DNA of 64,000 bases from Nannocystis bainbridge (GCF_028368995.1 NZ_JAQNDL010000002.1:352001-416000); one strand, 5' to 3'; positions 1 to 64,000 are shown, numbered from the stretch's first letter. Translations and numbers: made by a program. The notes: a model not told the origin generated them from the sequence alone.

Positions 1-1108
1 ACAGGTGGCGAAGGGGGTCTCGGCGCCGGACGTCCGGCCCACGCTGGCCCCGCAGGCGATCGCCGCGGCCGGGCAGGTGGTCGAGCGCGAGCTGCTGCGC
101 CGCCTGGCCGACAAGCCGAAGTTCGCCACCTGCGTGCTCGACGAGGGGCTGCGCGACGTGATCGTGCCGTTCAACGAGCGCACGGCCAGCCGCGCCGCGG
201 TGTCGCTGTCGCGCGGTACGAAGGTGGCGCTGCCGGCCGGCGAAGTGGTGCGCCTGTTCCTCCACTGGTGTCAGCCGGAGGTCGGCGACTCCACCGATAT
301 CGACCTCTCGGTCGCCTTTTACGACGAGCAATGGGCCTACGTCGGGGTGTGCTCCTATTATCAATTGCGATTCGACGGGGCCGACAAGCGGCCGATCGCG
401 CAGAGCTCGGGCGACCTGCGCGACGCGCCGTACCCCGACGGCGCGGCCGAGTTCGTCGACGTGCACCGCGAGCGCGCCCGGGCCCAGGGCATCCGCTACG
501 CGGTGATGGTGGTCAACAACTACGCTGGCATGCCGTTCTCGAAGCTCGAGCGGGCGTGGGCCGGGATGATGCTGCGCACGGACCTCGGCGGCCGGCAATT
601 CGACGTCCGCAAGGTCGAGCTCAAGTTCGATCTGCAGGGCGAAAACGGGGTGTTCATGCCGCTGGTGCTCGATGTCGCCGAGTCGACGATGCACTGGCTC
701 GACGTGTACACGACCGGTGAATTCGAGTTCAACAACGTGGAGACCTCGAACAAGGCGATCACGAAGATCTGCCCGGAGATGATCGGCTACTTCGCCAGCG
801 GGGCCCGGATCTCGATGTACGAGCTGGCGCTGCTGCACGCGGCGGCCCGCGGCCAGCGGGTGGTGGTGCGTGGGCCAGACGGGCTGCGTGGGTTCGAGCG
901 TGGGGCCGATGAATCGGCGGAGGCGTTCTTGCGGCGGCTCCGCGCCGGTGAGGGGGCGAGCCCGGCGGAGCTGCCCGCGGCCGAGGGAGCGCCGGTGTTC
1001 GCGGCGCTGCTGCACGGCGACGTGGAGCTGCCGGCGGGCAGCGTGTGCTACGCGCTGTTCCGCGAGCGGGTCATCGCTCCGATCGCGGCCAGCGACCTGC
1101 TGACGTGA
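1..1108 (+). CDS. C-terminal part of an MXAN_6230/SCO0854-family protein with a TerD-like domain (5' truncated by window)
   Basis: Motifs RLFLHWCQPE, TDIDLSVAFYD, SSGDLRDAP, GAAEFVD, VNNYAGMPF resemble this TerD-related family. The frame is open to the window edge. Confidence 0.7.
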   Translation, partial: QVAKGVSAPDVRPTLAPQAIAAAGQVVERELLRRLADKPKFATCVLDEGLRDVIVPFNERTASRAAVSLSRGTKVALPAGEVVRLFLHWCQPEVGDSTDIDLSVAFYDEQWAYVGVCSYYQLRFDGADKRPIAQSSGDLRDAPYPDGAAEFVDVHRERARAQGIRYAVMVVNNYAGMPFSKLERAWAGMMLRTDLGGRQFDVRKVELKFDLQGENGVFMPLVLDVAESTMHWLDVYTTGEFEFNNVETSNKAITKICPEMIGYFASGARISMYELALLHAAARGQRVVVRGPDGLRGFERGADESAEAFLRRLRAGEGASPAELPAAEGAPVFAALLHGDVELPAGSVCYALFRERVIAPIAASDLLT

Positions 1109-1142
1109 GCGGCGGTCCGGCTGTCCGCTCGCGGCGGTCCGC

Positions 1143-1790
1143 GTGCGCGACCTCGACGCGGCTGCTAGCATCGAGGACGGCTCGATGCGCGCGCTCGAAG
1201 CACAGCCCCGGATCGCCCGCGAGTCGTATCGCAGCTTCGCCGAGACGGCGCTCGAGCGGGCGCTGCGGGAGGGGCTGCCGGCCTGGTCGGAGCCGGGGCC
1301 GCCGCACGAGCTGTGGGCCGCGGCGCGCATGGCCGGGATGTTCACCGGGCTGGTGTGCGCGGTGGCGATGGTGCCGCAGGTGTTCGCGGCGCTGCTGCTG
1401 TGGAACGTGCTGGCGCTGGTCCGCAGCGCGCAGGGCCGCGAGCCGCCGGCGGATCGCTGGCTGCGCGGGCGGATCGGCCGCTACCGGGTGCCGGTCGGCG
1501 ATCTGAAGCACTGGCAGCTTCACGGCGCGGTGTGGTTCGGGCGCGTCGAGCTGGTGCTGCGGCGCGCTCACGAGCTGGCGGCGGAGGCGGTGCGGGTGGT
1601 CGAGCCCGAGGCACGCCTGGCGTGGACTGGGCCGAGGCGGCTGCGGGTGGAGGTGCCGTGGACGCGCCAGGGCGGCGATCACCGCCGGTTCGATCGCCTG
1701 GTCCGCTTCCTGGCGGCCCACCGCGACGAGCTGCAGCTCGAGCGGATCACCCTGGTGCCGCGGGAGGGACATGGCCCGAAAGACACATAG
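1143..1790 (+). CDS. hypothetical membrane protein
   Basis: Hydrophobic stretch (MFTGLVCAVAMVPQVFAALLLWNVLALV). Follows the previous gene closely. Start uncertain. Confidence 0.55.
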   Translation: MRDLDAAASIEDGSMRALEAQPRIARESYRSFAETALERALREGLPAWSEPGPPHELWAAARMAGMFTGLVCAVAMVPQVFAALLLWNVLALVRSAQGREPPADRWLRGRIGRYRVPVGDLKHWQLHGAVWFGRVELVLRRAHELAAEAVRVVEPEARLAWTGPRRLRVEVPWTRQGGDHRRFDRLVRFLAAHRDELQLERITLVPREGHGPKDT

Positions 1791-1815
1791 GCGGTGATGC
1801 GGGCGGTGGGTGTCG

Positions 1816-1853
1816 CGAGATGGCGCGAGGGACATGTTCTTTAGAGCATGTCT
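1816..1853. repeat. CATG-box array (14-bp period)
   Basis: GATG/CATG cores at 1819, 1833, 1847 (GGACATGTTC-ttta-GAGCATGTCT). A further box lies at 1770. Between convergent genes. Confidence 0.7.
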
Positions 1854-1882
1854 TCGATCACCCTGCGCCGAGGTCGAGGCGA

Positions 1883-2974
1883 TCAGCCGCGGGCGCGCCA
1901 GTCGGCCAGGGCCTTCGCCTCCTGCTCCGGGGTGATGGCGAACTCCGGGGCGTCGCGGCGCTCGGCTGGGACGGTCGGCCACCAGGCGAGGGTGTCGCGC
2001 ACGGTCTCGGCGAGCGGGCGGAACCGCAGGCCGGCGGCCACGGCCCTGGCGTTGCGCGTCGACATGTGGCCGAGGTCGTTGCCCTTCAACATGACCCAGG
2101 GGACAGCATCCGAGATGCCGTGGGCCTCGAGGAACGCGTAGTCGTCGACCCACACCAGGCGGGCTTCGGGGTTGACCGCCGCCTGCGCGGCCGCGAGGAA
2201 CTGCGGCATGGTCATCGGCTCGCGCGGGCCGACGGCGTTGTAGATCCCGCTGCGGCCGTCCTCGAGCAGACGCAGCATGAATTCGGCGAGGTCGCGGACG
2301 TCGATCAGCTGGACCGGATCGCCCGGGCGCCCGGGGGCGAGCACGTCGCCGCCGCGCTGCAGCCGGACCGGCCAGTAGGGGAAGCGATCGGTGGTGTCGC
2401 CGGGGCCGACGATGTAGGTCGGGCGGACGACGAGGCCGCGCTCGCCGAAGGCCTGCAGGACCTCGCGCTCGCTGCGAGCCTTGGCGACCCCGTAGGCCTC
2501 GGAGCCGTCGGCGGGATCGGTGGCCTCGAGGCGCACGGGCCAGGCCTCGTCGGCGCCCGCTCGCAAATAGGGGTAGTAGACGCCGGTCGAGGAGGTATAG
2601 AGATAGCGGCCGACCTGGTCCTTGAGCAATTGCGCGGACTGCCGGACCCACTCGGGGCGGGTGGCGGAGTCGTCGACGACGATGTCCCAGCGCCGGCCGA
2701 CGAGGGCTTCGAGCTGGCCGTCGCGGTCGCCGGTGAGGCGCTCGACGCCGGCGGGCAGCTCGGCTTGTCGGCGGCCGCGGGTGAAGATCGTGACACGATG
2801 GCCGCGGGCGACGGCGTGGCGGACCAGGTGCGGGCCGATGAAGCCGGTGCCGCCGAGGACGAGCAGGTCGAGCGGGCGGGCAGGACTGTCGGGGGCGACG
2901 ACGGCCGGCCGCGGGCCGCAGGCAGCAGCCGACAGGGCGGCGGAGAGCGCGAGGAAGCGGCGACGGGTGGGCAT
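1883..2974 (-). CDS. NAD-dependent epimerase/dehydratase (extended SDR) with Tat/lipoprotein signal
   Basis: MPTRRRFLALSAALSAAAC signal, GGTGFIG Rossmann motif, YGVAK (YxxxK), RPTYIVGP. Confidence 0.85.
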   Translation of the reverse strand: MPTRRRFLALSAALSAAACGPRPAVVAPDSPARPLDLLVLGGTGFIGPHLVRHAVARGHRVTIFTRGRRQAELPAGVERLTGDRDGQLEALVGRRWDIVVDDSATRPEWVRQSAQLLKDQVGRYLYTSSTGVYYPYLRAGADEAWPVRLEATDPADGSEAYGVAKARSEREVLQAFGERGLVVRPTYIVGPGDTTDRFPYWPVRLQRGGDVLAPGRPGDPVQLIDVRDLAEFMLRLLEDGRSGIYNAVGPREPMTMPQFLAAAQAAVNPEARLVWVDDYAFLEAHGISDAVPWVMLKGNDLGHMSTRNARAVAAGLRFRPLAETVRDTLAWWPTVPAERRDAPEFAITPEQEAKALADWRARG

Positions 2975-3104
2975 GGCCTGTCGCAAGGGTACGAGGCCGG
3001 GGGCGGGCCGCAAAGCGGCGCGCAGCCGGTTGGCCATGGACGGCCGGCTCGCTCCCTGCGACTCACGGCAGGCTGACCCGACGGTGCGGGCGATTCGTGG
3101 ATCG

Positions 3105-4262
3105 CTACGGCATGTTGGACTGCGGCAGGACCGACAGCTCGAGCGGGGCGTGGCCGTTGTAGCCGACGGCGTGTTGATTCCAGACCATCGCCTCCGGCCG
3201 CGGCTGGACGCGACCGGCGTCGTCGCTGGCCCGCGCCATCAGGCGGTAGCGTCCGGGCTCGGCGTCCTTCCACGTCACCTCGAAGCGGACCCACATCATC
3301 GGCTCCGGCGCGTGAAGGAGCTTGGCCGACCGCCACCCGGGCTCCCAGATCGGGGCCCACCGGTCCTGCGCGACCTGGCGATCGATCCGGACCTCGACCT
3401 GCTCGATCGCCCCGGCGCCCGACCACGCGCGCCCGTGGAGGGTCCGATCGCCGGGGCCGAGGGTGATGTCCTCGGCCAGCTCGAACGCGCTGCGCACGGG
3501 GCCCACCGTGGCCAGGATCGGCTCGGCGTAATCGGGGCCCGCGAGCACCTGATTGCGCTGAAAGTGGGTGAGCGGCAGCGGCTCCTGCGAGACCTCGATC
3601 CGGCCGAGCCACTTGACCGCAGAGTTGGCACCCCAGCCGGAGAAGATCGCGCGCAGGGGATAGCCGTGATCGATCGGCAGCGGCTCGTCGCGCATGCGAT
3701 ACGCGAGCAGGGTGTCGTCCGCCAGGACCTTGTCGATGGCGATCACCTGCGAATACGGCAGATCGCCGGCCTCGGTGGCCACGGCGTCGAGGCTGGTGAA
3801 CTGCGCGTTGGCGGCCGGGCCGAGCCCGACGGCGTCGAGGAGGTCCTTGACCCGCACGCCCGTCCACTCGGTCGCCCCGACGGCGCCGAAGTGCCATTGT
3901 GTCCACCCGGTGGGCAACCACTTGATGCTCTGGTACGGCGAGACCCGGGGGAAGAATGCGCGGCAGTTGACGCCGCAGTCGAGGACGCGGCGGCAGGTGA
4001 CGGCCGGGAACGCGAGCAGTTCGTCGTAGGTGAAGGCGCGCGGCTTGGCGACGGCGCTGCCGGCGACGTGGAGGCGCCAGGTGGTGAGGTCGATCGGGGG
4101 CGGGGCGGCGCGGCTGTGGATGTACATGCGATCGTTGGGGACGAGGTCGCCGTATTCGGGCGCGGCGCCGAAATTCATCTCCTCCGAGCCGTTGCCCCGC
4201 GAGATGAAATAGGCCGAGGGCGTCGGCTGGACGACGTAATTGGGCGGTGGCTTCGGCGGCAC
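3105..4262 (-). CDS. sulfite oxidase family molybdopterin oxidoreductase
   Basis: VLDCGVN (Mo-ligand Cys), WTGVRVKDLL, LPIDHGYPLR, VKWLGRIEV and a C-terminal dimerisation domain (ARASDDAGRVQP). GTG start with AGAGGGG SD. Confidence 0.88.
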   Translation of the reverse strand: MPPKPPPNYVVQPTPSAYFISRGNGSEEMNFGAAPEYGDLVPNDRMYIHSRAAPPPIDLTTWRLHVAGSAVAKPRAFTYDELLAFPAVTCRRVLDCGVNCRAFFPRVSPYQSIKWLPTGWTQWHFGAVGATEWTGVRVKDLLDAVGLGPAANAQFTSLDAVATEAGDLPYSQVIAIDKVLADDTLLAYRMRDEPLPIDHGYPLRAIFSGWGANSAVKWLGRIEVSQEPLPLTHFQRNQVLAGPDYAEPILATVGPVRSAFELAEDITLGPGDRTLHGRAWSGAGAIEQVEVRIDRQVAQDRWAPIWEPGWRSAKLLHAPEPMMWVRFEVTWKDAEPGRYRLMARASDDAGRVQPRPEAMVWNQHAVGYNGHAPLELSVLPQSNMP

Positions 4263-4524
4263 GAGGTCCCCTCTTTGCGAGAAGAAGAATCGCCGGTCGC
4301 GACCGTGCGCGGCGGCGACCTCGAAAGCTATCACTGCGAGCTCGGCCGGCAACGGCGGCCCGGACGGTCCGCGCGGGGGAACGCGGTGTGCGGTGATTCT
4401 TGGCGGTCGACGCGAGCGTGGGCCTGCGTCACTCAGGGCGGCGTGAGGGGGCCGCAGCGCACGCCTGCGCGGGCTTCGCGGGCGGCGCGGTGCGTGAACG
4501 AGCCGGCGAAGGGTCGAAAAAGTC

Positions 4525-4870
4525 CGCGCAATCTCGCTCGCTGACGGAGCATCGTCTGCCATCGCGGCCATGCGCGAGAGGACATGTCCGAATGGACATG
4601 TGAATGGGCGAGAGTCTGCGCGATCTCGCTCGCGACCATCGTCCGCCATCTCGGGCATGGGCGAGAGGACATGTCCGAATGGACATGTGAAATGTCGATG
4701 GTTCGCGCAATCTCTCGCGGACGGAGCATTCTCCTCTATCGCGAGCATGGTCGAGAGGACATGTCCGCATAGACATGTTAAGGGGCGAAGGGCCGCGCAA
4801 TCTCGCTAGTGATCCTCGCCCGCCATCCCGGGCATGCGCGAGAGCACATGTCCGGGTGGACATGTCTATA
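4525..4870. repeat. tandem array of four ~87-90 bp units, each with three CATG boxes at 14-bp spacing
   Basis: CATG at 4569/4583/4597, 4656/4670/4684, 4746/4760/4774, 4833/4847/4861. Shared GCAATCTCGC and GAGAGGACATGTCCG motifs. Confidence 0.9.
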
Positions 4871-4883
4871 AAAAAGCCCAGGT

Positions 4884-5849
4884 TCAGCGATAGGCGCCGC
4901 GTGGCGCGACGCCCGTGGTCGCGTGAATCACGGGCGGGACCCCGGCTGGCGCCGACGGCCACTGCACCTCGTAGGCCGCGCCGGGCTCGACGATCGCCTC
5001 GAACAGCTCGAACTGGCCGTCGGCGAGGAACAGGCCGCGCTGGCGGAGGAAGCGCTGGCGGGCGCTCTCGGTCATGGCGGGCCGGGTGACGGCGGTGAGC
5101 GGCAGGCCGAGGGTGACGGCGTCGGCCTCGACGTGGCGACCGTCGATGTCGAACGCGCTCGAACGCATCTCGCGGAGGACCCAGATCGGCGGCCAGGCGT
5201 CGCCGGGCGCGTCGAACAGGACGCCGAGCTCGTAGCCGAGGCACGGGCGGCCGGAGAACGGGGCGGCGAGCAGCGGGCCGCGGGGCTGCGGCTGGCCGAC
5301 GGCGCGCGCGGCCACGACGGCCTCGGCGGCGACCAGCGGCAGCGGCATGTGCCAGCGCGTGGGTCGGCTGCTGCCGCGCAGCATCAACGCGCGGCCGATC
5401 CGGCGCCGGCCGAGGCGATGGGCCAGGGCCGTGGCGCCGCCGCCGAGGCCGAGCAGCGACGGCCAGCCGAGCGCGACGAGACCGGCCAGCGCGAGGCCGC
5501 CGGCGCAGCCGATGCCGATCGCCGCGCCGGCCGCAACGGACGCGAGACGGACCTGCCACTTGAGGCGGTCGGGCGGGTGCCGACGCTCCTCCTCCTCGCG
5601 CTCGCGCAGGGCCTCGGCGACGTGCCAATAGTCGAGGTCGATCCAGGCCGTGCGCCCGCACGAGGGGCAGGCCGGATCGGTGTCGCAGAGGTAACCGCAG
5701 ACGTCGCACAGGAACATGCAGTCGAACGATTCCTTCGGCGAGCCTGCGCCCAATTGATGCGGGCGGATCGAGCTGCGCTTGCTGGCGATGACGGCCTGCT
5801 CGCGCTTGAGGCGGGCGATGGCGTCGACTGTGGCTCCGCCCCAGACCAT
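4884..5849 (-). CDS. hypothetical membrane protein with N-terminal zinc-ribbon
   Basis: CDVCGYLC...CPSCG, then two hydrophobic helices. GC3-biased frame. Confidence 0.65.
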   Translation of the reverse strand: MVWGGATVDAIARLKREQAVIASKRSSIRPHQLGAGSPKESFDCMFLCDVCGYLCDTDPACPSCGRTAWIDLDYWHVAEALREREEEERRHPPDRLKWQVRLASVAAGAAIGIGCAGGLALAGLVALGWPSLLGLGGGATALAHRLGRRRIGRALMLRGSSRPTRWHMPLPLVAAEAVVAARAVGQPQPRGPLLAAPFSGRPCLGYELGVLFDAPGDAWPPIWVLREMRSSAFDIDGRHVEADAVTLGLPLTAVTRPAMTESARQRFLRQRGLFLADGQFELFEAIVEPGAAYEVQWPSAPAGVPPVIHATTGVAPRGAYR

Positions 5850-5999
5850 GCTCGCAGGATAGCCGAGGTCCGTGGACCGCGGAATACGCGGGGAGCGAGG
5901 TCGGTTCCGCCCGACGAACCAAAGGCGGTGGGGCGGTCGTGTGCGCGAAATCGTGGCAATGTCGTGCCTGCCGGCCTGGTCATCGTAAAGGGAGAGGAC

Positions 6000-6734
6000 A
6001 TGCAGTTTCACAACTTTGGAATGATCTTGATGACATGCGCCCTGGCGGGCTGTCCGGGCGAGAAGAACGACACCGAAGGCGGCACCGATCCGACGGCGAC
6101 GGGCGGCGAATCGGCGTCGACGAGCGACGGAGCGACGGGGCCGACGACCTCGGGATCGACGGCGACGAGCACCGGCGAGGCGACCGAGCCCGGCGCGACG
6201 AGCACGAGCGACGGCGACGCGACGGGCCCCGGCGAGACGAGCACGAGCACCGGAGAGCCGGGGCCGACGACCTGCGAGAAGTACTGCGCGCTGCTGGTCG
6301 CGTGCATCGGGCTGACGCCGGAGGAGGCCGCGACGTGCCCGCAGGACTGCGAGGCGGAGCTGGTGGAGCTGGATGGCGAGTGCCGGGTCGCGGTGGTGGC
6401 GACGTACGAGTGTCACGCGGAGCTGACCTGCGCGCAGCTCGATGACCTCGAGCAGGGCAAGGTCGGACCGTGCACCGACGAGGGCAAGGCGCAGGAGGAG
6501 GTGTGCGGCTTCGGCGATTCTTGCGAGCTCACCGGCGGGGGCGACGGCTCGGAGAATTGCGAGTACACGCGCAAGTGCGCCGGCGAGCCGGAGATGATGA
6601 TGCGCTGCACCGAGGCGGCTTGCGAGTGCCTCGAGGCGGGGGTCAAGTTCGGCGAGTGTGCTCCCGAGCAGGTCTGCAGCGACATCGCGGGGCTCGAGGC
6701 CAAGGCGCTGTCGTGCTGCGGGATCGGGGCGTGA
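6000..6734 (+). CDS. Cys-rich lipoprotein with Thr-rich linker
   Basis: GGAGAGG SD, lipobox LAGC, Thr/Ser/Gly linker, Cys-rich C-terminus. Confidence 0.8.
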   Translation: MQFHNFGMILMTCALAGCPGEKNDTEGGTDPTATGGESASTSDGATGPTTSGSTATSTGEATEPGATSTSDGDATGPGETSTSTGEPGPTTCEKYCALLVACIGLTPEEAATCPQDCEAELVELDGECRVAVVATYECHAELTCAQLDDLEQGKVGPCTDEGKAQEEVCGFGDSCELTGGGDGSENCEYTRKCAGEPEMMMRCTEAACECLEAGVKFGECAPEQVCSDIAGLEAKALSCCGIGA

Positions 6735-6757
6735 CGGCGGGGCGAGCGGCCGAGCGG

Positions 6758-6781
6758 TGAGATGTCCTCAGGGACATGTCC
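6758..6781. repeat. CATG-box pair (14-bp period)
   Basis: GATG at 6761 and GGACATGTCC with core at 6775, between convergent genes. Confidence 0.6.
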
Positions 6782-6805
6782 TGAAGGTAACCTCGGGATC
6801 GGGCC

Positions 6806-7540
6806 TCAGGAGGGGTCGAGATCGGGGTAGCGGCGGAAGATGCCGTGCTCGTTGAAGGCCAGGCGCCGCGGGGAGGCCAGGTACGCGGCGATGCGCGGGC
6901 GGGCGGCCACGCGGTCGCCCAGGCGCAGCAGCGCGGGCGTGCCGCGGGCGTGGCGGGCGAACGCGTGGGGGAAGGCGTACTCGAGGCCGAGCAGGGCCTG
7001 CAGCAGCGACAGGTCGGCGTGGCAGCAGGCCTCGCCGAGCAGCCACGGGCCGCCGCTGCGCTGCAGCACGCGGTCGAAGTAGGCCAGGAACTTGGGCAGC
7101 CGGGCGTCGCGGAAGGCGGCGGCTCGCAGCGCGGCGGCGTCGCGCTGGTCCTCGTAGTATTGCGCGCTCGAGATCGGGTGGTGGGTGTCGTGGGCCTCGG
7201 CGACGAGGTCGCTGATCGTCAGTTGCAGCTGCATGGCCTCGGCGCGGCCGCCATCTGTCCCCGGGGACAGGTCGTGACGATCGCCGAGGAAGCCGCAGAT
7301 GTTGGCGGTCTGGGCGATCACGAGGTCGCCGGCGCGGAGGATCGGCGGGGCGAAGGCGGGCAGGCCGGGCAACGACTCGAGGGCGCGCACGATGGCCGCC
7401 TCGCCGCCGCCCTCGGAGGCGGGCCGGCGGGCGACGTCGAGGTAGGGCGCGCCGGCGTCCTCGCAGACGAGGCGGACGAACTCGCCGCGGCCGGGGATGC
7501 CGGGCCAGTAGTAGAGCTCGTAGAGATCGGCGGTGGGCAT
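6806..7540 (-). CDS. glutathione S-transferase
   Basis: YELYYWPGIPGRGEFVRL, FAPPIL, IAQTANI, ADLSL, FNEHGIFRRYPDLD. Confidence 0.9.
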   Translation of the reverse strand: MPTADLYELYYWPGIPGRGEFVRLVCEDAGAPYLDVARRPASEGGGEAAIVRALESLPGLPAFAPPILRAGDLVIAQTANICGFLGDRHDLSPGTDGGRAEAMQLQLTISDLVAEAHDTHHPISSAQYYEDQRDAAALRAAAFRDARLPKFLAYFDRVLQRSGGPWLLGEACCHADLSLLQALLGLEYAFPHAFARHARGTPALLRLGDRVAARPRIAAYLASPRRLAFNEHGIFRRYPDLDPS

Positions 7541-7592
7541 GGTGATGAGCGAGTGTGGCCGAGGTCAGGGTCGTCGGCGACGCGCAGAGAGT

Positions 7593-8597
<1,005 letters not shown>

Positions 8598-8708
8598 GGG
8601 CTCACCTTACGCGATGCGGCGGGCGCAGGCCCGAATCGCACCGGTCACAGGGAGGACGGAGGAGTTCGCCGTGGGCGTGCGCCCGATGCTGAGGCATGAT
8701 GACCGGCG

Positions 8709-9746
8709 ATGACGCACGGACGAGCGCAGGCGTTGCCGTCGAGGTGGCCGATCGTGCAGGCGCCGATGGCCGGCGGACCCGACACGCCGGAGCTGGCAGC
8801 GGCAGTGACGAACGCGGGCGGGCTCGGCTCGCTCGGCTGCGCGTACATGACGGCGCGCGAGATCGAGGCGGCGGCGACGAAGCTGCGCTCGCTGACGACG
8901 CAGCCGTTCGCGCTCAACCTGTTCGTCCGCGCCGACGCACCCGACGAGCCGGCCGCGGCGGCGCGCGTGTCGCCGATCCTCGCCGGGTTCCGCCGCGAGC
9001 TCGGGCTGCCCGCCGAGGCGCCGCCGGGGCGCCCGGCGCCGGAGTTCGCGGAGCAGCTGGAGGCGGTGCTGCGGGTCCGACCGGCGGCGTTCAGCTTCAC
9101 GTTCGGGGCGCCGACGCGGGCCCAGATCGAGGCCCTGCAGGCGCGATCGATCGCGGTGATCGGGACGGCGACGACGGTCGAGGAGGCGGAGCTGCTGGCG
9201 TCGCTGGGGGTCGATGCGGTGTGCGCCCAGGGCTCGGAGGCGGGCGGGCACCGCGGGACGTTCCTCGGCTCGTTCACGGACGCGCTGGTCGGGACGATCA
9301 CGCTGGTGCCCCAGATCGCGGCGCGGGTGCAGGTGCCAGTGATCGCGGCGGGCGGGATCATGGACGGTCGGGCGATCCGGGCGATGCTCGGGCTCGGCGC
9401 GGCCGGGGTGCAGCTCGGCACCGCGTTCATGACGTGCCCGGAGGCAGGCACCGGCGCGGCCCACCGCGCGGCGCTGGCGACGGCCGCTCGCACGGTGGTG
9501 ACGCGAGCGTTCAGCGGCAGGCCGGCTCGTGGGATCCGCAATCGCTTCAGCGACGCGTTCGCGGCCGTCGAGGCGGCCCCGTTCCCGCAGCAGCAAGGGT
9601 TGACGCGAGACATCCGCGCGGCCGCGGCGGCGCAGGGCCGGACCGAGATCATGCAAATGTGGGCAGGGCAGGGGGCGCCGCTGGGCCGCCCGCTGCCGGC
9701 GGCCGAGCTGATGGCGCTGCTGATCGCCGAGGCGGAGCTGACGTGA
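8709..9746 (+). CDS. nitronate monooxygenase family flavoprotein
   Basis: PIVQAPMAGG, QGSEAGGHRG, PVIAAGGIMDG, VQLGTAF, TRAFSGRPARG. Confidence 0.92.
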   Translation: MTHGRAQALPSRWPIVQAPMAGGPDTPELAAAVTNAGGLGSLGCAYMTAREIEAAATKLRSLTTQPFALNLFVRADAPDEPAAAARVSPILAGFRRELGLPAEAPPGRPAPEFAEQLEAVLRVRPAAFSFTFGAPTRAQIEALQARSIAVIGTATTVEEAELLASLGVDAVCAQGSEAGGHRGTFLGSFTDALVGTITLVPQIAARVQVPVIAAGGIMDGRAIRAMLGLGAAGVQLGTAFMTCPEAGTGAAHRAALATAARTVVTRAFSGRPARGIRNRFSDAFAAVEAAPFPQQQGLTRDIRAAAAAQGRTEIMQMWAGQGAPLGRPLPAAELMALLIAEAELT

Positions 9747-10160
9747 CGCGCCAGGGAATCATGGCAGTCCATGAATGGCCATAGGGCGCCGCGTGAAGCG
9801 CCGGATCGCGGGGCACCGGCGAGGCGCGAAGAGAGCCGGATTCTCGGTTCGCCGGACGTGGGGGGCGGGTGTGTCGCTTCGGCACATGCGACCACGCAGC
9901 GGGCGGTGAAACGCGTTCTCGCCGGGCTTTCGCGCGGCTGGGCTCGATGGTCGGGGAGCCGCGCATTCCTGTGACGTCGCGGCAGGGTCGGCGGACGATT
10001 CGCGGTCCCGAGCGGCCGGGTGCGCGCATTTCAGGGCCGTAATTCCAGCGAGCTGGACAAAAGCGCGTCGTTCGCGGTACACGTGGTAGCTCGTGCGCGC
10101 GGTCCTCGTAGCTCCGAGGTCCTGCCGGTCGCGCGGAGATGTCCAGCGGTCGGAGGACTC

Positions 10161-10682
10161 GTGCGAACCAGCAGATCGGGCGGACAGTACAACGGCGCCG
10201 CGCTCTATTCATTCTTGCTCGGGCTGGGCCACTCCGAGGCGCTCGTGCACAAGGTGCTGCAGGACGCCGGGGTCGACAGCATCGACCCCAAGCGCTGGTA
10301 CGACATCAACTGGGCGATCGAAGTGTACTTCGCCATCTACGAGAAGATCGGCCGCGGGGCGATGATCGCGGTCGGCAAGAAGATGATCGAGACGGCCCCG
10401 TTCCCGCCCGGCCTCGACGACGTGAAGCGCCTGCTGATGGGCCTCGACGCGGCCTATCGCCTCAACGTGCGCGGCGGCGCCGACCTCGGCGGGATCACCT
10501 GCGAGTTCGACGACGACGACAGCGCGCGGCTGGTGTGGAGCACGCTCGGCCCGTGCCCGCTCAACATCGGCATCATCGAGGGCTGTTGCTCGCGGGTCGG
10601 CGCGGCGGCGCTGGTCGAGCACGGGGCAGGCGGGTGCATGGACGAGGGGGGCTCGTCGTGCACGTATCTGGTGAGCTTCTGA
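10161..10682 (+). CDS. V4R/HNOB-like small ligand-binding protein
   Basis: GGAGG SD before GTG. IDPKRWY, PCPLNIGIIEG and C-terminal EHxxxxCxxxGxxxCTY pattern. Confidence 0.65.
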   Translation: MRTSRSGGQYNGAALYSFLLGLGHSEALVHKVLQDAGVDSIDPKRWYDINWAIEVYFAIYEKIGRGAMIAVGKKMIETAPFPPGLDDVKRLLMGLDAAYRLNVRGGADLGGITCEFDDDDSARLVWSTLGPCPLNIGIIEGCCSRVGAAALVEHGAGGCMDEGGSSCTYLVSF

Positions 10683-10693
10683 GGCGGTCGGCG

Positions 10694-11590
10694 ATGCAAG
10701 CGGCTTTTGCGTGGATCGAACACGAGCGAGCAGGCCTGGCTTCGCAGCTGGCGGAGCGGCTGGCAGGGCGCGCGGGCAGCGTGTTCCGCAGCGCGGGCGA
10801 GGCGACTTGCACGGCGATCGCGGAGGGCTTGATCGCGGCGCTGATCGCCGACGCGGCCAGTGGCAAGGACGCGGCCGGGCGCGAGGCGATGCTGGCGCTG
10901 GTGCAGCGATTCTCGGGGGCGCTGGCCTACGCCGACCTGCGGCACCTGGCGACCTCGCTGCGGTCCCTGGTGCTGGCGGCGGCGAGCGGGGCCGAGCCGG
11001 GGGAGCGCCAGCGGGTCGAGGACTGGCTGTTTCAGCTGGTGCTGGTCGGGGCGATGCGGTTCGTGGCCCAGCGCGAGCAGACGTTCCAGGAGCAGGCGGC
11101 GCGGCTGGAGGTGCGTCAGCTCGAGTCGCAGCTCGAGGAGCTCAAGGCGGCCTTCGCCGAGAAGACGCGGCTGCTCGAGGTCATTCGCCAGGCCTCGACG
11201 CCGGTGGCGCCGGTCCACGAGGGCATCCTGGTGGTGCCGCTGGTCGGGATGTTCGACGCCCAGCGGGCGCAGATGCTGACGGAGCGGCTGCTGAACGCGA
11301 TCGGTGAGGCGCGTGCGAGCGTGGTGATCGTCGACATCTCGGGGGTGCCGCTGTTCGACGCCGAGGCGGCCGAGCTGGTGATCCGCACCAGCCAGGCGGT
11401 GCGGCTGCTCGGGGCGCAGTTGCTGCTGGTGGGGCTGTCGCCCGGGGTGGCGCAGACGATCGTCGACCTCGGGGTCGATCTGGCGAGCCTCAAGACGATG
11501 CGCTCGCTGCAGGACGGCATCAGCCACGCGCTGGCGCTGCGTCAGCTGCGGATCGCGCCGGTGGTGAATGGACCGGGTCGAGGTCGGTGA
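10694..11590 (+). CDS. STAS-domain RsbR-like protein
   Basis: Helical N-terminus and coiled coil, then STPVAPV..VPLVGMFD..VDISGVP..LLGAQLLLVGLSPGVAQTIVDLG. Confidence 0.88.
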   Translation: MQAAFAWIEHERAGLASQLAERLAGRAGSVFRSAGEATCTAIAEGLIAALIADAASGKDAAGREAMLALVQRFSGALAYADLRHLATSLRSLVLAAASGAEPGERQRVEDWLFQLVLVGAMRFVAQREQTFQEQAARLEVRQLESQLEELKAAFAEKTRLLEVIRQASTPVAPVHEGILVVPLVGMFDAQRAQMLTERLLNAIGEARASVVIVDISGVPLFDAEAAELVIRTSQAVRLLGAQLLLVGLSPGVAQTIVDLGVDLASLKTMRSLQDGISHALALRQLRIAPVVNGPGRGR

Positions 11591-11641
11591 TGATGCGCGC
11601 CCCGGTGCTGTGATTCGCCGCGCGGTGCGAGGATTCGCCGG

Positions 11642-12922
11642 TCACTTCGATTCGCCGGCGAGGGCGCGGTCGCAGGCGGCCACGCGGTCGCGCAGGAGGT
11701 CGCGTTCGCGGGCGTTGCGGGTCAAGGATGCGGCGCGCTCGAGCTCGGCGCGAGCCTCGGCGAAGCGGCCGAGCTTGAAGAGAAAATCGCCGCGCACGCC
11801 CGGCAGCAGGTGATAGCGGGCCAGGGCCGGCTCGTCGACGAGGGTGTCGACGATGGCCAGGCCGGCGGCCGGGCCCTCGGCCATGGCGACGGCGACGGCG
11901 CGGTTGAGCTCGACCACCGGCGACGGCGACAACTGATAAAGAGTCCCGTAGAGCGCGGCGATCTTGGCCCAGTCGGTCGCCTCGGGGGTGAGGGCGCGGG
12001 CGTGGCAGGCGGCGATGGCGGCCTGGATCGCGTAGGGGCCGCGGGCGCCGCCGAGCGCGTCGATGCGCTCGAGCGCGGCCAGGCCGCGGCGGATCAGCAA
12101 CCTGTCCCAAAGGCCACGGTTCTGCTCGGCCAGCAGCACCGGCTGGCCGCCGGGGCCGACCCGCGCCCGCGCGCGTGAGGCCTGGATCTCCATCAGCGCG
12201 ACCAGGCCGTGGACCTCGGACTCGTCCGGCATCAGCCCGGCGACGATCCGGCCGAGCCGCAGCGCCTCCTCGCACAGCGCCGGCCGCATCCAGTCGTCGC
12301 CGGAGGTGGCCGAGTAGCCCTCGTTGAAGATGAGGTACAGGACCTCGAGCACCGAGGACAGGCGGGCCGCCAAAGCCGGCCCGCGCGGGACCTCGAACGG
12401 CACGTCGGCGTCGGCGAGGGTCCGCTTGGCCCGCACGATCCGCTGGGCGATCGTCGGCTCCGGCACCAGATAGGCGCGCGCGATCTCCTGCGTCGTGAGG
12501 CCGCCGAGCAGGCGCAGCGTCAGCGCCACGCGGGCCTCGCTCGACAGCGCCGGGTGACACGAGGTGAACACCAGGCGCAGCAGGTCGTCGCCGACGTCGT
12601 CGTCGAGCGCGGCGTCGAGGACGGCCGCGGGCGCGTCCTGCTGGACGTCGAGGACGTGGCCGAGCTCGACGTGCTTGCGGCCGTGTCGCTCGACGCGGCG
12701 CAGGTGATCGATGGCGCGGTGCTTGGCGGCGGTCATCAGCCACGCGCCGGGGTTGTTGGGCACGCCGGCGCTCGGCCATTGCTCGAGCGCGGCGACCAGC
12801 GCGTCCTGGGCCAGCTCTTCGGCGATGCCGAGGTCGCGGACGTAGCGGGTGAGCCCGGCGATCAGCCTGGCCGACTCGAGGCGCCATACGGCGTGGATGG
12901 CGCGATGGGTGTCGGGGGGCAC
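11642..12922 (-). CDS. ECF sigma factor with C-terminal TPR extension (ECF42-type)
   Basis: AEELAQDA, PGAWL, DDLLRLVFTSCHPAL, AQRIVRAKR, YLIFNEGY, TDWAKIAALY, SPVVELNRAVA. Confidence 0.92.
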   Translation of the reverse strand: MPPDTHRAIHAVWRLESARLIAGLTRYVRDLGIAEELAQDALVAALEQWPSAGVPNNPGAWLMTAAKHRAIDHLRRVERHGRKHVELGHVLDVQQDAPAAVLDAALDDDVGDDLLRLVFTSCHPALSSEARVALTLRLLGGLTTQEIARAYLVPEPTIAQRIVRAKRTLADADVPFEVPRGPALAARLSSVLEVLYLIFNEGYSATSGDDWMRPALCEEALRLGRIVAGLMPDESEVHGLVALMEIQASRARARVGPGGQPVLLAEQNRGLWDRLLIRRGLAALERIDALGGARGPYAIQAAIAACHARALTPEATDWAKIAALYGTLYQLSPSPVVELNRAVAVAMAEGPAAGLAIVDTLVDEPALARYHLLPGVRGDFLFKLGRFAEARAELERAASLTRNARERDLLRDRVAACDRALAGESK

Positions 12923-13035
12923 GCGAAGGGACTAGACCACTGTCGTGGGCCGGCGCAAGGGCAGGGCGAAAGATCGCGGTTCGGTGGCGGCGAGCGCGGG
13001 CCGGCGGCCAATCATAGCAGTCGAAACATCGTGGA

Positions 13036-13965
13036 TCAGGGGGCCGGGGGCAGCTCGTCGACGACCCATTGGGCCAGGCGCTGCTCGACGCGGAAGTAGA
13101 GGTCGCGGCGATCGAGCGGGGCCGCCAGCACGTGGCGCTTGAAGTAGACGTAGAACAGGTTGCCGGGCACGCCGACCAGGGCGCGGTGGCGCAGCGCCGG
13201 CGCGGCGTCGTCGGCGAGCGTGTAGAAGCTGCGCAGCTCGACCCCCGGCTCGAGCGCGGTGCTGCGGAACACGCTCGCGCGCAGGGCCGGGCGGCGCGAA
13301 GCCGGGGCGATGCCGGCCAGCAGGGCCCGCAGCTGGGCCAGGCCGAAATCGTCGCCGGGGAAGCCGAGGATCAGCTCGTCGTGCGAGATGGTGGCGATCG
13401 CCCGCTCCTCGAGGCCGCCGCGCCGCAGCTCGTCGGCGAGGGCGGCCGTCAGCCCGTGCTGCAGGCGCTGGGCCTTCTTCGGCTCGAGGTAGCCGAACAC
13501 GGTCTGGCGGAACGCCTTGGACTCGGCGAGCACCGGGTCGACGCCGCGGGCGGCGCAGAACTCGGCCCAGGTGCCGTCGCCCAGCGTGCGCTCGTCGTCG
13601 TGGAGCTTGAGCACGCTGAAGTTGGCCTCGCGCAGGTCGAACGAGACCAGCCACGCACCTGCCTGTTCGGACAGGCGGCTGCGCGTCGGCGGGCTGGGAC
13701 CGACCGGGGCGGCGCACATGCGGCGGAAGGCGGGCGTCTTGCCGAGGGCGTCGCGCAGGGCGACCAGCTGCTGCTGGCGGTATTCGCCGACCGACTGGCC
13801 GCGCGCGGCCAGGCGGTCCTCGAACGCGGCGAAGCGCAGGGCGAGCGCCGGCAGGTCCTCGTACTCGGGCGAGCGCGCGAGGGTGTCGAGGTAGTACGCG
13901 GCGTGCTCGGTCACGGGGATCGTGAGGCGAAACAGCCGGCGGAATTCCTCGAGGTCGCGGAGCAC
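13036..13965 (-). CDS. hypothetical protein with DNA polymerase family A-like palm motifs
   Basis: LVSFDLREANF (motif A-like), SKAFRQTVFG (motif B-like), TISHDELIL (motif C-like). The ORF is solid; the function is inferred. Confidence 0.6.
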   Translation of the reverse strand: MLRDLEEFRRLFRLTIPVTEHAAYYLDTLARSPEYEDLPALALRFAAFEDRLAARGQSVGEYRQQQLVALRDALGKTPAFRRMCAAPVGPSPPTRSRLSEQAGAWLVSFDLREANFSVLKLHDDERTLGDGTWAEFCAARGVDPVLAESKAFRQTVFGYLEPKKAQRLQHGLTAALADELRRGGLEERAIATISHDELILGFPGDDFGLAQLRALLAGIAPASRRPALRASVFRSTALEPGVELRSFYTLADDAAPALRHRALVGVPGNLFYVYFKRHVLAAPLDRRDLYFRVEQRLAQWVVDELPPAP

Positions 13966-14055
13966 GGCGCGAAGCTAGCACGTCCACGCGGCGGTCTCGG
14001 GGCCCGGCCGGTCCGCGAACAGGCCCGCGCGGCGTCGTGGTAGGCTGGCCGCACG

Positions 14056-15165
14056 ATGACCCTCGACCTGCGGCGGACCTCCTGCTTGGTGCTCGTGTGT
14101 GGACTCGGCTGCGGGCAGCCCGGCGCGGGCGACTCGCTCACGGCCGCGACGACGGCGAACTCGACCTCGACGACCGACGCCTCGACGGCCGCCCCGACCG
14201 GGACCACCACCGCGGAAGCGACGACGACCGCGGAGCCGACCACCGGCGAGCTCGACCCGTGCGTCGCCTCGCCGCAGGCGCTGGCCGATTGCTCTGACCC
14301 GGTCGCGTACGCCGAGGATCTGAAATTCATCGCCGACATCCGCACCCCGGGCACGCCGCACTGGAAGGCGGTCCAGGACCTGTGCGCCGAACGGCTGAGC
14401 GAGCTCGGCTATCAGGTCCAGCTGATGGACTACGGCAGCGGCGTCAACGTGGTCGGCCGGCGGCTCGGCACGGTGAACCCGGAGCAGATCGTGCTGGTGG
14501 CCGCCCACTACGATCACATCTCGAATTGTCGCGGCGCCGACGACAACGCCAGCGGCGTGGCGGCGACCCTCGAGATCGCGCGGCTCCTGGCCAAGGTCGA
14601 GTTCGACCGCACGGTCCACATCGCCTGCTGGGACGAGGAGGAGGACGGGCTCATCGGCTCGGAGGCCTACGTGGCGGCCGCCAAGACGGCGGGCGACGAG
14701 ATCGTCGTCGACTTCAACTTCGACATGATCGGCTACACCTCGACCGCCGAGAACAGCCAGACGGTGCCCACCGGCTTCGGGCTGGTGTTCGCCGAGGCCT
14801 ACGCCGAGCTCGAGGCCAACCAGTTCCGCGGCGACTTCATCGCCATCATCAGCAGCGCCAAGGCCAACGCCCACGCGACCGCCTACGCGGCGGCGGCCGA
14901 CCGCATCGGCCTGCGCCGCGCGCTCATCGAGCTGCCCGCCGGCCAGGAGTCGTCGGACCTGTTCGCCGACCTGCGGCGCTCCGATCACGCCCCGTTCTGG
15001 GACGCGGGCTATCCGGCGGTGTTCCTCACCGACACCAGCGAGTTCCGCTACGCCAATTATCATTGCATGGCCGGCGAGGACGAGGTCGCCAACCTCGACC
15101 TCGAGTTCGCGGCCGCGGTGACGCGCGCGACCGTCGAGGCCAGCGCGGTCGCTCTCGGGATGTGA
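14056..15165 (+). CDS. M28 family metallopeptidase lipoprotein
   Basis: Lipobox GLGC, Thr linker, AAHYDH, GADDNASG, DEEEDGLIGS, NFDMIG, RSDHAPF, YH. Confidence 0.92.
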   Translation: MTLDLRRTSCLVLVCGLGCGQPGAGDSLTAATTANSTSTTDASTAAPTGTTTAEATTTAEPTTGELDPCVASPQALADCSDPVAYAEDLKFIADIRTPGTPHWKAVQDLCAERLSELGYQVQLMDYGSGVNVVGRRLGTVNPEQIVLVAAHYDHISNCRGADDNASGVAATLEIARLLAKVEFDRTVHIACWDEEEDGLIGSEAYVAAAKTAGDEIVVDFNFDMIGYTSTAENSQTVPTGFGLVFAEAYAELEANQFRGDFIAIISSAKANAHATAYAAAADRIGLRRALIELPAGQESSDLFADLRRSDHAPFWDAGYPAVFLTDTSEFRYANYHCMAGEDEVANLDLEFAAAVTRATVEASAVALGM

Positions 15166-15536
15166 CCGCCGGGGCGCGCGATCGATCGATCGGGCGTTCG
15201 CGCGGCGACTCGCTGCATTGGGCCCGGCCTCGCATGAGGCCGGCGAGGGGCCCGTGCGTGAACTCCGGTCAATGGCGGGGTCGACCGCAACGCCGGCGCA
15301 GCGGGGCGCTCGCCCATAGCGACGGTCGGGGTATCACCCTGTCAGCCGCCGGGCGGCGCGCTGCTCCCAATGGGCAATCGTACGACCCGGCCATACGGGC
15401 GGGGCGGGGCGGGCCCGCGCAAAGGCCCCGGTTCGGCCGCTGCGCGGCCCGTGGCGCGGGTGCTTGCATTCGCGCCGGCGAAATTCCCGGGGGCCGCCAT
15501 TGCCAAATGGCCACGGTTGACGGATATGGACCGCGC

Positions 15537-17027
15537 ATGATTAAGGCCATCTCGACATACGCCCTGCCGCGCCTCTCGGCCGGCGCCCTGTTTACATTCA
15601 GCGCCTCGCTGGTCGCGCTGGGTTGCCCGGCCGACTCCGGCACCTCGACCGGGACCGAGACCGAGACCGGCACCGACACCGGCACCGATGCGGGCACGGA
15701 GACGGCGGGTCCCACCACCGTCGACCCGAGCGAGACCGGCGGCCTGACGACCTCGACGACGATCGACCCGACCACCGCCGGGCCGACCAGCACGACGGAG
15801 GACGAGACGACGACCACGACCGAGGCGACGACGGTCGACACCACCACGACCGAGGCGACCACGGTCGACACCACCAGCGCCGAGACGACGACCACGACCG
15901 GCGTGGTGGAGGAGACCACCACCACCGGGACCGACACGACCGACACCACGACCGGCGAGACGACCACCGAGGACACCACGACCGGCGGGCCGATCAAGCC
16001 CGAGGACTGCGAGGAGCTGCCGATCTTCGGCGTCGAGCTGCTGAGCCAGCAGGAGCACCAGCTCGAGAGCGCCGGGCCGGTGCCGCTCGTGCGCACGCCC
16101 GCGGGGCAGGCCAGCATCACCGCCGATCCGGCGCTGTTCGACCTGCTGCGGATCCTCTTCGACGGCGACCTCGGCGTCGGCGTGCACGCGCTGGATCCGG
16201 ACCCCAACCATGCGGTCCCCAACAACGTCCAGCTTTACGTGCCGATCAGCAACGCCGCCGTGGTCTACCAGGAGGACCTGGCGATGAACGCCTACACCAA
16301 GGTGTTCACGGCCGTCGCCGGCGAGCTCGAGATCTTCGACCTGGTGACGCCGCACCAGACCCACGGCCGCGTGCGCCACGTCGAGCTGCGCGAGATGGTG
16401 AAGGTCGGCGACCTGCTCGAGCCGGTGATGGGCGGGGCCTGCTACTGGATCGAGGAGGCCGAGTACGACGTGCGGCGGCCCAGCGGCTGCGCCCCGTTCA
16501 CCGACGATGCGTGCGCTGCGGAGCAGTTCTGCATGCCGGTCAACGCGATCGGCAGCGACGGCGTGTGCGTGACCGGCGGGGCCAAGGTCGAGGGTGAGAC
16601 GTGCGCTCTGGTCGACCCCAACGGCTGGGACTCGGACTGCGGGCTCGGCCTGCGCTGCGTCGATTTCGGCGACGGCCACGAGTGCGGCCAGGTCTGTGAC
16701 GTGCTGTCCGACGCGCCGGGCTGTCCCGCGGGCACCCACTGCGGCGGCGGCTACAACATGTGCCTGCCCGAGGCGCTGCTGCAGAACAGCGGCATCGACC
16801 CGGCGCCGCTCGGCGAGCCGTGCGTCGACAACCCGGCGGCGCTGTACTGCGGCGGCGAGGGCCGGCCGGGGCACTGCTACGACGACGACGGCAACGACGG
16901 CCCGCTGGTGTCGACGTGCCTGCCGTTCCTGCCGGCGCAGTCGCAGTGCGAGGCGCCGCAGGTCGCCGGCTACGTGGCGTACAAGGCGGGCATCGACCGC
17001 TCGACGCTGTGGTGCCTCACGCCGTGA
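15537..17027 (+). CDS. lipoprotein with long Thr-rich linker and Cys-rich C-terminus
   Basis: Lipobox ALGC, ~110-aa Thr/Glu linker, many Cys. Confidence 0.8.
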   Translation: MIKAISTYALPRLSAGALFTFSASLVALGCPADSGTSTGTETETGTDTGTDAGTETAGPTTVDPSETGGLTTSTTIDPTTAGPTSTTEDETTTTTEATTVDTTTTEATTVDTTSAETTTTTGVVEETTTTGTDTTDTTTGETTTEDTTTGGPIKPEDCEELPIFGVELLSQQEHQLESAGPVPLVRTPAGQASITADPALFDLLRILFDGDLGVGVHALDPDPNHAVPNNVQLYVPISNAAVVYQEDLAMNAYTKVFTAVAGELEIFDLVTPHQTHGRVRHVELREMVKVGDLLEPVMGGACYWIEEAEYDVRRPSGCAPFTDDACAAEQFCMPVNAIGSDGVCVTGGAKVEGETCALVDPNGWDSDCGLGLRCVDFGDGHECGQVCDVLSDAPGCPAGTHCGGGYNMCLPEALLQNSGIDPAPLGEPCVDNPAALYCGGEGRPGHCYDDDGNDGPLVSTCLPFLPAQSQCEAPQVAGYVAYKAGIDRSTLWCLTP

Positions 17028-17094
17028 GGCGCAGGGCCGGGCGCGGTGCCCGGAGGGGCGGGCGCCCGGGGTCGCCGGCGTGATGTGTTCGTAA

Positions 17095-17160
17095 GAGCAT
17101 GCTCGCCAGGACATGTCCTTGAGGGCATGCTCTTGTGGGCATGCCCATTCGGGCATGTCC
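17095..17160. repeat. five-box CATG array (14-bp period)
   Basis: GAGCATGCTC, GGACATGTCC, GGGCATGCTC, GGGCATGCCC, GGGCATGTCC, each separated by 4 nt (cores 17098, 17112, 17126, 17140, 17154). Confidence 0.92.
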
Positions 17161-17173
17161 CGAGAGTCAGATG

Positions 17174-19378
17174 TCAGCCCAGGTCGGCGAGCGCCAGCGG
17201 CCAGCGGTGGTCGTAGGCCACCAGCTTGCCGGTGGCCGCCAGCGGCGCGGCGTCGGGGAGCGGCTGCGGGTCGCCCTCGGCGGCGAGCACGAACGCGTGC
17301 AGCGGGGTGACGACGACCACGCCGCGCTCGCTGCCGGTGGCCAGCAAGTGGGTCACGGGCGGTTGCACGACCTCGCCGGCGGGCAGGGTCTGCTCGCCGC
17401 AGGGGCGGCCCTCGGCGTCGAACCACAGGTGACGGTCGTCGCTCTCGACCACCAGGCGGCCGGCGCCGTCGAACTCGAACAGCCAGGCGTTCTTCAGGGT
17501 CCTGCGGGCCAGCTCGCGGCCGGCGCGGATGTCGTGGAGGACCAGCGCGTCGTCCTTGCGGGCGGTCCAGGCGACCCGCTGGCCGTCGGCCGAGAAGCGC
17601 GGCGACTCGTACTCGCCCCACGGGGCCGCGACCTCGCGGAAGCCCGCGCCCTCGCGCAGCCAGCAGCGCGACACGTGGCGCCCGCGCTGCGAGTCGTAGA
17701 CGTCGGCCTTGAACAGCGAGCCGTCGTCGCTGGCCAGCAGGTTGCCCGAGCTGAGGAAATCATCGGACGAGACCACGCCGAGCTGGGCGAGCTCGCGGCC
17801 CTCGGCGTCGAGCTCGACCAGCCGGCCGCTGCGGTCCTCCTCGCGCAGCAGCGCGAACACGCCGCCGGTGCGCTCGATCGGCGCGGCGTGGTGGATCCGG
17901 ATCGCCAACTGCTCGGCCCCGGCGGCGGTCAGGCGGAAGGCGTCGTCGTTGTTGAACCACGCCAGCGCGGCGTCGCGGCCGAGCGGGACGGCGCCGCTGA
18001 ACGCGTGCGAGGCGCCCCAATCGATGCCGCGGGCCAGCTCGACGCCGGCGGGCGAGCGCAGGGCGACGCCCTTCTCGACTTCGGTGAAGCCGAGGATCAG
18101 GCCGCTGCCGTCGCGCGTGACCTGAGGCTCGTACAGCGGCGGGGACATGTGCGCGGCCCGGACCGCGCCCTTCGGCAGGGTCTGGCGGAACCGGACCGCG
18201 CCGTCGTGGCCGAGGTGGAGCACCTGGTCCTCGTGGACGCGGGCGATCAGGCCGTCGGAGGCGCCGGCGGAGCTGATCTGATCGACCTCGGCGATCGGGC
18301 CGGCGAAGCGCAGGCCCTCGGGCTCGAGCGTGGCCACGAACAGCTGGCCGCCGCGGCGCGCGAGCGCGGCCAGCGTGCCGCTGGCGTCGCGGTGCATCAT
18401 GCCGACCGCGCAGTCTTGCTGGATCCGCGTCTGCAGCTTGCGCGCGATCGTGCCTTCCACGTCGGCCCACACCACCTCGCCGGCGGCAGTGCCGAACACG
18501 AACTGACCGGCGGCGAGGCCTGGCGCGATCGCGGTGATCGGGCCGTCGGTCGACGGCAGGGTCGAGGCGACCGCGCCCGCGCGCAGCACCGCGACCGCGC
18601 CGGCGGTGGCGACCGCGATCGCGTCCTCGCCGACCGCCGCGAGGCCGACCACCGGGCCTTCGACGCGACCGAGGGGCACCAGCGCGGCGTCCTTGCCGGG
18701 CTGCCAGGCGGCGACGCTGCCGTCGTCGAAGCCGATCAGCGCCCGCGCGCCGGCGGCCGCGAGCGCGGTCGCCTGAACGCCTGTCTCGAAGGACAGGTCG
18801 GCGATCGGCTCGCCGTCGCGATGGGCGCGCAGCTCGGCGCGACCGAGGGTGACGAGCACGTCCTCCGCGAGCGCCGTGAACGCGCGCAGGCCGAGGTGCT
18901 GCGCGGCCCAGGTCGGCTTGCCCACGCTGGCGCGGCCGCGCTTCTGCGCGACCTCGTAGGCCTCGATCGCGCCGCTGTCGCGGGCGACCACGACCTGGGC
19001 ATCGTCGGCGACGAAGGCGGCGCCCATCCGCCGCATCGGCGCGGGATAGGCGGCGGTGTCGCGGCCGTCGCCCTTCTTGATCCCCTGCAGCCAGGCAGCG
19101 TCGCGGACCACGAGGGTGAAGGTGGCGCTGGCCTTGGGGACGGTGCTGCGCGCCGACACCAGGCACTCGGCCACGTAGTCGTGGAGCTCGCCGGCGGTCG
19201 CGTGGGGATCCTGGTCGTTGGCGCGGGCGATCGGGCCGGCGGCGCCGAGGCCGTCGAGCAGCCGCAGGGCGAAGATCGGGCAGAAGGAGACGACGTCCTT
19301 CTCGAGCGAGCGCACGGTCAGCTTGATCTCGGCGCCCTTGAGCGCGGCGACTTTGACGGAGTAAGTGGCGGTCGACAT
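17174..19378 (-). CDS. beta-propeller (WD40-like) repeat protein
   Basis: Repeated beta-strand units ([33 protein letters not shown]). Confidence 0.7.
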
Positions 19379-19547
19379 GGGGGGGCGCCGGCCATCCTAT
19401 CATCGAGGTCCTGCGCATCGGCTGGGGGCGCGGGGAGGCGGGGGCCGCGGAGCGACGGTCGGGGGCGGCCTGGCCGTGGCCCGGCGCGGCCGGGGGCGCG
19501 AGCGGGAGACGAGGCGCGGCGATCGGCTTACGATCCACGGGACCGCC

Positions 19548-20843
19548 ATGCGCCGCCTCGCCGCCCTCGCCGCCCTCGCGCTCGCCATCACATGTCTTTG
19601 GGGACAGCCTGCCGCCTCGGCCGCCGCGCCGGCGCCGGTGCCCGATAAGGCGTACTTGCTGCGGCCGGCGCGGGTGTTCGACGGCGAGGCGGCGCGCGAG
19701 GGCTGGGTCGTGCTGGTCCGCGGCGAGCGGATCGCGGCGGTCGGGCCGGCGGCGCAGGTCGGCGTGCCGGCCGACGCGGAGCCGATCGAGCTGGCGAACA
19801 CCACGCTGCTGCCCGGGCTCATCGAGGGCCACTCGCACCTGCTGCTGCACCCGTATGACGAGACGTCGTGGAACGACCAGGTGCTGCGCGAGCCGCTGAC
19901 GGTGCGCGTGGCCCGGGCCACCAACCACGCCCGCGATGCGCTGCTGGCCGGGTTCACGACGGTGCGCGACCTCGGCACCGAGGGCGCGGCGGAGGCCGAC
20001 GTGGGGCTCAAGCAGGCGATCCGGCAGGGCATCATCCCCGGGCCGCGGGTGGTGACGACGACGCGGGCGATCGTCGCCACCGGGACCTACGCGCCGCGGG
20101 GCTTCGCGCCGGCGTGGCACGTGCCGCAGGGCGCGGAGGAGGCCGACGGCGAGGACCTGGTCCGGGTGGTGCGCGGCCAGATCGCCCGCGGGGCCGATTG
20201 GATCAAGGTGTACGGCGATTACGCGTGGGGGCCGAAGGGCGAGGCGCTGCCGACGTTCTCATTGGCGGAGATGCAGCGGATCGTGGCGACGGCGCGCGAC
20301 GGCCGGCGGCCGGTGGTGGTCCACGCGAGCACGCCGGAGGGCATGAAGCGGGCGGTGCTGGCCGGGGCGGAGACGATCGAGCACGGCGACGGCGGGACCG
20401 CGGAGGTGTTCAAGCTGATGGCGAAGCGCGGGGTCTACCTGTGCCCGACGCTGGCGGCCACCGACGCGGTCCAGCAGTACGCCGGCTGGAAGCCGGGCGT
20501 CGGGCCCGAGCCGCAGGCGATCCGCGACAAGCGGGCCAGCTTCCGCGCGGCGCTGACCGCCGGGGTGCCGATCTGCTTCGGCAGCGACGTCGGGGTGTTC
20601 CGCCACGGCGACAACGCGCGCGAGCTCGAGCTCATGGTCGACTACGGGATGAAGCCGATCCAGGCCCTGCGCGCGGCCACGTCGGTCAACGCGCGGATGC
20701 TTCACATGGCCGACAGCATCGGCCAGGTCAAGGTCGGGCTGCTCGCCGACCTGGTGGCCGTCGAGGGCGACCCGACCCGCACGATCTCGGCGGTCCGGCA
20801 GGTCCGCTTCGTCATGAAGGGCGGGGCGATCCACCGCCGATGA
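19548..20843 (+). CDS. secreted metal-dependent amidohydrolase (prolidase-like)
   Basis: Signal peptide, [46 protein letters not shown]. Confidence 0.92.
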
Positions 20844-20855
20844 CGGGCGATGGAA

Positions 20856-20889
20856 TCATGCCACATGTCTCCGGAGACATGTGGCATGA
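20856..20889. repeat. perfect 34-bp palindrome built from CATG boxes; possible bidirectional terminator or REP-like hairpin
   Basis: TCATGCCACATGTCTCCGGAGACATGTGGCATGA equals its own reverse complement and lies between convergent stop codons. Confidence 0.88.
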
Positions 20890-20902
20890 ATGCCCGGGCC
20901 GT

Positions 20903-21709
20903 TCACTCGGCGGGCACGGGGCCGGGGACGTCGGCGCCGGTGCGCTGGCGGGAGGCGTGGCGCATCTCTTCGATGCGGGCGCGGGCCTCCTGGCGCATGT
21001 TCTCGGGCAAGAAGCTGAGGATGATCGCCAGCAGCATCAGCGACGCGGGCATCAGGAACACCAGGAACTCGACGCGGTGGGCGATCGGGACGGTCACGGC
21101 GGCGCCAGCGGCGAAGGCGGCGATCTTGCCGGCGCGCAGGGCCGCGTGGCGCTTGGCCAGCGCGAGCGCTTCGTCCTTGCTGAACATCAACTCGGCCAGG
21201 TGGATGCCGAGGTCGGTGGCGGGGCCGGTGAGGTGGGTGGTGCGGACGAGCAGGCCGGTGCTGGTAGCGATGGCGGCGTTCTGCAGGCCCATGGCGAAGC
21301 TGAGGATCGACAGCAGGATGAAGTCGGCCGGGACGATGACGGGCCCGCCGAACACCCCGAGCAGCCCGAAATGCCCGGCGATCGCGGTGAACAGGACCAG
21401 GGAGAAGGAGATCCACAGCGGCACGCTGAACCGCGGCCGCTTGTTCTGGTGCGCCCGGCCGTTGATGAGCAGGCCCGAGAGCATCGCCCCGCCGATGAAG
21501 CAGCTCAGCACCAGCGCGAAGTCGAGGAGCGGCATCAGGTGCACGACTTCCATACCCAGGCGCGTGACGGTTCCTGTCACGTGTGTCACGTAGGTCTGGC
21601 AGGCGAGCAGCGCCGCGGCGTTCACGGCGCCGGCGGCGAAGGTAAAAAGCAGCCAGCTCGGGATGTGCCGGGGCGAGAAGATCGATTCGGGGCGGTAGAG
21701 CGTCAGCAT
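20903..21709 (-). CDS. YoaK/DUF1275 family membrane protein
   Basis: AGAVNA, VTHVTGTVT, FAMGLQNA, VRTTHLTGPATDLG. Confidence 0.9.
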   Translation of the reverse strand: MLTLYRPESIFSPRHIPSWLLFTFAAGAVNAAALLACQTYVTHVTGTVTRLGMEVVHLMPLLDFALVLSCFIGGAMLSGLLINGRAHQNKRPRFSVPLWISFSLVLFTAIAGHFGLLGVFGGPVIVPADFILLSILSFAMGLQNAAIATSTGLLVRTTHLTGPATDLGIHLAELMFSKDEALALAKRHAALRAGKIAAFAAGAAVTVPIAHRVEFLVFLMPASLMLLAIILSFLPENMRQEARARIEEMRHASRQRTGADVPGPVPAE

Positions 21710-21819
21710 CGTTTCGCGTTTGGAGAAAGCGGAGAAGCTATTCCGGAGCGCGCAGGCGGGGTGCCACCATTGGCGGGAGCACTCGCTCCTTCTTGCGCTC
21801 GTAGTATAGTCGCGAGACG

Positions 21820-22245
21820 ATGAATTTCATCCACCGATTGAAGAGCGCGGTAGGGATTGGTACGCCCACCATCGCCATCGAGGGCGTCGTGGGTCCGGTG
21901 CGCGCGGGGGAGGTCCTCCGTGGCACCCTGGTGCTGCAGGGCGGAGAGTACGAGGTGCCGGTCGAGCGCGTGATGCTCCGCTTCGACGAGCAGCACCTCA
22001 CGCACAAGGTGCCGAGCGCCGCGGCGCCGCCGGACCGGGTGAGCGAGCGGAGCCTGGCCGCCGCCGAGCTGCCGCTCGACCCGCCGGTGCTGCGCATCGG
22101 CGAGCGAGTCACGCGAGAGTTCACGCTGCCGCTGCCCGCGACGATCGAGCCGAGCCAGGGGCCGCGGGCCTACGCGCTGCTCGCCGAGGTGTCGATCGCC
22201 GGCGTCGACCCGCGCGCCGAGCTGCCCCTCGAAGTGGTTGCCTGA
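21820..22245 (+). CDS. Spo0M-like (arrestin-N-like) protein
   Basis: MNFIHRLKSAVGIG.. N-terminus, GEVLRGTLVLQGG, FTLPLP, GVDP. Short form. Confidence 0.6.
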   Translation: MNFIHRLKSAVGIGTPTIAIEGVVGPVRAGEVLRGTLVLQGGEYEVPVERVMLRFDEQHLTHKVPSAAAPPDRVSERSLAAAELPLDPPVLRIGERVTREFTLPLPATIEPSQGPRAYALLAEVSIAGVDPRAELPLEVVA

Positions 22246-22462
22246 GCGCCCGCGCCTCCGCCGCGGCGCGCCCCAGGACGGCACAAGGGCGGACGGCTCG
22301 GCGAATTTTTTCGTGAGCGAGCGCAGGTCGGCGCGCAGGGCGGAGACGAGCAGCCGAAAACAAGTACGACGAATCCGTCGCCGAGGCGGAGGACGCGCTC
22401 GTGCTCGCGGGGTCGTCCGCCCGGGGTGCAATGATGACAGCAGAGAAAGTCCGAGGCCCGCT

Positions 22463-22521
22463 GTCATTGTTGCGGTGCCGTCATTGTTGCGGTGCCGTCA
22501 TTGTTGCGGTGCTGTCATTGT
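22463..22521. repeat. 17-bp tandem repeat (GTCATTGTTGCGGTGCC) x ~3.5
   Basis: Copies start at 22463, 22480, 22497, 22514. An inverted near-copy lies at 22428-22441. Confidence 0.9.
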
Positions 22522-22692
22522 CGCCAGCGCGGCCGGACGGCTGTCTCGGCGAGCGCGGCGAGGGCTGGATCTTGCGCGGCGTGAACTCCCCCCGGCGTGG
22601 GCCGAACACGGGAGGGTGGCGCGGCTGTGGGGGCACGGGCGAGCGACGGCCGTCGCGGGGTCCCAGGAGCACGCGCACGACGAACGCGAGGA

Positions 22693-24504
22693 TCACGGGT
22701 CGAGCACGACGACGTAGCCGTCGCGGCCGCCGTGGCTGGGCTGGTTGCCGGCGCCGAGGTCGATGCCGTTATTAAAATGACCGGTGGCGGCGACCGAGCC
22801 GGCGTCGGCGGCGGCGACGTGGGTGTCGCGCTGCTCCTGCGGGCCGCCGAGCCGCTTGCTCCACCCGTGCTGGCCGAGCGGGCCAAACTTGGCGACGAAC
22901 ACGTCGCGGTTGTCGAGGGCCATCAGCGGGCCGCCGCCGAGGTCGCAGGAATTGTAAAAGGTGCCGATGACGGCGAGGTTGTCGAGGCCGTCGACGGCGA
23001 CGTGCTCGGCGATCGAGCCGCCCTCGCACAGCTCGCGGCTCCACAGATGGGCGCCGTCGCCGTCGAACTGGGCCAGGTAGCTGACGACGTTGGGGCCCTC
23101 CAGCGGCCCGCCGCCGAAGTCGAGGACGCCGCTCGTGCCACCGGTGAGGCTGACGCGGCCCTTGCTGTCGACCGCGAGGCCGCGGATGGCCTGGCTGCCG
23201 ACGTCGCCCCAGCGCTTGCCCCACTTGGCGGCCCCGGACGGGTCGAACTTGATGAGGAAGATGTCCTCGAGGCCCGCGCTGACGAGCGGGCCGGTGCCGG
23301 GATCGAAGCTGCCGCGCATGCCGCCGGTGACGTAGATGTCGCCGGCCGCGTCGGCGCCGATGCCCATGCCGATCTGCCACTGCGGGTCGCCGAAGCCGCG
23401 GCTCCACGCGTGCGCGCCGGCGCCGGTGAACTTGGCGACGAACAGGTCGTTGGCGCCGGCGCCGAGGAGGGTCGGACCGCCGAGAGCGAGCGAGCCGACG
23501 AAGGCGCCGGTGAGCAGGATGTCGCCGGACGGATCGATCGCCAGATCGACGATGGTGGCGTCGTCGCCGGAATGGAACGAATGGCTCCACTGGTGCTGGC
23601 CGTCGCCGTCGAGGCGGGCGAGGAACAGGTCGGCCTGGGCGGTGGGATTTTTGAGCGGGCCGCCGCCGAAATCGAGGTCGCCGTGGAAGACGCCGCCGAG
23701 GACGATGTCGCCGTCGCCGGCGATGGCGAGGCCGTATTCGGGACCGCCCTGGTAATCGCCGTCGCCGAAGCGCTTGGCCCACAGGAGGGCGCCGTCGGGG
23801 GCGAACTTGGCGAGCAAGACGTCGTAGCCGGCGTGGACCAGCGGGCCGCCGCCGAAGTCGACGTCGCCGTTGCTCCACGCGGCGAGCACGAGGTTGCCTT
23901 CGCCGTCAAAGGCGACCCTGTCGCCCTCGTCGTTGCCGGCCTCGCCGAAGGTGAGGCCCCAGGCGTATGCGCCGTCGCCCTGGCACGGGTCGAGGCCGTC
24001 GCAGCTCTCGTCGCCGGGCGCTTCGCAGGTGTCGCGGGCCGGGACGACCTCGCCGAGGCAGGGTCCCCACAGCTGCTCAGGGCCGCAGGTCTTCTGGCCG
24101 CCGTGGCACTCGCCGACGTCGAGGGTGCCGTCAGGGCCGCTGTAGCAGTCCTGCATGTCCCCGGGGACACATTCGCCGACGACGCCGGTGTCGGTGGCGT
24201 CGGTGGTCGTGGTGGAGTCGGTGGTGACGGAGGTCGTGGTGGTCTCCGTGGTGGTGGTTGTTGTGCCCTGGGTGGTGCTGGTGGTCGGGTCGACGGCGGT
24301 GGTGGGTTCGCCCGTGGAGGTGGTGGACTCGGTGGTGGTCTCGCTGCCCGCGCCGGTGGTGGGCGCGATCGCGGTGGTCGATTCGCTCGCGGTCCCGGCC
24401 TGCGCGGTGGTGTCGGCGGGGTCGGTGTCGGTGGCAGCGACAGGGTCGCCAGGGCACGCGGCGAGGACGAGGGGGGTGAGGCGCAGCCAGCGAGTCCAGG
24501 GCAT
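22693..24504 (-). CDS. lipoprotein with Thr-rich linker, Cys-rich module and SBBP-like beta-propeller repeats
   Basis: Lipobox LAAC, repeated DFGGGPL / DxFVAKF..G..WSKxFG units. Confidence 0.85.
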   Translation of the reverse strand: MPWTRWLRLTPLVLAACPGDPVAATDTDPADTTAQAGTASESTTAIAPTTGAGSETTTESTTSTGEPTTAVDPTTSTTQGTTTTTTETTTTSVTTDSTTTTDATDTGVVGECVPGDMQDCYSGPDGTLDVGECHGGQKTCGPEQLWGPCLGEVVPARDTCEAPGDESCDGLDPCQGDGAYAWGLTFGEAGNDEGDRVAFDGEGNLVLAAWSNGDVDFGGGPLVHAGYDVLLAKFAPDGALLWAKRFGDGDYQGGPEYGLAIAGDGDIVLGGVFHGDLDFGGGPLKNPTAQADLFLARLDGDGQHQWSHSFHSGDDATIVDLAIDPSGDILLTGAFVGSLALGGPTLLGAGANDLFVAKFTGAGAHAWSRGFGDPQWQIGMGIGADAAGDIYVTGGMRGSFDPGTGPLVSAGLEDIFLIKFDPSGAAKWGKRWGDVGSQAIRGLAVDSKGRVSLTGGTSGVLDFGGGPLEGPNVVSYLAQFDGDGAHLWSRELCEGGSIAEHVAVDGLDNLAVIGTFYNSCDLGGGPLMALDNRDVFVAKFGPLGQHGWSKRLGGPQEQRDTHVAAADAGSVAATGHFNNGIDLGAGNQPSHGGRDGYVVVLDP

Positions 24505-24618
24505 GGCTGGCCTATAACCCGCGCAGAACGCCGATGTTGCCGGGACAAACGCGCGCTCGTGTGATTCGTGCAGGGTGATGCCAAACCCGCGCGGCCAGAT
24601 CGATTACCATGGCGATCG

Positions 24619-24972
24619 ATGGCTCGTCCCCGCGCGCGCTGGCTCGTGATCGCAATCGTGGTGGCGCTGGCGGTGACGGGCTACTTCGCTTACCCGTACG
24701 CGGTGGTGGCCGGGCTGGCGCGCTCGATCGCGGGGGCGGAGACGGCGGAGGCGGAGACGGCGGCGCTGTGCCGGGCGAATCGGGCGTTCCACTCGGGCTG
24801 GGCGCCGACGTACTCGGTGCGGACGCGCGACGCGAACGGGGCGGAGCTGCGGCCGTGGCAGGACGGGGCGTACGCGCAGGTGGCCGCGATCACGCTGACC
24901 TGGGCGACCGGTCAATCGGTGGACCGCACGCTGCTGACGCGCGACGGGCTGGCGTGCGTGTTCGGCGAATGA
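24619..24972 (+). CDS. hypothetical membrane-anchored protein
   Basis: N-terminal TM helix (WLVIAIVVALAVTGYFAY). Confidence 0.6.
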   Translation: MARPRARWLVIAIVVALAVTGYFAYPYAVVAGLARSIAGAETAEAETAALCRANRAFHSGWAPTYSVRTRDANGAELRPWQDGAYAQVAAITLTWATGQSVDRTLLTRDGLACVFGE

Positions 24973-25068
24973 GCCGGGCGCGACCCGGCTCATTCGTCGG
25001 ACCGGCGGTCGTCGCCGGGGCGCCGAGTCGTCGCATTCGCCCGGCGCGGCCCGGGGCGAACCGGCGGG

Positions 25069-25557
25069 TCACGCGTCGCCGAAGCCGCTGGCGATCCAGC
25101 GGCTGGCGGTGGCGCTGCTGAGCTTGAAGCTGGGGGCGACGCGGCGCTCGGCCAGCTTCTCGCCGATCGGGTCCCACGCGGTGAGCATCGCGTGCGGGTC
25201 GTCCTCGTCGGGGGCGATGTCGAGGTCGACGCGGATCGAGGCGCCCTCGGCGTCGACGACGGTGACGCTGCGGTGGCGCTGGGCCCGGGCGTGGGCCTCG
25301 TGGCGGGTGACGACGTCGAGGGCGCCCTTGAGCAGGGTCTTGAAGTCGGTGTGGTTGAGCGGCTTGGGGTTCTTCTTGTCACGCCCCATGGTCCACGGGC
25401 TGGTGAGGACCGGCTCGGCGTCGCCGTCGCGGGTCATCGTCACGGCCCAGCCGTCGTCGTCCTCGTTCTTGATCACCTGGGCCGTGAAGCCGCTGGCGAC
25501 CCATCGGCGCGCGTCGCCTTCGCCGCTGTCCGTTTGGTCGGTCGTGTCTTTCGCCAT
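25069..25557 (-). CDS. conserved hypothetical protein
   Basis: AGGAAG SD, typical codon usage, motif PWTMGRDKKNPKPL. Confidence 0.75.
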   Translation of the reverse strand: MAKDTTDQTDSGEGDARRWVASGFTAQVIKNEDDDGWAVTMTRDGDAEPVLTSPWTMGRDKKNPKPLNHTDFKTLLKGALDVVTRHEAHARAQRHRSVTVVDAEGASIRVDLDIAPDEDDPHAMLTAWDPIGEKLAERRVAPSFKLSSATASRWIASGFGDA

Positions 25558-25626
25558 GATGCGGTGCTTCCTTGCTTCCTGCGCGTTTGTACAGCAACCA
25601 CGGCGCCGGCGACAGGCATCGGCGCG

Positions 25627-28443
25627 TCAGGGCTCGCGGACCAGCAGCGAGACGGGCAGGTCGGCGAACACCTCGGCCAGCGGCAGGGCCGCGCCGCGGT
25701 GCTCGGCGCCAGTCAGCAGGTCGCGCCAGGTCCCGGCCCGGCCGAGAGCCAGCGCCTGGTCGCCCCAGGCGGCGCCCAGCGGCCACGGGTGGCGACCACC
25801 GGTCATCGTGTAGGCGAGCCGGGGGACCACGCAGACGAGCTCCTGGTCGCCGTGGGCGCGGCGGAAGGCGACGACGTGCCTGCCGCCGGCGATCGGGGCG
25901 TAGCTGCCCTCGAGGTAGAGGGCGCGGTGCTGGCGGCGGTGGGTCAGGCCGAGGTGCAGGACCATGAGCTTGATCCGGCCGTCGAGGTAGCTGGCCAGCA
26001 GATCGCGGGCGCGGGCGGCGGGATCGGCGGCCTGGGCCCGGATGTCGGCGAGCGCCCCGCGGCGCCGCTCGTAGTCGACGGGCCGGCGGTTGTCGGGGTC
26101 GACCAGCGAGAAGTCCCACAGCTCGCCGCCCTGGTAGGTGTCGGGCACGCCGGGCGAGGCGAGCCGCAGGCACAGCTGGGCGAGGCTGTTGACGGCGCCG
26201 TGGGTCGAGAGCTTGCGCGCCAGCGCGGCGGCCGGGCCGACGAAGCCGGGGTGGGCCAGCATCTCGCGCACGAACCGCTGCAGCGCGGCCTCGTAGGCGG
26301 GGTTGCCGGCGATCCACGAGGTGTGCTCCTTGGCCTCGCGGGTGGCCTTTTCCATGTAGGCGCCGACGCGATCGACGAAGCCGGGCGGGACGCTGTCGCC
26401 GTCGCCGAGCTCGTCCAGCGGGAGGGCGCCGACGACGGTCTGATAGAACAGGTAGGCGTCGTTGCGGCTGGGCGCGAGCGCGTCGTCGACCTCGGTCTTG
26501 TGCGGCCGCGCCAGGCGACTCCAGGCCGAGACGGCGCGCCGCCACTCGTCGGGCAGCTCCGACAGCACGGCCAGCCGCGCGCGCACGTCCTCGCCGCGCT
26601 TGGTGTCGTGGGTGGCGGTGGTGGTCATGGTCCGCGGGAACCGCTGCCGCTGGCGCCGGTTGTGGGCGTGGAAGACGTCGGTGCCGGCGCCGAAGATCGC
26701 CGGGTCGCAGCCGACCTCGTTGAGGCAGACCAGGCGGTTGTAGCGGTAGAGCGCGGTGTCCTCGACGCCCTTGGCGATCACGGGGCCGGTGAGCTGGGCG
26801 AAGCGCATGGCGAAGCGCACCTGCTCGGCGCGTTCACCTGGCTCTTCGGGCAGGTGATGCAGCATCAGCAGGTCGCGCAAGAACTCGAACACGCTGGGGT
26901 CGACGTCGGGGCGGCGGCGCCGGGCCCGTCGCAGAGCGCGGTCGATGCAGGCGTCGTCGCTGGCGGTGCGGGTGCCGTCGGGCCGCACGTAGGTGCGGTA
27001 GACCGGGAAGGCGGCGATGGTCTCGACGATCGCGGTGGTGAGGCTGGCGCGGGTGAAGTCGCGGGAGCGCCGGCGGGTCTGGGCGATGCGCTCGAGCCGG
27101 TGGGCGAGCATGTGGATCTCGCTCGAGAGGCTGGCGCGCAGGATGGCGATCCGCGAGGCGTAGGCGACGGCGTCGTAGTCGCGCTCGGTGGCGATGAAGC
27201 GGTGATAGAAGTTGGTGAGCTTGGGCCCGGCGTCGGGGCGGATCCACAGGCCGTTGACGACGCCGAGGAAATCGTAGCCGGTGGTGCCGTCGACCTGCCA
27301 GTGCGACGGGAGCTGCTCGCCGGGCTCCAAGATCTTCTCGATCACGAGCCAGGGCGGGGCGCCGCCTTCGGGGGCGTGGGCGCGGGCCTCGGCCTGCAGG
27401 GCCTCGAAGTAGGCGGCGGGATCGTAGAGGCCGTCGGTGTGATCGAGGCGGAGGCCGGTGATCCGGCCCTCGGCGATCTTGCGCAGGACGAGCGCGTGCG
27501 CGGCGGCGAAGACGGCGGGGTCCTCCATCTTGACGGCGGCGAGCTCGTTCACGTCGAAGAAGCGGCGGTAGTTGATCTCCTCGGTGGCGACGCGCCAGAA
27601 GCTGAGGCGGTAGACCTGCTCGCCGAGGAACGCCTCGAGGGCGTCGAAGCTGCGCGGGTCGCCGGGTGCGCCGGCGAGCTCGGCGAGGGTGGCGTCGACG
27701 GCGGCGGCGATGACCTCGGAGTCGGCGAGCAGGGCGCCGAGGCGGCGCTTGATGACCTCTTTTTCGCGGGCCCGATCTTCGCGCGCGGCGGGCGGAGTGC
27801 TGGCCTCGCCGGGCAGGTGCTCGATGGCGGTGGAGATGCTGTGGAGCTCGGCCAGCGAGGGGTCGTCGGCCGGCAGCTCGAGGCGAGCGAGCGCGGGGCG
27901 GAGGACGAGGGCGAGCGACTTGACGGCGACCGGGAGGCGGCGCTCGTAGTAGGCGACGAAGAAGCTGCCGCCGTCGCGCACGACCGCGAGCTCGCCGGCC
28001 TCGAGCGCCTCGCCGAACTGACGCCCGAGGATCGGCAGGAGCAGCTTGCCGGCCATGCCGATCTTCGGCGGCGCCCACTCGATGTCGAACCAGCCCTCGC
28101 ACAGCGAGGCCTCGCCGCTCTCGAGCACGTCGTTCCACAGGCGGTTCTCGCCGCTGCCGATGCCCATGTGGTTGGGCACGAAGTCGAGCACGTGGCCGAG
28201 GCCGCGGGCCTTGAGGTCGTCGGTCCAGGCGTCGTAGGCGGCCTCGTCACCGAGCTCGGGGCCGAGGCGGGTGTGGTCGACGATGTTGTAGCCGTGGGTG
28301 CTGCCGCGCTCGGCGTGCAGGTACGGCGAGGTGTAGACGGCGTCGACGCCGAGGGCGTCGAGGTAGTCGGTGATCGCCGCGGCGGCGCCGAAGCCGAACT
28401 CGCCGTGCAGCTGCAGGCGATAGGTCGAGGCGGGGACCGTCAC
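25627..28443 (-). CDS. treY: malto-oligosyltrehalose synthase
   Basis: PASTYRLQL, GSTHGYN, DFVPNHM, INYRRFFDVNEL, GLRLDHTDGL, TATHDTKRGED, LVDPDNRRPVDY. GTGA overlap with treZ. Confidence 0.95.
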   Translation of the reverse strand: MTVPASTYRLQLHGEFGFGAAAAITDYLDALGVDAVYTSPYLHAERGSTHGYNIVDHTRLGPELGDEAAYDAWTDDLKARGLGHVLDFVPNHMGIGSGENRLWNDVLESGEASLCEGWFDIEWAPPKIGMAGKLLLPILGRQFGEALEAGELAVVRDGGSFFVAYYERRLPVAVKSLALVLRPALARLELPADDPSLAELHSISTAIEHLPGEASTPPAAREDRAREKEVIKRRLGALLADSEVIAAAVDATLAELAGAPGDPRSFDALEAFLGEQVYRLSFWRVATEEINYRRFFDVNELAAVKMEDPAVFAAAHALVLRKIAEGRITGLRLDHTDGLYDPAAYFEALQAEARAHAPEGGAPPWLVIEKILEPGEQLPSHWQVDGTTGYDFLGVVNGLWIRPDAGPKLTNFYHRFIATERDYDAVAYASRIAILRASLSSEIHMLAHRLERIAQTRRRSRDFTRASLTTAIVETIAAFPVYRTYVRPDGTRTASDDACIDRALRRARRRRPDVDPSVFEFLRDLLMLHHLPEEPGERAEQVRFAMRFAQLTGPVIAKGVEDTALYRYNRLVCLNEVGCDPAIFGAGTDVFHAHNRRQRQRFPRTMTTTATHDTKRGEDVRARLAVLSELPDEWRRAVSAWSRLARPHKTEVDDALAPSRNDAYLFYQTVVGALPLDELGDGDSVPPGFVDRVGAYMEKATREAKEHTSWIAGNPAYEAALQRFVREMLAHPGFVGPAAALARKLSTHGAVNSLAQLCLRLASPGVPDTYQGGELWDFSLVDPDNRRPVDYERRRGALADIRAQAADPAARARDLLASYLDGRIKLMVLHLGLTHRRQHRALYLEGSYAPIAGGRHVVAFRRAHGDQELVCVVPRLAYTMTGGRHPWPLGAAWGDQALALGRAGTWRDLLTGAEHRGAALPLAEVFADLPVSLLVREP

Positions 28444-30245
28444 GTCGCGTCTCCGCTGGCGCCGTAGATGGCCGCGCGCGCAGGCGGCAGGTCGGGGTGG
28501 ACCTCGCCGCCGCTGGTGAGCAAGAGCTGCCACTCGCGGCCGGGCGGCGGGCCCGGCGGGTGGGCCTGCGGTTCGGGGCCGAAGTCGATGACGAGCACGC
28601 GGTCGCCAGCGGGGCCGCGTCGCAAGACCCACAGGACGTGGTCTCCGACTGTCCCGACGGACATGTTCGATCGGTCCTGTTGGCGGAGGGTCGGATCGTC
28701 GCGGCGCAGGTGCAGCAGGGCGCGGTAGAGGGCGAGCACGCCGGCGTGCTCGCCGGCGTCGCGCTCGGACCAGTCGAGGCGCGAGCGCTCGAAGGTGGCG
28801 GGGTCCTGCGGGTCGGGGATCTTGGCCTGCTGCTCGGGATCGTGGAAGGCGGCGAACAGCTGGAACTCGGCGCGGCGACCGGCGGTGACCTTCTCGCCGA
28901 GCTCCTGCGGGTGATCGGTGAAGAACAGCCAGGGGGCGCTGGCGGCCCACTCCTGGCCCATCCACAGCAAGGGGGTCATCGGCAAGAACAGCAGCAGGGC
29001 CGAGGCGGCGCAGTACTTGTCGAGGCTCGTGAGGTGGTGAAGGCGCTCGCCGAGGGCCCGGTTGCCGACCTGGTCATGGTTCTGCAGGCAGTAGACGAAG
29101 GCGGGCGCGGGCAGGCCGCTGGCGTCGGCGCCGCGCGGCTTGCCGGACGGCGGCCAGGCCTGACCCTCGTAGAGGAAGCCGCGCTCGATGCAGCGGGCGA
29201 GGTCCTGGACGCTGGGCTCGAAGGCGCCGTAGTAGCCGTCGCGCTCGCCGGTGAGGACGACGTGGAGGCTGTGGTGGAAATCATCGGCCCAGATGGCGTC
29301 GAGGCCGACGCCGAGGACGATGGCGGGATCGTTGGTCTCGTCCTCGGCGATGAGGATCCGGTGGTCGGGGGCGCCGCGGACGTCGGCGGTGAGCTCGGCG
29401 AGGATCGGGCGCTCGGTCGGATCGACCATGGCGTGGGTGGCGTCGAGGCGCAGGCCGTCGAAGCCGAACTCGGTGAGCCAGTAGCGGACGTTGTCGAGGA
29501 CGAGCCGCCGCATCGCCGGGGTGGCGAAGTTGAGGGCGTCGCCCCAGGGGGTCTGGACGTCGTGGGCGAAGTACTCGGGGGCGTAGCTCGAGAGGTAGTT
29601 ACCCTCGGGGCCGAAGTGGTTGTAGACGACGTCGAGGAGGACGTTCATGCCGAGGCCGTGGGCGACTTCGACGAGGGCGCGCAGGTCGTCGGCCGGGCCG
29701 TAGCCGGCGTACGGCGCGAAGTGGGCGACGCCGTCGTAGCCCCAGCCGCGCGCGCCGGGGAAGCTCGACAGCGGCATCAGCTCGATCGCGGTGATGCCGA
29801 GCTCGGCGAGCAGCGGCAGCCTGGCAGCAGCGGCGGCGAAGGTGCCCTCGGGGGTGAAGGTGCCGATGTGGAGCTCGTAGAGGACGCAGTCGGCCAGCGG
29901 CCGCGGGCGCCAGTCGGTGGCGCGCGGCTGGTAATGACCGCGCACGACCTCGGCGGGGCCGTGGAGGCCGAACGGGAGGGCGCGCGCGTAGGGGTCGGGG
30001 ACCTCGGCGTCGCCCAGCTTGAAGCGGTAGAGGGTGCCCTCGGGGAGGTCGTAGAAGGCCTCGAACAGGCCGTCGCCGCGCGGCTCGAGCGGGCGGGCCT
30101 CGCGGGCGACGGGCGAGCCGTCGTCGGCCCGGTCGTAGAGGACGACGGCGACTTCGGTCGCGCGGGTGGTCCACACGCGGAAGCGGACGCCGCCGTCGAC
30201 GAGCGCGGCGCCGAGGTCGGACAGGGCGGAAGGATCATGGGTCAT
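28440..30245 (-). CDS. treZ: malto-oligosyltrehalose trehalohydrolase
   Basis: [52 protein letters not shown]. Confidence 0.95.
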
Positions 30246-30268
30246 GGGGCAGCTCGGGGTCCGCGATC

Positions 30269-30320
30269 GGACATGGCGAAAGGGTCATGTGCCGTGGGAC
30301 ATGGCGAAAGGGTCATGTGT
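30269..30320. repeat. four-box CATG array within the glgX-treZ intergenic gap
   Basis: Cores at 30272, 30286, 30300, 30314. GGACATGGCGAAAGGGTCATGTG repeated with a 28-bp period. Confidence 0.85.
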
Positions 30321-32442
30321 CGCGCGGCGGCTCCGGGTCGACGCCGCGCAGCAGGAGCAGGGTCCTGGGCGGGAGCCGGGCCAGGTCGCCGCCGGCGATC
30401 ACGCCGCGAGCGTCGTCGTCGGCGGTGTCGAGGAGGCGCTCCCAGGTGGCGTGCAGCGACGGCAGCACGAACTCGACGGGATCCTGGCCGCCGTTGAGGA
30501 CCAGCAGGAGGTCATCGTCGCGGATCGGCTCGCCGTCGTCGTCGACGTCGTCGACGCCGCGGCCGGCGAGGAACATGCCGAGGCTCTGGGTGGTCGGGCT
30601 CTGCCAGTCGTCGTCGGACAGGCCCTCGCCGTCCGGCCGGAGCCACAGGATGTCATGGACGTCGCTGCCGCGGATCTTGCGGCCCTTGAAGAACTTGGAC
30701 CGCTGGAGGGCGGGGTGCTCGTGGTAGATCCGGATGGTCCGCTGGACGAATCGCAGCAGGGCCCGCCGGTCGTCGTCGAGGTCCCAGTCGTACCAGCTGA
30801 TCTCGTTGTCCTGGCAATAGGCGTTGTTGTTGCCGCCCTGGGTGCGGCCGATCTCGTCGCCGCCGGCGATCATCGGCGTGCCCTGCGACAGCAGCAAGGT
30901 GGCCAGGAAGTTCCGCTGCTGCCGGCGCCGCAGCGCGAGCACCCGCGGGTCGTCGGTCGGGCCCTCGGCGCCGCAATTCCACGACAGGTCGTGATCGCTG
31001 CCGTCGCGGTTGTCCTCGCGGTTGGCCTCGTTGTGCTTGTGATCGTAGGCGACGAGGTCGGCGAGGGTGAAGCCGTCGTGGGCGGTGACGAAGTTGACGC
31101 TCGAGTAGGGGCGGCGGCCGTCGTTTTGGTAGAGGTCGCTGCTGCCCGAGAGGCGATAGCCGAGGTCGCCGGCGACGCCGCCGTCGCCGCGCCAGAAGGC
31201 GCGCATGGTGTCGCGGTACTTGCCGTTCCACTCGGCCCAGCGGACCGGGAAGTTGCCGACGTGATAGCCGCCCTCGCCGAGGTCCCACGGCTCGGCGATC
31301 AGCTTGACCTGGCTGATGACCGGGTCCTGGTGGATGATGGTGAAGAAGGACGACAGCTGGTCGACCTCGTAGAGGCCGCGCGCGAGGGTGGCGGCGAGGT
31401 CGAAGCGGAACCCGTCGACGTGCATCTCGAGCACCCAGTAGCGCAGCGAGTCCATGATGAGCTGCAAGGTCTGCGGGTGGCGGACGTTGAGGCTGTTGCC
31501 GGTGCCGGTGTAATCGTAGTAGTAGCGCGGGTCGCCGGGCACGAGCCGGTAATAGGTGGGGTTGTCGATGCCGCGGAAGCTGAAGGTCGGGCCGAGGTGG
31601 TTGCCCTCGGCGGTATGGTTGTAGACGACGTCGAGGATGACCTCGATGCCGGCCCGGTGCAATGCGCGCACCATCTCCTTGAATTGCTGGACCTCGGCGG
31701 CGACCTGCGCGCCGCTGCGGTAGCGCACGTCGGGGGCGAAGAAGCCGATGGTGTTGTAGCCCCAGTAATTGCGCAGGCCGCGGTCGAGCAAGAACTTGTC
31801 GTCGACGAATTGATGGACCGGCAGCAGCTCGACGGCGGTGACGCCGAGCTGGGTCAGATGCCGCACGATCGGCGGGCTGGCGACGCCGAGGTAGGTGCCG
31901 CGCAGCTCGGGCGGGACCTCGGGGTGGCGCATGGTGAGCCCCTTGACGTGGGTCTCGTAGATGATGGTCTTGTGCAGCGGGACGTGCGGGCGCGCGTCGT
32001 CCTGCCAGTCGAAGCCGGGATCGATGACGACGGCCAGCGGGACGCCGTAGCTCTCGCGCGGGTTGGCGAGCAAGTCGCGGTCAGGGTTGTCGCTGGCGAT
32101 GTCGTAGGAGAAGGTGCCGTCCTCCCAGCGGGTGACGCCGCTGAAGGCCTTGGCGTACGGGTCGGTGAGGAGGTTGCGCGGGTTGAAGCGCAGGCCCTCC
32201 TCGGGGGCCCAGGGGCCGTAGACGTGGTAACCGTAGAGCTGGCCCGGACCGACGCCCTCGACAAAGGCGTGCCAGACAAAGGCGGTGCGCTCGCGCAAGG
32301 GGACGCGCTGCTCGCCGCCCTGGTCGTCGACGAGGACGAGCTCGACGCGCGAGGCGTGCTCGCTGTAGAGGGCAAAATTGACGCCGGTGCGACCGTCCCA
32401 GGTCGCTCCGAGCGGATAGGCATTGCCAGGTCGGACGCGCAT
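30313..32442 (-). CDS. glgX: glycogen debranching enzyme
   Basis: [65 protein letters not shown]. Confidence 0.96.
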
Positions 32443-32917
32443 GGCAGGCCTCGCTGTCACGATCGCGGGAGGACGGTGAGGGAGGCGCGCGGGGGGAGAT
32501 CGACGGGCTTTTTCGCGGGATGGAGTCGCTGGGTCATGTCGGTCCGTGGCCTGTCGCGCCTGGGTCCGGTGAGAGACGTGGCGAGAAATCCGAGGCGAGC
32601 AAACACTGTCCGGGATTCGCTCGCCGGCGGCAGTCTGGGCGGCACGGGTCAGGCTTTCAGCGGTGACAGGATGCGGTTGGCGTGAGGCGCGCGGAGCCCA
32701 GCGCGGAATATGGGCCGGCGTTTGGTGGTGCGATGGGGTGCTGCGCGTGCCGAGCGCGAGCCGCGGGGTTCGAGCTGCGGGAGCTCGGTCTGGCCACGGG
32801 TGCACCGGGTCGCGGTCGCAGGCCCCGCCTGCTGGCTCGGGTTCGATGGCTCACCGTGGTGGTACAGGGCGGCGGCTGATTCGGACGCGAGCGCACCCGG
32901 CGGCGGACGGCGGAGGC

Positions 32918-33166
32918 ATGGAAGGGCGTGTCAGGGGCGCAGAACAGGTGACTTCGCGGGACACCGTACATCTGCTGCAGCGGCTGACGTTCCTACTCTT
33001 CATCTTCTACCCGGGCTGGTGGACGAAGGCGCTGGGCGTGTTGGGCATCCTTGGCCTTACCACGCTGGTCCGCGTATCTGCGCGCCGCCGTCGACTGGAT
33101 TCGTCGCTGGGTCGGGTGCTTGCTGCGGGGCCTAAGGACGCCCTCGATGACACTGACCATGAGTGA
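32918..33166 (+). CDS. small hypothetical membrane protein (possibly a remnant)
   Basis: Two hydrophobic stretches. Lower GC. Its 3' part is duplicated at ~35376-35524. Confidence 0.35.
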   Translation: MEGRVRGAEQVTSRDTVHLLQRLTFLLFIFYPGWWTKALGVLGILGLTTLVRVSARRRRLDSSLGRVLAAGPKDALDDTDHE

Positions 33167-33312
33167 CGGGCAATCGTACGAACTCGCCGTGCTTGGAAGC
33201 AATGCGAATCGACGGGCGCCTCGGTCGTCGACGCCAGGTCTGCGGGCTGGCGACGCAAGCGGCAGGTCGTAGGGACTCGGCGGGACGCCGCGCGCGAACA
33301 CCAGCGCGCGGC

Positions 33313-33350
33313 GCCCTTGCGACATGTCTTTTGGAGCATGTCGCAAGGGC
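33313..33350. repeat. 14-bp inverted repeat containing two CATG boxes; possible terminator
   Basis: GCCCTTGCGACATG-N10-CATGTCGCAAGGGC. Cores 33323 and 33337. Between convergent genes. Confidence 0.8.
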
Positions 33351-33377
33351 AACGTACAGAGTACGTCGGGGCTCGCG

Positions 33378-34280
33378 TCAGGGGTTGATGATCGTGTACG
33401 GGGTCCAGGCCAGGCCCCAGCCGTAGTCAGGGTCGACCGGCGGGTCGTTGTTGACGAAGTTCGACAGCCGGCCGCGGTAGCGCGCGCCGCCGGGGTGGTA
33501 CGCGTAGAAGGTGTAGGCGTCCTGCTGCGAGTTCGGGGCGGCGTCGAGGAAGTGGGTCTCCACGGTGCTCCACACGCCGCTTTGCAGCTTCTCGATGCGC
33601 AGCCACTTGTCGTCGACGTCTTCGCTGCCGTTGTGATCGGCGACGCAACCGCCGATCCAGGTCTTGGTGTTGGGGCTGGACCCCGGGGCGAAGTACAGCG
33701 GCGACGCGAGGTACTCCTGCACGTAGTGGTCGGCGGCGTCGTACTGGCTGAGGGGGTTCAGGTCGGCGTGCCACGAGTTGACCCAATTGGTGGCAGTGCA
33801 GTAGCCGCCGATCGGGTGGAAGCCCTCCTCGCTGAGGTCCTCCGGCGACATCGTCACCCGCGGGTTGGCCTTCAGGGGCCGCGGCGGCTGCTTGGCGACC
33901 TCGTCGTGGTGCAGGGTCAGGCGCGCGAGCACGGCCGGCTCGTCGCCCTCGGCGGCGAGGTAGATCTCGAGCGGGGTCGGGTCCTCGGCCTGGACCTTGA
34001 TCAGCGCCGACGGTTGCCGCGCGCTGCGGGTCTCCAACACCGCGATGCCATCCTCGAGGTCGAGGAAGGTGAGCCGCGCCCCCTGGGCCCCCTCGATCGA
34101 GGCCAGCACGGTGCCGATCGGCTCGTCCGACACCGGCGCGTCGTCGGCGTCGAACACCACCTCATTGTTGCTCTCCGGCGCCGTGTCCGGGTCACACGCG
34201 GGCGCCAGCACCAGCGCACCCACAGCCACCTTGGTCATCATCCGCGAAACAATCGATTGCATCGTCATTGGTTGGTCCAT
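33378..34280 (-). CDS. hypothetical lipoprotein
   Basis: MMTKVAVGALVLAPAC signal/lipobox-like sequence. The true start may be a downstream Met. Confidence 0.7.
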   Translation of the reverse strand: MDQPMTMQSIVSRMMTKVAVGALVLAPACDPDTAPESNNEVVFDADDAPVSDEPIGTVLASIEGAQGARLTFLDLEDGIAVLETRSARQPSALIKVQAEDPTPLEIYLAAEGDEPAVLARLTLHHDEVAKQPPRPLKANPRVTMSPEDLSEEGFHPIGGYCTATNWVNSWHADLNPLSQYDAADHYVQEYLASPLYFAPGSSPNTKTWIGGCVADHNGSEDVDDKWLRIEKLQSGVWSTVETHFLDAAPNSQQDAYTFYAYHPGGARYRGRLSNFVNNDPPVDPDYGWGLAWTPYTIINP

Positions 34281-34461
34281 TCACGAGATGCACGACGATG
34301 CGAGCGGCCTATCCGCGAGCGATCGTCGGTGCGTCAGACTCGTGGCTGGTTGAGCAACCGACGTGCCGCAAAATTGTCGAATAAAGTCGCGGCACCGCGC
34401 GATGGACCGCGAGCGAGGGCCCCATGGGGCCCCATGGGACACTCGCTCGCCATCTGGCCGA

Positions 34462-34803
34462 TCACTTCTTCGCGGGCGGGTTGTTGTCGCGACCGCCTCC
34501 CGACTCGTTGCCGCCGCCGCCCTGTTTGCCGCCGCCACCCTGAGTACCGCCGCCCTGTTTGCCGCCGCCCTGGTTGCCGCCGCCCTGGTTGCCGGCGTTG
34601 GCCTGGTTGCCGCCGACCTGCTGGTTGGCGTCGCTGGGCTGACTGCCGCCGGTCCGCGGATTTGTATTCGTGAGTTGGTCGTTGCCCTGGTCGCCGCCGG
34701 ACGGGTTGCCGCCGATGCCTTGATTGGCGTCGCTGGGCCGGCTGATGTCGGGGCCCTGATTGGCGTCATTGGGCTGATTTTGGTTCGGACCGTTGTTGCT
34801 CAT
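34462..34803 (-). CDS. N/Q/G-rich low-complexity hydrophilin-like protein
   Basis: GGAGGAAG SD, PxDANQ x3, xQGGG repeats. Confidence 0.7.
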   Translation of the reverse strand: MSNNGPNQNQPNDANQGPDISRPSDANQGIGGNPSGGDQGNDQLTNTNPRTGGSQPSDANQQVGGNQANAGNQGGGNQGGGKQGGGTQGGGGKQGGGGNESGGGRDNNPPAKK

Positions 34804-34923
34804 GGGTGCTCTTCCTCCGGGGAGAGAACCGTGGTGCGGGTCGGGGCGAGCGGCAAGCCGATCCGGGGATCAACGGGAGCTACGCGAGGGCGCCGTCGAC
34901 GAGGCCGGTGGGCGCGGTAGTGT

Positions 34924-35322
34924 TCAGCGGGCTGGGCCGCGGACGAGGACGCGGCCGCGGGGCGGGGCGGCGGGGGTCGACGTCGTCGTCGACGCATTGT
35001 TGCCGACGCCCTGGCAGCGCGGGCAATAATAGGTGGTGCGGCCGAGGGTGCCCTGGCGGCGCATGGCGATCGGGGTGTTGCAGCGGGGGCAAAGCTCGCC
35101 CGAGCGGTTGTAGACCCAGGCGTTGGCGCCGCCGCTGTCCCATCGGGTCTTGCGCGGGCCGGCGCCGAGGTTGCGGCGCATCCATTTGCGGGCCTCGATG
35201 GTGGTGAGCGTGCGGCCGACGGGCGCGACCTCGGGGATCACCGATTCGAAGCGGGTGACGGTCTGGCCGACCATGACCTGCAGGCGGGCCGCGACCTTGA
35301 AGAGGGTGTCGCCCTCGGGCAC
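34924..35322 (-). pseudogene. internally deleted duplicate of the nei/fpg gene
   Basis: Near-identical to 36862-37129 joined to 37588-37722. In-frame 462-bp deletion at a GCGG microhomology. About 4 substitutions. Confidence 0.88.
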
Positions 35323-35357
35323 GGGTCAGCGCCTCCTCGCGCCGGGGCGCGGCGGGT

Positions 35358-35738
35358 GTGTCGTGTCGCCCCTTCGTCCGCGTATCGGCGCGTCGCCGAC
35401 GACTGGATCCGTCGCTCGATCGGGTGCTTGCTGCGGGGCCTACGGAGGCCCTCGATGACGCCGACCAGGATGACGAATCGTACGTCACCACACGTGACAG
35501 CAATGCGAATCGACGGGCGCCTCGCTGGCGGGACCACGAGGTCGGCCTGCGCCGACACAGCGGTCGGCCGCCGTGCCCGGCGCCTCGATCATTTCTTGGC
35601 CGGGTTTGCCTGCCGTTCTGCGACCTCACCGAGCCGAACACCTGCCCCGGCCAGGGCCTGGCGTGCGTCGCCTGGTACGAGGCGGGTCACGAGCCGCCCG
35701 GCCTCGAGGACGTCGGCCTCTGCGCCGTGATGCCCTGA
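35358..35738 (+). pseudogene. chimeric remnant: fragment of the 32918-33166 locus fused to the C-terminus of a Cys-rich lipoprotein family
   Basis: VRVSARRRRLD.SL.RVLAAGP is shared with the 32918 ORF. Ends in CLPFCDLTEPNTCPG..CVAWYE..PPGLEDVGLC. Confidence 0.5.
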
Positions 35739-35762
35739 TGGGGCGCGGTGCGAGGCCGGCGG

Positions 35763-36164
35763 CTATCCCGTCGCGCGCGCGCCGGACGACGGACGCGCGA
35801 GCGCGGCCGGGAACATGCCGAGCGCGATGCACAGCGCCTCGCCGGCCTCGACCAGATCGTCGATCAGCATCTCGTCGCCGACCGCGCTGTAGACGATCCG
35901 GCCCGCGTAGTTGATCATGTCGGTCCCGGCGTAGAGCTGCTGCGTCACCACGTCCGCCGCGACGCCGTCGAGGTCGAGCGCGTTGGGGAGCAGGCGGTTG
36001 AACTCGGCCATGTCCTCGCCGTTGTAGGCCATGTTGCCGGCGAGGTACTGCACGTGCTGGGTCTGGGACCCGAGGTTGGCGCCGAGGAAGTTGTAGCGAA
36101 TATTGGTATTCGCGACCTCGGCGACCCACTGGTTGTCGATGATCTGAATCAGCAGAGCAGGCAT
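35763..36164 (-). CDS. hypothetical protein
   Basis: GAGGAG SD overlaps the upstream stop. Typical codon bias. Confidence 0.75.
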   Translation of the reverse strand: MPALLIQIIDNQWVAEVANTNIRYNFLGANLGSQTQHVQYLAGNMAYNGEDMAEFNRLLPNALDLDGVAADVVTQQLYAGTDMINYAGRIVYSAVGDEMLIDDLVEAGEALCIALGMFPAALARPSSGARATG

Positions 36165-36173
36165 GGTATCTCC

Positions 36174-36635
36174 TCAGGCGTCCTGGATGGTGACGGTCAC
36201 CGACAGGCTGGAGTGCGACGAGGTCGGCACGGCGGTGATCTTGAAGCCGAGGCTCGACGGCCAGGTGTAGTTGTCCGAGGGGTCGGAGAGCTGCACCCAA
36301 TTGATGTTGCTGTTGTCCAGCGACGAATCGTTCATGTGGTACCAGTAGGGCCGGTCGCCCATGCCGATGACCTGCATCCCCGCCCACAGCTTGATGCCGA
36401 ACCGCTGGCTGCCGTTGTTCCAGCAGCACCAGATCCCGGCGTCGCCGTCGGCGATCGAGCCGCCCAGGTCTTGCTGGTATTGGAGGACGCCCGAGCCCGC
36501 ATAGGCCTGCAGCGAGGTCGGCGGCTGCTGGCTGATGCCGGCCACGCCTGCCTGGGTCTGCCACCCCATCACGTCGCGTTGCCACTGGGTCGAGGAGTAG
36601 TTGGTGAAGATCGCGGTCAGTACGGTGTTGGACAT
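36174..36635 (-). CDS. hypothetical beta-rich protein, possibly actinoporin/fungal fruit-body-lectin/aegerolysin-like
   Basis: AGGAG SD. 153 aa, Trp/Tyr/Ser/Gln-rich with alternating beta patterns and no signal peptide. The fold is a guess. Confidence 0.65.
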   Translation of the reverse strand: MSNTVLTAIFTNYSSTQWQRDVMGWQTQAGVAGISQQPPTSLQAYAGSGVLQYQQDLGGSIADGDAGIWCCWNNGSQRFGIKLWAGMQVIGMGDRPYWYHMNDSSLDNSNINWVQLSDPSDNYTWPSSLGFKITAVPTSSHSSLSVTVTIQDA

Positions 36636-36861
36636 GGTGCGCTCCTGTTCGGCGCTGCGGTGATTCATCCGCCGCGCGCCGCCTTGCCTGGGGAGTCGCG
36701 GGCCCCTCCGTTTTGATCAGACCGCGATACGATTTTTTTTCGCGTCGGCGTGCGCGCCCAGCGCCGCGAGCCGGGCGTCGAGCTCGGCGACTGCGGCGGC
36801 GCTGCCGGCCACCCGGGCCGTGGCCGCGCGGGCCTCGACCAGCGCCGCGCGGGCCGGGGTT

Positions 36862-37722
36862 TCAGCGGGCTGGGCCGCGGACGAGGACGCGGCCGCGGGG
36901 CGGGGCGGCGGGGGTCGACGTCGTCGTCGACGCATTGTTGCCGACGCCCTGGCAGCGCGGGCAATAATAGGTGGTGCGGCCGAGGGTGCCCTGGCGGCGC
37001 ATGGCGATCGGGGTGTTGCAGCGGGGGCACAGCTCGCCCGAGCGGTTGTAGACCCAGGTGTTGGCGCCGCCGCTGTCCCATCGGGTCTTGCGCGGGCCGG
37101 CGCCGAGGTTGCGGCGCATCCATTTGCGGCCGGCTTCCAGCAATCGTCGAAGGGTCGGATCGTCGTACTCGCCGACGGGCTTGAACGGGTCGAGGCGCTC
37201 CATGAACAGCAGCTCGCTCTTGTAGACGTTGCCGAGGCCGGCGACGAGGCGCTGGTCGAGCATGGCCTCGCCGAGCGGGCGCTTGGGGTCGTTGCGCAGG
37301 CGCTCGAGGGCGAGCGCGACGGTCTGGTCAGGATCGTCGGGGCCGAGCAGGTCGGGGCCGAGCGCGGACAGCACGGGGTGGTGCTCGACCTCCCAGGCGC
37401 TGAGCCACTCGACGACGGGGGCGTAGAAGCAGACGGCGAGCCATTCGGCGGTGCCGACGACGGCGCGGGCGGCGGTGGCGGGCTTGCGCCACGCGACCTG
37501 CGGGCGATAGAGGTGCCAGCTGCCCTCCATGCGCAAATGGGTGTAGAGCGCGTGGGTGGCGTCGAACCAGATGAGCAGGTTCTTGCCGCGGGCCTCGATG
37601 GTTGTGAGCGTGCGGCCGACGGGCGCGACCTCGGGGATCACCGATTCGAAGCGGGTGACGGTCTGGCCGACCATGACCTGCAGGCGGGCCGCGACCTTGA
37701 AGAGTGTGTCGCCCTCGGGCAC
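36862..37722 (-). CDS. nei: Fpg/Nei family DNA glycosylase/AP lyase (endonuclease VIII-like)
   Basis: N-terminal PEGD, ARGKNL, HLRMEGSW, LGPDLL, LDQRLVAGLGNVYKSE (H2TH), CPRC..CPRCQ zinc finger. Confidence 0.93.
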   Translation of the reverse strand: MPEGDTLFKVAARLQVMVGQTVTRFESVIPEVAPVGRTLTTIEARGKNLLIWFDATHALYTHLRMEGSWHLYRPQVAWRKPATAARAVVGTAEWLAVCFYAPVVEWLSAWEVEHHPVLSALGPDLLGPDDPDQTVALALERLRNDPKRPLGEAMLDQRLVAGLGNVYKSELLFMERLDPFKPVGEYDDPTLRRLLEAGRKWMRRNLGAGPRKTRWDSGGANTWVYNRSGELCPRCNTPIAMRRQGTLGRTTYYCPRCQGVGNNASTTTSTPAAPPRGRVLVRGPAR

Positions 37723-37725
37723 GGG

Positions 37726-42213
<4,488 letters not shown>

Positions 42214-42342
42214 GCCTGAATGTGGCCGAGTTGGCTGCACATGCAAGCAGCGGCGCCGGCGAGCCCAGCCGTGGACGCGCGGGAGAGCGGCGCGCACGGC
42301 CCGGCGCGGCGGCGCGGCGTCGTGATCCTCACTCGCGGCGGG

Positions 42343-43563
42343 TTACTTCTTGCGGCCGGTCTTGTAGCGCGGGTTGCTGTCGTGCCACTCGAACGCGCCG
42401 CCCATCCACCCTCGCAGGCCGCGCAAGAACCGCTGCAGCTCGAAGGACGGGACGCCCTGCATGCTGCGGTGGGCGGCCTCGAAGTCGCGCACGAGTTCGT
42501 TGTGGAGCTGGACGGTGACCTCGGTGGCCTCGTCGAGGGAGCAGCCGCGATCGGCGGCGACCTGCAGGACCATGTTGCACGGCGGCTTCTCGTCCTCGAG
42601 GTCCTTGGCGACCGAGTAGAGGTCGTTGACGAGGACGACCGCGGTGCCGGCCAGGAACGCGGCGCGACGGACCCGCGCGTCGTAGAAGAGGTCGGCCGGC
42701 AATCGATAACCGCCGATGACGTCGCACAGCGTCATCGAGGTGTAAAAGCTGTCGTGCTGGCGCGCGGCCAGGTACTTCCAGGCCGGCGGGTACTCGCCGG
42801 TGTGCCGCCAGGCCGCGTAGGCGCTCCACGACACGAACATGGCGAAGGTCGCGTAGCAGGTGCGCTGGACCTGCTCGTGGCTGGCGTGGCGGCCCATGTG
42901 CTCGAGGCCCGAGCGCAGGGCCACGAGCACCCGCTCGTCGTCGATGGCCTGCTGCAGCGGGACGCTGAACTCGCCGGCGCGCGGCAGCGGATCCATGGCG
43001 GCCATCGCCAGCACGAGGCGCGGCGGAAGCTGCTCGGGCACGGCCCCGAGCGCGCTGTCGTCGGCGTAGTAGTCGTCGGCGGCCCACCACGCGGCGTTCA
43101 GCTTGGCGCCGATCAGCAGCCGCTCGGGATCGTCGCAGTCGGGGTGCGTGAGCATGACCAGCCGGCCGAACCGGGTCTTGCGGATCTTGACGACCTCGTC
43201 GTCGTCGAAGCCGCACTCGCTGGCCCACGCCGCCAGGCGCTCGTCGACCACGTCGGCGAGCGGCTCGTTCAAACGCTCGGTGATCGGGCAATACAGCGGC
43301 GAGCCGGTGCCGTCGCCCCACGGCCGCCAGGCGTACGCGGGATCGAGGCTCGGCTGCGGCGCCGGCGGGTCGAGGTCGCCGGCGCGGGCGCGAGTCAGCA
43401 ATTGCGCGAGGCGAGCGGCGGAGGTGCCGAGGCCGCTCGGGCCGGCGAAGAGGGCGGTTACGTCGTTCGGGTCCGTCATGCGCTTGGCCTCGGTCATCGC
43501 TCGCTCGCGTGGCAAAAGAAGGTCGCCGGCCGGTATGTGCATACCGACCGGCGACGCCGTCAT
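42343..43563 (-). CDS. 2-methylisoborneol synthase (class I terpene cyclase), encapsulin cargo
   Basis: DDYYADD, NDLYSVAKD (NSE-like), C-terminal RY, N-terminal GPSGLGTSAAR. Adjacent to a GPP methyltransferase. Confidence 0.9.
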   Translation of the reverse strand: MTASPVGMHIPAGDLLLPRERAMTEAKRMTDPNDVTALFAGPSGLGTSAARLAQLLTRARAGDLDPPAPQPSLDPAYAWRPWGDGTGSPLYCPITERLNEPLADVVDERLAAWASECGFDDDEVVKIRKTRFGRLVMLTHPDCDDPERLLIGAKLNAAWWAADDYYADDSALGAVPEQLPPRLVLAMAAMDPLPRAGEFSVPLQQAIDDERVLVALRSGLEHMGRHASHEQVQRTCYATFAMFVSWSAYAAWRHTGEYPPAWKYLAARQHDSFYTSMTLCDVIGGYRLPADLFYDARVRRAAFLAGTAVVLVNDLYSVAKDLEDEKPPCNMVLQVAADRGCSLDEATEVTVQLHNELVRDFEAAHRSMQGVPSFELQRFLRGLRGWMGGAFEWHDSNPRYKTGRKK

Positions 43564-43564
43564 G

Positions 43565-44431
43565 TCAGCGGACGATCCGGTCCGCGACGATCAGGAGGTA
43601 GTGGAAGCTGCCCTCCTTGTAGGCGCGCAGGAACGGGTCCTCGACGCCGGTGGCGACCGACGCGTGGGTCCGCAGCTCCCAGTACGGGATGGTGTCGGGG
43701 GTCAGGTCGGTGACCTCGATCGGCACCAGGTTGTTGGCGGCCATCGCCTTGAAGTAGTCGCTGCGCGGGTGGATGTTGCAGATGTACTTGGCGTCGATCT
43801 CGCTGACGGCGCGCGAGCGGCCGCCGGTGATGTCGTTGTAGCAGCCGGTGATGCAGACGTAGCGCCCGCCGTCCTTCAGCAGCCGCGAGAACTCGGCGTA
43901 CAGCTTGAACAGGTCGACGTACATCGTGGTCTCGTTGGTCCAGATGGCGTCGATCGAGCCGGTGTCGATGCCGGTGTCGAGCATGTTGCGGAAGTGGTAC
44001 TTCAGCTTGTCGCCGAGCCCGCGCTTGGCGGCCTGCTCGTTGGCGAACCCGACCTGATACTCGGAGATGGAGACGCCGTCGACCTGGCAGCCGAACCGCT
44101 CGTGGGCCATCAGGCTGGTGCCGCCGCGGCCGGAGCCGGCGTCGAGCAGGCGGCTGTCCTTGGTGATCGGGCCGAGCTTGCCGAGCAGGTACTCGGCCTG
44201 GGCGTGCTCGAGCCGGTGCAGCTCGCGGATGATGCTGTCGTCGCGCTTGGCCTCGGGCTCCTCGAGCACCTTCCAGTTGACGGGGCCGATCCCGTAGTGG
44301 TGGTGATAATAGCCGTCGACGTGGCCGAGCAGCAGATTGACGGGGTCGTTCTGGTTGGTGTTCCAGTAGTTGGCGACCGACTTCTGGTATTCGCTGCGCA
44401 GGACGGTGGGAGCCTGAATGGGCGTATTCAT
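43565..44431 (-). CDS. geranyl diphosphate 2-C-methyltransferase
   Basis: YQKSVANYW, YHHHYGIG, LDAGSGRGG, NETTMYVDL, YICNIH, PYWELR. Confidence 0.92.
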   Translation of the reverse strand: MNTPIQAPTVLRSEYQKSVANYWNTNQNDPVNLLLGHVDGYYHHHYGIGPVNWKVLEEPEAKRDDSIIRELHRLEHAQAEYLLGKLGPITKDSRLLDAGSGRGGTSLMAHERFGCQVDGVSISEYQVGFANEQAAKRGLGDKLKYHFRNMLDTGIDTGSIDAIWTNETTMYVDLFKLYAEFSRLLKDGGRYVCITGCYNDITGGRSRAVSEIDAKYICNIHPRSDYFKAMAANNLVPIEVTDLTPDTIPYWELRTHASVATGVEDPFLRAYKEGSFHYLLIVADRIVR

Positions 44432-44501
44432 GATCGTCTGTTTCTCTTTCGTTGCGCTGTGACGAGGCGCCCCGAGACGGCGCCTGCCTCGGCGAGGGCG
44501 C

Positions 44502-45899
44502 TCAGCGCCCGATCTCGATGTTTTCAAGGATGCCGAGCGCGTCCGGGATCAGGACGGCCGCGGAGTAATAGGTGCTGACGAGGTAGCGGCCGACGGCCTT
44601 CTCGTTGGTGTCCATGCGGCGCACGGACAGGCCGGGCTCACGCTCGTCGGGGAGGCCGCTGCGGTAGAGGCCGATGACGCCCTGGTTGTCCTGCCCGACC
44701 CGCATGGCGAGGATCGAGCTGGTCTGCGTCGCGGAGATCGGGATCTTGTCGCACGGCAAGATCGGTACGCCGCGCCAGCCGGCGACGATCGACCCCTCGT
44801 ATTCGACGTTGGGCGGGTCGAGCCGCCGACGGGTGCACTCGCGGCGGAAGGCGGCGATGGTGCGCGGGTGGGCGAGGAAGAATTTGGTCTTGCGCCGGCG
44901 GCACAGCAGCTCGTCCATGTCGTCGGGCGTCGGCGGGCCGCTGCGGGTGCTGATCCGCTGCTTGTAGTCGGCGTTGTGGAGCAGGCCGAAGTCGAGGTTG
45001 TTGACGAGCTCGTGCTCCTGCCGCTCGCGCAGGGCGTCGATGGTGAGGCGCAGCTGCTCCTCGAGCTGGTCCATCGGCTCGTTGAAGAGGTCCGACACGC
45101 GCGTGTGGAGCTGCAGGATGGTCTGGGCCAGGCTGAGCTCGTACTCGCGGGGCGTGGCCTCGTAGTCGACGAAGGTGCCCGGCAGGGTGACCTCGCCGTG
45201 GTGGCCGGCGGTCAAGCGAATGGCGGCCTGACCGTGCTTGTCCTGCGGGGTCTTCAGCAGCTCCTTGAAGCGCTCGACGTGGGCCCGCAGCTTGGGCGAG
45301 CGGCCGATCAGCTCCTCGAACACCTGCTGCGGCAGCGCCAGCACGGTGCACGGCGTGACCGCCTTGACCGTGTAGTCCCAGGCGTCGTCGTCCTCGACGA
45401 GCGCCTGGTCGCCGAAGTGCGCGCCGTCGGCGATGACTTCGAGCAGGACCTCCTCGCCGTAGGCGCCGCGGCCGAGCTTGTTGGCCTTGCCGTGGACCAG
45501 CAAGTAGACGTGATCCGCCGGTTTGCCGCGCTCGGCGATCGCTTGCCCGGGCTTGAACTCGGCCTGCACGAAGCGGCTGGCCAGGTGCGACAGGACCTCG
45601 TCGTCGTCGAACCCGCGCAGCAGCGGCAGCTCGCCCAGCTCGGCCGGGACGACCTGAGCGCGCGCGCCGATGTTGGTAAACTCGATGCGCCCGTCGCCGA
45701 CAGCGACGTTCATGCGGCGGTTGACGCGGAAGGTGCCGCCGGTGACGTCGACCCAGGGCAGCGAGCGCAGCAGCCACCGCGGCGTGCGGCCCTGGTTCTG
45801 CGGCTCGGTCTTGGTGGTCGTCGCCAGCTGGCGCGCGGCCAGGGTCCCGAGGCTCGTCAGCTGCCCGTCGTCACGCCCGGACTTCTCGAAGATCGACAT
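44502..45899 (-). CDS. family 2B encapsulin shell protein with inserted cNMP-binding domain (copy 2)
   Basis: [58 protein letters not shown]. Confidence 0.93.
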
Positions 45900-45983
45900 G
45901 ATTTCACCTCTATGCGGGGCTCAAGGATGCGGCGCTCCGATCCACACCGGAGGATCGGAGCGCCGCGGGATGCACGGCGATCG

Positions 45984-47381
45984 TCAGTCGGCGCGGCCGA
46001 TCTCGACGCTCTCGAGGATGCCGAGCGCGTCCGGGATCTGGACGGCGGCCGAGTAGTAGAGGCTGACGAGGTAGGAGATGACGGCCTTCTCGTTGATGCC
46101 CATGAAGCGCACCGACAGGCTCGGCTCGATCTCGTCGGGGATGCCTTTGTGCTGCAGGCCGATCACGCCCTGGTTCTTCTCGCCGACGCGCATCAGCAGG
46201 ACCGAGGTGGTGCGCGTGTCCGAGATCGGGATCTTGTTGCAGGGGAAGATCGGCACGCCGCGCCACGACGGGACGTGATGGCCGCCCAGCTCGACCGGCG
46301 TGGGGTAGATGCCGGCGCGGTTGCACTCGTGGCCGAACGCCGCGATGGTCCGCGGGTGGGCGAGGAAGAAGGCCGGCTCCTTCCACACGAGCGCCAGCAG
46401 GTTGTCCATGTCGTCCGGCGTCGGCGGGCCGCTGCGGGTGTGGATGCGCTGCTTGAGGTCGGCGTTGTGGAGCAGGCCGAACTCGGGGTTGTTGATGAGC
46501 TCGTGCTCCTGGCGCTCCTTCAGCGCCTCGACGGTCAGGCGCAGCTGCTCCTGCGTCTGGTTCATCGGCTCGTTGAAGAGGTCGGCCACGCGGGTGTGGA
46601 CCTGCAGCACCGTCTGGGCGACGCTGAGCTCGAACTCCCGCGGCGAGGTCTCGTAGTCGACGAAGGTGCCGGGCAGCACCGGCTCGCCCGTGTGGCCGGA
46701 GGCGACCTCGATCGCGGCCTGGCCGGTGTTGTCCTGCTTCTTCTGCGCGCGGGCCTTGAACTCGTCGACGTGCCGCTTGAGCGTCGGGAACTGATTCACG
46801 AGCTCCTCGAACGAGCTCTGCGACAGCGTGAGGATGCTGCCGGCGGTCACGGCCTTGGCGGTGAAGTCCCAGTAGTCCTGCGACTCGAGGATCGCCTGGT
46901 ACGAGTAATGGTCGCCGTCGGCCAGGGTCTCGAGGACCGCCTCGTCGCCGTACTTGCCGGTGCCGATCTTGTTGACCTTGCCGTGGGCGATGAGGACCAT
47001 CTCGTTGGCCTCGTTGCCCTTCTGCGTCAAGACGTCGCCCGCCTTGAACTCCTTCTGCACGAAGCGGCCGGCGAGCACGCTCAGCACCTCGAGGTCCTCG
47101 TAGCCGCGGAACAGCGGCAATTCGGTCAGCTCGAGCGGGACGACCTGGATCTTGGCGCCCGTGTTGTAGAAGGTGACGCGGCCGTCGCCGACGGCGTAGC
47201 TCAGGCGGCGGTTGAGGCGGAACACGCCGTTGACGTGGACCCACGGCAGCAACTTGAGCAGCCAGCGGGACGAGATGCCCTGCATCTGGGGCGGGGACTT
47301 CGTCGTCGTGGCCAGCTGCCGCGCGGCCGCCGTCGAGAGGCTCGTCTGCTGATCATTACCGGGCTTTCCTGCGATCGACAT
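45984..47381 (-). CDS. family 2B encapsulin shell protein with inserted cNMP-binding domain (copy 1)
   Basis: Same motifs as copy 2. AAGGA SD before MSIAGK. Confidence 0.93.
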
Positions 47382-48372
47382 GACTATCCTTTTCACCGAC
47401 AGCTCCGCTGCCGCTTCCAATCTCGCTCGTACACGGGCCGGGTCGGCGCACCGCGATTCGAGCTGGCGGAGGTTACGCTCCAGCGTGGCGGAGGGTCAAG
47501 ACAATTCGGGGAGACGAAGCATTAAATGAAGGGTGAATTGATGACTGTGGATTGGGCGCTCGAACGCGCGGAGCGGGCGGTAGACCGCGCTTTCGTCAGG
47601 TCGCGCGATTGGGTGAATCCCGAACTGTCATGCGCCGATGATACGCGTTCCAGCCGCCGATAACGGCGTTGGCGTGTCATCCATGGTGTGTCTGGCGATT
47701 CCGGGCGAGCGATGATTCCCGGCTGCGCTTCGTCATCCACCCGCCGCCGCTGTCACGGCAGAGTGCGCGTCATCGTGACAGTGGTGGAAGGTCGAATCCG
47801 CCGAGCGGCGCGGGCCTGACCGCGGCCCGCGGGCCGGCAATGGCCATTGTTGCGCGGCTCGTATTCGCGGCGGCGCGCGGCGCGAGGGGCACGAATGCAC
47901 AGGGCCTATCCGGGCCGGCCGACGCGGACGCGACGACCGGCGTGTGCACGGCGTTCTGGCGGCGGCCGCGATCTACCTTATTAAAGAGATCGGGGGAGCG
48001 CCGACGTCGGGGCGCGTCGCCGTCAGGCGCGGTCGCGCCATTCGGCCCGGGGGCCGCGGGCGCGATCGTATAGGGCTTCGCGCGAGCGCGGCGGCGGCGA
48101 GCGAGGGTCGGTAAGAGCCACGCGCCGCCGGTGATCGATCGCGGCGGAGCGTGCGTGGCCCGCAAATCGTGCGACATCGCCGCGACGTCGCCGTTATTCC
48201 CCGGTATTCGCGGTCGACGCTGAAATGTCGCGAAGCGGACAATGGTGGGACAGGGGGCGCTGATTCAGCGCACCACCCCGCGGGGGGCCGGCGCGCGCGG
48301 CAGAGTTCGTTCGCCGCGACAGCCTGCGCCGATCGCCGGGCTCGCTGCCGGCGACGCACGTCGCGGAGCCGA

Positions 48373-48481
48373 GGCGAGGCACGGGCCGTCAGGACGCGTC
48401 GTGCGCCGCCCCGTGGCCGCCCGGTGGGCGGGCGGGCGCCCACGGCGAGGCACGGGCCGTCAGGACGCGTCGTGCGCCGCC
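48373..48481. repeat. 38-bp exact direct repeat
   Basis: GGCGAGGCACGGGCCGTCAGGACGCGTCGTGCGCCGCC at 48373-48410 and 48444-48481. The second copy spans the cREC gene stop. Confidence 0.88.
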
Positions 48482-48801
48482 TCGCGGGCGCGCAGGAGGC
48501 GGGCGATCGCGGCGATGCCGGCCTCCATGCGCGCGCGAGCGGCGGTGTTTGCGGAGTGCACGGCGAGGGCGGGCGGGACGAAGCCGCGGGTGGCGACGGC
48601 CTCCTCGATCCAGCGGACGACGTCATAGCCGGTGCCGCGCGCGTCGTCGCCGAGGTCGTGATCGAGGCTGAGCTCGGCGACGGCGCCGGTCTGCAGCAGG
48701 GCCACGACCTCGTCGGGCCAGCGCACCGGCAGCCAGCCGGGCGGGGCCGGGCGCTCGTCGTCGAGCCAGAGCCGCAGGTTCGGAGCTGTCGCTTCGGACA
48801 T
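48460..48801 (-). CDS. cyclic-phosphate-processing receiver (cREC) domain protein
   Basis: LWLDDERPAP, SLDHDLG, TGYDVVRWIEE, VHSAN. Confidence 0.85.
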   Translation of the reverse strand: MSEATAPNLRLWLDDERPAPPGWLPVRWPDEVVALLQTGAVAELSLDHDLGDDARGTGYDVVRWIEEAVATRGFVPPALAVHSANTAARARMEAGIAAIARLLRAREAAHDAS

Positions 48802-48821
48802 GTCCCGAGAGACCTCTCGGA

Positions 48822-50393
48822 TCAGCGGACCATGACCCACCGGGCGGCGCCGGGCTTGTGGCAGTCGTGGATCGGGACGACGGCGTCGAGGGTGTTGGGG
48901 TCGGAGGCGAAGGTGTCGGCGGAGGGGGAGACCACCGCGGCGCCCTTCCACGGGTAGTTGGCGAGGCCGCAGCCGTACTGGTCCTGGGCGATCTCGTCGA
49001 TGTGCCAGGCGCCGGCGCAGCCCTCGGAGGTGCCGACGTGCCAGGTGCAGATGGTCTTGTTCTGGACGAAGTTGCCCTTGAGGCGGGCCTCCTTGTAGAG
49101 CACCTTGGTCCAGTTGAAGCAACTGTTGGGGCCGCCCTGGCCGTTGAAGAGGTTGGTGGCGGCGGTGAGCAGGTAGTCGTCGCCGCGGCAGTCGATGCGC
49201 ATGTCGGTCGCGAGGTCGCGCCAGGTCGTCATCTGGGCCTTGGACAGGCGGTGGCGGGCGTTGGCGGGGTCGGCCGGATTGACGGGCAGGTCGTTGTAGA
49301 GGGCCTTGCCGATGGTCTGGGCGCCGAGCGGGCTGCGCTCGAGCACGGTCCAGCCGCCGCCGGCGGTGAGCATGTCGCAGAAGACGGATTGCGCCGGCTG
49401 CGGACCGACGCCGTCGGGGTCGACGAGGTAGACGCCGCTCGGGGCCTGGGGGAGGCTGGCGTGCAGCTGCTGGCAGGTCTCCGGCACGGTGCAGACGCTG
49501 GTGCAGCCGTCGCCTTCGTCGGCGTCGGCGTCGTCGCACTGCTCGACGCCGGCTTGCACGTGGCCGTCGCCGCAGCTAGCGGCGATGCAGTCCGTCAGGC
49601 AGGCGTCGGTCTGCGCGGCGTTGCCGTCGTCGCAGACCTCGACGCCGTCCTGGACGTGGCCGTCGCCGCACTTGGCGAGCTCGCAGGTGGTGAGGCAAGC
49701 GTCGGTGTCGTCGGCGTTGGCGTCGTCGCAGGCCTCGACGCCGTCGCGCACGTGGCCGTCGCCGCAGCTGGCGGCCAGACAGGTGGAGAGGCAGGCGTCG
49801 GTGTCGTCGGCGTTGGCGTCGTCGCAGGCTTCGCCGACCTGGACCGCCCCGTCGCCGCAGGTCGCGAGGGCGCAGTTGTTGGTGCAGGCGTCGTCGTCGT
49901 CGTCGTTGGCGTCGTCGCAGGCCTCGACGCCGGCCTGGACCAGGCCGTCGCCGCACTCGGCGAGGGCGCAGGCGAGGGTGCAGTTGCCGTCGTCGGCGTT
50001 GGCCGGGCCAGCGTCGCAGGCCTCGCCGTCGTCGACCTCGCCGTCGCCGCAGAAGGGGGCGGGGCCGGTGGTGCCATCCGTGGTGGTGGTGGTGTCGACC
50101 GAGGTGGTGCCGGTTTCGGTGGTGCTGGTCGAGGTCGAGGTCGAGGTGGTGGTGGTGTCGCCGGTGGTGGTGGTCGAGTCGCTGGCGTTGCCGGTGCCGA
50201 GCGTGCTGTCGCCGGTGGTCGGCACGCCGGTGGTCGGCGCCGGTTCGCCGCTGCTTTCACCGCCGGTCGTCGCCTGCGTGTCCGTGCCGGCCGTGGCCGT
50301 GTCGGTGGTGACCGCGACGCCGCTGTCTCCGCACCCCGCCGCGACGAGGACCGTGGCAAAGGCGCCCCTGCTCCCCCATACAAACAGTTTCAT
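48822..50393 (-). CDS. lipoprotein with DUF4215 Cys-rich repeats and fibrinogen-like C-terminal domain
   Basis: Lipobox AAGC, Thr linker, six CGDG...EACDD repeats, SGVYLVDPDG..FCDM..GGGWT. Confidence 0.88.
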   Translation of the reverse strand: MKLFVWGSRGAFATVLVAAGCGDSGVAVTTDTATAGTDTQATTGGESSGEPAPTTGVPTTGDSTLGTGNASDSTTTTGDTTTTSTSTSTSTTETGTTSVDTTTTTDGTTGPAPFCGDGEVDDGEACDAGPANADDGNCTLACALAECGDGLVQAGVEACDDANDDDDDACTNNCALATCGDGAVQVGEACDDANADDTDACLSTCLAASCGDGHVRDGVEACDDANADDTDACLTTCELAKCGDGHVQDGVEVCDDGNAAQTDACLTDCIAASCGDGHVQAGVEQCDDADADEGDGCTSVCTVPETCQQLHASLPQAPSGVYLVDPDGVGPQPAQSVFCDMLTAGGGWTVLERSPLGAQTIGKALYNDLPVNPADPANARHRLSKAQMTTWRDLATDMRIDCRGDDYLLTAATNLFNGQGGPNSCFNWTKVLYKEARLKGNFVQNKTICTWHVGTSEGCAGAWHIDEIAQDQYGCGLANYPWKGAAVVSPSADTFASDPNTLDAVVPIHDCHKPGAARWVMVR

Positions 50394-50861
50394 GGCGGGA
50401 TGGTACGCGAACGGATCGCTGGCCGGGGAGCCGCGTCGATCGGCACGAGGACGGCGGCGCCGACGCTGGCGTCGTGCAGGCGGGTGCACGGTGACGTGGC
50501 GGAGGTGCGGGGCGAGACCACCCGGCCCGCGTGCGCAGAGCGGGCCGCGGAGGAGGAGCTGTCTTTCGAGACATGTCCGTGGATTCGCCGGGGTGGTGAC
50601 ACGGCGGTAGCAAGGGGCCGGTGCGGTGGGAGCTGGTCGCTCACGGCCGAGTGCATCGAGGAGCGCTTGTTCCGGATCTCGAAACGAGAGCGCGGGGCCG
50701 AGCGCCGTGGTGTCGGCGTCGCCGACGCGGTGCGTCGATGCACGACATCGTCGCGCGCGGCTCGCTGCGAGGCCACGCTTCGCAAGCGAACGCACGAGGA
50801 CGCGGCAGCTGGATCGCGGCAGCAGGACGCTAGCTCGCGTGGGGGTGACGGGGACTGATGC

Positions 50862-51614
50862 TCACCAGGGGGTATCGCCGCTCGCTTCCACGAACCGACC
50901 GGAGACGGCGTCGGCGCCGCGCAGCGCGTGCTGGACCGGCAGCCTCGCGCCGTCCTCGGCGGTCAGGAAACCCTGGTGCCCGGTCAGATCCGTCTTCACG
51001 TAGCCCGGGCTCACCGAGGTCACGACGATCGGCGTGTCCCGCAGCTCCTCGGCGAGCTGGACGGTGAGCATGTTGAGGGCCGCCTTGCTGGCGTTGTAGC
51101 CGATGAGCCGCGCCGAATAATAAGGCGACGAAGGATCGCCGTTCAGCGTCAGCGAACCGAGAGAGCTCGAGAGGTTGACGATCCGCGCGGCCGGCGAGCG
51201 GCGCAGCAGCGGCAGCATCGCCTGCGTGACCGCCAGGGTGCCGACGAAGTTGGTATTGACGATCTTGCGCACGGCGGCGATCGAGGCGGCGCTGGGCGGG
51301 CCGTCCTCGGCGTCGACGATGCCGGCGTTGTTGACGAGGATGTCGAGCCGGCCGTGCTCGGCGGCGATCGAGGCGGCGGCGGCCGCGATGCTGGCCTCGT
51401 CCTCGAGGTCGAGCTGGACCGCCTGGGCGGTCAGCCCCTGCTGCGCCAGAGCGTGCACCGCTGCGCTCGCCCGTCCGCGGTCGCGCGCGCCGAGGAGGAC
51501 GATGACGCCGGCTCGCGCGAGCTGGCGGGCGATCTCGAGGCCGATGCCCTTGTTCGCGCCGGTGACGAGCGCGACGCGCTCGGTGACCCCTGCCTGATGG
51601 ACCTTGTCGTGCAT
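50862..51614 (-). CDS. short-chain dehydrogenase/reductase (carbonyl reductase-like)
   Basis: TGANKGIG, LVNNAG, YNASK, PGYVKTDL. Confidence 0.92.
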   Translation of the reverse strand: MHDKVHQAGVTERVALVTGANKGIGLEIARQLARAGVIVLLGARDRGRASAAVHALAQQGLTAQAVQLDLEDEASIAAAAASIAAEHGRLDILVNNAGIVDAEDGPPSAASIAAVRKIVNTNFVGTLAVTQAMLPLLRRSPAARIVNLSSSLGSLTLNGDPSSPYYSARLIGYNASKAALNMLTVQLAEELRDTPIVVTSVSPGYVKTDLTGHQGFLTAEDGARLPVQHALRGADAVSGRFVEASGDTPW

Positions 51615-51708
51615 GCGTGGAGTCTTAGGCCGCCGCGACGCGACGAGGAAGGGCGATCGGCGCACGACTCTGTTGCTCGCCGGTCAACAATTGGCGGAGA
51701 CTCGGGTG

Positions 51709-52644
51709 ATGGATCCGCTCAGCGAGATCGGCGTGTTCGTCCGCGTGGTCGAGAAGCGGAGCTTCACGCTCGCCGCGCGGACGATGGGCCTCACCGCGTC
51801 CGGGGTCAGCCGAGCGGTCGCGCGGCTCGAGGGGCGCCTCGGCGTGCGCCTGCTGGAGCGGACCACCCGCAGCGTCGGGCTCACCGCCGACGGCGCCGTC
51901 TACTTCGAGCGCTGCACCCGTATCCTGCGCGAGCTCGAGGAGGCCGACAGGGCGGTCGCCAGCACGCGGAGCGCACCCCGCGGGAGGCTCCGCGTCGACG
52001 CGCCCTCGATGTTCGGGAGCTACGTGCTCGGCCCGGCGATCGGGCGCTTCCTGGCGGCGTATCCCGAGCTGTCCGTCGATCTCAGCCTCCGCGATCACCT
52101 CGTCGATCCGATCGCCGAGGGGATCGACGTGGTCTTGCGAATGGCGAAGCTGCGGGAGAGCGAGCTGCATTGCAAGCACCTGGGGGCGATGCCGCTGGTG
52201 ATCGTCGGGACGCCGGCTTACTTCGCGCGCCGGGGTCGGCCGAGCACCGTCGAGGACCTGCGCCAGCACGATACGCTCGGGTTCCTGGTCGGCGCGATGC
52301 CTCTCGCGTGGAAGCTCCGCCACGAGGACGGCGAGCTGGCGCTGCCGCCGACGGGGCGGCTCTACTCGAACGGCATCGGGGCGCTGCTCGACGCGGCGCG
52401 CGCGAGCCAGGGCATCGTGCAGGTGTTCGAGCACGTCGTGCGCGACGAGCTCGGGCGCGGGACGTTCGAGGCGGTCCTGCGCGCCGAGCAGCAGCAGGAG
52501 GTGCCGGTCACCGCGCTCTACGCGAAGGAGAAGGCGCAGCTGCCGAAGGTGCGCGTGTTCCTCGAGTTCACGGCCGAGCTGATGCGCGCGGCCGCGAAGC
52601 CCGTCGGCCCGGCGAAGCGGCGCGAGGGCGTGCGGCGGTCGTAG
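51709..52644 (+). CDS. LysR family transcriptional regulator
   Basis: SFTLAARTMG..SGVSRAVARLE..LLERTTR HTH. Divergent from the SDR. Confidence 0.93.
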   Translation: MDPLSEIGVFVRVVEKRSFTLAARTMGLTASGVSRAVARLEGRLGVRLLERTTRSVGLTADGAVYFERCTRILRELEEADRAVASTRSAPRGRLRVDAPSMFGSYVLGPAIGRFLAAYPELSVDLSLRDHLVDPIAEGIDVVLRMAKLRESELHCKHLGAMPLVIVGTPAYFARRGRPSTVEDLRQHDTLGFLVGAMPLAWKLRHEDGELALPPTGRLYSNGIGALLDAARASQGIVQVFEHVVRDELGRGTFEAVLRAEQQQEVPVTALYAKEKAQLPKVRVFLEFTAELMRAAAKPVGPAKRREGVRRS

Positions 52645-52653
52645 AGTTTCGCG

Positions 52654-53619
52654 TCAGCCGGGGATGACGAAGCACTGGATGCTGGTGTCGATGCGGAAGT
52701 TCGACTGGGTGGTGTGGCGCTCGGCGTGGAAGATGTCCATCGAGTAGGTGCCGTTCAGCTGGATGCCGAAGAAGCCGGCGTTGCCGTCGAGGTCGATGCT
52801 CTCGGTGAGGGCCCCGTGGACGCCGCCGAGGTCGATGGCGAGCTTGCCGTTGATGAACAGCCACAGGTCGTCGTCACCGGTGAATGTGAACACTTCGCCG
52901 CCCGAATAGGTGAACTGGGTGTGGATCTCGGTGGTGAAGTGGAAGTTGTGGTTGTTGCCCTGGTTGCCCCAGCCCTGGTCGTCGACCGGGAAGAAGTTGT
53001 TGTTCTGATAGGTGTACTGACCGGGCATGACCTCGGTCAGCTCGATCTGGATCTCGAACGATTGGTTGACGTCGGCGACGTCGTTGTACCACTGGGCGAA
53101 CTCCGTCGGCCCGGTGGTGACGGAGGTGCTGCCGCCGTGGGCGTAGACCGGCTTGTGGTCGGGGCCGAGGTCGATCTGGACGAGGCCGTCGACGGTGCCG
53201 CCGTAGCTCTCGAAGTCCGGGTGATTCTCCTTGAAGTCGCGCACGGTGGCCGTGAGCAGGGAGGTACACTCGGGCGGCCGCTCGCCGGTGGTGGTGGTGG
53301 TGCCGGTGGTGGTGGTCTCGGTGGTCGTGGTGGTGGAAGTCGTGGTCGTGTCGGTGGTGGTGGTGGTGGTCGACGGATCGACGGGGCCGGTGGTGGGGCC
53401 GAGGGTGGTGGGCTCGGCAGTGGCGACGGTGCCGGTGGTGTCGGGCGCGGTGGTGCCGGTCTCGCTGGTGGCAGGCTCGGTGGTGCCGGTGGTGGTCAGG
53501 CCGCCGAGGGTGGACGGGCTGGTGGCCGAGCTGCCCTGGACAGCGCCGGAGTCGCCGCAGGCGGAGGCGGCGAGGACGAGGGTCGAGAGGGTGAAGCTGT
53601 ACTTGAAGACATGTCGCAT
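52654..53619 (-). CDS. fibro-slime domain lipoprotein
   Basis: Lipobox ASAC, Thr linker, RDFK..HPDFE, HNFHFTTE, FTGDDDLWLFING, DIFHAERH. Confidence 0.92.
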   Translation of the reverse strand: MRHVFKYSFTLSTLVLAASACGDSGAVQGSSATSPSTLGGLTTTGTTEPATSETGTTAPDTTGTVATAEPTTLGPTTGPVDPSTTTTTTDTTTTSTTTTTETTTTGTTTTTGERPPECTSLLTATVRDFKENHPDFESYGGTVDGLVQIDLGPDHKPVYAHGGSTSVTTGPTEFAQWYNDVADVNQSFEIQIELTEVMPGQYTYQNNNFFPVDDQGWGNQGNNHNFHFTTEIHTQFTYSGGEVFTFTGDDDLWLFINGKLAIDLGGVHGALTESIDLDGNAGFFGIQLNGTYSMDIFHAERHTTQSNFRIDTSIQCFVIPG

Positions 53620-53758
53620 GGGACTCCCGCGCGGCCTGGGCCGGCCCACGATCACATACCACGCCAGGCTGCGCGCGGCCCCCGGGGATGCCCGGGCCAG
53701 GCGCGCCCGGGGCGCGGCCGGTGGACAGGGCCTGGGCGGCGCACTAGCCTCGCAGCCG

Positions 53759-54745
53759 ATGTTCGCCCGCGCGCTCCAGCTCGTCACCGCCGCGTCGCTC
53801 GCCCTGTCCGCGGCCGCGTGCGTGAGCCACTCGTCGACGCCGATGACGGGGCGGGTGGAGGTGCCGCTGGCAGACAAGCGGATCGGGCAATACATCTCGT
53901 CGGGCTGGTCGTTCGATACTTCGAGCTTCTGGATCGAGGGGCCCGAGGGAGTGGTGGTGATCGATGTGCAGTTCCTGCCCTCGATCGCGGCCGAGGTGAT
54001 CGCGGCGGCAGAGCGAGTGACCCGCAAGAAGGTGGTGGCGGCGATCGTGCTGCACCCGAACCCGGACAAGTTCAACGGGACGGCGACGTTCCAGGCCCGC
54101 GGGATCGAGGTGTGGACTTCGGAGCAGGTGCTGGGGCTGATCCCGGAGGTGTTCGCCAGGCGCTCGGAGGTGTTCGCGGAGCGCTATGCGCCCGACTGGC
54201 CGACAGCGACGCCGCAGCCGCGCAGCTTCGGGGCGGCGACGACGACGCTGAAGCTGGCAGGCCTCGAGCTGAAGGCGCATGTGCTCGGGCCGGGCTGCAG
54301 CGCGGCGCACGTGGTGATCGAATGGGAGGACCACGTGTTCGTCGGCGATCTGGTGGCGAACAAGGCCCACGCGTGGCTCGATCTCGGGGAGACGGCGGGG
54401 TGGCTGCAGCGGTTGACGGAGATCGAGGCGATGGGGGCGCGGTCGGTGCACCCGGGCCGCGGCCGCTCGGGCGGGGCCGAGCTGGTGACGAATCAGCGCG
54501 AGTACCTTCAAACGGTGGTGTCGCTGGTGGCGGCGGAGAAGCCGACGATGCCGCCGGAGCCTGCCGCGATTCAGCGGGTGCGGGCGGAGCTGGAGCGCCG
54601 CTACCAGGATTACCGGTTCCCGGTGTTCCTCGAGACCGCGGTGCCGGCGGTGTGGCGCCAATTGGCAGCGGAGACCGCAGCCGAGGGGCCGGAAGAGGCC
54701 CCCGCGGAGGCTCCGCCGGAGTCGCAGCCGACGGCGCAGCCGTAG
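53759..54745 (+). CDS. metallo-beta-lactamase-fold lipoprotein with atypical metal motif
   Basis: Lipobox AAAC, VVVIDVQF, LHPNPDKFNG, FVGDLV, VHPGRG. Confidence 0.8.
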   Translation: MFARALQLVTAASLALSAAACVSHSSTPMTGRVEVPLADKRIGQYISSGWSFDTSSFWIEGPEGVVVIDVQFLPSIAAEVIAAAERVTRKKVVAAIVLHPNPDKFNGTATFQARGIEVWTSEQVLGLIPEVFARRSEVFAERYAPDWPTATPQPRSFGAATTTLKLAGLELKAHVLGPGCSAAHVVIEWEDHVFVGDLVANKAHAWLDLGETAGWLQRLTEIEAMGARSVHPGRGRSGGAELVTNQREYLQTVVSLVAAEKPTMPPEPAAIQRVRAELERRYQDYRFPVFLETAVPAVWRQLAAETAAEGPEEAPAEAPPESQPTAQP

Positions 54746-54774
54746 CTGGGGTGGAGGCTCCGTGCGAGGCCGAG

Positions 54775-54878
54775 GGTCGCAGCGGTGGGCTTCGAGCGCG
54801 GCGGAGGGCCCGCGAGATCGAAGCGAGGTCGCAGGCTCGGTGGGCTTCCAGCGTGGCGGAGGGTCCGCGAGATCGAAG
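54775..54878. repeat. two imperfect ~55-bp direct repeats
   Basis: CGGTGGGCTTC(G/C)AGCG(C/T)GGCGGAGGG(C/T)CCGCGAGATCGAAG at 54783 and 54838. Confidence 0.8.
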
Positions 54879-54897
54879 ACATCGCGCCTGGCCTGTG

Positions 54898-54963
54898 GGG
54901 CATGCCCGATCGATCATGCCTATCAGAACATGTCTTTAGGCACCTGTGCGATCGGCCATGCGT
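54898..54963. repeat. CATG-box array (14-bp period)
   Basis: Cores at 54901, 54915, 54929, (54943 CCTG), 54957. Between convergent genes. Confidence 0.8.
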
Positions 54964-54977
54964 AGGCGTCCGGCGGC

Positions 54978-56225
54978 TCAGCCGGCGGGATCGAAGCCGA
55001 CGTCGCAGCCGTAGCGGACGTCGAGCTTGGCGCCGGCGTCGGCCTGGACCTCGGCGCAGGCGGCAGGGCAGAGGATGACGGTGGCGTTCTCGATGTAAAA
55101 GGCTTCGGCCTCACAGGCGGCGAGGTCGATGACCTGATGGAAGGCCTTGGCGGGCGGGAGGCCGCCGACCTGGTAGTCGATCTGGATGGTGTCGGGATCG
55201 ATGGTGCCCATGGGCGGGTCGGGGATCGGGAAGGCGCAGGCGATCGGGGTGGTCTCGACGACGTCCTTGGCGATCTCCTGGAAGAGGACGTCGAAGGAGT
55301 CGGTCTGCGACAGCGGGAACCGCCAACCACCGCTGACGACGCTGACGCGCTGGATCGATTCGCCCTCGCCCTGGAGCGGGTCCACCGGCAGCCAGGGGGC
55401 GTCGGCGGGGCTGTTGGCGGGCATGGTGACGATGGCGTGGAAGACGTAGTCGCGCGCGCCAGGGGTGCCGAAATGCGGAGGATCGAGGGCGAGCAGGGCG
55501 GCGTCGAAGGCGTCGCCGTCAGCCTCGGCGTTCGAGGCGCTGGTGGCGTCGGTCATGGCGAGGATGACCTTGCGGGTGCCGTCGCGCAGGAAGTCGCGGA
55601 AGCCGCCAGGGGCGAGGCCGTGCGGGTCGGGGGTGGTGTACCAGGCGAGGATGTTGTCGAGGAAGGCGCCGGAGCCGGTGATGGCGTCGTAATGCTTGTA
55701 GCGCTCGGTGACGGCAGGGACGGTGGGGGGAGGGTTGCAGTCGGTGCCGGACAGCGGGGCGCTGATGCAGATGTCGAGCTGCTCGCCAGGCGGCCAGTCG
55801 CCCATGACGATGACGCGATAGTCGATGTCGCTGGCGCCGAGGATGGCGGCGAAGTCCTGGTTGATGCTGGCCTCGACGGCGGCGATGGCAGCCTGCATGG
55901 AGTTGGAGGTGTCGACGACGACGACGACGTCGACGCCGATCGACTGGACCTGCGGCTCGAGCATCTGGGCGGCACAGTCGCCGGTGGTGGCCATGTCGCC
56001 CTGGTCAGGCTGCTGGCCGAGGTCGAGCTTGGGCAGGCCGGTGGTGGAGGTGGTGGTCGGCTCGCCGGTGGAGGTGCCGTCAGTGGCGGCGCCGTCGGTG
56101 GTGCCGAGCGTGGTGGGGGCAGGACCGCTGGTGGTGAGGGTGGCGTTGGCGGTGTCCTGGGGCCGGCCGCTGTCGCCGCAGGCGAGGAGAGGAGCGCACA
56201 GGAGAAGCGCGGGGAGGCGGTGCAT
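54978..56225 (-). CDS. vWA-like domain lipoprotein
   Basis: Lipobox LLAC, Thr linker, VVVVDTSNSM (MIDAS DxSxS). Confidence 0.82.
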   Translation of the reverse strand: MHRLPALLLCAPLLACGDSGRPQDTANATLTTSGPAPTTLGTTDGAATDGTSTGEPTTTSTTGLPKLDLGQQPDQGDMATTGDCAAQMLEPQVQSIGVDVVVVVDTSNSMQAAIAAVEASINQDFAAILGASDIDYRVIVMGDWPPGEQLDICISAPLSGTDCNPPPTVPAVTERYKHYDAITGSGAFLDNILAWYTTPDPHGLAPGGFRDFLRDGTRKVILAMTDATSASNAEADGDAFDAALLALDPPHFGTPGARDYVFHAIVTMPANSPADAPWLPVDPLQGEGESIQRVSVVSGGWRFPLSQTDSFDVLFQEIAKDVVETTPIACAFPIPDPPMGTIDPDTIQIDYQVGGLPPAKAFHQVIDLAACEAEAFYIENATVILCPAACAEVQADAGAKLDVRYGCDVGFDPAG

Positions 56226-56477
56226 CGCGGGGATGGTACTGCAGGATGTCGGCGGCGGTGGAGCGCGAGGCTGCGCGCGCATGGGCCGGCGATCGCGGAG
56301 GGGGCGGGGCGGTGAGGTGGCCTTTGGGACAGGCGGTGCGAGAGGTAGCGCGCGTCGAGCGAGGCGCGAAGCGGGCCTTTGATGCGGGTCGAGGGCGAGG
56401 GGCGCGATGGTCGCACGGCTCGGGCCTGAGTGGCGAAGCAGAGGCGAGGCAGAGGACCGTGAGCGGGATTGCCGATG

Positions 56478-56529
56478 GGACATGTCCTCATGGGCATGAG
56501 TCATGGGACATGTCGTTTTGAACATGTCC
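56478..56529. repeat. four-box CATG array (14-bp period)
   Basis: Cores at 56481, 56495, 56509, 56523, 12 bp downstream of the permease stop. Confidence 0.85.
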
Positions 56530-56540
56530 TGAGAGCAATG

Positions 56541-57032
56541 TCATGCGCGGATCAGGCGGACGATGAGCTGGGCGGTGGCGCCGGCGGCGAAGGGGAGCAG
56601 GCAGCTTGCGGCGACGCGCAGGGCGGCGAGGCGGGCGCCGTAGATGCCTACTTCCATCGGCAGGCGGAGGATGGGCAGGAGGGCCATGCTGGTGAGGTAG
56701 GTGACGAGCACGCCGACGCCCGCGCCGGCCTTGAGCAGGCCGGCGGCGAGGGGCATGCCGAGGAGGCCGCCGCCGGGGGTGAGGGCGCCGGCGATCCAGG
56801 CGAGGAGGTGGCCGCGCGGGCCGGCGGCGTCGCTGAGCCAGCGCTCGACGAAATCGGCGGGGAGGAGGGCCTCGGCCATGCCGGCGAGCAAGAAGGCGAC
56901 GACGAGGATCGGCATCATCGTCAGGAAGGTGCGGCCGGATCGCTGGAGGCCGTCGACGAACACGCCCTGGACGGCGGCGAGCAGGCCGAGGATCAGCAGG
57001 GCGGCGGCGAGGAGGAGGAGGGCGAGCTTCAT
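56541..57032 (-). CDS. small permease (ArsP-like / predicted permease family)
   Basis: Multi-TM, AGALTPGG..PLAAGLLKAGAG. ATGA overlap with the upstream gene. Confidence 0.75.
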   Translation of the reverse strand: MKLALLLLAAALLILGLLAAVQGVFVDGLQRSGRTFLTMMPILVVAFLLAGMAEALLPADFVERWLSDAAGPRGHLLAWIAGALTPGGGLLGMPLAAGLLKAGAGVGVLVTYLTSMALLPILRLPMEVGIYGARLAALRVAASCLLPFAAGATAQLIVRLIRA

Positions 57033-59695
57033 GGGCCGGGCTCCGCGAGGACCTCGACGATGCCGCGGCTGCCGTCGACGCGCAGGCGCTGGCCGGACTT
57101 GAGGCGCTTGGTGCCGTCGCCGACGCCGACGACGGCGGGGATGCCGTACTCGCGGGCGATGACGGAGCCGTGGGTCATCATGCCGCCGACGTCGCACACG
57201 AGGCCGGCGGCGTGGACGAACAGGGGGGTCCAGCCGGGATCGGTGTAGGGGGCGACGAGGATCTCGCCGGCGCGCAGGACCTGGGCGGCGGGATCGAGGA
57301 CGACGTGGGCGATGCCCTCGACGACGCCGGCGCTGGCGCCGAGGCCGGCGAGTGCCCCTTCGGGCAGGTCCTTCGGGACAGGTCGGGCGGGGACCTCGCC
57401 CTCGCTGGTGACGACGAGCGGGACGGTGAGGTGCCGCGAATGCTCGTAGTCGGCGCGGCGCTCGGCGATGCGCGGGCGCGGGTCGAAGGCGTGCGGATCG
57501 GCGACGAGCTCGAGCAGCTCGTCGTAGGTCAGGAACCACACGTCGCCGGGGGCCGCGAGTCGACCGTCGCGCACGAGCGGGTCGGCGGCGGCGAGGATGG
57601 TGCGGCGCACGAGCTCGAAGCACTGGACGAACAGGTACTTGGGGTGCTCGCGCAGGCCGAGGCAGTAGCGCACGCACTCGACCTGGCGGCGGACCCACCC
57701 GCGCGCGAGGACAGGTGCAGCGGCGACGAGGCGCGCGGCGGCGGCCTCGGCCTCGGCCTGCAGGCCGGCGAAGTGGCGGCGGTGCTGGCCGGGCGCGTCG
57801 CCGTGGGCCGCCATGCCGCGGATGCTGGTGAGCAAGAGCGCGGGATCGTCGGCCCAGCGCGGGCGGCCGATGTCGATCTCGGCCTGGCCGCGCATGCCGA
57901 AGCGGACGAGGAAGGCCGCGAGCGCGTCGACGAAGGCGGGGCCGCCGGGCAGGTCGCGCAGGCGCTCGAGCTGGCCGGGGCGCACGTGCTCGAGAGCGGC
58001 GCGCAGGTCGGGGTGAAGGCGCACGAGGTCGGCGAGGTCGCCGACGCGGAGGTCCATCTCGGTGGTGACGTTGCCGACGAGGCCGCGCTGGAGGAGCTCG
58101 ACGTCGGCGGCGTGCGGGGTGTCGGCGAAGCGACGGCGCAGACGACCGAGGCTGAGCAGGCCGGCGGCGAGGCGCGGGGCGATCTTCGGCATGACCTGAA
58201 AGACGCCGGTGAGCTGGTGCCGGGCGGCGCGCAGGCGGGCGGCGCCGGGCGGCTGAGATTCGACGGCGGCGCGGAAGCTGGCGACCCACGCGGCGACGAG
58301 CCGATCGGCCCAGGCGGCCTGATCCTCGAGGCGCGCGCCCAGCAGCAGCCACGCGAGCTCGAACGGGACGCCCCACATCATGCGCGCGGCCAGCCCCAGC
58401 GCGGCGGGGCGCGGCTTGGCGGCGGCCTGGATCTCCGGGCGATCCACCAATGTGGCAAGGCGCGCCGCCACCTCGGGGTAGACCGCGCGCAAGATCCGGA
58501 AGGCCAGGCGGCGCGTCGGCCCCAGGCGCAGCGCGGGCGTGAAGTCGATGAAGATCCGGCTGCCGGCGTCGACCATCGTCGCCGCGCCATGCGGCAGCTC
58601 GTCGAGGCGGGTCTTGCCGAACGGGAACACCGCGCGCCACAGGTCGCGGCCCATCGGCGTGATCGGATCGATCATGTTCTGCGCGTGGCCGAAGCTGAGG
58701 TAGAGGTGCACGGCGCCGTCGTCGGGGCCGGGCGCGGGCAAGGGATAGAGCGAGGTGATCGGGCGCGCCTGGACCAGCCACAGCCGGCCTTCGACGAGGC
58801 ACCACTCGAGGTCCTGGGGGACGCCGCCGTAGTGGGCCTCGACGCGGGCGCCGAGGTCGGTCAGGGCGGCGACGGCGGCGTCGTCGAGGACGCGAGCGCG
58901 ACGCCTGTCCTCGGGGACATCTTCGGTGACGGTGCCGCCGCCGGGCACGGCGCGGATGGCGACGTGTTTGTCGCCGATACGCAGCTCCTTGAGCGCGCCG
59001 GTGCGGCGATCGACGCGGTAGAGGTCGGCGGTGACGAGGCCGCTGACGAGCGCCTCGCCGAGGCCATAGCCGGCGTCGATGGTGAGGGTGCCGCGGTGAC
59101 CGGTGACGGGGTCGGCGGTGAAGAGGATCCCGCTGGCGTCGGGCACGACCATGCGCTGGACGACGACGGCGAGGGCGACGTGGCGGTGGCCGAAGCCGTT
59201 GCGCGCGCGGTAGAGGATCGCGCGGTCGGTGAACAGGCTGGCGAAGCAGCGCCGGACCGCGGCCGACAATTCGTCGCCGCCGCGGATGTTGAGATAGGTG
59301 TCCTGCTGGCCGGCGAACGAGGCGCCCGGCAGGTCCTCGGCGGTGGCGGAGGAGCGCACGGCGTAGGCGTGCTCGCGGCCGAGCTCGCGGTGGGCGGCGG
59401 CGAGATCGGCGATCAGCGCGGGCGGGAGCGGGACGGCGAGCAGAGCGTCACGCACACCGGCCCCGAGCTCGCGCGCGCCAGCGACGTCGTCGGGGCCGAG
59501 GGCGTCGAGCCGGTCGAGCCATTGCGCGAATTCGGGGCAGCCGGCCACGAAATGGTGATAGGCGGCCGTGGTGACGCAAAAGCCCGGCGGGACGGGGAAG
59601 CCGGCGCGGGTGAGGGCGCCGAGGTTTTGTCCCTTGCCGCCGACGCGCGCGAGGTCGTCGGGGCCGATGGCGGAGAATGGCAGGATCAGGGTCAC
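57029..59695 (-). CDS. PEP-synthase-related phosphotransferase with rifampicin phosphotransferase (RPH) architecture
   Basis: N-terminal ATP-grasp (VGGKG, AVRSSATAEDL, SFAGQQDTYL, QARPITSL), large central domain, C-terminal swivel (TDPGWTPLF, THGSVIAREYGIPAVVGV). About 888 aa. Confidence 0.85.
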   Translation of the reverse strand: MTLILPFSAIGPDDLARVGGKGQNLGALTRAGFPVPPGFCVTTAAYHHFVAGCPEFAQWLDRLDALGPDDVAGARELGAGVRDALLAVPLPPALIADLAAAHRELGREHAYAVRSSATAEDLPGASFAGQQDTYLNIRGGDELSAAVRRCFASLFTDRAILYRARNGFGHRHVALAVVVQRMVVPDASGILFTADPVTGHRGTLTIDAGYGLGEALVSGLVTADLYRVDRRTGALKELRIGDKHVAIRAVPGGGTVTEDVPEDRRRARVLDDAAVAALTDLGARVEAHYGGVPQDLEWCLVEGRLWLVQARPITSLYPLPAPGPDDGAVHLYLSFGHAQNMIDPITPMGRDLWRAVFPFGKTRLDELPHGAATMVDAGSRIFIDFTPALRLGPTRRLAFRILRAVYPEVAARLATLVDRPEIQAAAKPRPAALGLAARMMWGVPFELAWLLLGARLEDQAAWADRLVAAWVASFRAAVESQPPGAARLRAARHQLTGVFQVMPKIAPRLAAGLLSLGRLRRRFADTPHAADVELLQRGLVGNVTTEMDLRVGDLADLVRLHPDLRAALEHVRPGQLERLRDLPGGPAFVDALAAFLVRFGMRGQAEIDIGRPRWADDPALLLTSIRGMAAHGDAPGQHRRHFAGLQAEAEAAAARLVAAAPVLARGWVRRQVECVRYCLGLREHPKYLFVQCFELVRRTILAAADPLVRDGRLAAPGDVWFLTYDELLELVADPHAFDPRPRIAERRADYEHSRHLTVPLVVTSEGEVPARPVPKDLPEGALAGLGASAGVVEGIAHVVLDPAAQVLRAGEILVAPYTDPGWTPLFVHAAGLVCDVGGMMTHGSVIAREYGIPAVVGVGDGTKRLKSGQRLRVDGSRGIVEVLAEPGP

Positions 59696-60471
59696 GGAGC
59701 ACCTCGTTTCACGCCGTGGAGGAAGAATGCGACGATGGTCCGGGCGTCGCGCTCGGGGTCGCCGTCGCCGGGCAATCCCCACAGTCCGTCGAGGATGCCG
59801 AAGCCCAGCAGCATGCCCTGGAAGGCGCGTGCGAGCCGGTAGGGGTCGTCGTCGACGAGGTGGCCGGATTCGACGTAGCGGCGCATCAGGGCGGCGAGGC
59901 CGTGGATCGAGCGCTCGGGGGCGTCGGCGAGCTCGCCGAGGGTGCTGCTGCCGCGCAGCCGCTCGACGAGGATGAGGCGCATGAGGGCCTGGTCGCCGCG
60001 CATCTGCTGCAGGGCGGCGAGGGCCATGCGTTCGAGGTCGAGGGCGAGGTCGCCGGAGGGCTCGCGGGCGGTGCTCCACACGACCTGGCGAATGTGCATA
60101 CTGCGGCCGAACTCGCGGAGGAGGTTCTTCTTGTCGCCGAATTGGCGGTAGACGGTGGCCGTGCCGACGCCGGCGGCCTCGGCGATGGCCTCGATGGTGG
60201 CGCCCTCGAGGCCCTGCCGGGCGAAGACGTCGCGGGCGGCGGCGAGGACCTTCTCGCGCGCGTCTCCGCGCGTGGGGGCGTCGACCCCCGCGGCGGCGAG
60301 CTGCTGGACGAGGGCCTCGCGGCTGCCGACGAGGCGGTAGGCCGAACTGCGAGAAATGCCGGCAGCCTCGGCCAAACGGTCCATGGTGAGCGCTTCAGGC
60401 CCAGCCTCGTCGAGCAGCCGCCGCGCGACTTCGAGCAGCTCCGGGAGGGTGACGGACGCTTGGGATGACAC
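59692..60471 (-). CDS. TetR/AcrR regulator with two tandem HTH domains
   Basis: LTMDRLAEAAGISRSSAYRL and ATIEAIAEAAGVGTATVYRQF. GTGA overlap with the next gene. Start approximate. Confidence 0.85.
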   Translation of the reverse strand: MSSQASVTLPELLEVARRLLDEAGPEALTMDRLAEAAGISRSSAYRLVGSREALVQQLAAAGVDAPTRGDAREKVLAAARDVFARQGLEGATIEAIAEAAGVGTATVYRQFGDKKNLLREFGRSMHIRQVVWSTAREPSGDLALDLERMALAALQQMRGDQALMRLILVERLRGSSTLGELADAPERSIHGLAALMRRYVESGHLVDDDPYRLARAFQGMLLGFGILDGLWGLPGDGDPERDARTIVAFFLHGVKRGAP

Positions 60472-60846
60472 GAGAGATATGTGTATCAATCGTTCCGTTT
60501 CGTCAAGCGGTCGTCTTGGAGGGCGGCGGAATTTGTTGGCGCGGGGCGGATGCGCGCGCGGCGATCCGGGAGAATGCCACCGGGATGTCCGAAGGGACAG
60601 GTGGTCATTGCGGGCGCGATGATGGGGGCGTGGCGGGATCGACGATTCGCCGGGGACACGGGGGCTCGATCGCGCGAGGGCCGGCGACGTGAGCCGAGGT
60701 TCTCGCGCCCTCACCTTCGCGTTTCGCTGGCTGGTGGGCGCGATCGTGGGCGAATCGGGCTCGCGTCGAGGCCGCGTCGCGCGGTCCTCCGCGCCGAGCG
60801 ACCGATGCCGGGGCCCGCGCACCGGGGGCCGTGGCATGCTCGGGGC

Positions 60847-61203
60847 ATGGCCCGCACTAACCCCAAGCTCGCGTTCTCCATCGTCGGTGCGGCGTTCCTG
60901 GCGGTCGGCGTGGGCTGGTGCGTGGTCGACCAGCTCGATCGCAAGGAGGTCGCGCTCCTGCAGCAGGAGGGGGTGATCGGCACGGCGCGCGTGCTGTCCT
61001 ACGAGGACACGGGCTCGGCGCAGAACGGCAGGCCGCGGGTGCGGTTCCGCTTCGAGATCGAGCCCGAGAGCGGGGGCCCGCCGGTCCGGGCCGAGACGAC
61101 GCTGGTGGTCACTTCGATGGAAGCGCCGCGCCTGCAGGTCGGGTCGGTCCGCAAGGTGCGGTTCCTGCCGCGTGACCCGGATGTGTTCCGGTTCCTCGAC
61201 TGA
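60847..61203 (+). CDS. DUF3592-like membrane protein
   Basis: N-terminal TM, GTARVLSYEDTG..NGRP, VRFLPRDP. Confidence 0.7.
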   Translation: MARTNPKLAFSIVGAAFLAVGVGWCVVDQLDRKEVALLQQEGVIGTARVLSYEDTGSAQNGRPRVRFRFEIEPESGGPPVRAETTLVVTSMEAPRLQVGSVRKVRFLPRDPDVFRFLD

Positions 61204-61224
61204 CGACGCGGCGCGGCGCGAGGC

Positions 61225-63168
61225 TCAGGCGCAGGTGCCCTTGGGCGCGCCGCAGTCGCCGGCGCCGGTGCAGGTGCCGCTGACGCACTCGGCGTCGAAG
61301 CGGCAGGCTTCGCCGGCCTTCAGCGAGGCCTCGCAGTAGGAGTCGCCGCACTCCTCGGGGAACTCGGCCTCGCGCTGGGCGTGCGGCGGGAGGGCGACGA
61401 TGCCGCTGGCATCGAGGTCGCCTGCGGGGTCGGCGGGGCCGGAGCGCGGGGCCTCGGCGCGCTCCCACATGCGCACGAAGGCGTCGGCCGAGTCGCGCAG
61501 CGGGGTGGTGTCGGTGCCGAGCTGGTCGAGGTCGGCGAGCAGGTCGGGGAGCAGGCCGATGTGGCCGAGGCCGGCCTCGTCGAAGCCGGTGCCGAGCGGG
61601 GCGGGGCCGCCGGCGAGCTCGTCGCGGGCCTGACAGCGGGCCTCGGTCGGGAACGAGGCGGAGCAGGCGTCGACGCCGAAGCGCGGGCGGACCTGCTGGA
61701 TGAAGCCGTTGAGGTCGGAGCCGAGAGCGACGGCGACCTTGAGGCCGAGGCGGGCGAAATCATAGGACTGCGCGAACGAGCGGCTCGAGCCGTGGCAGGT
61801 GTTGGCGACGTCGGAGGGCTCGTAGGTGTTGACCTCTTCGTGGCCGGTGCGGATGCCGAAGATCCCGCCGACCTCGCGCAGGTGCTCGACGATCCACACG
61901 GGGGTGGTCTTCTCCTCGCGCGCCTTGTCGGCCGGGAGCATCTCGCGGAAGTGGCCGTGCGAGACGTAGAAGGGGTAGTAGTCGCGGGCGACCGCGAGGG
62001 CGTGCAGGTCGCGCACGCCCTTCTCCGACAGGTGGGCGGCGTCGACGAGCATGCCGAGGTCCATCATGGCATTGGCGAGCTGCTCGCCCTCGGCGGTGAG
62101 GCCGAGGGTGTTGCGACAATCGGCGTCGACGTCGAAGCCGAGGGTGACGCCGCCCTGGGTGATGCCGCAGTCCATGTCGATGTGACAGTTCTCGGCGTAC
62201 TGGGCGATGTGGAAGATGTTGTTGTGCGGGGCGGCGCCGCCGAAGCGGTTGTCGAGCTGGTGGACGGGCTGGAGGGTGCGCACGCCGAGGGCGTAGAGCT
62301 CGTCGAGCTGCGGCTTCCAGTCGCCCTGCTGCATGAGGTGCGAGGCCTCGACGCTGAGCACGAGGGCGAGCCGATCCTCGCCGACGATCCGGCGGGCGTC
62401 GGCGGCGGTCAATGCGATCTCGGCCCAATCATGGGTCTCGACGAATTGGTGGGCCAGCTCGAGCTGGACCTTCACGTCCTCCATCTCGTCGCACTGCGGG
62501 CGCTCGAGGTTCTCCTCGGCGATGGCGCGGCACAGCCAGTCGTTGGAGACGGCCGAGACGACCTCGAGCCGCAGGCCGGCCATGTAGGCGGCGTGGAGGT
62601 GCTCCTCCCAGACCTGCTGGTGGGCGATGGCGTCCCAGCGCGGCCAGCCCTGAAAGCCGGGCCAGCCGTCGACGCGGGCCTTGTGCTCGCCGGTGTCGCC
62701 GGTGGAGCCGGGGATCTGGCTGACGAACTCGCTGACGACCTCGCCGCCGCCAGGCGCGGCGATGACGGAGACGAGCGGGACGAGCTTGGCGAGGTCGGCG
62801 AGGCTCATGCCCTCGCACTCGCCGAGCAAGGGGGCGAGGTCGTCCTTGAGGCGAGCGTGGTCGCCGGGGTCGCCGCCGTCGCAAGGGGCGAGGGCGACGT
62901 CGCCAGGGCCGGCGTGGCTGCCGTGGAACCAGCCGCCGCCGAAGGCCTCCTCGGCGAACATGTGGAGGTGGAGGTCGGCGACGCCGTGCAGGGTCGGGAG
63001 GTCGGGGCCGCCGGTGGTGGTCGGGGCGTCGGTGGTGGTCGGCGTGTCGGTGGTGGCGCCGGTGCCGGTGCCGGTCGTGGTGCTCGCGTCGGTCGCGGCC
63101 GGGCCGCCGCCGTTGCAGGCGGTGAAAAAGGCGAGGCTCGTGAAGGTGACGGCGAGACCGCGGATCAT
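61225..63168 (-). CDS. membrane dipeptidase (M19)-like amidohydrolase lipoprotein
   Basis: Lipobox FTAC, ADLHLHMF, LSVEASH, PVHQLDNRFGG, DAAHLS, VSHGH, LGSDLNG. Confidence 0.85.
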   Translation of the reverse strand: MIRGLAVTFTSLAFFTACNGGGPAATDASTTTGTGTGATTDTPTTTDAPTTTGGPDLPTLHGVADLHLHMFAEEAFGGGWFHGSHAGPGDVALAPCDGGDPGDHARLKDDLAPLLGECEGMSLADLAKLVPLVSVIAAPGGGEVVSEFVSQIPGSTGDTGEHKARVDGWPGFQGWPRWDAIAHQQVWEEHLHAAYMAGLRLEVVSAVSNDWLCRAIAEENLERPQCDEMEDVKVQLELAHQFVETHDWAEIALTAADARRIVGEDRLALVLSVEASHLMQQGDWKPQLDELYALGVRTLQPVHQLDNRFGGAAPHNNIFHIAQYAENCHIDMDCGITQGGVTLGFDVDADCRNTLGLTAEGEQLANAMMDLGMLVDAAHLSEKGVRDLHALAVARDYYPFYVSHGHFREMLPADKAREEKTTPVWIVEHLREVGGIFGIRTGHEEVNTYEPSDVANTCHGSSRSFAQSYDFARLGLKVAVALGSDLNGFIQQVRPRFGVDACSASFPTEARCQARDELAGGPAPLGTGFDEAGLGHIGLLPDLLADLDQLGTDTTPLRDSADAFVRMWERAEAPRSGPADPAGDLDASGIVALPPHAQREAEFPEECGDSYCEASLKAGEACRFDAECVSGTCTGAGDCGAPKGTCA

Positions 63169-63312
63169 CGTTCCAGGCACGCTAGCGAGGGCGAGGGCGA
63201 CGGTCAAGGCGGGGCTGCGGGGCGCCCGGGGGCCGCTGGGCGGGCGGGACGGCCGGGGCGCGGCGCCCGGGGCCGGGGCTGGGGCGCGGCCGAGGAGGCA
63301 GTGTGGCCCATG

Positions 63313-63524
63313 GGACATGTCCGATGGGTCATGCGTGCGCGCCGCCGGCTCGACTCGCGTGGCCGGCGGGACAGGCTCGGTCTGCGGCTGGTTCGACCGC
63401 GACATGGCCGACGAAGCAGAGCCGACAGGTCGCGTCGTGCCGGTGCGCATGGCTCTTGGGACATGGCGAACAGGGAATGTTCGATGGGGCATGTTCCATC
63501 GAACATGCGCGTTCGGGCATGCCC
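63313..63524. repeat. CATG-box arrays (14-bp period)
   Basis: Cores at 63316/63330 and 63448, 63462, (63476 AATG), 63490, 63504, 63518. Confidence 0.85.
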
Positions 63525-63530
63525 CTTCGG

Positions 63531-64000
63531 TCAGATGTGCGCGATCGTGACGAGGTAGCCGAAGGCGGGCTTGCCGTCGGGGAGGCTGCAGCTGAGGTCG
63601 AGGCTGACTCTGGTGTGCGGCGGGGCGCCGAGCAGCCAGCACGGGAACACCTTGGAGCCGTAGGGCGAATCGGGGACGAGGTAGCGGCGCAGCTCGTCGT
63701 AGGTGACGGGGACGGGCTCGCGCACGCCGGCGGGGCTGCGGGAGCCGAGCGCGCTCGAGACGGGGCCGAGGCCGCCGAGGGCGACCAGGACGGGCTGGAC
63801 GCGCGCGAGCAGCCCGTCGAGGCTGGCGAGGCCGGTGACGTGGAGGTCGGCGCGGTTGAGGTTGCCGTTCCAGGCGGTGAAGTGGAGCTGGCCGAGTGGG
63901 CCGAGGTCGCGGACGAGGCGCTCAGCGGCGGGCTCGAAGCGCAGGTCGGGCCGCTCGCGGTGGAACTCGGCGAGGGCGATGCGGCGGAAGCCGTGGGCCT
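63531..64000 (-). CDS. hypothetical protein, 3' part (truncated by window)
   Basis: Frame is open from the window end to the stop at 63531 (…AHGFRRIALAEF…GYLVTIAHI). Confidence 0.6.
   Translation of the reverse strand, partial: AHGFRRIALAEFHRERPDLRFEPAAERLVRDLGPLGQLHFTAWNGNLNRADLHVTGLASLDGLLARVQPVLVALGGLGPVSSALGSRSPAGVREPVPVTYDELRRYLVPDSPYGSKVFPCWLLGAPPHTRVSLDLSCSLPDGKPAFGYLVTIAHI

Follow-up and report, generated by a model that had tools for sequence, protein, structure and literature searches.

The window analyzed here, a stretch of 64,000 nucleotides from Nannocystis bainbridge, holds arrays of short CATG-centered boxes together with a few single boxes (Table 1). The unit of 14 bp is composed of a two-fold symmetric box, GGR-CATG-YCC, which is 10 bp long and its own reverse complement, and a 4-nt A/T-rich spacer; an array consists of 2 to 8 copies of this unit. 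All arrays listed in a preliminary description of the window were present, and so were two isolated boxes (48796 and 50569), but a degenerate site near 60584 (GGGATGTCC) was dropped because it does not contain CATG and is located in a divergent intergenic region. The four 3-box arrays between 4566 and 4867 are held by a tandem repeat (4522-4865) of 87-90 bp, for which TRF gave a period of 87 and 3.9 copies. The array at 30269 is probably located within an operon, and the single box at 48796..48805 adjoins a short separate palindrome, CCGAGAGGTCTCTCGG. Genes were called with a GC3-based heuristic.

Table 1. CATG boxes and arrays in the window, with neighboring genes and predicted RNA folding
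Position	Strand	Feature	Genes and stop codons	RNA fold
1816	.	Degenerate in-phase box, GATG core	Beside the 1830..1853 array
1830..1853	.	2-box array GGACATGTTC ttta GAGCATGTCT	In gap of convergent pair 1143..1790(+) / 1883..3037(-)	z -3.4
4566..4867	.	Four 3-box arrays (4566-4603, 4653-4690, 4743-4780, 4830-4867), one per tandem-repeat copy	3′ of stop of 4884..5849(-), last array 16 bp away
6758..6781	.	One exact box GGACATGTCC (6772-6781) and degenerate neighbor GAGATGTCC	In gap of convergent pair 6021..6734(+) / 6806..7540(-); box at 6772 is 24 bp from a stop codon
17095..17160	.	5-box array, all RRRCATGYYY; TRF period 14 (17108-17157)	Between convergent genes; 13 bp from stop of 17174..19378(-), 67 bp from stop of 15537..17027(+)	z -5.4 (+ strand), -5.2 (- strand)
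20854..20891	.	Perfect 15-bp-stem palindrome with four CATG, spacings 7, 14, 7	Fills the 59 bp separating convergent pair 19476..20843(+) / 20903..21709(-)	-31.9 kcal/mol, z -4.8
30269..30320	.	4-box array; recent 28-bp duplication, asymmetric flanks	Within 67-bp gap between co-directional alpha-amylase-family genes; overlaps stop of 30313..32442(-)	z -0.8, poor hairpin former
33313..33352	.	2-box array (33320-33343) inside longer hairpin, ~15 paired bases per arm, reaching past boxes	34 bp 3′ of stop of 33378..34241(-)	-28.5 kcal/mol, z -8.2
48796..48805	.	Single perfect box GGACATGTCC	16 bp 3′ of stop of 48822..50393(-)
50569..50578	.	Single box AGACATGTCC, membership uncertain	Middle of 468-bp co-directional gap
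54898..54963	.	4 exact boxes; another, in phase, is degenerate with a CCTG core	Between convergent genes; 14 bp from stop of 54978..56225(-)	z -4.2
56478..56529	.	4 in-phase boxes and extra out-of-phase CATGs; TRF period 14 (56475-56513)	11 bp 3′ of stop of 56541..57032(-); next called start 252 bp off	z -2.0
63313..63336	.	2-box array	Located at, or within, the 5′ end as called for 61225..63405(-), whose start is uncertain
63445..63524	.	5 exact boxes; another, in phase, is degenerate with an AATG core	6 bp 3′ of stop of 63531..63998(-)	z -3.7

Spacing and composition of the boxes

The window contains 234 CATG tetranucleotides, which formed 27, 16, 8, and 4 pairs at distances of 14, 28, 42, and 56 bp, respectively, compared with 2 pairs at 13 bp and 1 pair at 15 bp. 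In 200 dinucleotide-preserving shuffles of the window, the number of 14-bp pairs had a mean of 0.6 and a maximum of 4, and the spacing claimed beforehand is thus borne out. A weaker half-period signal was also seen in the window (7 pairs at 7 bp and 6 at 21 bp, with ~0.5-0.6 expected). TRF gave the period of 14 independently, at its default score for only two arrays. With the Nannocystis loci described below added to the window, non-coding DNA had 5, 143, and 0 CATG pairs at 13, 14, and 15 bp, respectively, these counts coming in part from loci that had been selected by a 14-bp pattern. As 14 bp correspond to 1 1/3 helical turns, three boxes span four turns.

The strict box RRRCATGYYY occurred 22 times in the window, against 2.7 times (maximum 7) in 100 shuffles. 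Nineteen of these boxes lay outside the gene calls and two at called gene starts, leaving one that was clearly coding. This location distinguishes them from cyanobacterial HIP1 (GCGATCGC) and the Neisseria DUS, which are likewise lineage-specific short motifs present about once per few kilobases but are common inside genes and not arranged in phased tandem arrays; DUS pairs, which sit in terminators, share the location in 3′ gaps. The CATG core is the sole invariant part of the box, the flanks matching the consensus at 53-74%. Information is high in the core and of the purine/pyrimidine level in the flanks, which is the usual pattern of dimeric DNA readers.

Location of the arrays relative to genes

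The arrays are tied to gene 3′ ends. Among 48 non-coding arrays with at least three boxes, 27 were found in stop|stop gaps, 20 in stop/start gaps, and none in start|start gaps, and 36 lay within 25 bp of a stop codon, the usual start being 6-25 bp 3′ of the stop. In the window, a stop was present within 39 bp of 9 of the 10 non-coding array sites with at least two boxes (the four triplets at 4566-4867 being taken as one site), in agreement with the stop proximity noted previously, and the array at 63313 was inside a called ORF. Arrays between convergent genes do occur, but according to the GC3-based gene calls there are five (1830, 6772, 17095, 20854, and 54898) instead of six. Near-stop placement in 31 long gaps was better than uniform placement (combined p 1.3e-5), 16 of the 20 co-directional arrays were closer to the stop than to the start, and the convergent gaps L009, L040, and L042 contained two separate arrays, one near each stop.

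The positions of the 48 arrays, including the 27/20/0 distribution of gap types, which fits a model with one array per 3′ end, and the placement in long and convergent gaps speak for an RNA hairpin cluster in which neighboring boxes pair as 10-bp stems with 4-nt loops once they are transcribed. Such a cluster, bidirectional because the boxes are palindromic, could be a U-tract-less factor-independent terminator, a 3′ exonuclease barrier, or a post-ribosome structure tuning the upstream gene. Reportedly, REP hairpins located within 15 nt of the stop affect translation (Liang, Rudd and Deutscher 2015). A search for U-tract terminators also fits this reading, as it gave numbers near the chance level in 1-20000 and 40001-60000 (7 found versus 3.5 expected and 8 versus 4.7, with one convincing site), which agrees with the scarcity of such terminators assumed earlier. 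The arrays themselves are not canonical intrinsic terminators: none of the 15 terminator-like sites was a CATG array, and no T run was found 3′ of the arrays. Hairpin clusters within 80 nt of stop codons have been reported as terminators in 13 genomes (PMC8355165).

RNA folding, symmetry, and covariation

When 10 arrays of the window were folded as RNA, 8 gave z values from -3.4 to -8.2, and those at 20854 and 33313 formed long near-perfect hairpins. In a few 2-box arrays the stems reached 4-7 bp past the boxes, showing that true hairpins exist in the family. Two arrays did not reach z -3.4, and the array at 30269 keeps CATG and the register yet hardly folds (z -0.8), which argues against the hairpin cluster. 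Flank pairs were 50% Watson-Crick and 15% G.U, so that a typical stem has about two mismatches.

Covariation was absent in 162 adjacent box pairs under every pairing scheme tried. The |z| values for stem and spacer pairs were at most 2.6 in each scheme, values near 3 being confined to the outer pairs j=4 and j=6 beyond the 10-bp stem, and the Watson-Crick fractions of 0.39-0.65 equaled those given by column composition. Compared with random boxes, arrays of two to four boxes had no excess complementarity between neighbors (z 0.3-1.3). A weak excess (z 2.0-2.7 for Watson-Crick pairs, 0.3-2.0 with G.U included) was present in the longer arrays, 10 with five boxes and 2 with six. The neighbor-complementary boxes quoted in the preliminary description are real, but as a class neighboring boxes are little or no more complementary than random ones. 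Long-range dyad symmetry was not found in the spacers.

Signs of a sense strand, expected of selected RNA stems, were also missing. A set of 90 boxes was taken from co-directional gaps and given the orientation of the upstream gene; each of the 7 mirror position pairs was statistically symmetric (p 0.18-0.91), mismatches comprised 54 G.U and 44 A.C, and GNRA or UNCG loops were not more common in the sense than in the antisense direction. Furthermore, the thermodynamics of a hairpin explains neither a CAUG core conserved far above the stem nor a loop of exactly 4 nt. Each box is thus an independent match to a symmetric consensus and not half of a co-evolving stem. Hairpin-cluster and U-tract-less intrinsic terminators (PMC8355165) resemble the arrays in their position within tens of nucleotides of the stop, the lack of a U tract, and the folding of most members. 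Generic terminator hairpins, however, have individually complementary stems and no common sequence family, core, or fixed period, whereas the CATG arrays have a fixed core and register and stems without covariation. The hairpin cluster, which had been suggested before and is physically possible and stop-proximal, is a close rival of the protein lattice discussed below, and we regard it as a possible, though somewhat doubtful, explanation.

Distribution and divergence of the arrays

A scan of 185,579 species genomes listed at least 120 loci. Among the matches listed, arrays of the variable-flank type comprised at least 37 loci and came only from Nannocystis/Nannocystaceae records (seven assemblies), as anticipated by the term lineage-specific; the other 83 were read as simple tandem repeats or chance matches, and in other phyla the matches consisted mainly of CATG-containing tandem units of 7 or 14 bp that are nearly identical to one another. 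Arrays were present in every Nannocystis genome sampled and within the sample are restricted to the genus. By extrapolation, there would be thousands of arrays per genome.

The units of one array shared 4.18 of 10 variable positions, whereas random units shared 3.95 (z 1.9). Eight or more of these positions were shared by just 3 of 170 adjacent unit pairs. The arrays are thus old at their variable positions, yet the in-phase cores were CATG in 227 of 235 cases and the spacing was kept. In two ortholog pairs, 39 of 40 aligned core positions were retained versus 34 of 60 inter-core positions; when the three boxes per locus required by the search pattern were discounted, the contrast weakened to 17 of 20 versus 34 of 60 (p 0.03). 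Neither array had an internal indel, but a 4-nt indel was located directly beside one of them, and the unit number differed, L008 having one box more than L084. Spacers and flanks were unrelated from array to array, indicating that the arrays were not copied as blocks. A literature search found no description of CATG-box arrays, which seem to be a gene-end signal not previously reported and kept by selection.

These data bear on the view that the arrays are neutral minisatellites, 14-bp units multiplied by replication slippage without a host function, with their conservation being an artefact of the array definition. Recent duplications are indeed visible, exact 7- and 14-bp CATG-containing tandem repeats exist in many other phyla, and both the array definition and the genome-scan pattern require CATG. 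Slippage, however, predicts near-identical units, not units that differ like random ones without indels, and we consider this view very improbable also because the purine/pyrimidine-symmetric consensus recurs at independent loci in seven assemblies, arrays hug stops, and divergent gaps have none. The dissimilarity of the units likewise excluded an assignment to simple tandem repeats. CRISPR arrays were rejected as well, their repeats of 23-50 bp and unique spacers of similar length contrasting with a 10-bp box and a 4-nt spacer; no cas families were found among the 47 window and 111 flanking proteins searched.

The arrays had initially been called REP/BIME-like. In location and clustering this holds: like the REP/BIME elements of enterobacteria and pseudomonads, they are extragenic, lie at 3′ ends and in convergent gaps, consist of palindromic units regularly spaced in clusters, vary in unit number between relatives, and have an invariant tetranucleotide. 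The REP unit, however, is an imperfect palindrome of 20-40 bp with a stem common to the copies and GTAG/CGTC at its 5′ end, whereas the unit here is a 10-bp self-reverse-complementary box in which only the central CATG is common, with no shared stem sequence, no covariation, and spacers unrelated between loci. GTAG was found within 20 bp of only 1 of the 48 arrays; CGTC was found near 18 of 48 without a fixed position, which is unremarkable in DNA of 72% G+C. Membership in the RAYT-associated REP/BIME class was therefore rejected.

Related to this class is the idea of selfish repeats that a nuclease of the HUH/RAYT type, or another one specific for CATG, would act on in trans to seed or expand them and that would be tolerated only at 3′ ends. 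It would account for the extragenic clusters enriched in convergent gaps, the variable unit number (L008 versus L084), the local duplications (28 bp at 30269, 87 bp x 3.9 at 4522-4865), and an invariant tetranucleotide resembling the GTAG/CGTC tag reported for REPs (PMC3733652). It does not account for the persistence of arrays with retained cores at orthologous sites, the lack of block copying, the near absence of GTAG, or a stop-hugging in long gaps that exceeds mere tolerance. Genomes with REP elements have a cognate Y1/HUH transposase (RAYT) gene, mostly with REPs on its flanks. Pfam searches with cut-offs of E up to 1e-5 for the 47 window proteins and up to 1e-8 for the 111 array-flanking proteins of the Nannocystis loci found no transposase and no Y1/HUH family among these 158 neighboring proteins, and the proposed RAYT substrate found no support in this set. 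We regard selfish repeats as an improbable explanation.

A candidate protein lattice at gene ends

Of the three mechanisms put forward in the preliminary description, the lattice of a dimeric protein is in best agreement with the statistics of the sequence, namely the mirror symmetry, the lack of covariation, and the strict register. We therefore favor, with a probability of roughly 40% and on the basis of sequence, a reading in which the arrays are a lattice of candidate sites at which a symmetric DNA-binding protein would mark the ends of transcription units. Each box would be the putative site of a dimeric, sequence-specific protein that recognizes each base of the CATG core but distinguishes only purine from pyrimidine in the flanks. 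The protein would bind cooperatively along double-stranded DNA and form a helical lattice, which might mark or insulate transcription-unit ends through protein-assisted termination, a block of read-through or read-in, or a supercoil barrier; the transcribed arrays can also fold, and folding may contribute. Such a lattice would matter in a 72% G+C genome with U-tract terminators near the chance level.

Ribbon-helix-helix proteins bind comparable tandem operators, the 8-bp metboxes of MetJ and the 7-bp heptads of the omega protein, cooperatively with one dimer per box and in arrays of 2-10 copies. The array statistics appear to point to this type of architecture, as short symmetric boxes with degenerate edges are arranged head to tail in exact register in both cases. 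The MetJ and omega sites, however, are promoter operators at few loci, whereas the arrays here are located 3′ of stops, with 0 of 48 in divergent gaps.

Several observations count against the lattice. That 36 of 48 arrays lie no more than 25 bp from a stop is what one would expect of an RNA or translation-linked element, and a DNA roadblock 6-17 bp 3′ of the stop would, judging from roadblock footprints, halt the polymerase at about the stop codon. A single lattice would serve both directions, yet some convergent gaps contain two arrays. The good RNA folding of 8 of 10 arrays and the occurrence of true hairpins also tell against it.

As a special case of the protein lattice, the arrays might be methylation islands, in which a lineage-specific methyltransferase would act on CATG and a methyl-sensitive protein would read the resulting dense marks. 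Invariant palindromes of 4 bp are classic sites of methyltransferases or restriction enzymes, and the symmetry at the DNA level is in line with this idea. We nevertheless consider it the least probable of the readings: coding DNA shows neither a deficit nor an excess of CATG (167 in 54.4 kb versus ~191 per 64 kb of shuffled sequence), no methyltransferase is linked to the arrays, the sole one in the window being part of a terpene cluster, and methylation alone leaves the 14-bp register unexplained.

In its broadest and rather unlikely form, the lattice reading would make the arrays a genome-wide cis code for gene ends, with a putative polymerizing protein lattice serving as bidirectional, protein-dependent terminator or insulator in place of U-tract terminators. 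If true, a dispersed repeat family would encode, in a bacterium, the equivalent of roadblock or mTERF-style termination.

The degenerate box consensus is formally identical to the half-site of the eukaryotic p53 response element, RRRCWWGYYY, which shows that a decamer of this kind can be recognized by a symmetric protein through direct readout of the core and the shape of the flanks. There is no evolutionary link, and the spacing of p53 half-sites is variable (0-13 bp), whereas the spacer of the CATG arrays is fixed at 4 nt.

CATG boxes recur at an exact 14-bp period

The preliminary description had proposed that CATG boxes follow each other at exactly 14 bp, and this spacing was clearly distinct from that of shuffled sequence. 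Among the 234 CATG tetramers of the window (71.9% G+C over 64 kb), 27, 16, 8, and 4 pairs were separated by 14, 28, 42, and 56 bp, respectively, compared to 2 off-register pairs at 13 bp and 1 at 15 bp. The number of 14-bp pairs in 200 dinucleotide-preserving shuffles had a mean of 0.6 and a maximum of 4, and the motif RRRCATGYYY occurred 22 times in the window versus 2.7 times in 100 shuffles. A period of 14 was independently reported by TRF at two positions (see table). Every array was recovered where it had been placed before, and a "degenerate" box near 60584 was dropped from the family, as it does not contain CATG.

Genome contigs were then scanned for three GRNCATG boxes at 14-bp spacing, which matched at least 120 loci; 2-kb flanks covered the first 80 loci among the matches listed. 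At least 37 of these at least 120 loci belong to Nannocystis/Nannocystaceae, in seven assemblies (Nannocystis sp. RBIL2, N. punicea FL3, N. pusilla Na p29, N. exedens DSM 71, N. radixulma, one Nannocystis MAG, and one Nannocystaceae MAG). All 37 listed loci carried arrays of the window type, with an invariant CATG, variable spacers, and variable flanks that are purine-rich on the left and pyrimidine-rich on the right. We read the other 83 listed loci (cyanobacteria, actinomycetes, one Sorangium, and others) as tandem repeats whose 7- or 14-bp units are near-identical, or as single matches by chance, and rejected them as family members. The variable-flank type was thus present solely in Nannocystis/Nannocystaceae among the matches listed, in agreement with the earlier proposal of a lineage-specific family; this range is a lower bound.

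Many filamentous cyanobacteria contained long tandem GGGCATG heptamers, in many cases alternating with GGGCATT; on the opposite strand the heptamer reads CCCCATG. These runs (scan loci L012, L017, L021, L023, L027, L036-L038, L044, L056, L058, L062, L063, L067, L069, and others) are a separate simple-repeat phenomenon caught by the search pattern.

Box statistics were derived from 72 arrays with 242 boxes, taken from the 37 Nannocystis/Nannocystaceae loci and the window. The unit reads G(0.74) G(0.66) R, C A T G, Y C(0.66) C(0.71), followed by a 4-nt spacer whose two central positions are ~55 to 60% A+T, compared to 28% A+T in the genome. Arrays comprised 2 (23 arrays), 3 (19), 4 (16), 5 (11), 6 (2), or 8 (1) boxes, a distribution biased by the search pattern, which favoured at least three boxes. 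Non-coding CATG pairs at 13, 14, and 15 bp numbered 5, 143, and 0 in the Nannocystis loci plus the window, counts that are partly ascertained by the 14-bp search pattern. Additional CATGs at half the period (6 to 8 bp) were rejected as a second register; most were NCAT spacers followed by G.

Most arrays are located next to stop codons

Genes were called with our own GC3-based heuristic, in which the starts are especially rough. Among 48 non-coding arrays of at least three boxes, 27 had stops on both sides, 20 had a stop on one side and a start on the other, and none had starts on both sides; the remaining array had a stop and the locus edge as its neighbours. The nearest stop was no more than 25 bp away for 36 and no more than 40 bp away for 41 of the 48 arrays. 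One further 3-box array, in the fetched locus L002, was within a called ORF. In the 31 gaps that left 80 bp or more of free room, arrays were closer to a stop than uniform placement predicts (Fisher combined p = 1.3e-5), and 16 of 20 co-directional arrays, four of these 16 coming from the single window tandem, were closer to the stop than to the start. Exceptions were the fetched loci L020 and L070, where arrays abut a called start.

A box was present within ~70 bp past the stop for 15 of the 47 predicted window genes (about one third). By our reading of the gene list, five of nine convergent and none of eight divergent window gaps contained arrays. The array-adjacent genes are ordinary ones (tyrS, ftsQ/ftsA, rpsD, isocitrate dehydrogenase, thiolase, and others). 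In N. pusilla and a Nannocystis MAG, certain convergent gaps contained a pair of distinct arrays that differ in register, with one array beside each stop (L040:1973-2035, L009:2001-2102, and L042:1998-2118); one of the two arrays in L040 is a perfect 26-bp palindrome.

Core and register are retained while other positions vary

Young duplicate copies at 30269 and 4522-4865 show that units can arise by duplication. Each repeat copy at 4522-4865 has its own 3-box array, and arrays can therefore be amplified within larger tandem units. Neutral slippage as the explanation of the arrays fits poorly and is in our view very unlikely; apart from a few young duplicates, unit-to-unit similarity showed no trace of recent slippage. 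Variable positions were shared within an array at 4.18 of 10 compared to 3.95 of 10 for random units (z = 1.9), only 3 of 170 adjacent unit pairs shared at least 8 variable positions, and 227 of 235 in-phase cores were intact as CATG. If units arise by duplication, the arrays with intact cores are thus old at their variable positions, with core and register having been held.

Megablast, blastn, and tblastn revealed no window orthologs among the fetched loci, which left the window arrays without a counterpart for comparison. The fetched loci included two ortholog pairs only. L051 and L080 have 95.5% identical flanks and differ at 11 of 30 inter-core positions, with 6 of 6 CATG cores kept and a 4-nt indel immediately outside the array. 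L008 and L084 share an array position at the same stop codon; L008 has one additional unit, and one CATT takes the place of CATG in the pair. Pooled conservation was 39/40 for cores versus 34/60 for inter-core positions (p = 1.9e-6). When three boxes per locus were discounted, because both members of each pair had been retrieved by them, it was 17/20 versus 34/60 (p = 0.03).

Reading of the boxes as DNA or RNA

The main rival to a reading at the DNA level is an RNA hairpin cluster, which we regard as possible rather than probable. It is favoured by arrays hugging stops, by one array per stop in some convergent gaps, and by the folding of most arrays, and hairpin clusters have a precedent as terminators (PMC8355165). 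RNA folding z values were between -3.4 and -8.2 for 8 of 10 arrays; the weak folders were the 30269 array (z = -0.8), which is probably inside an operon, and the 56478 array (z = -2.0). However, 162 adjacent box pairs showed no covariation in within-box, inner inter-box, or outer inter-box schemes, and their Watson-Crick fractions of 0.39 to 0.65 matched the column-composition expectation. The complementary neighbours quoted in the preliminary description exist as individual cases. Across the family, neighbour complementarity stayed at the level of randomly chosen boxes when arrays had 2 to 4 boxes, and a weak excess (z = 2.0 to 2.7) was seen in the 12 arrays with five or six. Long-range dyads between spacers were not found, and self-palindromic spacers were mildly enriched (22/170, z = 2.1). 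Since the covariation, dyad, and neighbour tests gave no signal except for the weak excess, selection for hairpins was not demonstrable.

Orientation was tested in co-directional gaps, because only one strand should be sense transcript there. The 90 oriented boxes showed mirror symmetry at all seven position pairs, G.U pairs on the sense strand were not in excess over A.C (54 versus 44), and GNRA/UNCG loops were not commoner in sense than in antisense. Flank pairs of the presumed stems were 50% Watson-Crick, 15% G.U, 12% A.C, and 23% other. A minority of 2-box arrays, e.g., 33313-33352 and 20854-20891, had stems reaching 4 to 7 bp past the boxes, so true hairpins exist within the family. For the arrays in general, folding looks like a side effect of the resemblance of each box to one self-complementary word. 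No Rfam family was found at any array at gathering thresholds.

The symmetric consensus, the high-information core, flanks specified at the purine/pyrimidine level, the fixed period, and the absence of covariation and of a strand signature argue that the boxes would be read singly by something two-fold symmetric and rigid. The simplest candidate is a cooperative dimeric DNA-binding protein that would end or insulate transcription units, a reading that we rank first, with a probability of roughly 0.4. Such a protein would bind each box, cooperatively along the array, and the bound arrays would end or insulate transcription units. As 14 bp corresponds to 1 1/3 turns, three boxes span four turns. 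A point against the protein reading and for the hairpins is that, given the footprints of roadblocks, a roadblock on DNA this near a stop would halt the polymerase at about the stop codon. The protein and hairpin models are not mutually exclusive. A methylation-based variant is a candidate only, to which we give a minimal chance.

A role of the arrays in ending or insulating transcription units fits the near-chance frequency of U-tract terminators in the 40 kb scanned (7 versus 3.5 expected and 8 versus 4.7). The sole convincing canonical intrinsic terminator there (see table) indicates that the genome can use U-tract terminators, though it rarely does.

Relation to known systems

REP/BIME elements are the closest known kind. 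From the REP/BIME-like character suggested earlier, the extragenic location at 3' ends held, whereas two further defining features, a stem sequence shared by the copies and the REP tags GTAG/CGTC, were not found for the arrays. As to the fourth, a cognate RAYT gene, no transposase or Y1/HUH family was present among the 47 proteins of the window and the 111 proteins flanking arrays. A selfish origin of the REP/RAYT type is a poor fit and unlikely. In architecture, the tandem operators of MetJ or omega type come closest, but they differ from the CATG arrays in location. The p53 half-site formally coincides with the box consensus, which we take as coincidence. No description of CATG arrays was found in the openly accessible literature searched, and the available parts of a myxobacterial genomics review had one "palindrom" passage (on CRISPR) and no mention of Nannocystis or such repeats. 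We place the arrays among the dispersed palindromic repeats that occupy extragenic sites at gene ends, a kind already known; their reader and mechanism have a real chance of being new.

The arrays bear on the question of what ends transcription units in bacteria that are very rich in G+C and do not have U-tract terminators. This question is directly testable, because one motif of rigid period marks about one third of the window gene ends and recurs genus-wide; core, spacing, and pairing can be mutated separately, and an array can serve as bait for its reader. If a protein lattice exists, the gene-end signal would belong to a new class; if hairpins are enough, the family illustrates how one self-complementary word can give rise to a class of terminators. 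In both cases, the motif can serve as a genus-specific mark in the annotation of 3' ends and as a compact bidirectional part in the engineering of myxobacteria, a group of important natural-product producers.

Other features of the window

The gene content of the window is myxobacterial, with DUF4215, cNMP-binding type 2 encapsulins, a terpene synthase, and a methyltransferase. The region 42343-47381 looks like a 2-methylisoborneol-type cluster. The only Rfam hits at gathering thresholds were two matches of the Sernc350 "antisense sRNA" model, scoring 162 and 138 bits, to the strand opposite the two encapsulin genes. They probably reflect conserved coding sequence and not an RNA gene.

Coordinates of repeats, terminator, and genes in the window
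Position	Feature	Remarks
4522-4865	87-90-bp unit, 3.9 copies, 75% matches	621-bp non-coding gap upstream of molybdopterin oxidoreductase gene
4566-4867	Four 3-box arrays	On 87-bp tandem repeat, 3.9 copies (TRF)
11590-11660	Three direct GATTCGCCG copies, irregular spacing	51-bp convergent gap and adjoining stop region; no CATG array present
17108-17157	Period 14 (TRF)	
22463-22521	17-bp unit GTCATTGTTGCGGTGCC, 3.5 copies, 97% identity	447-bp gap between convergent genes 21838..22245(+) and 22693..24504(-); unrelated to CATG boxes
34924-35322	Separate 132-aa ORF, solely Fpg zinc finger	May be a gene remnant
36862-37722	Fpg/Nei glycosylase	Follows the helicase
37726-42213	Lhr-type helicase, 1495 aa	
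42343-43497	Family-2 terpene synthase	
43555-43522	Intrinsic terminator, 15-bp stem then CTTCTTTTGC	Directly past methyltransferase gene
43565-44431	SAM methyltransferase	
44502-45899	Type 2 encapsulin shell, cNMP-binding domain	
45984-47381	Type 2 encapsulin shell, cNMP-binding domain	
56475-56513	Period 14 (TRF)	

The + strand had a positive GC skew in all but one of 32 segments of 2 kb (31 of 32; cumulative 3.9 over 1-64000). Genes from 22 kb onward are nearly all on the - strand, and the coding strand in this part is therefore C-rich.
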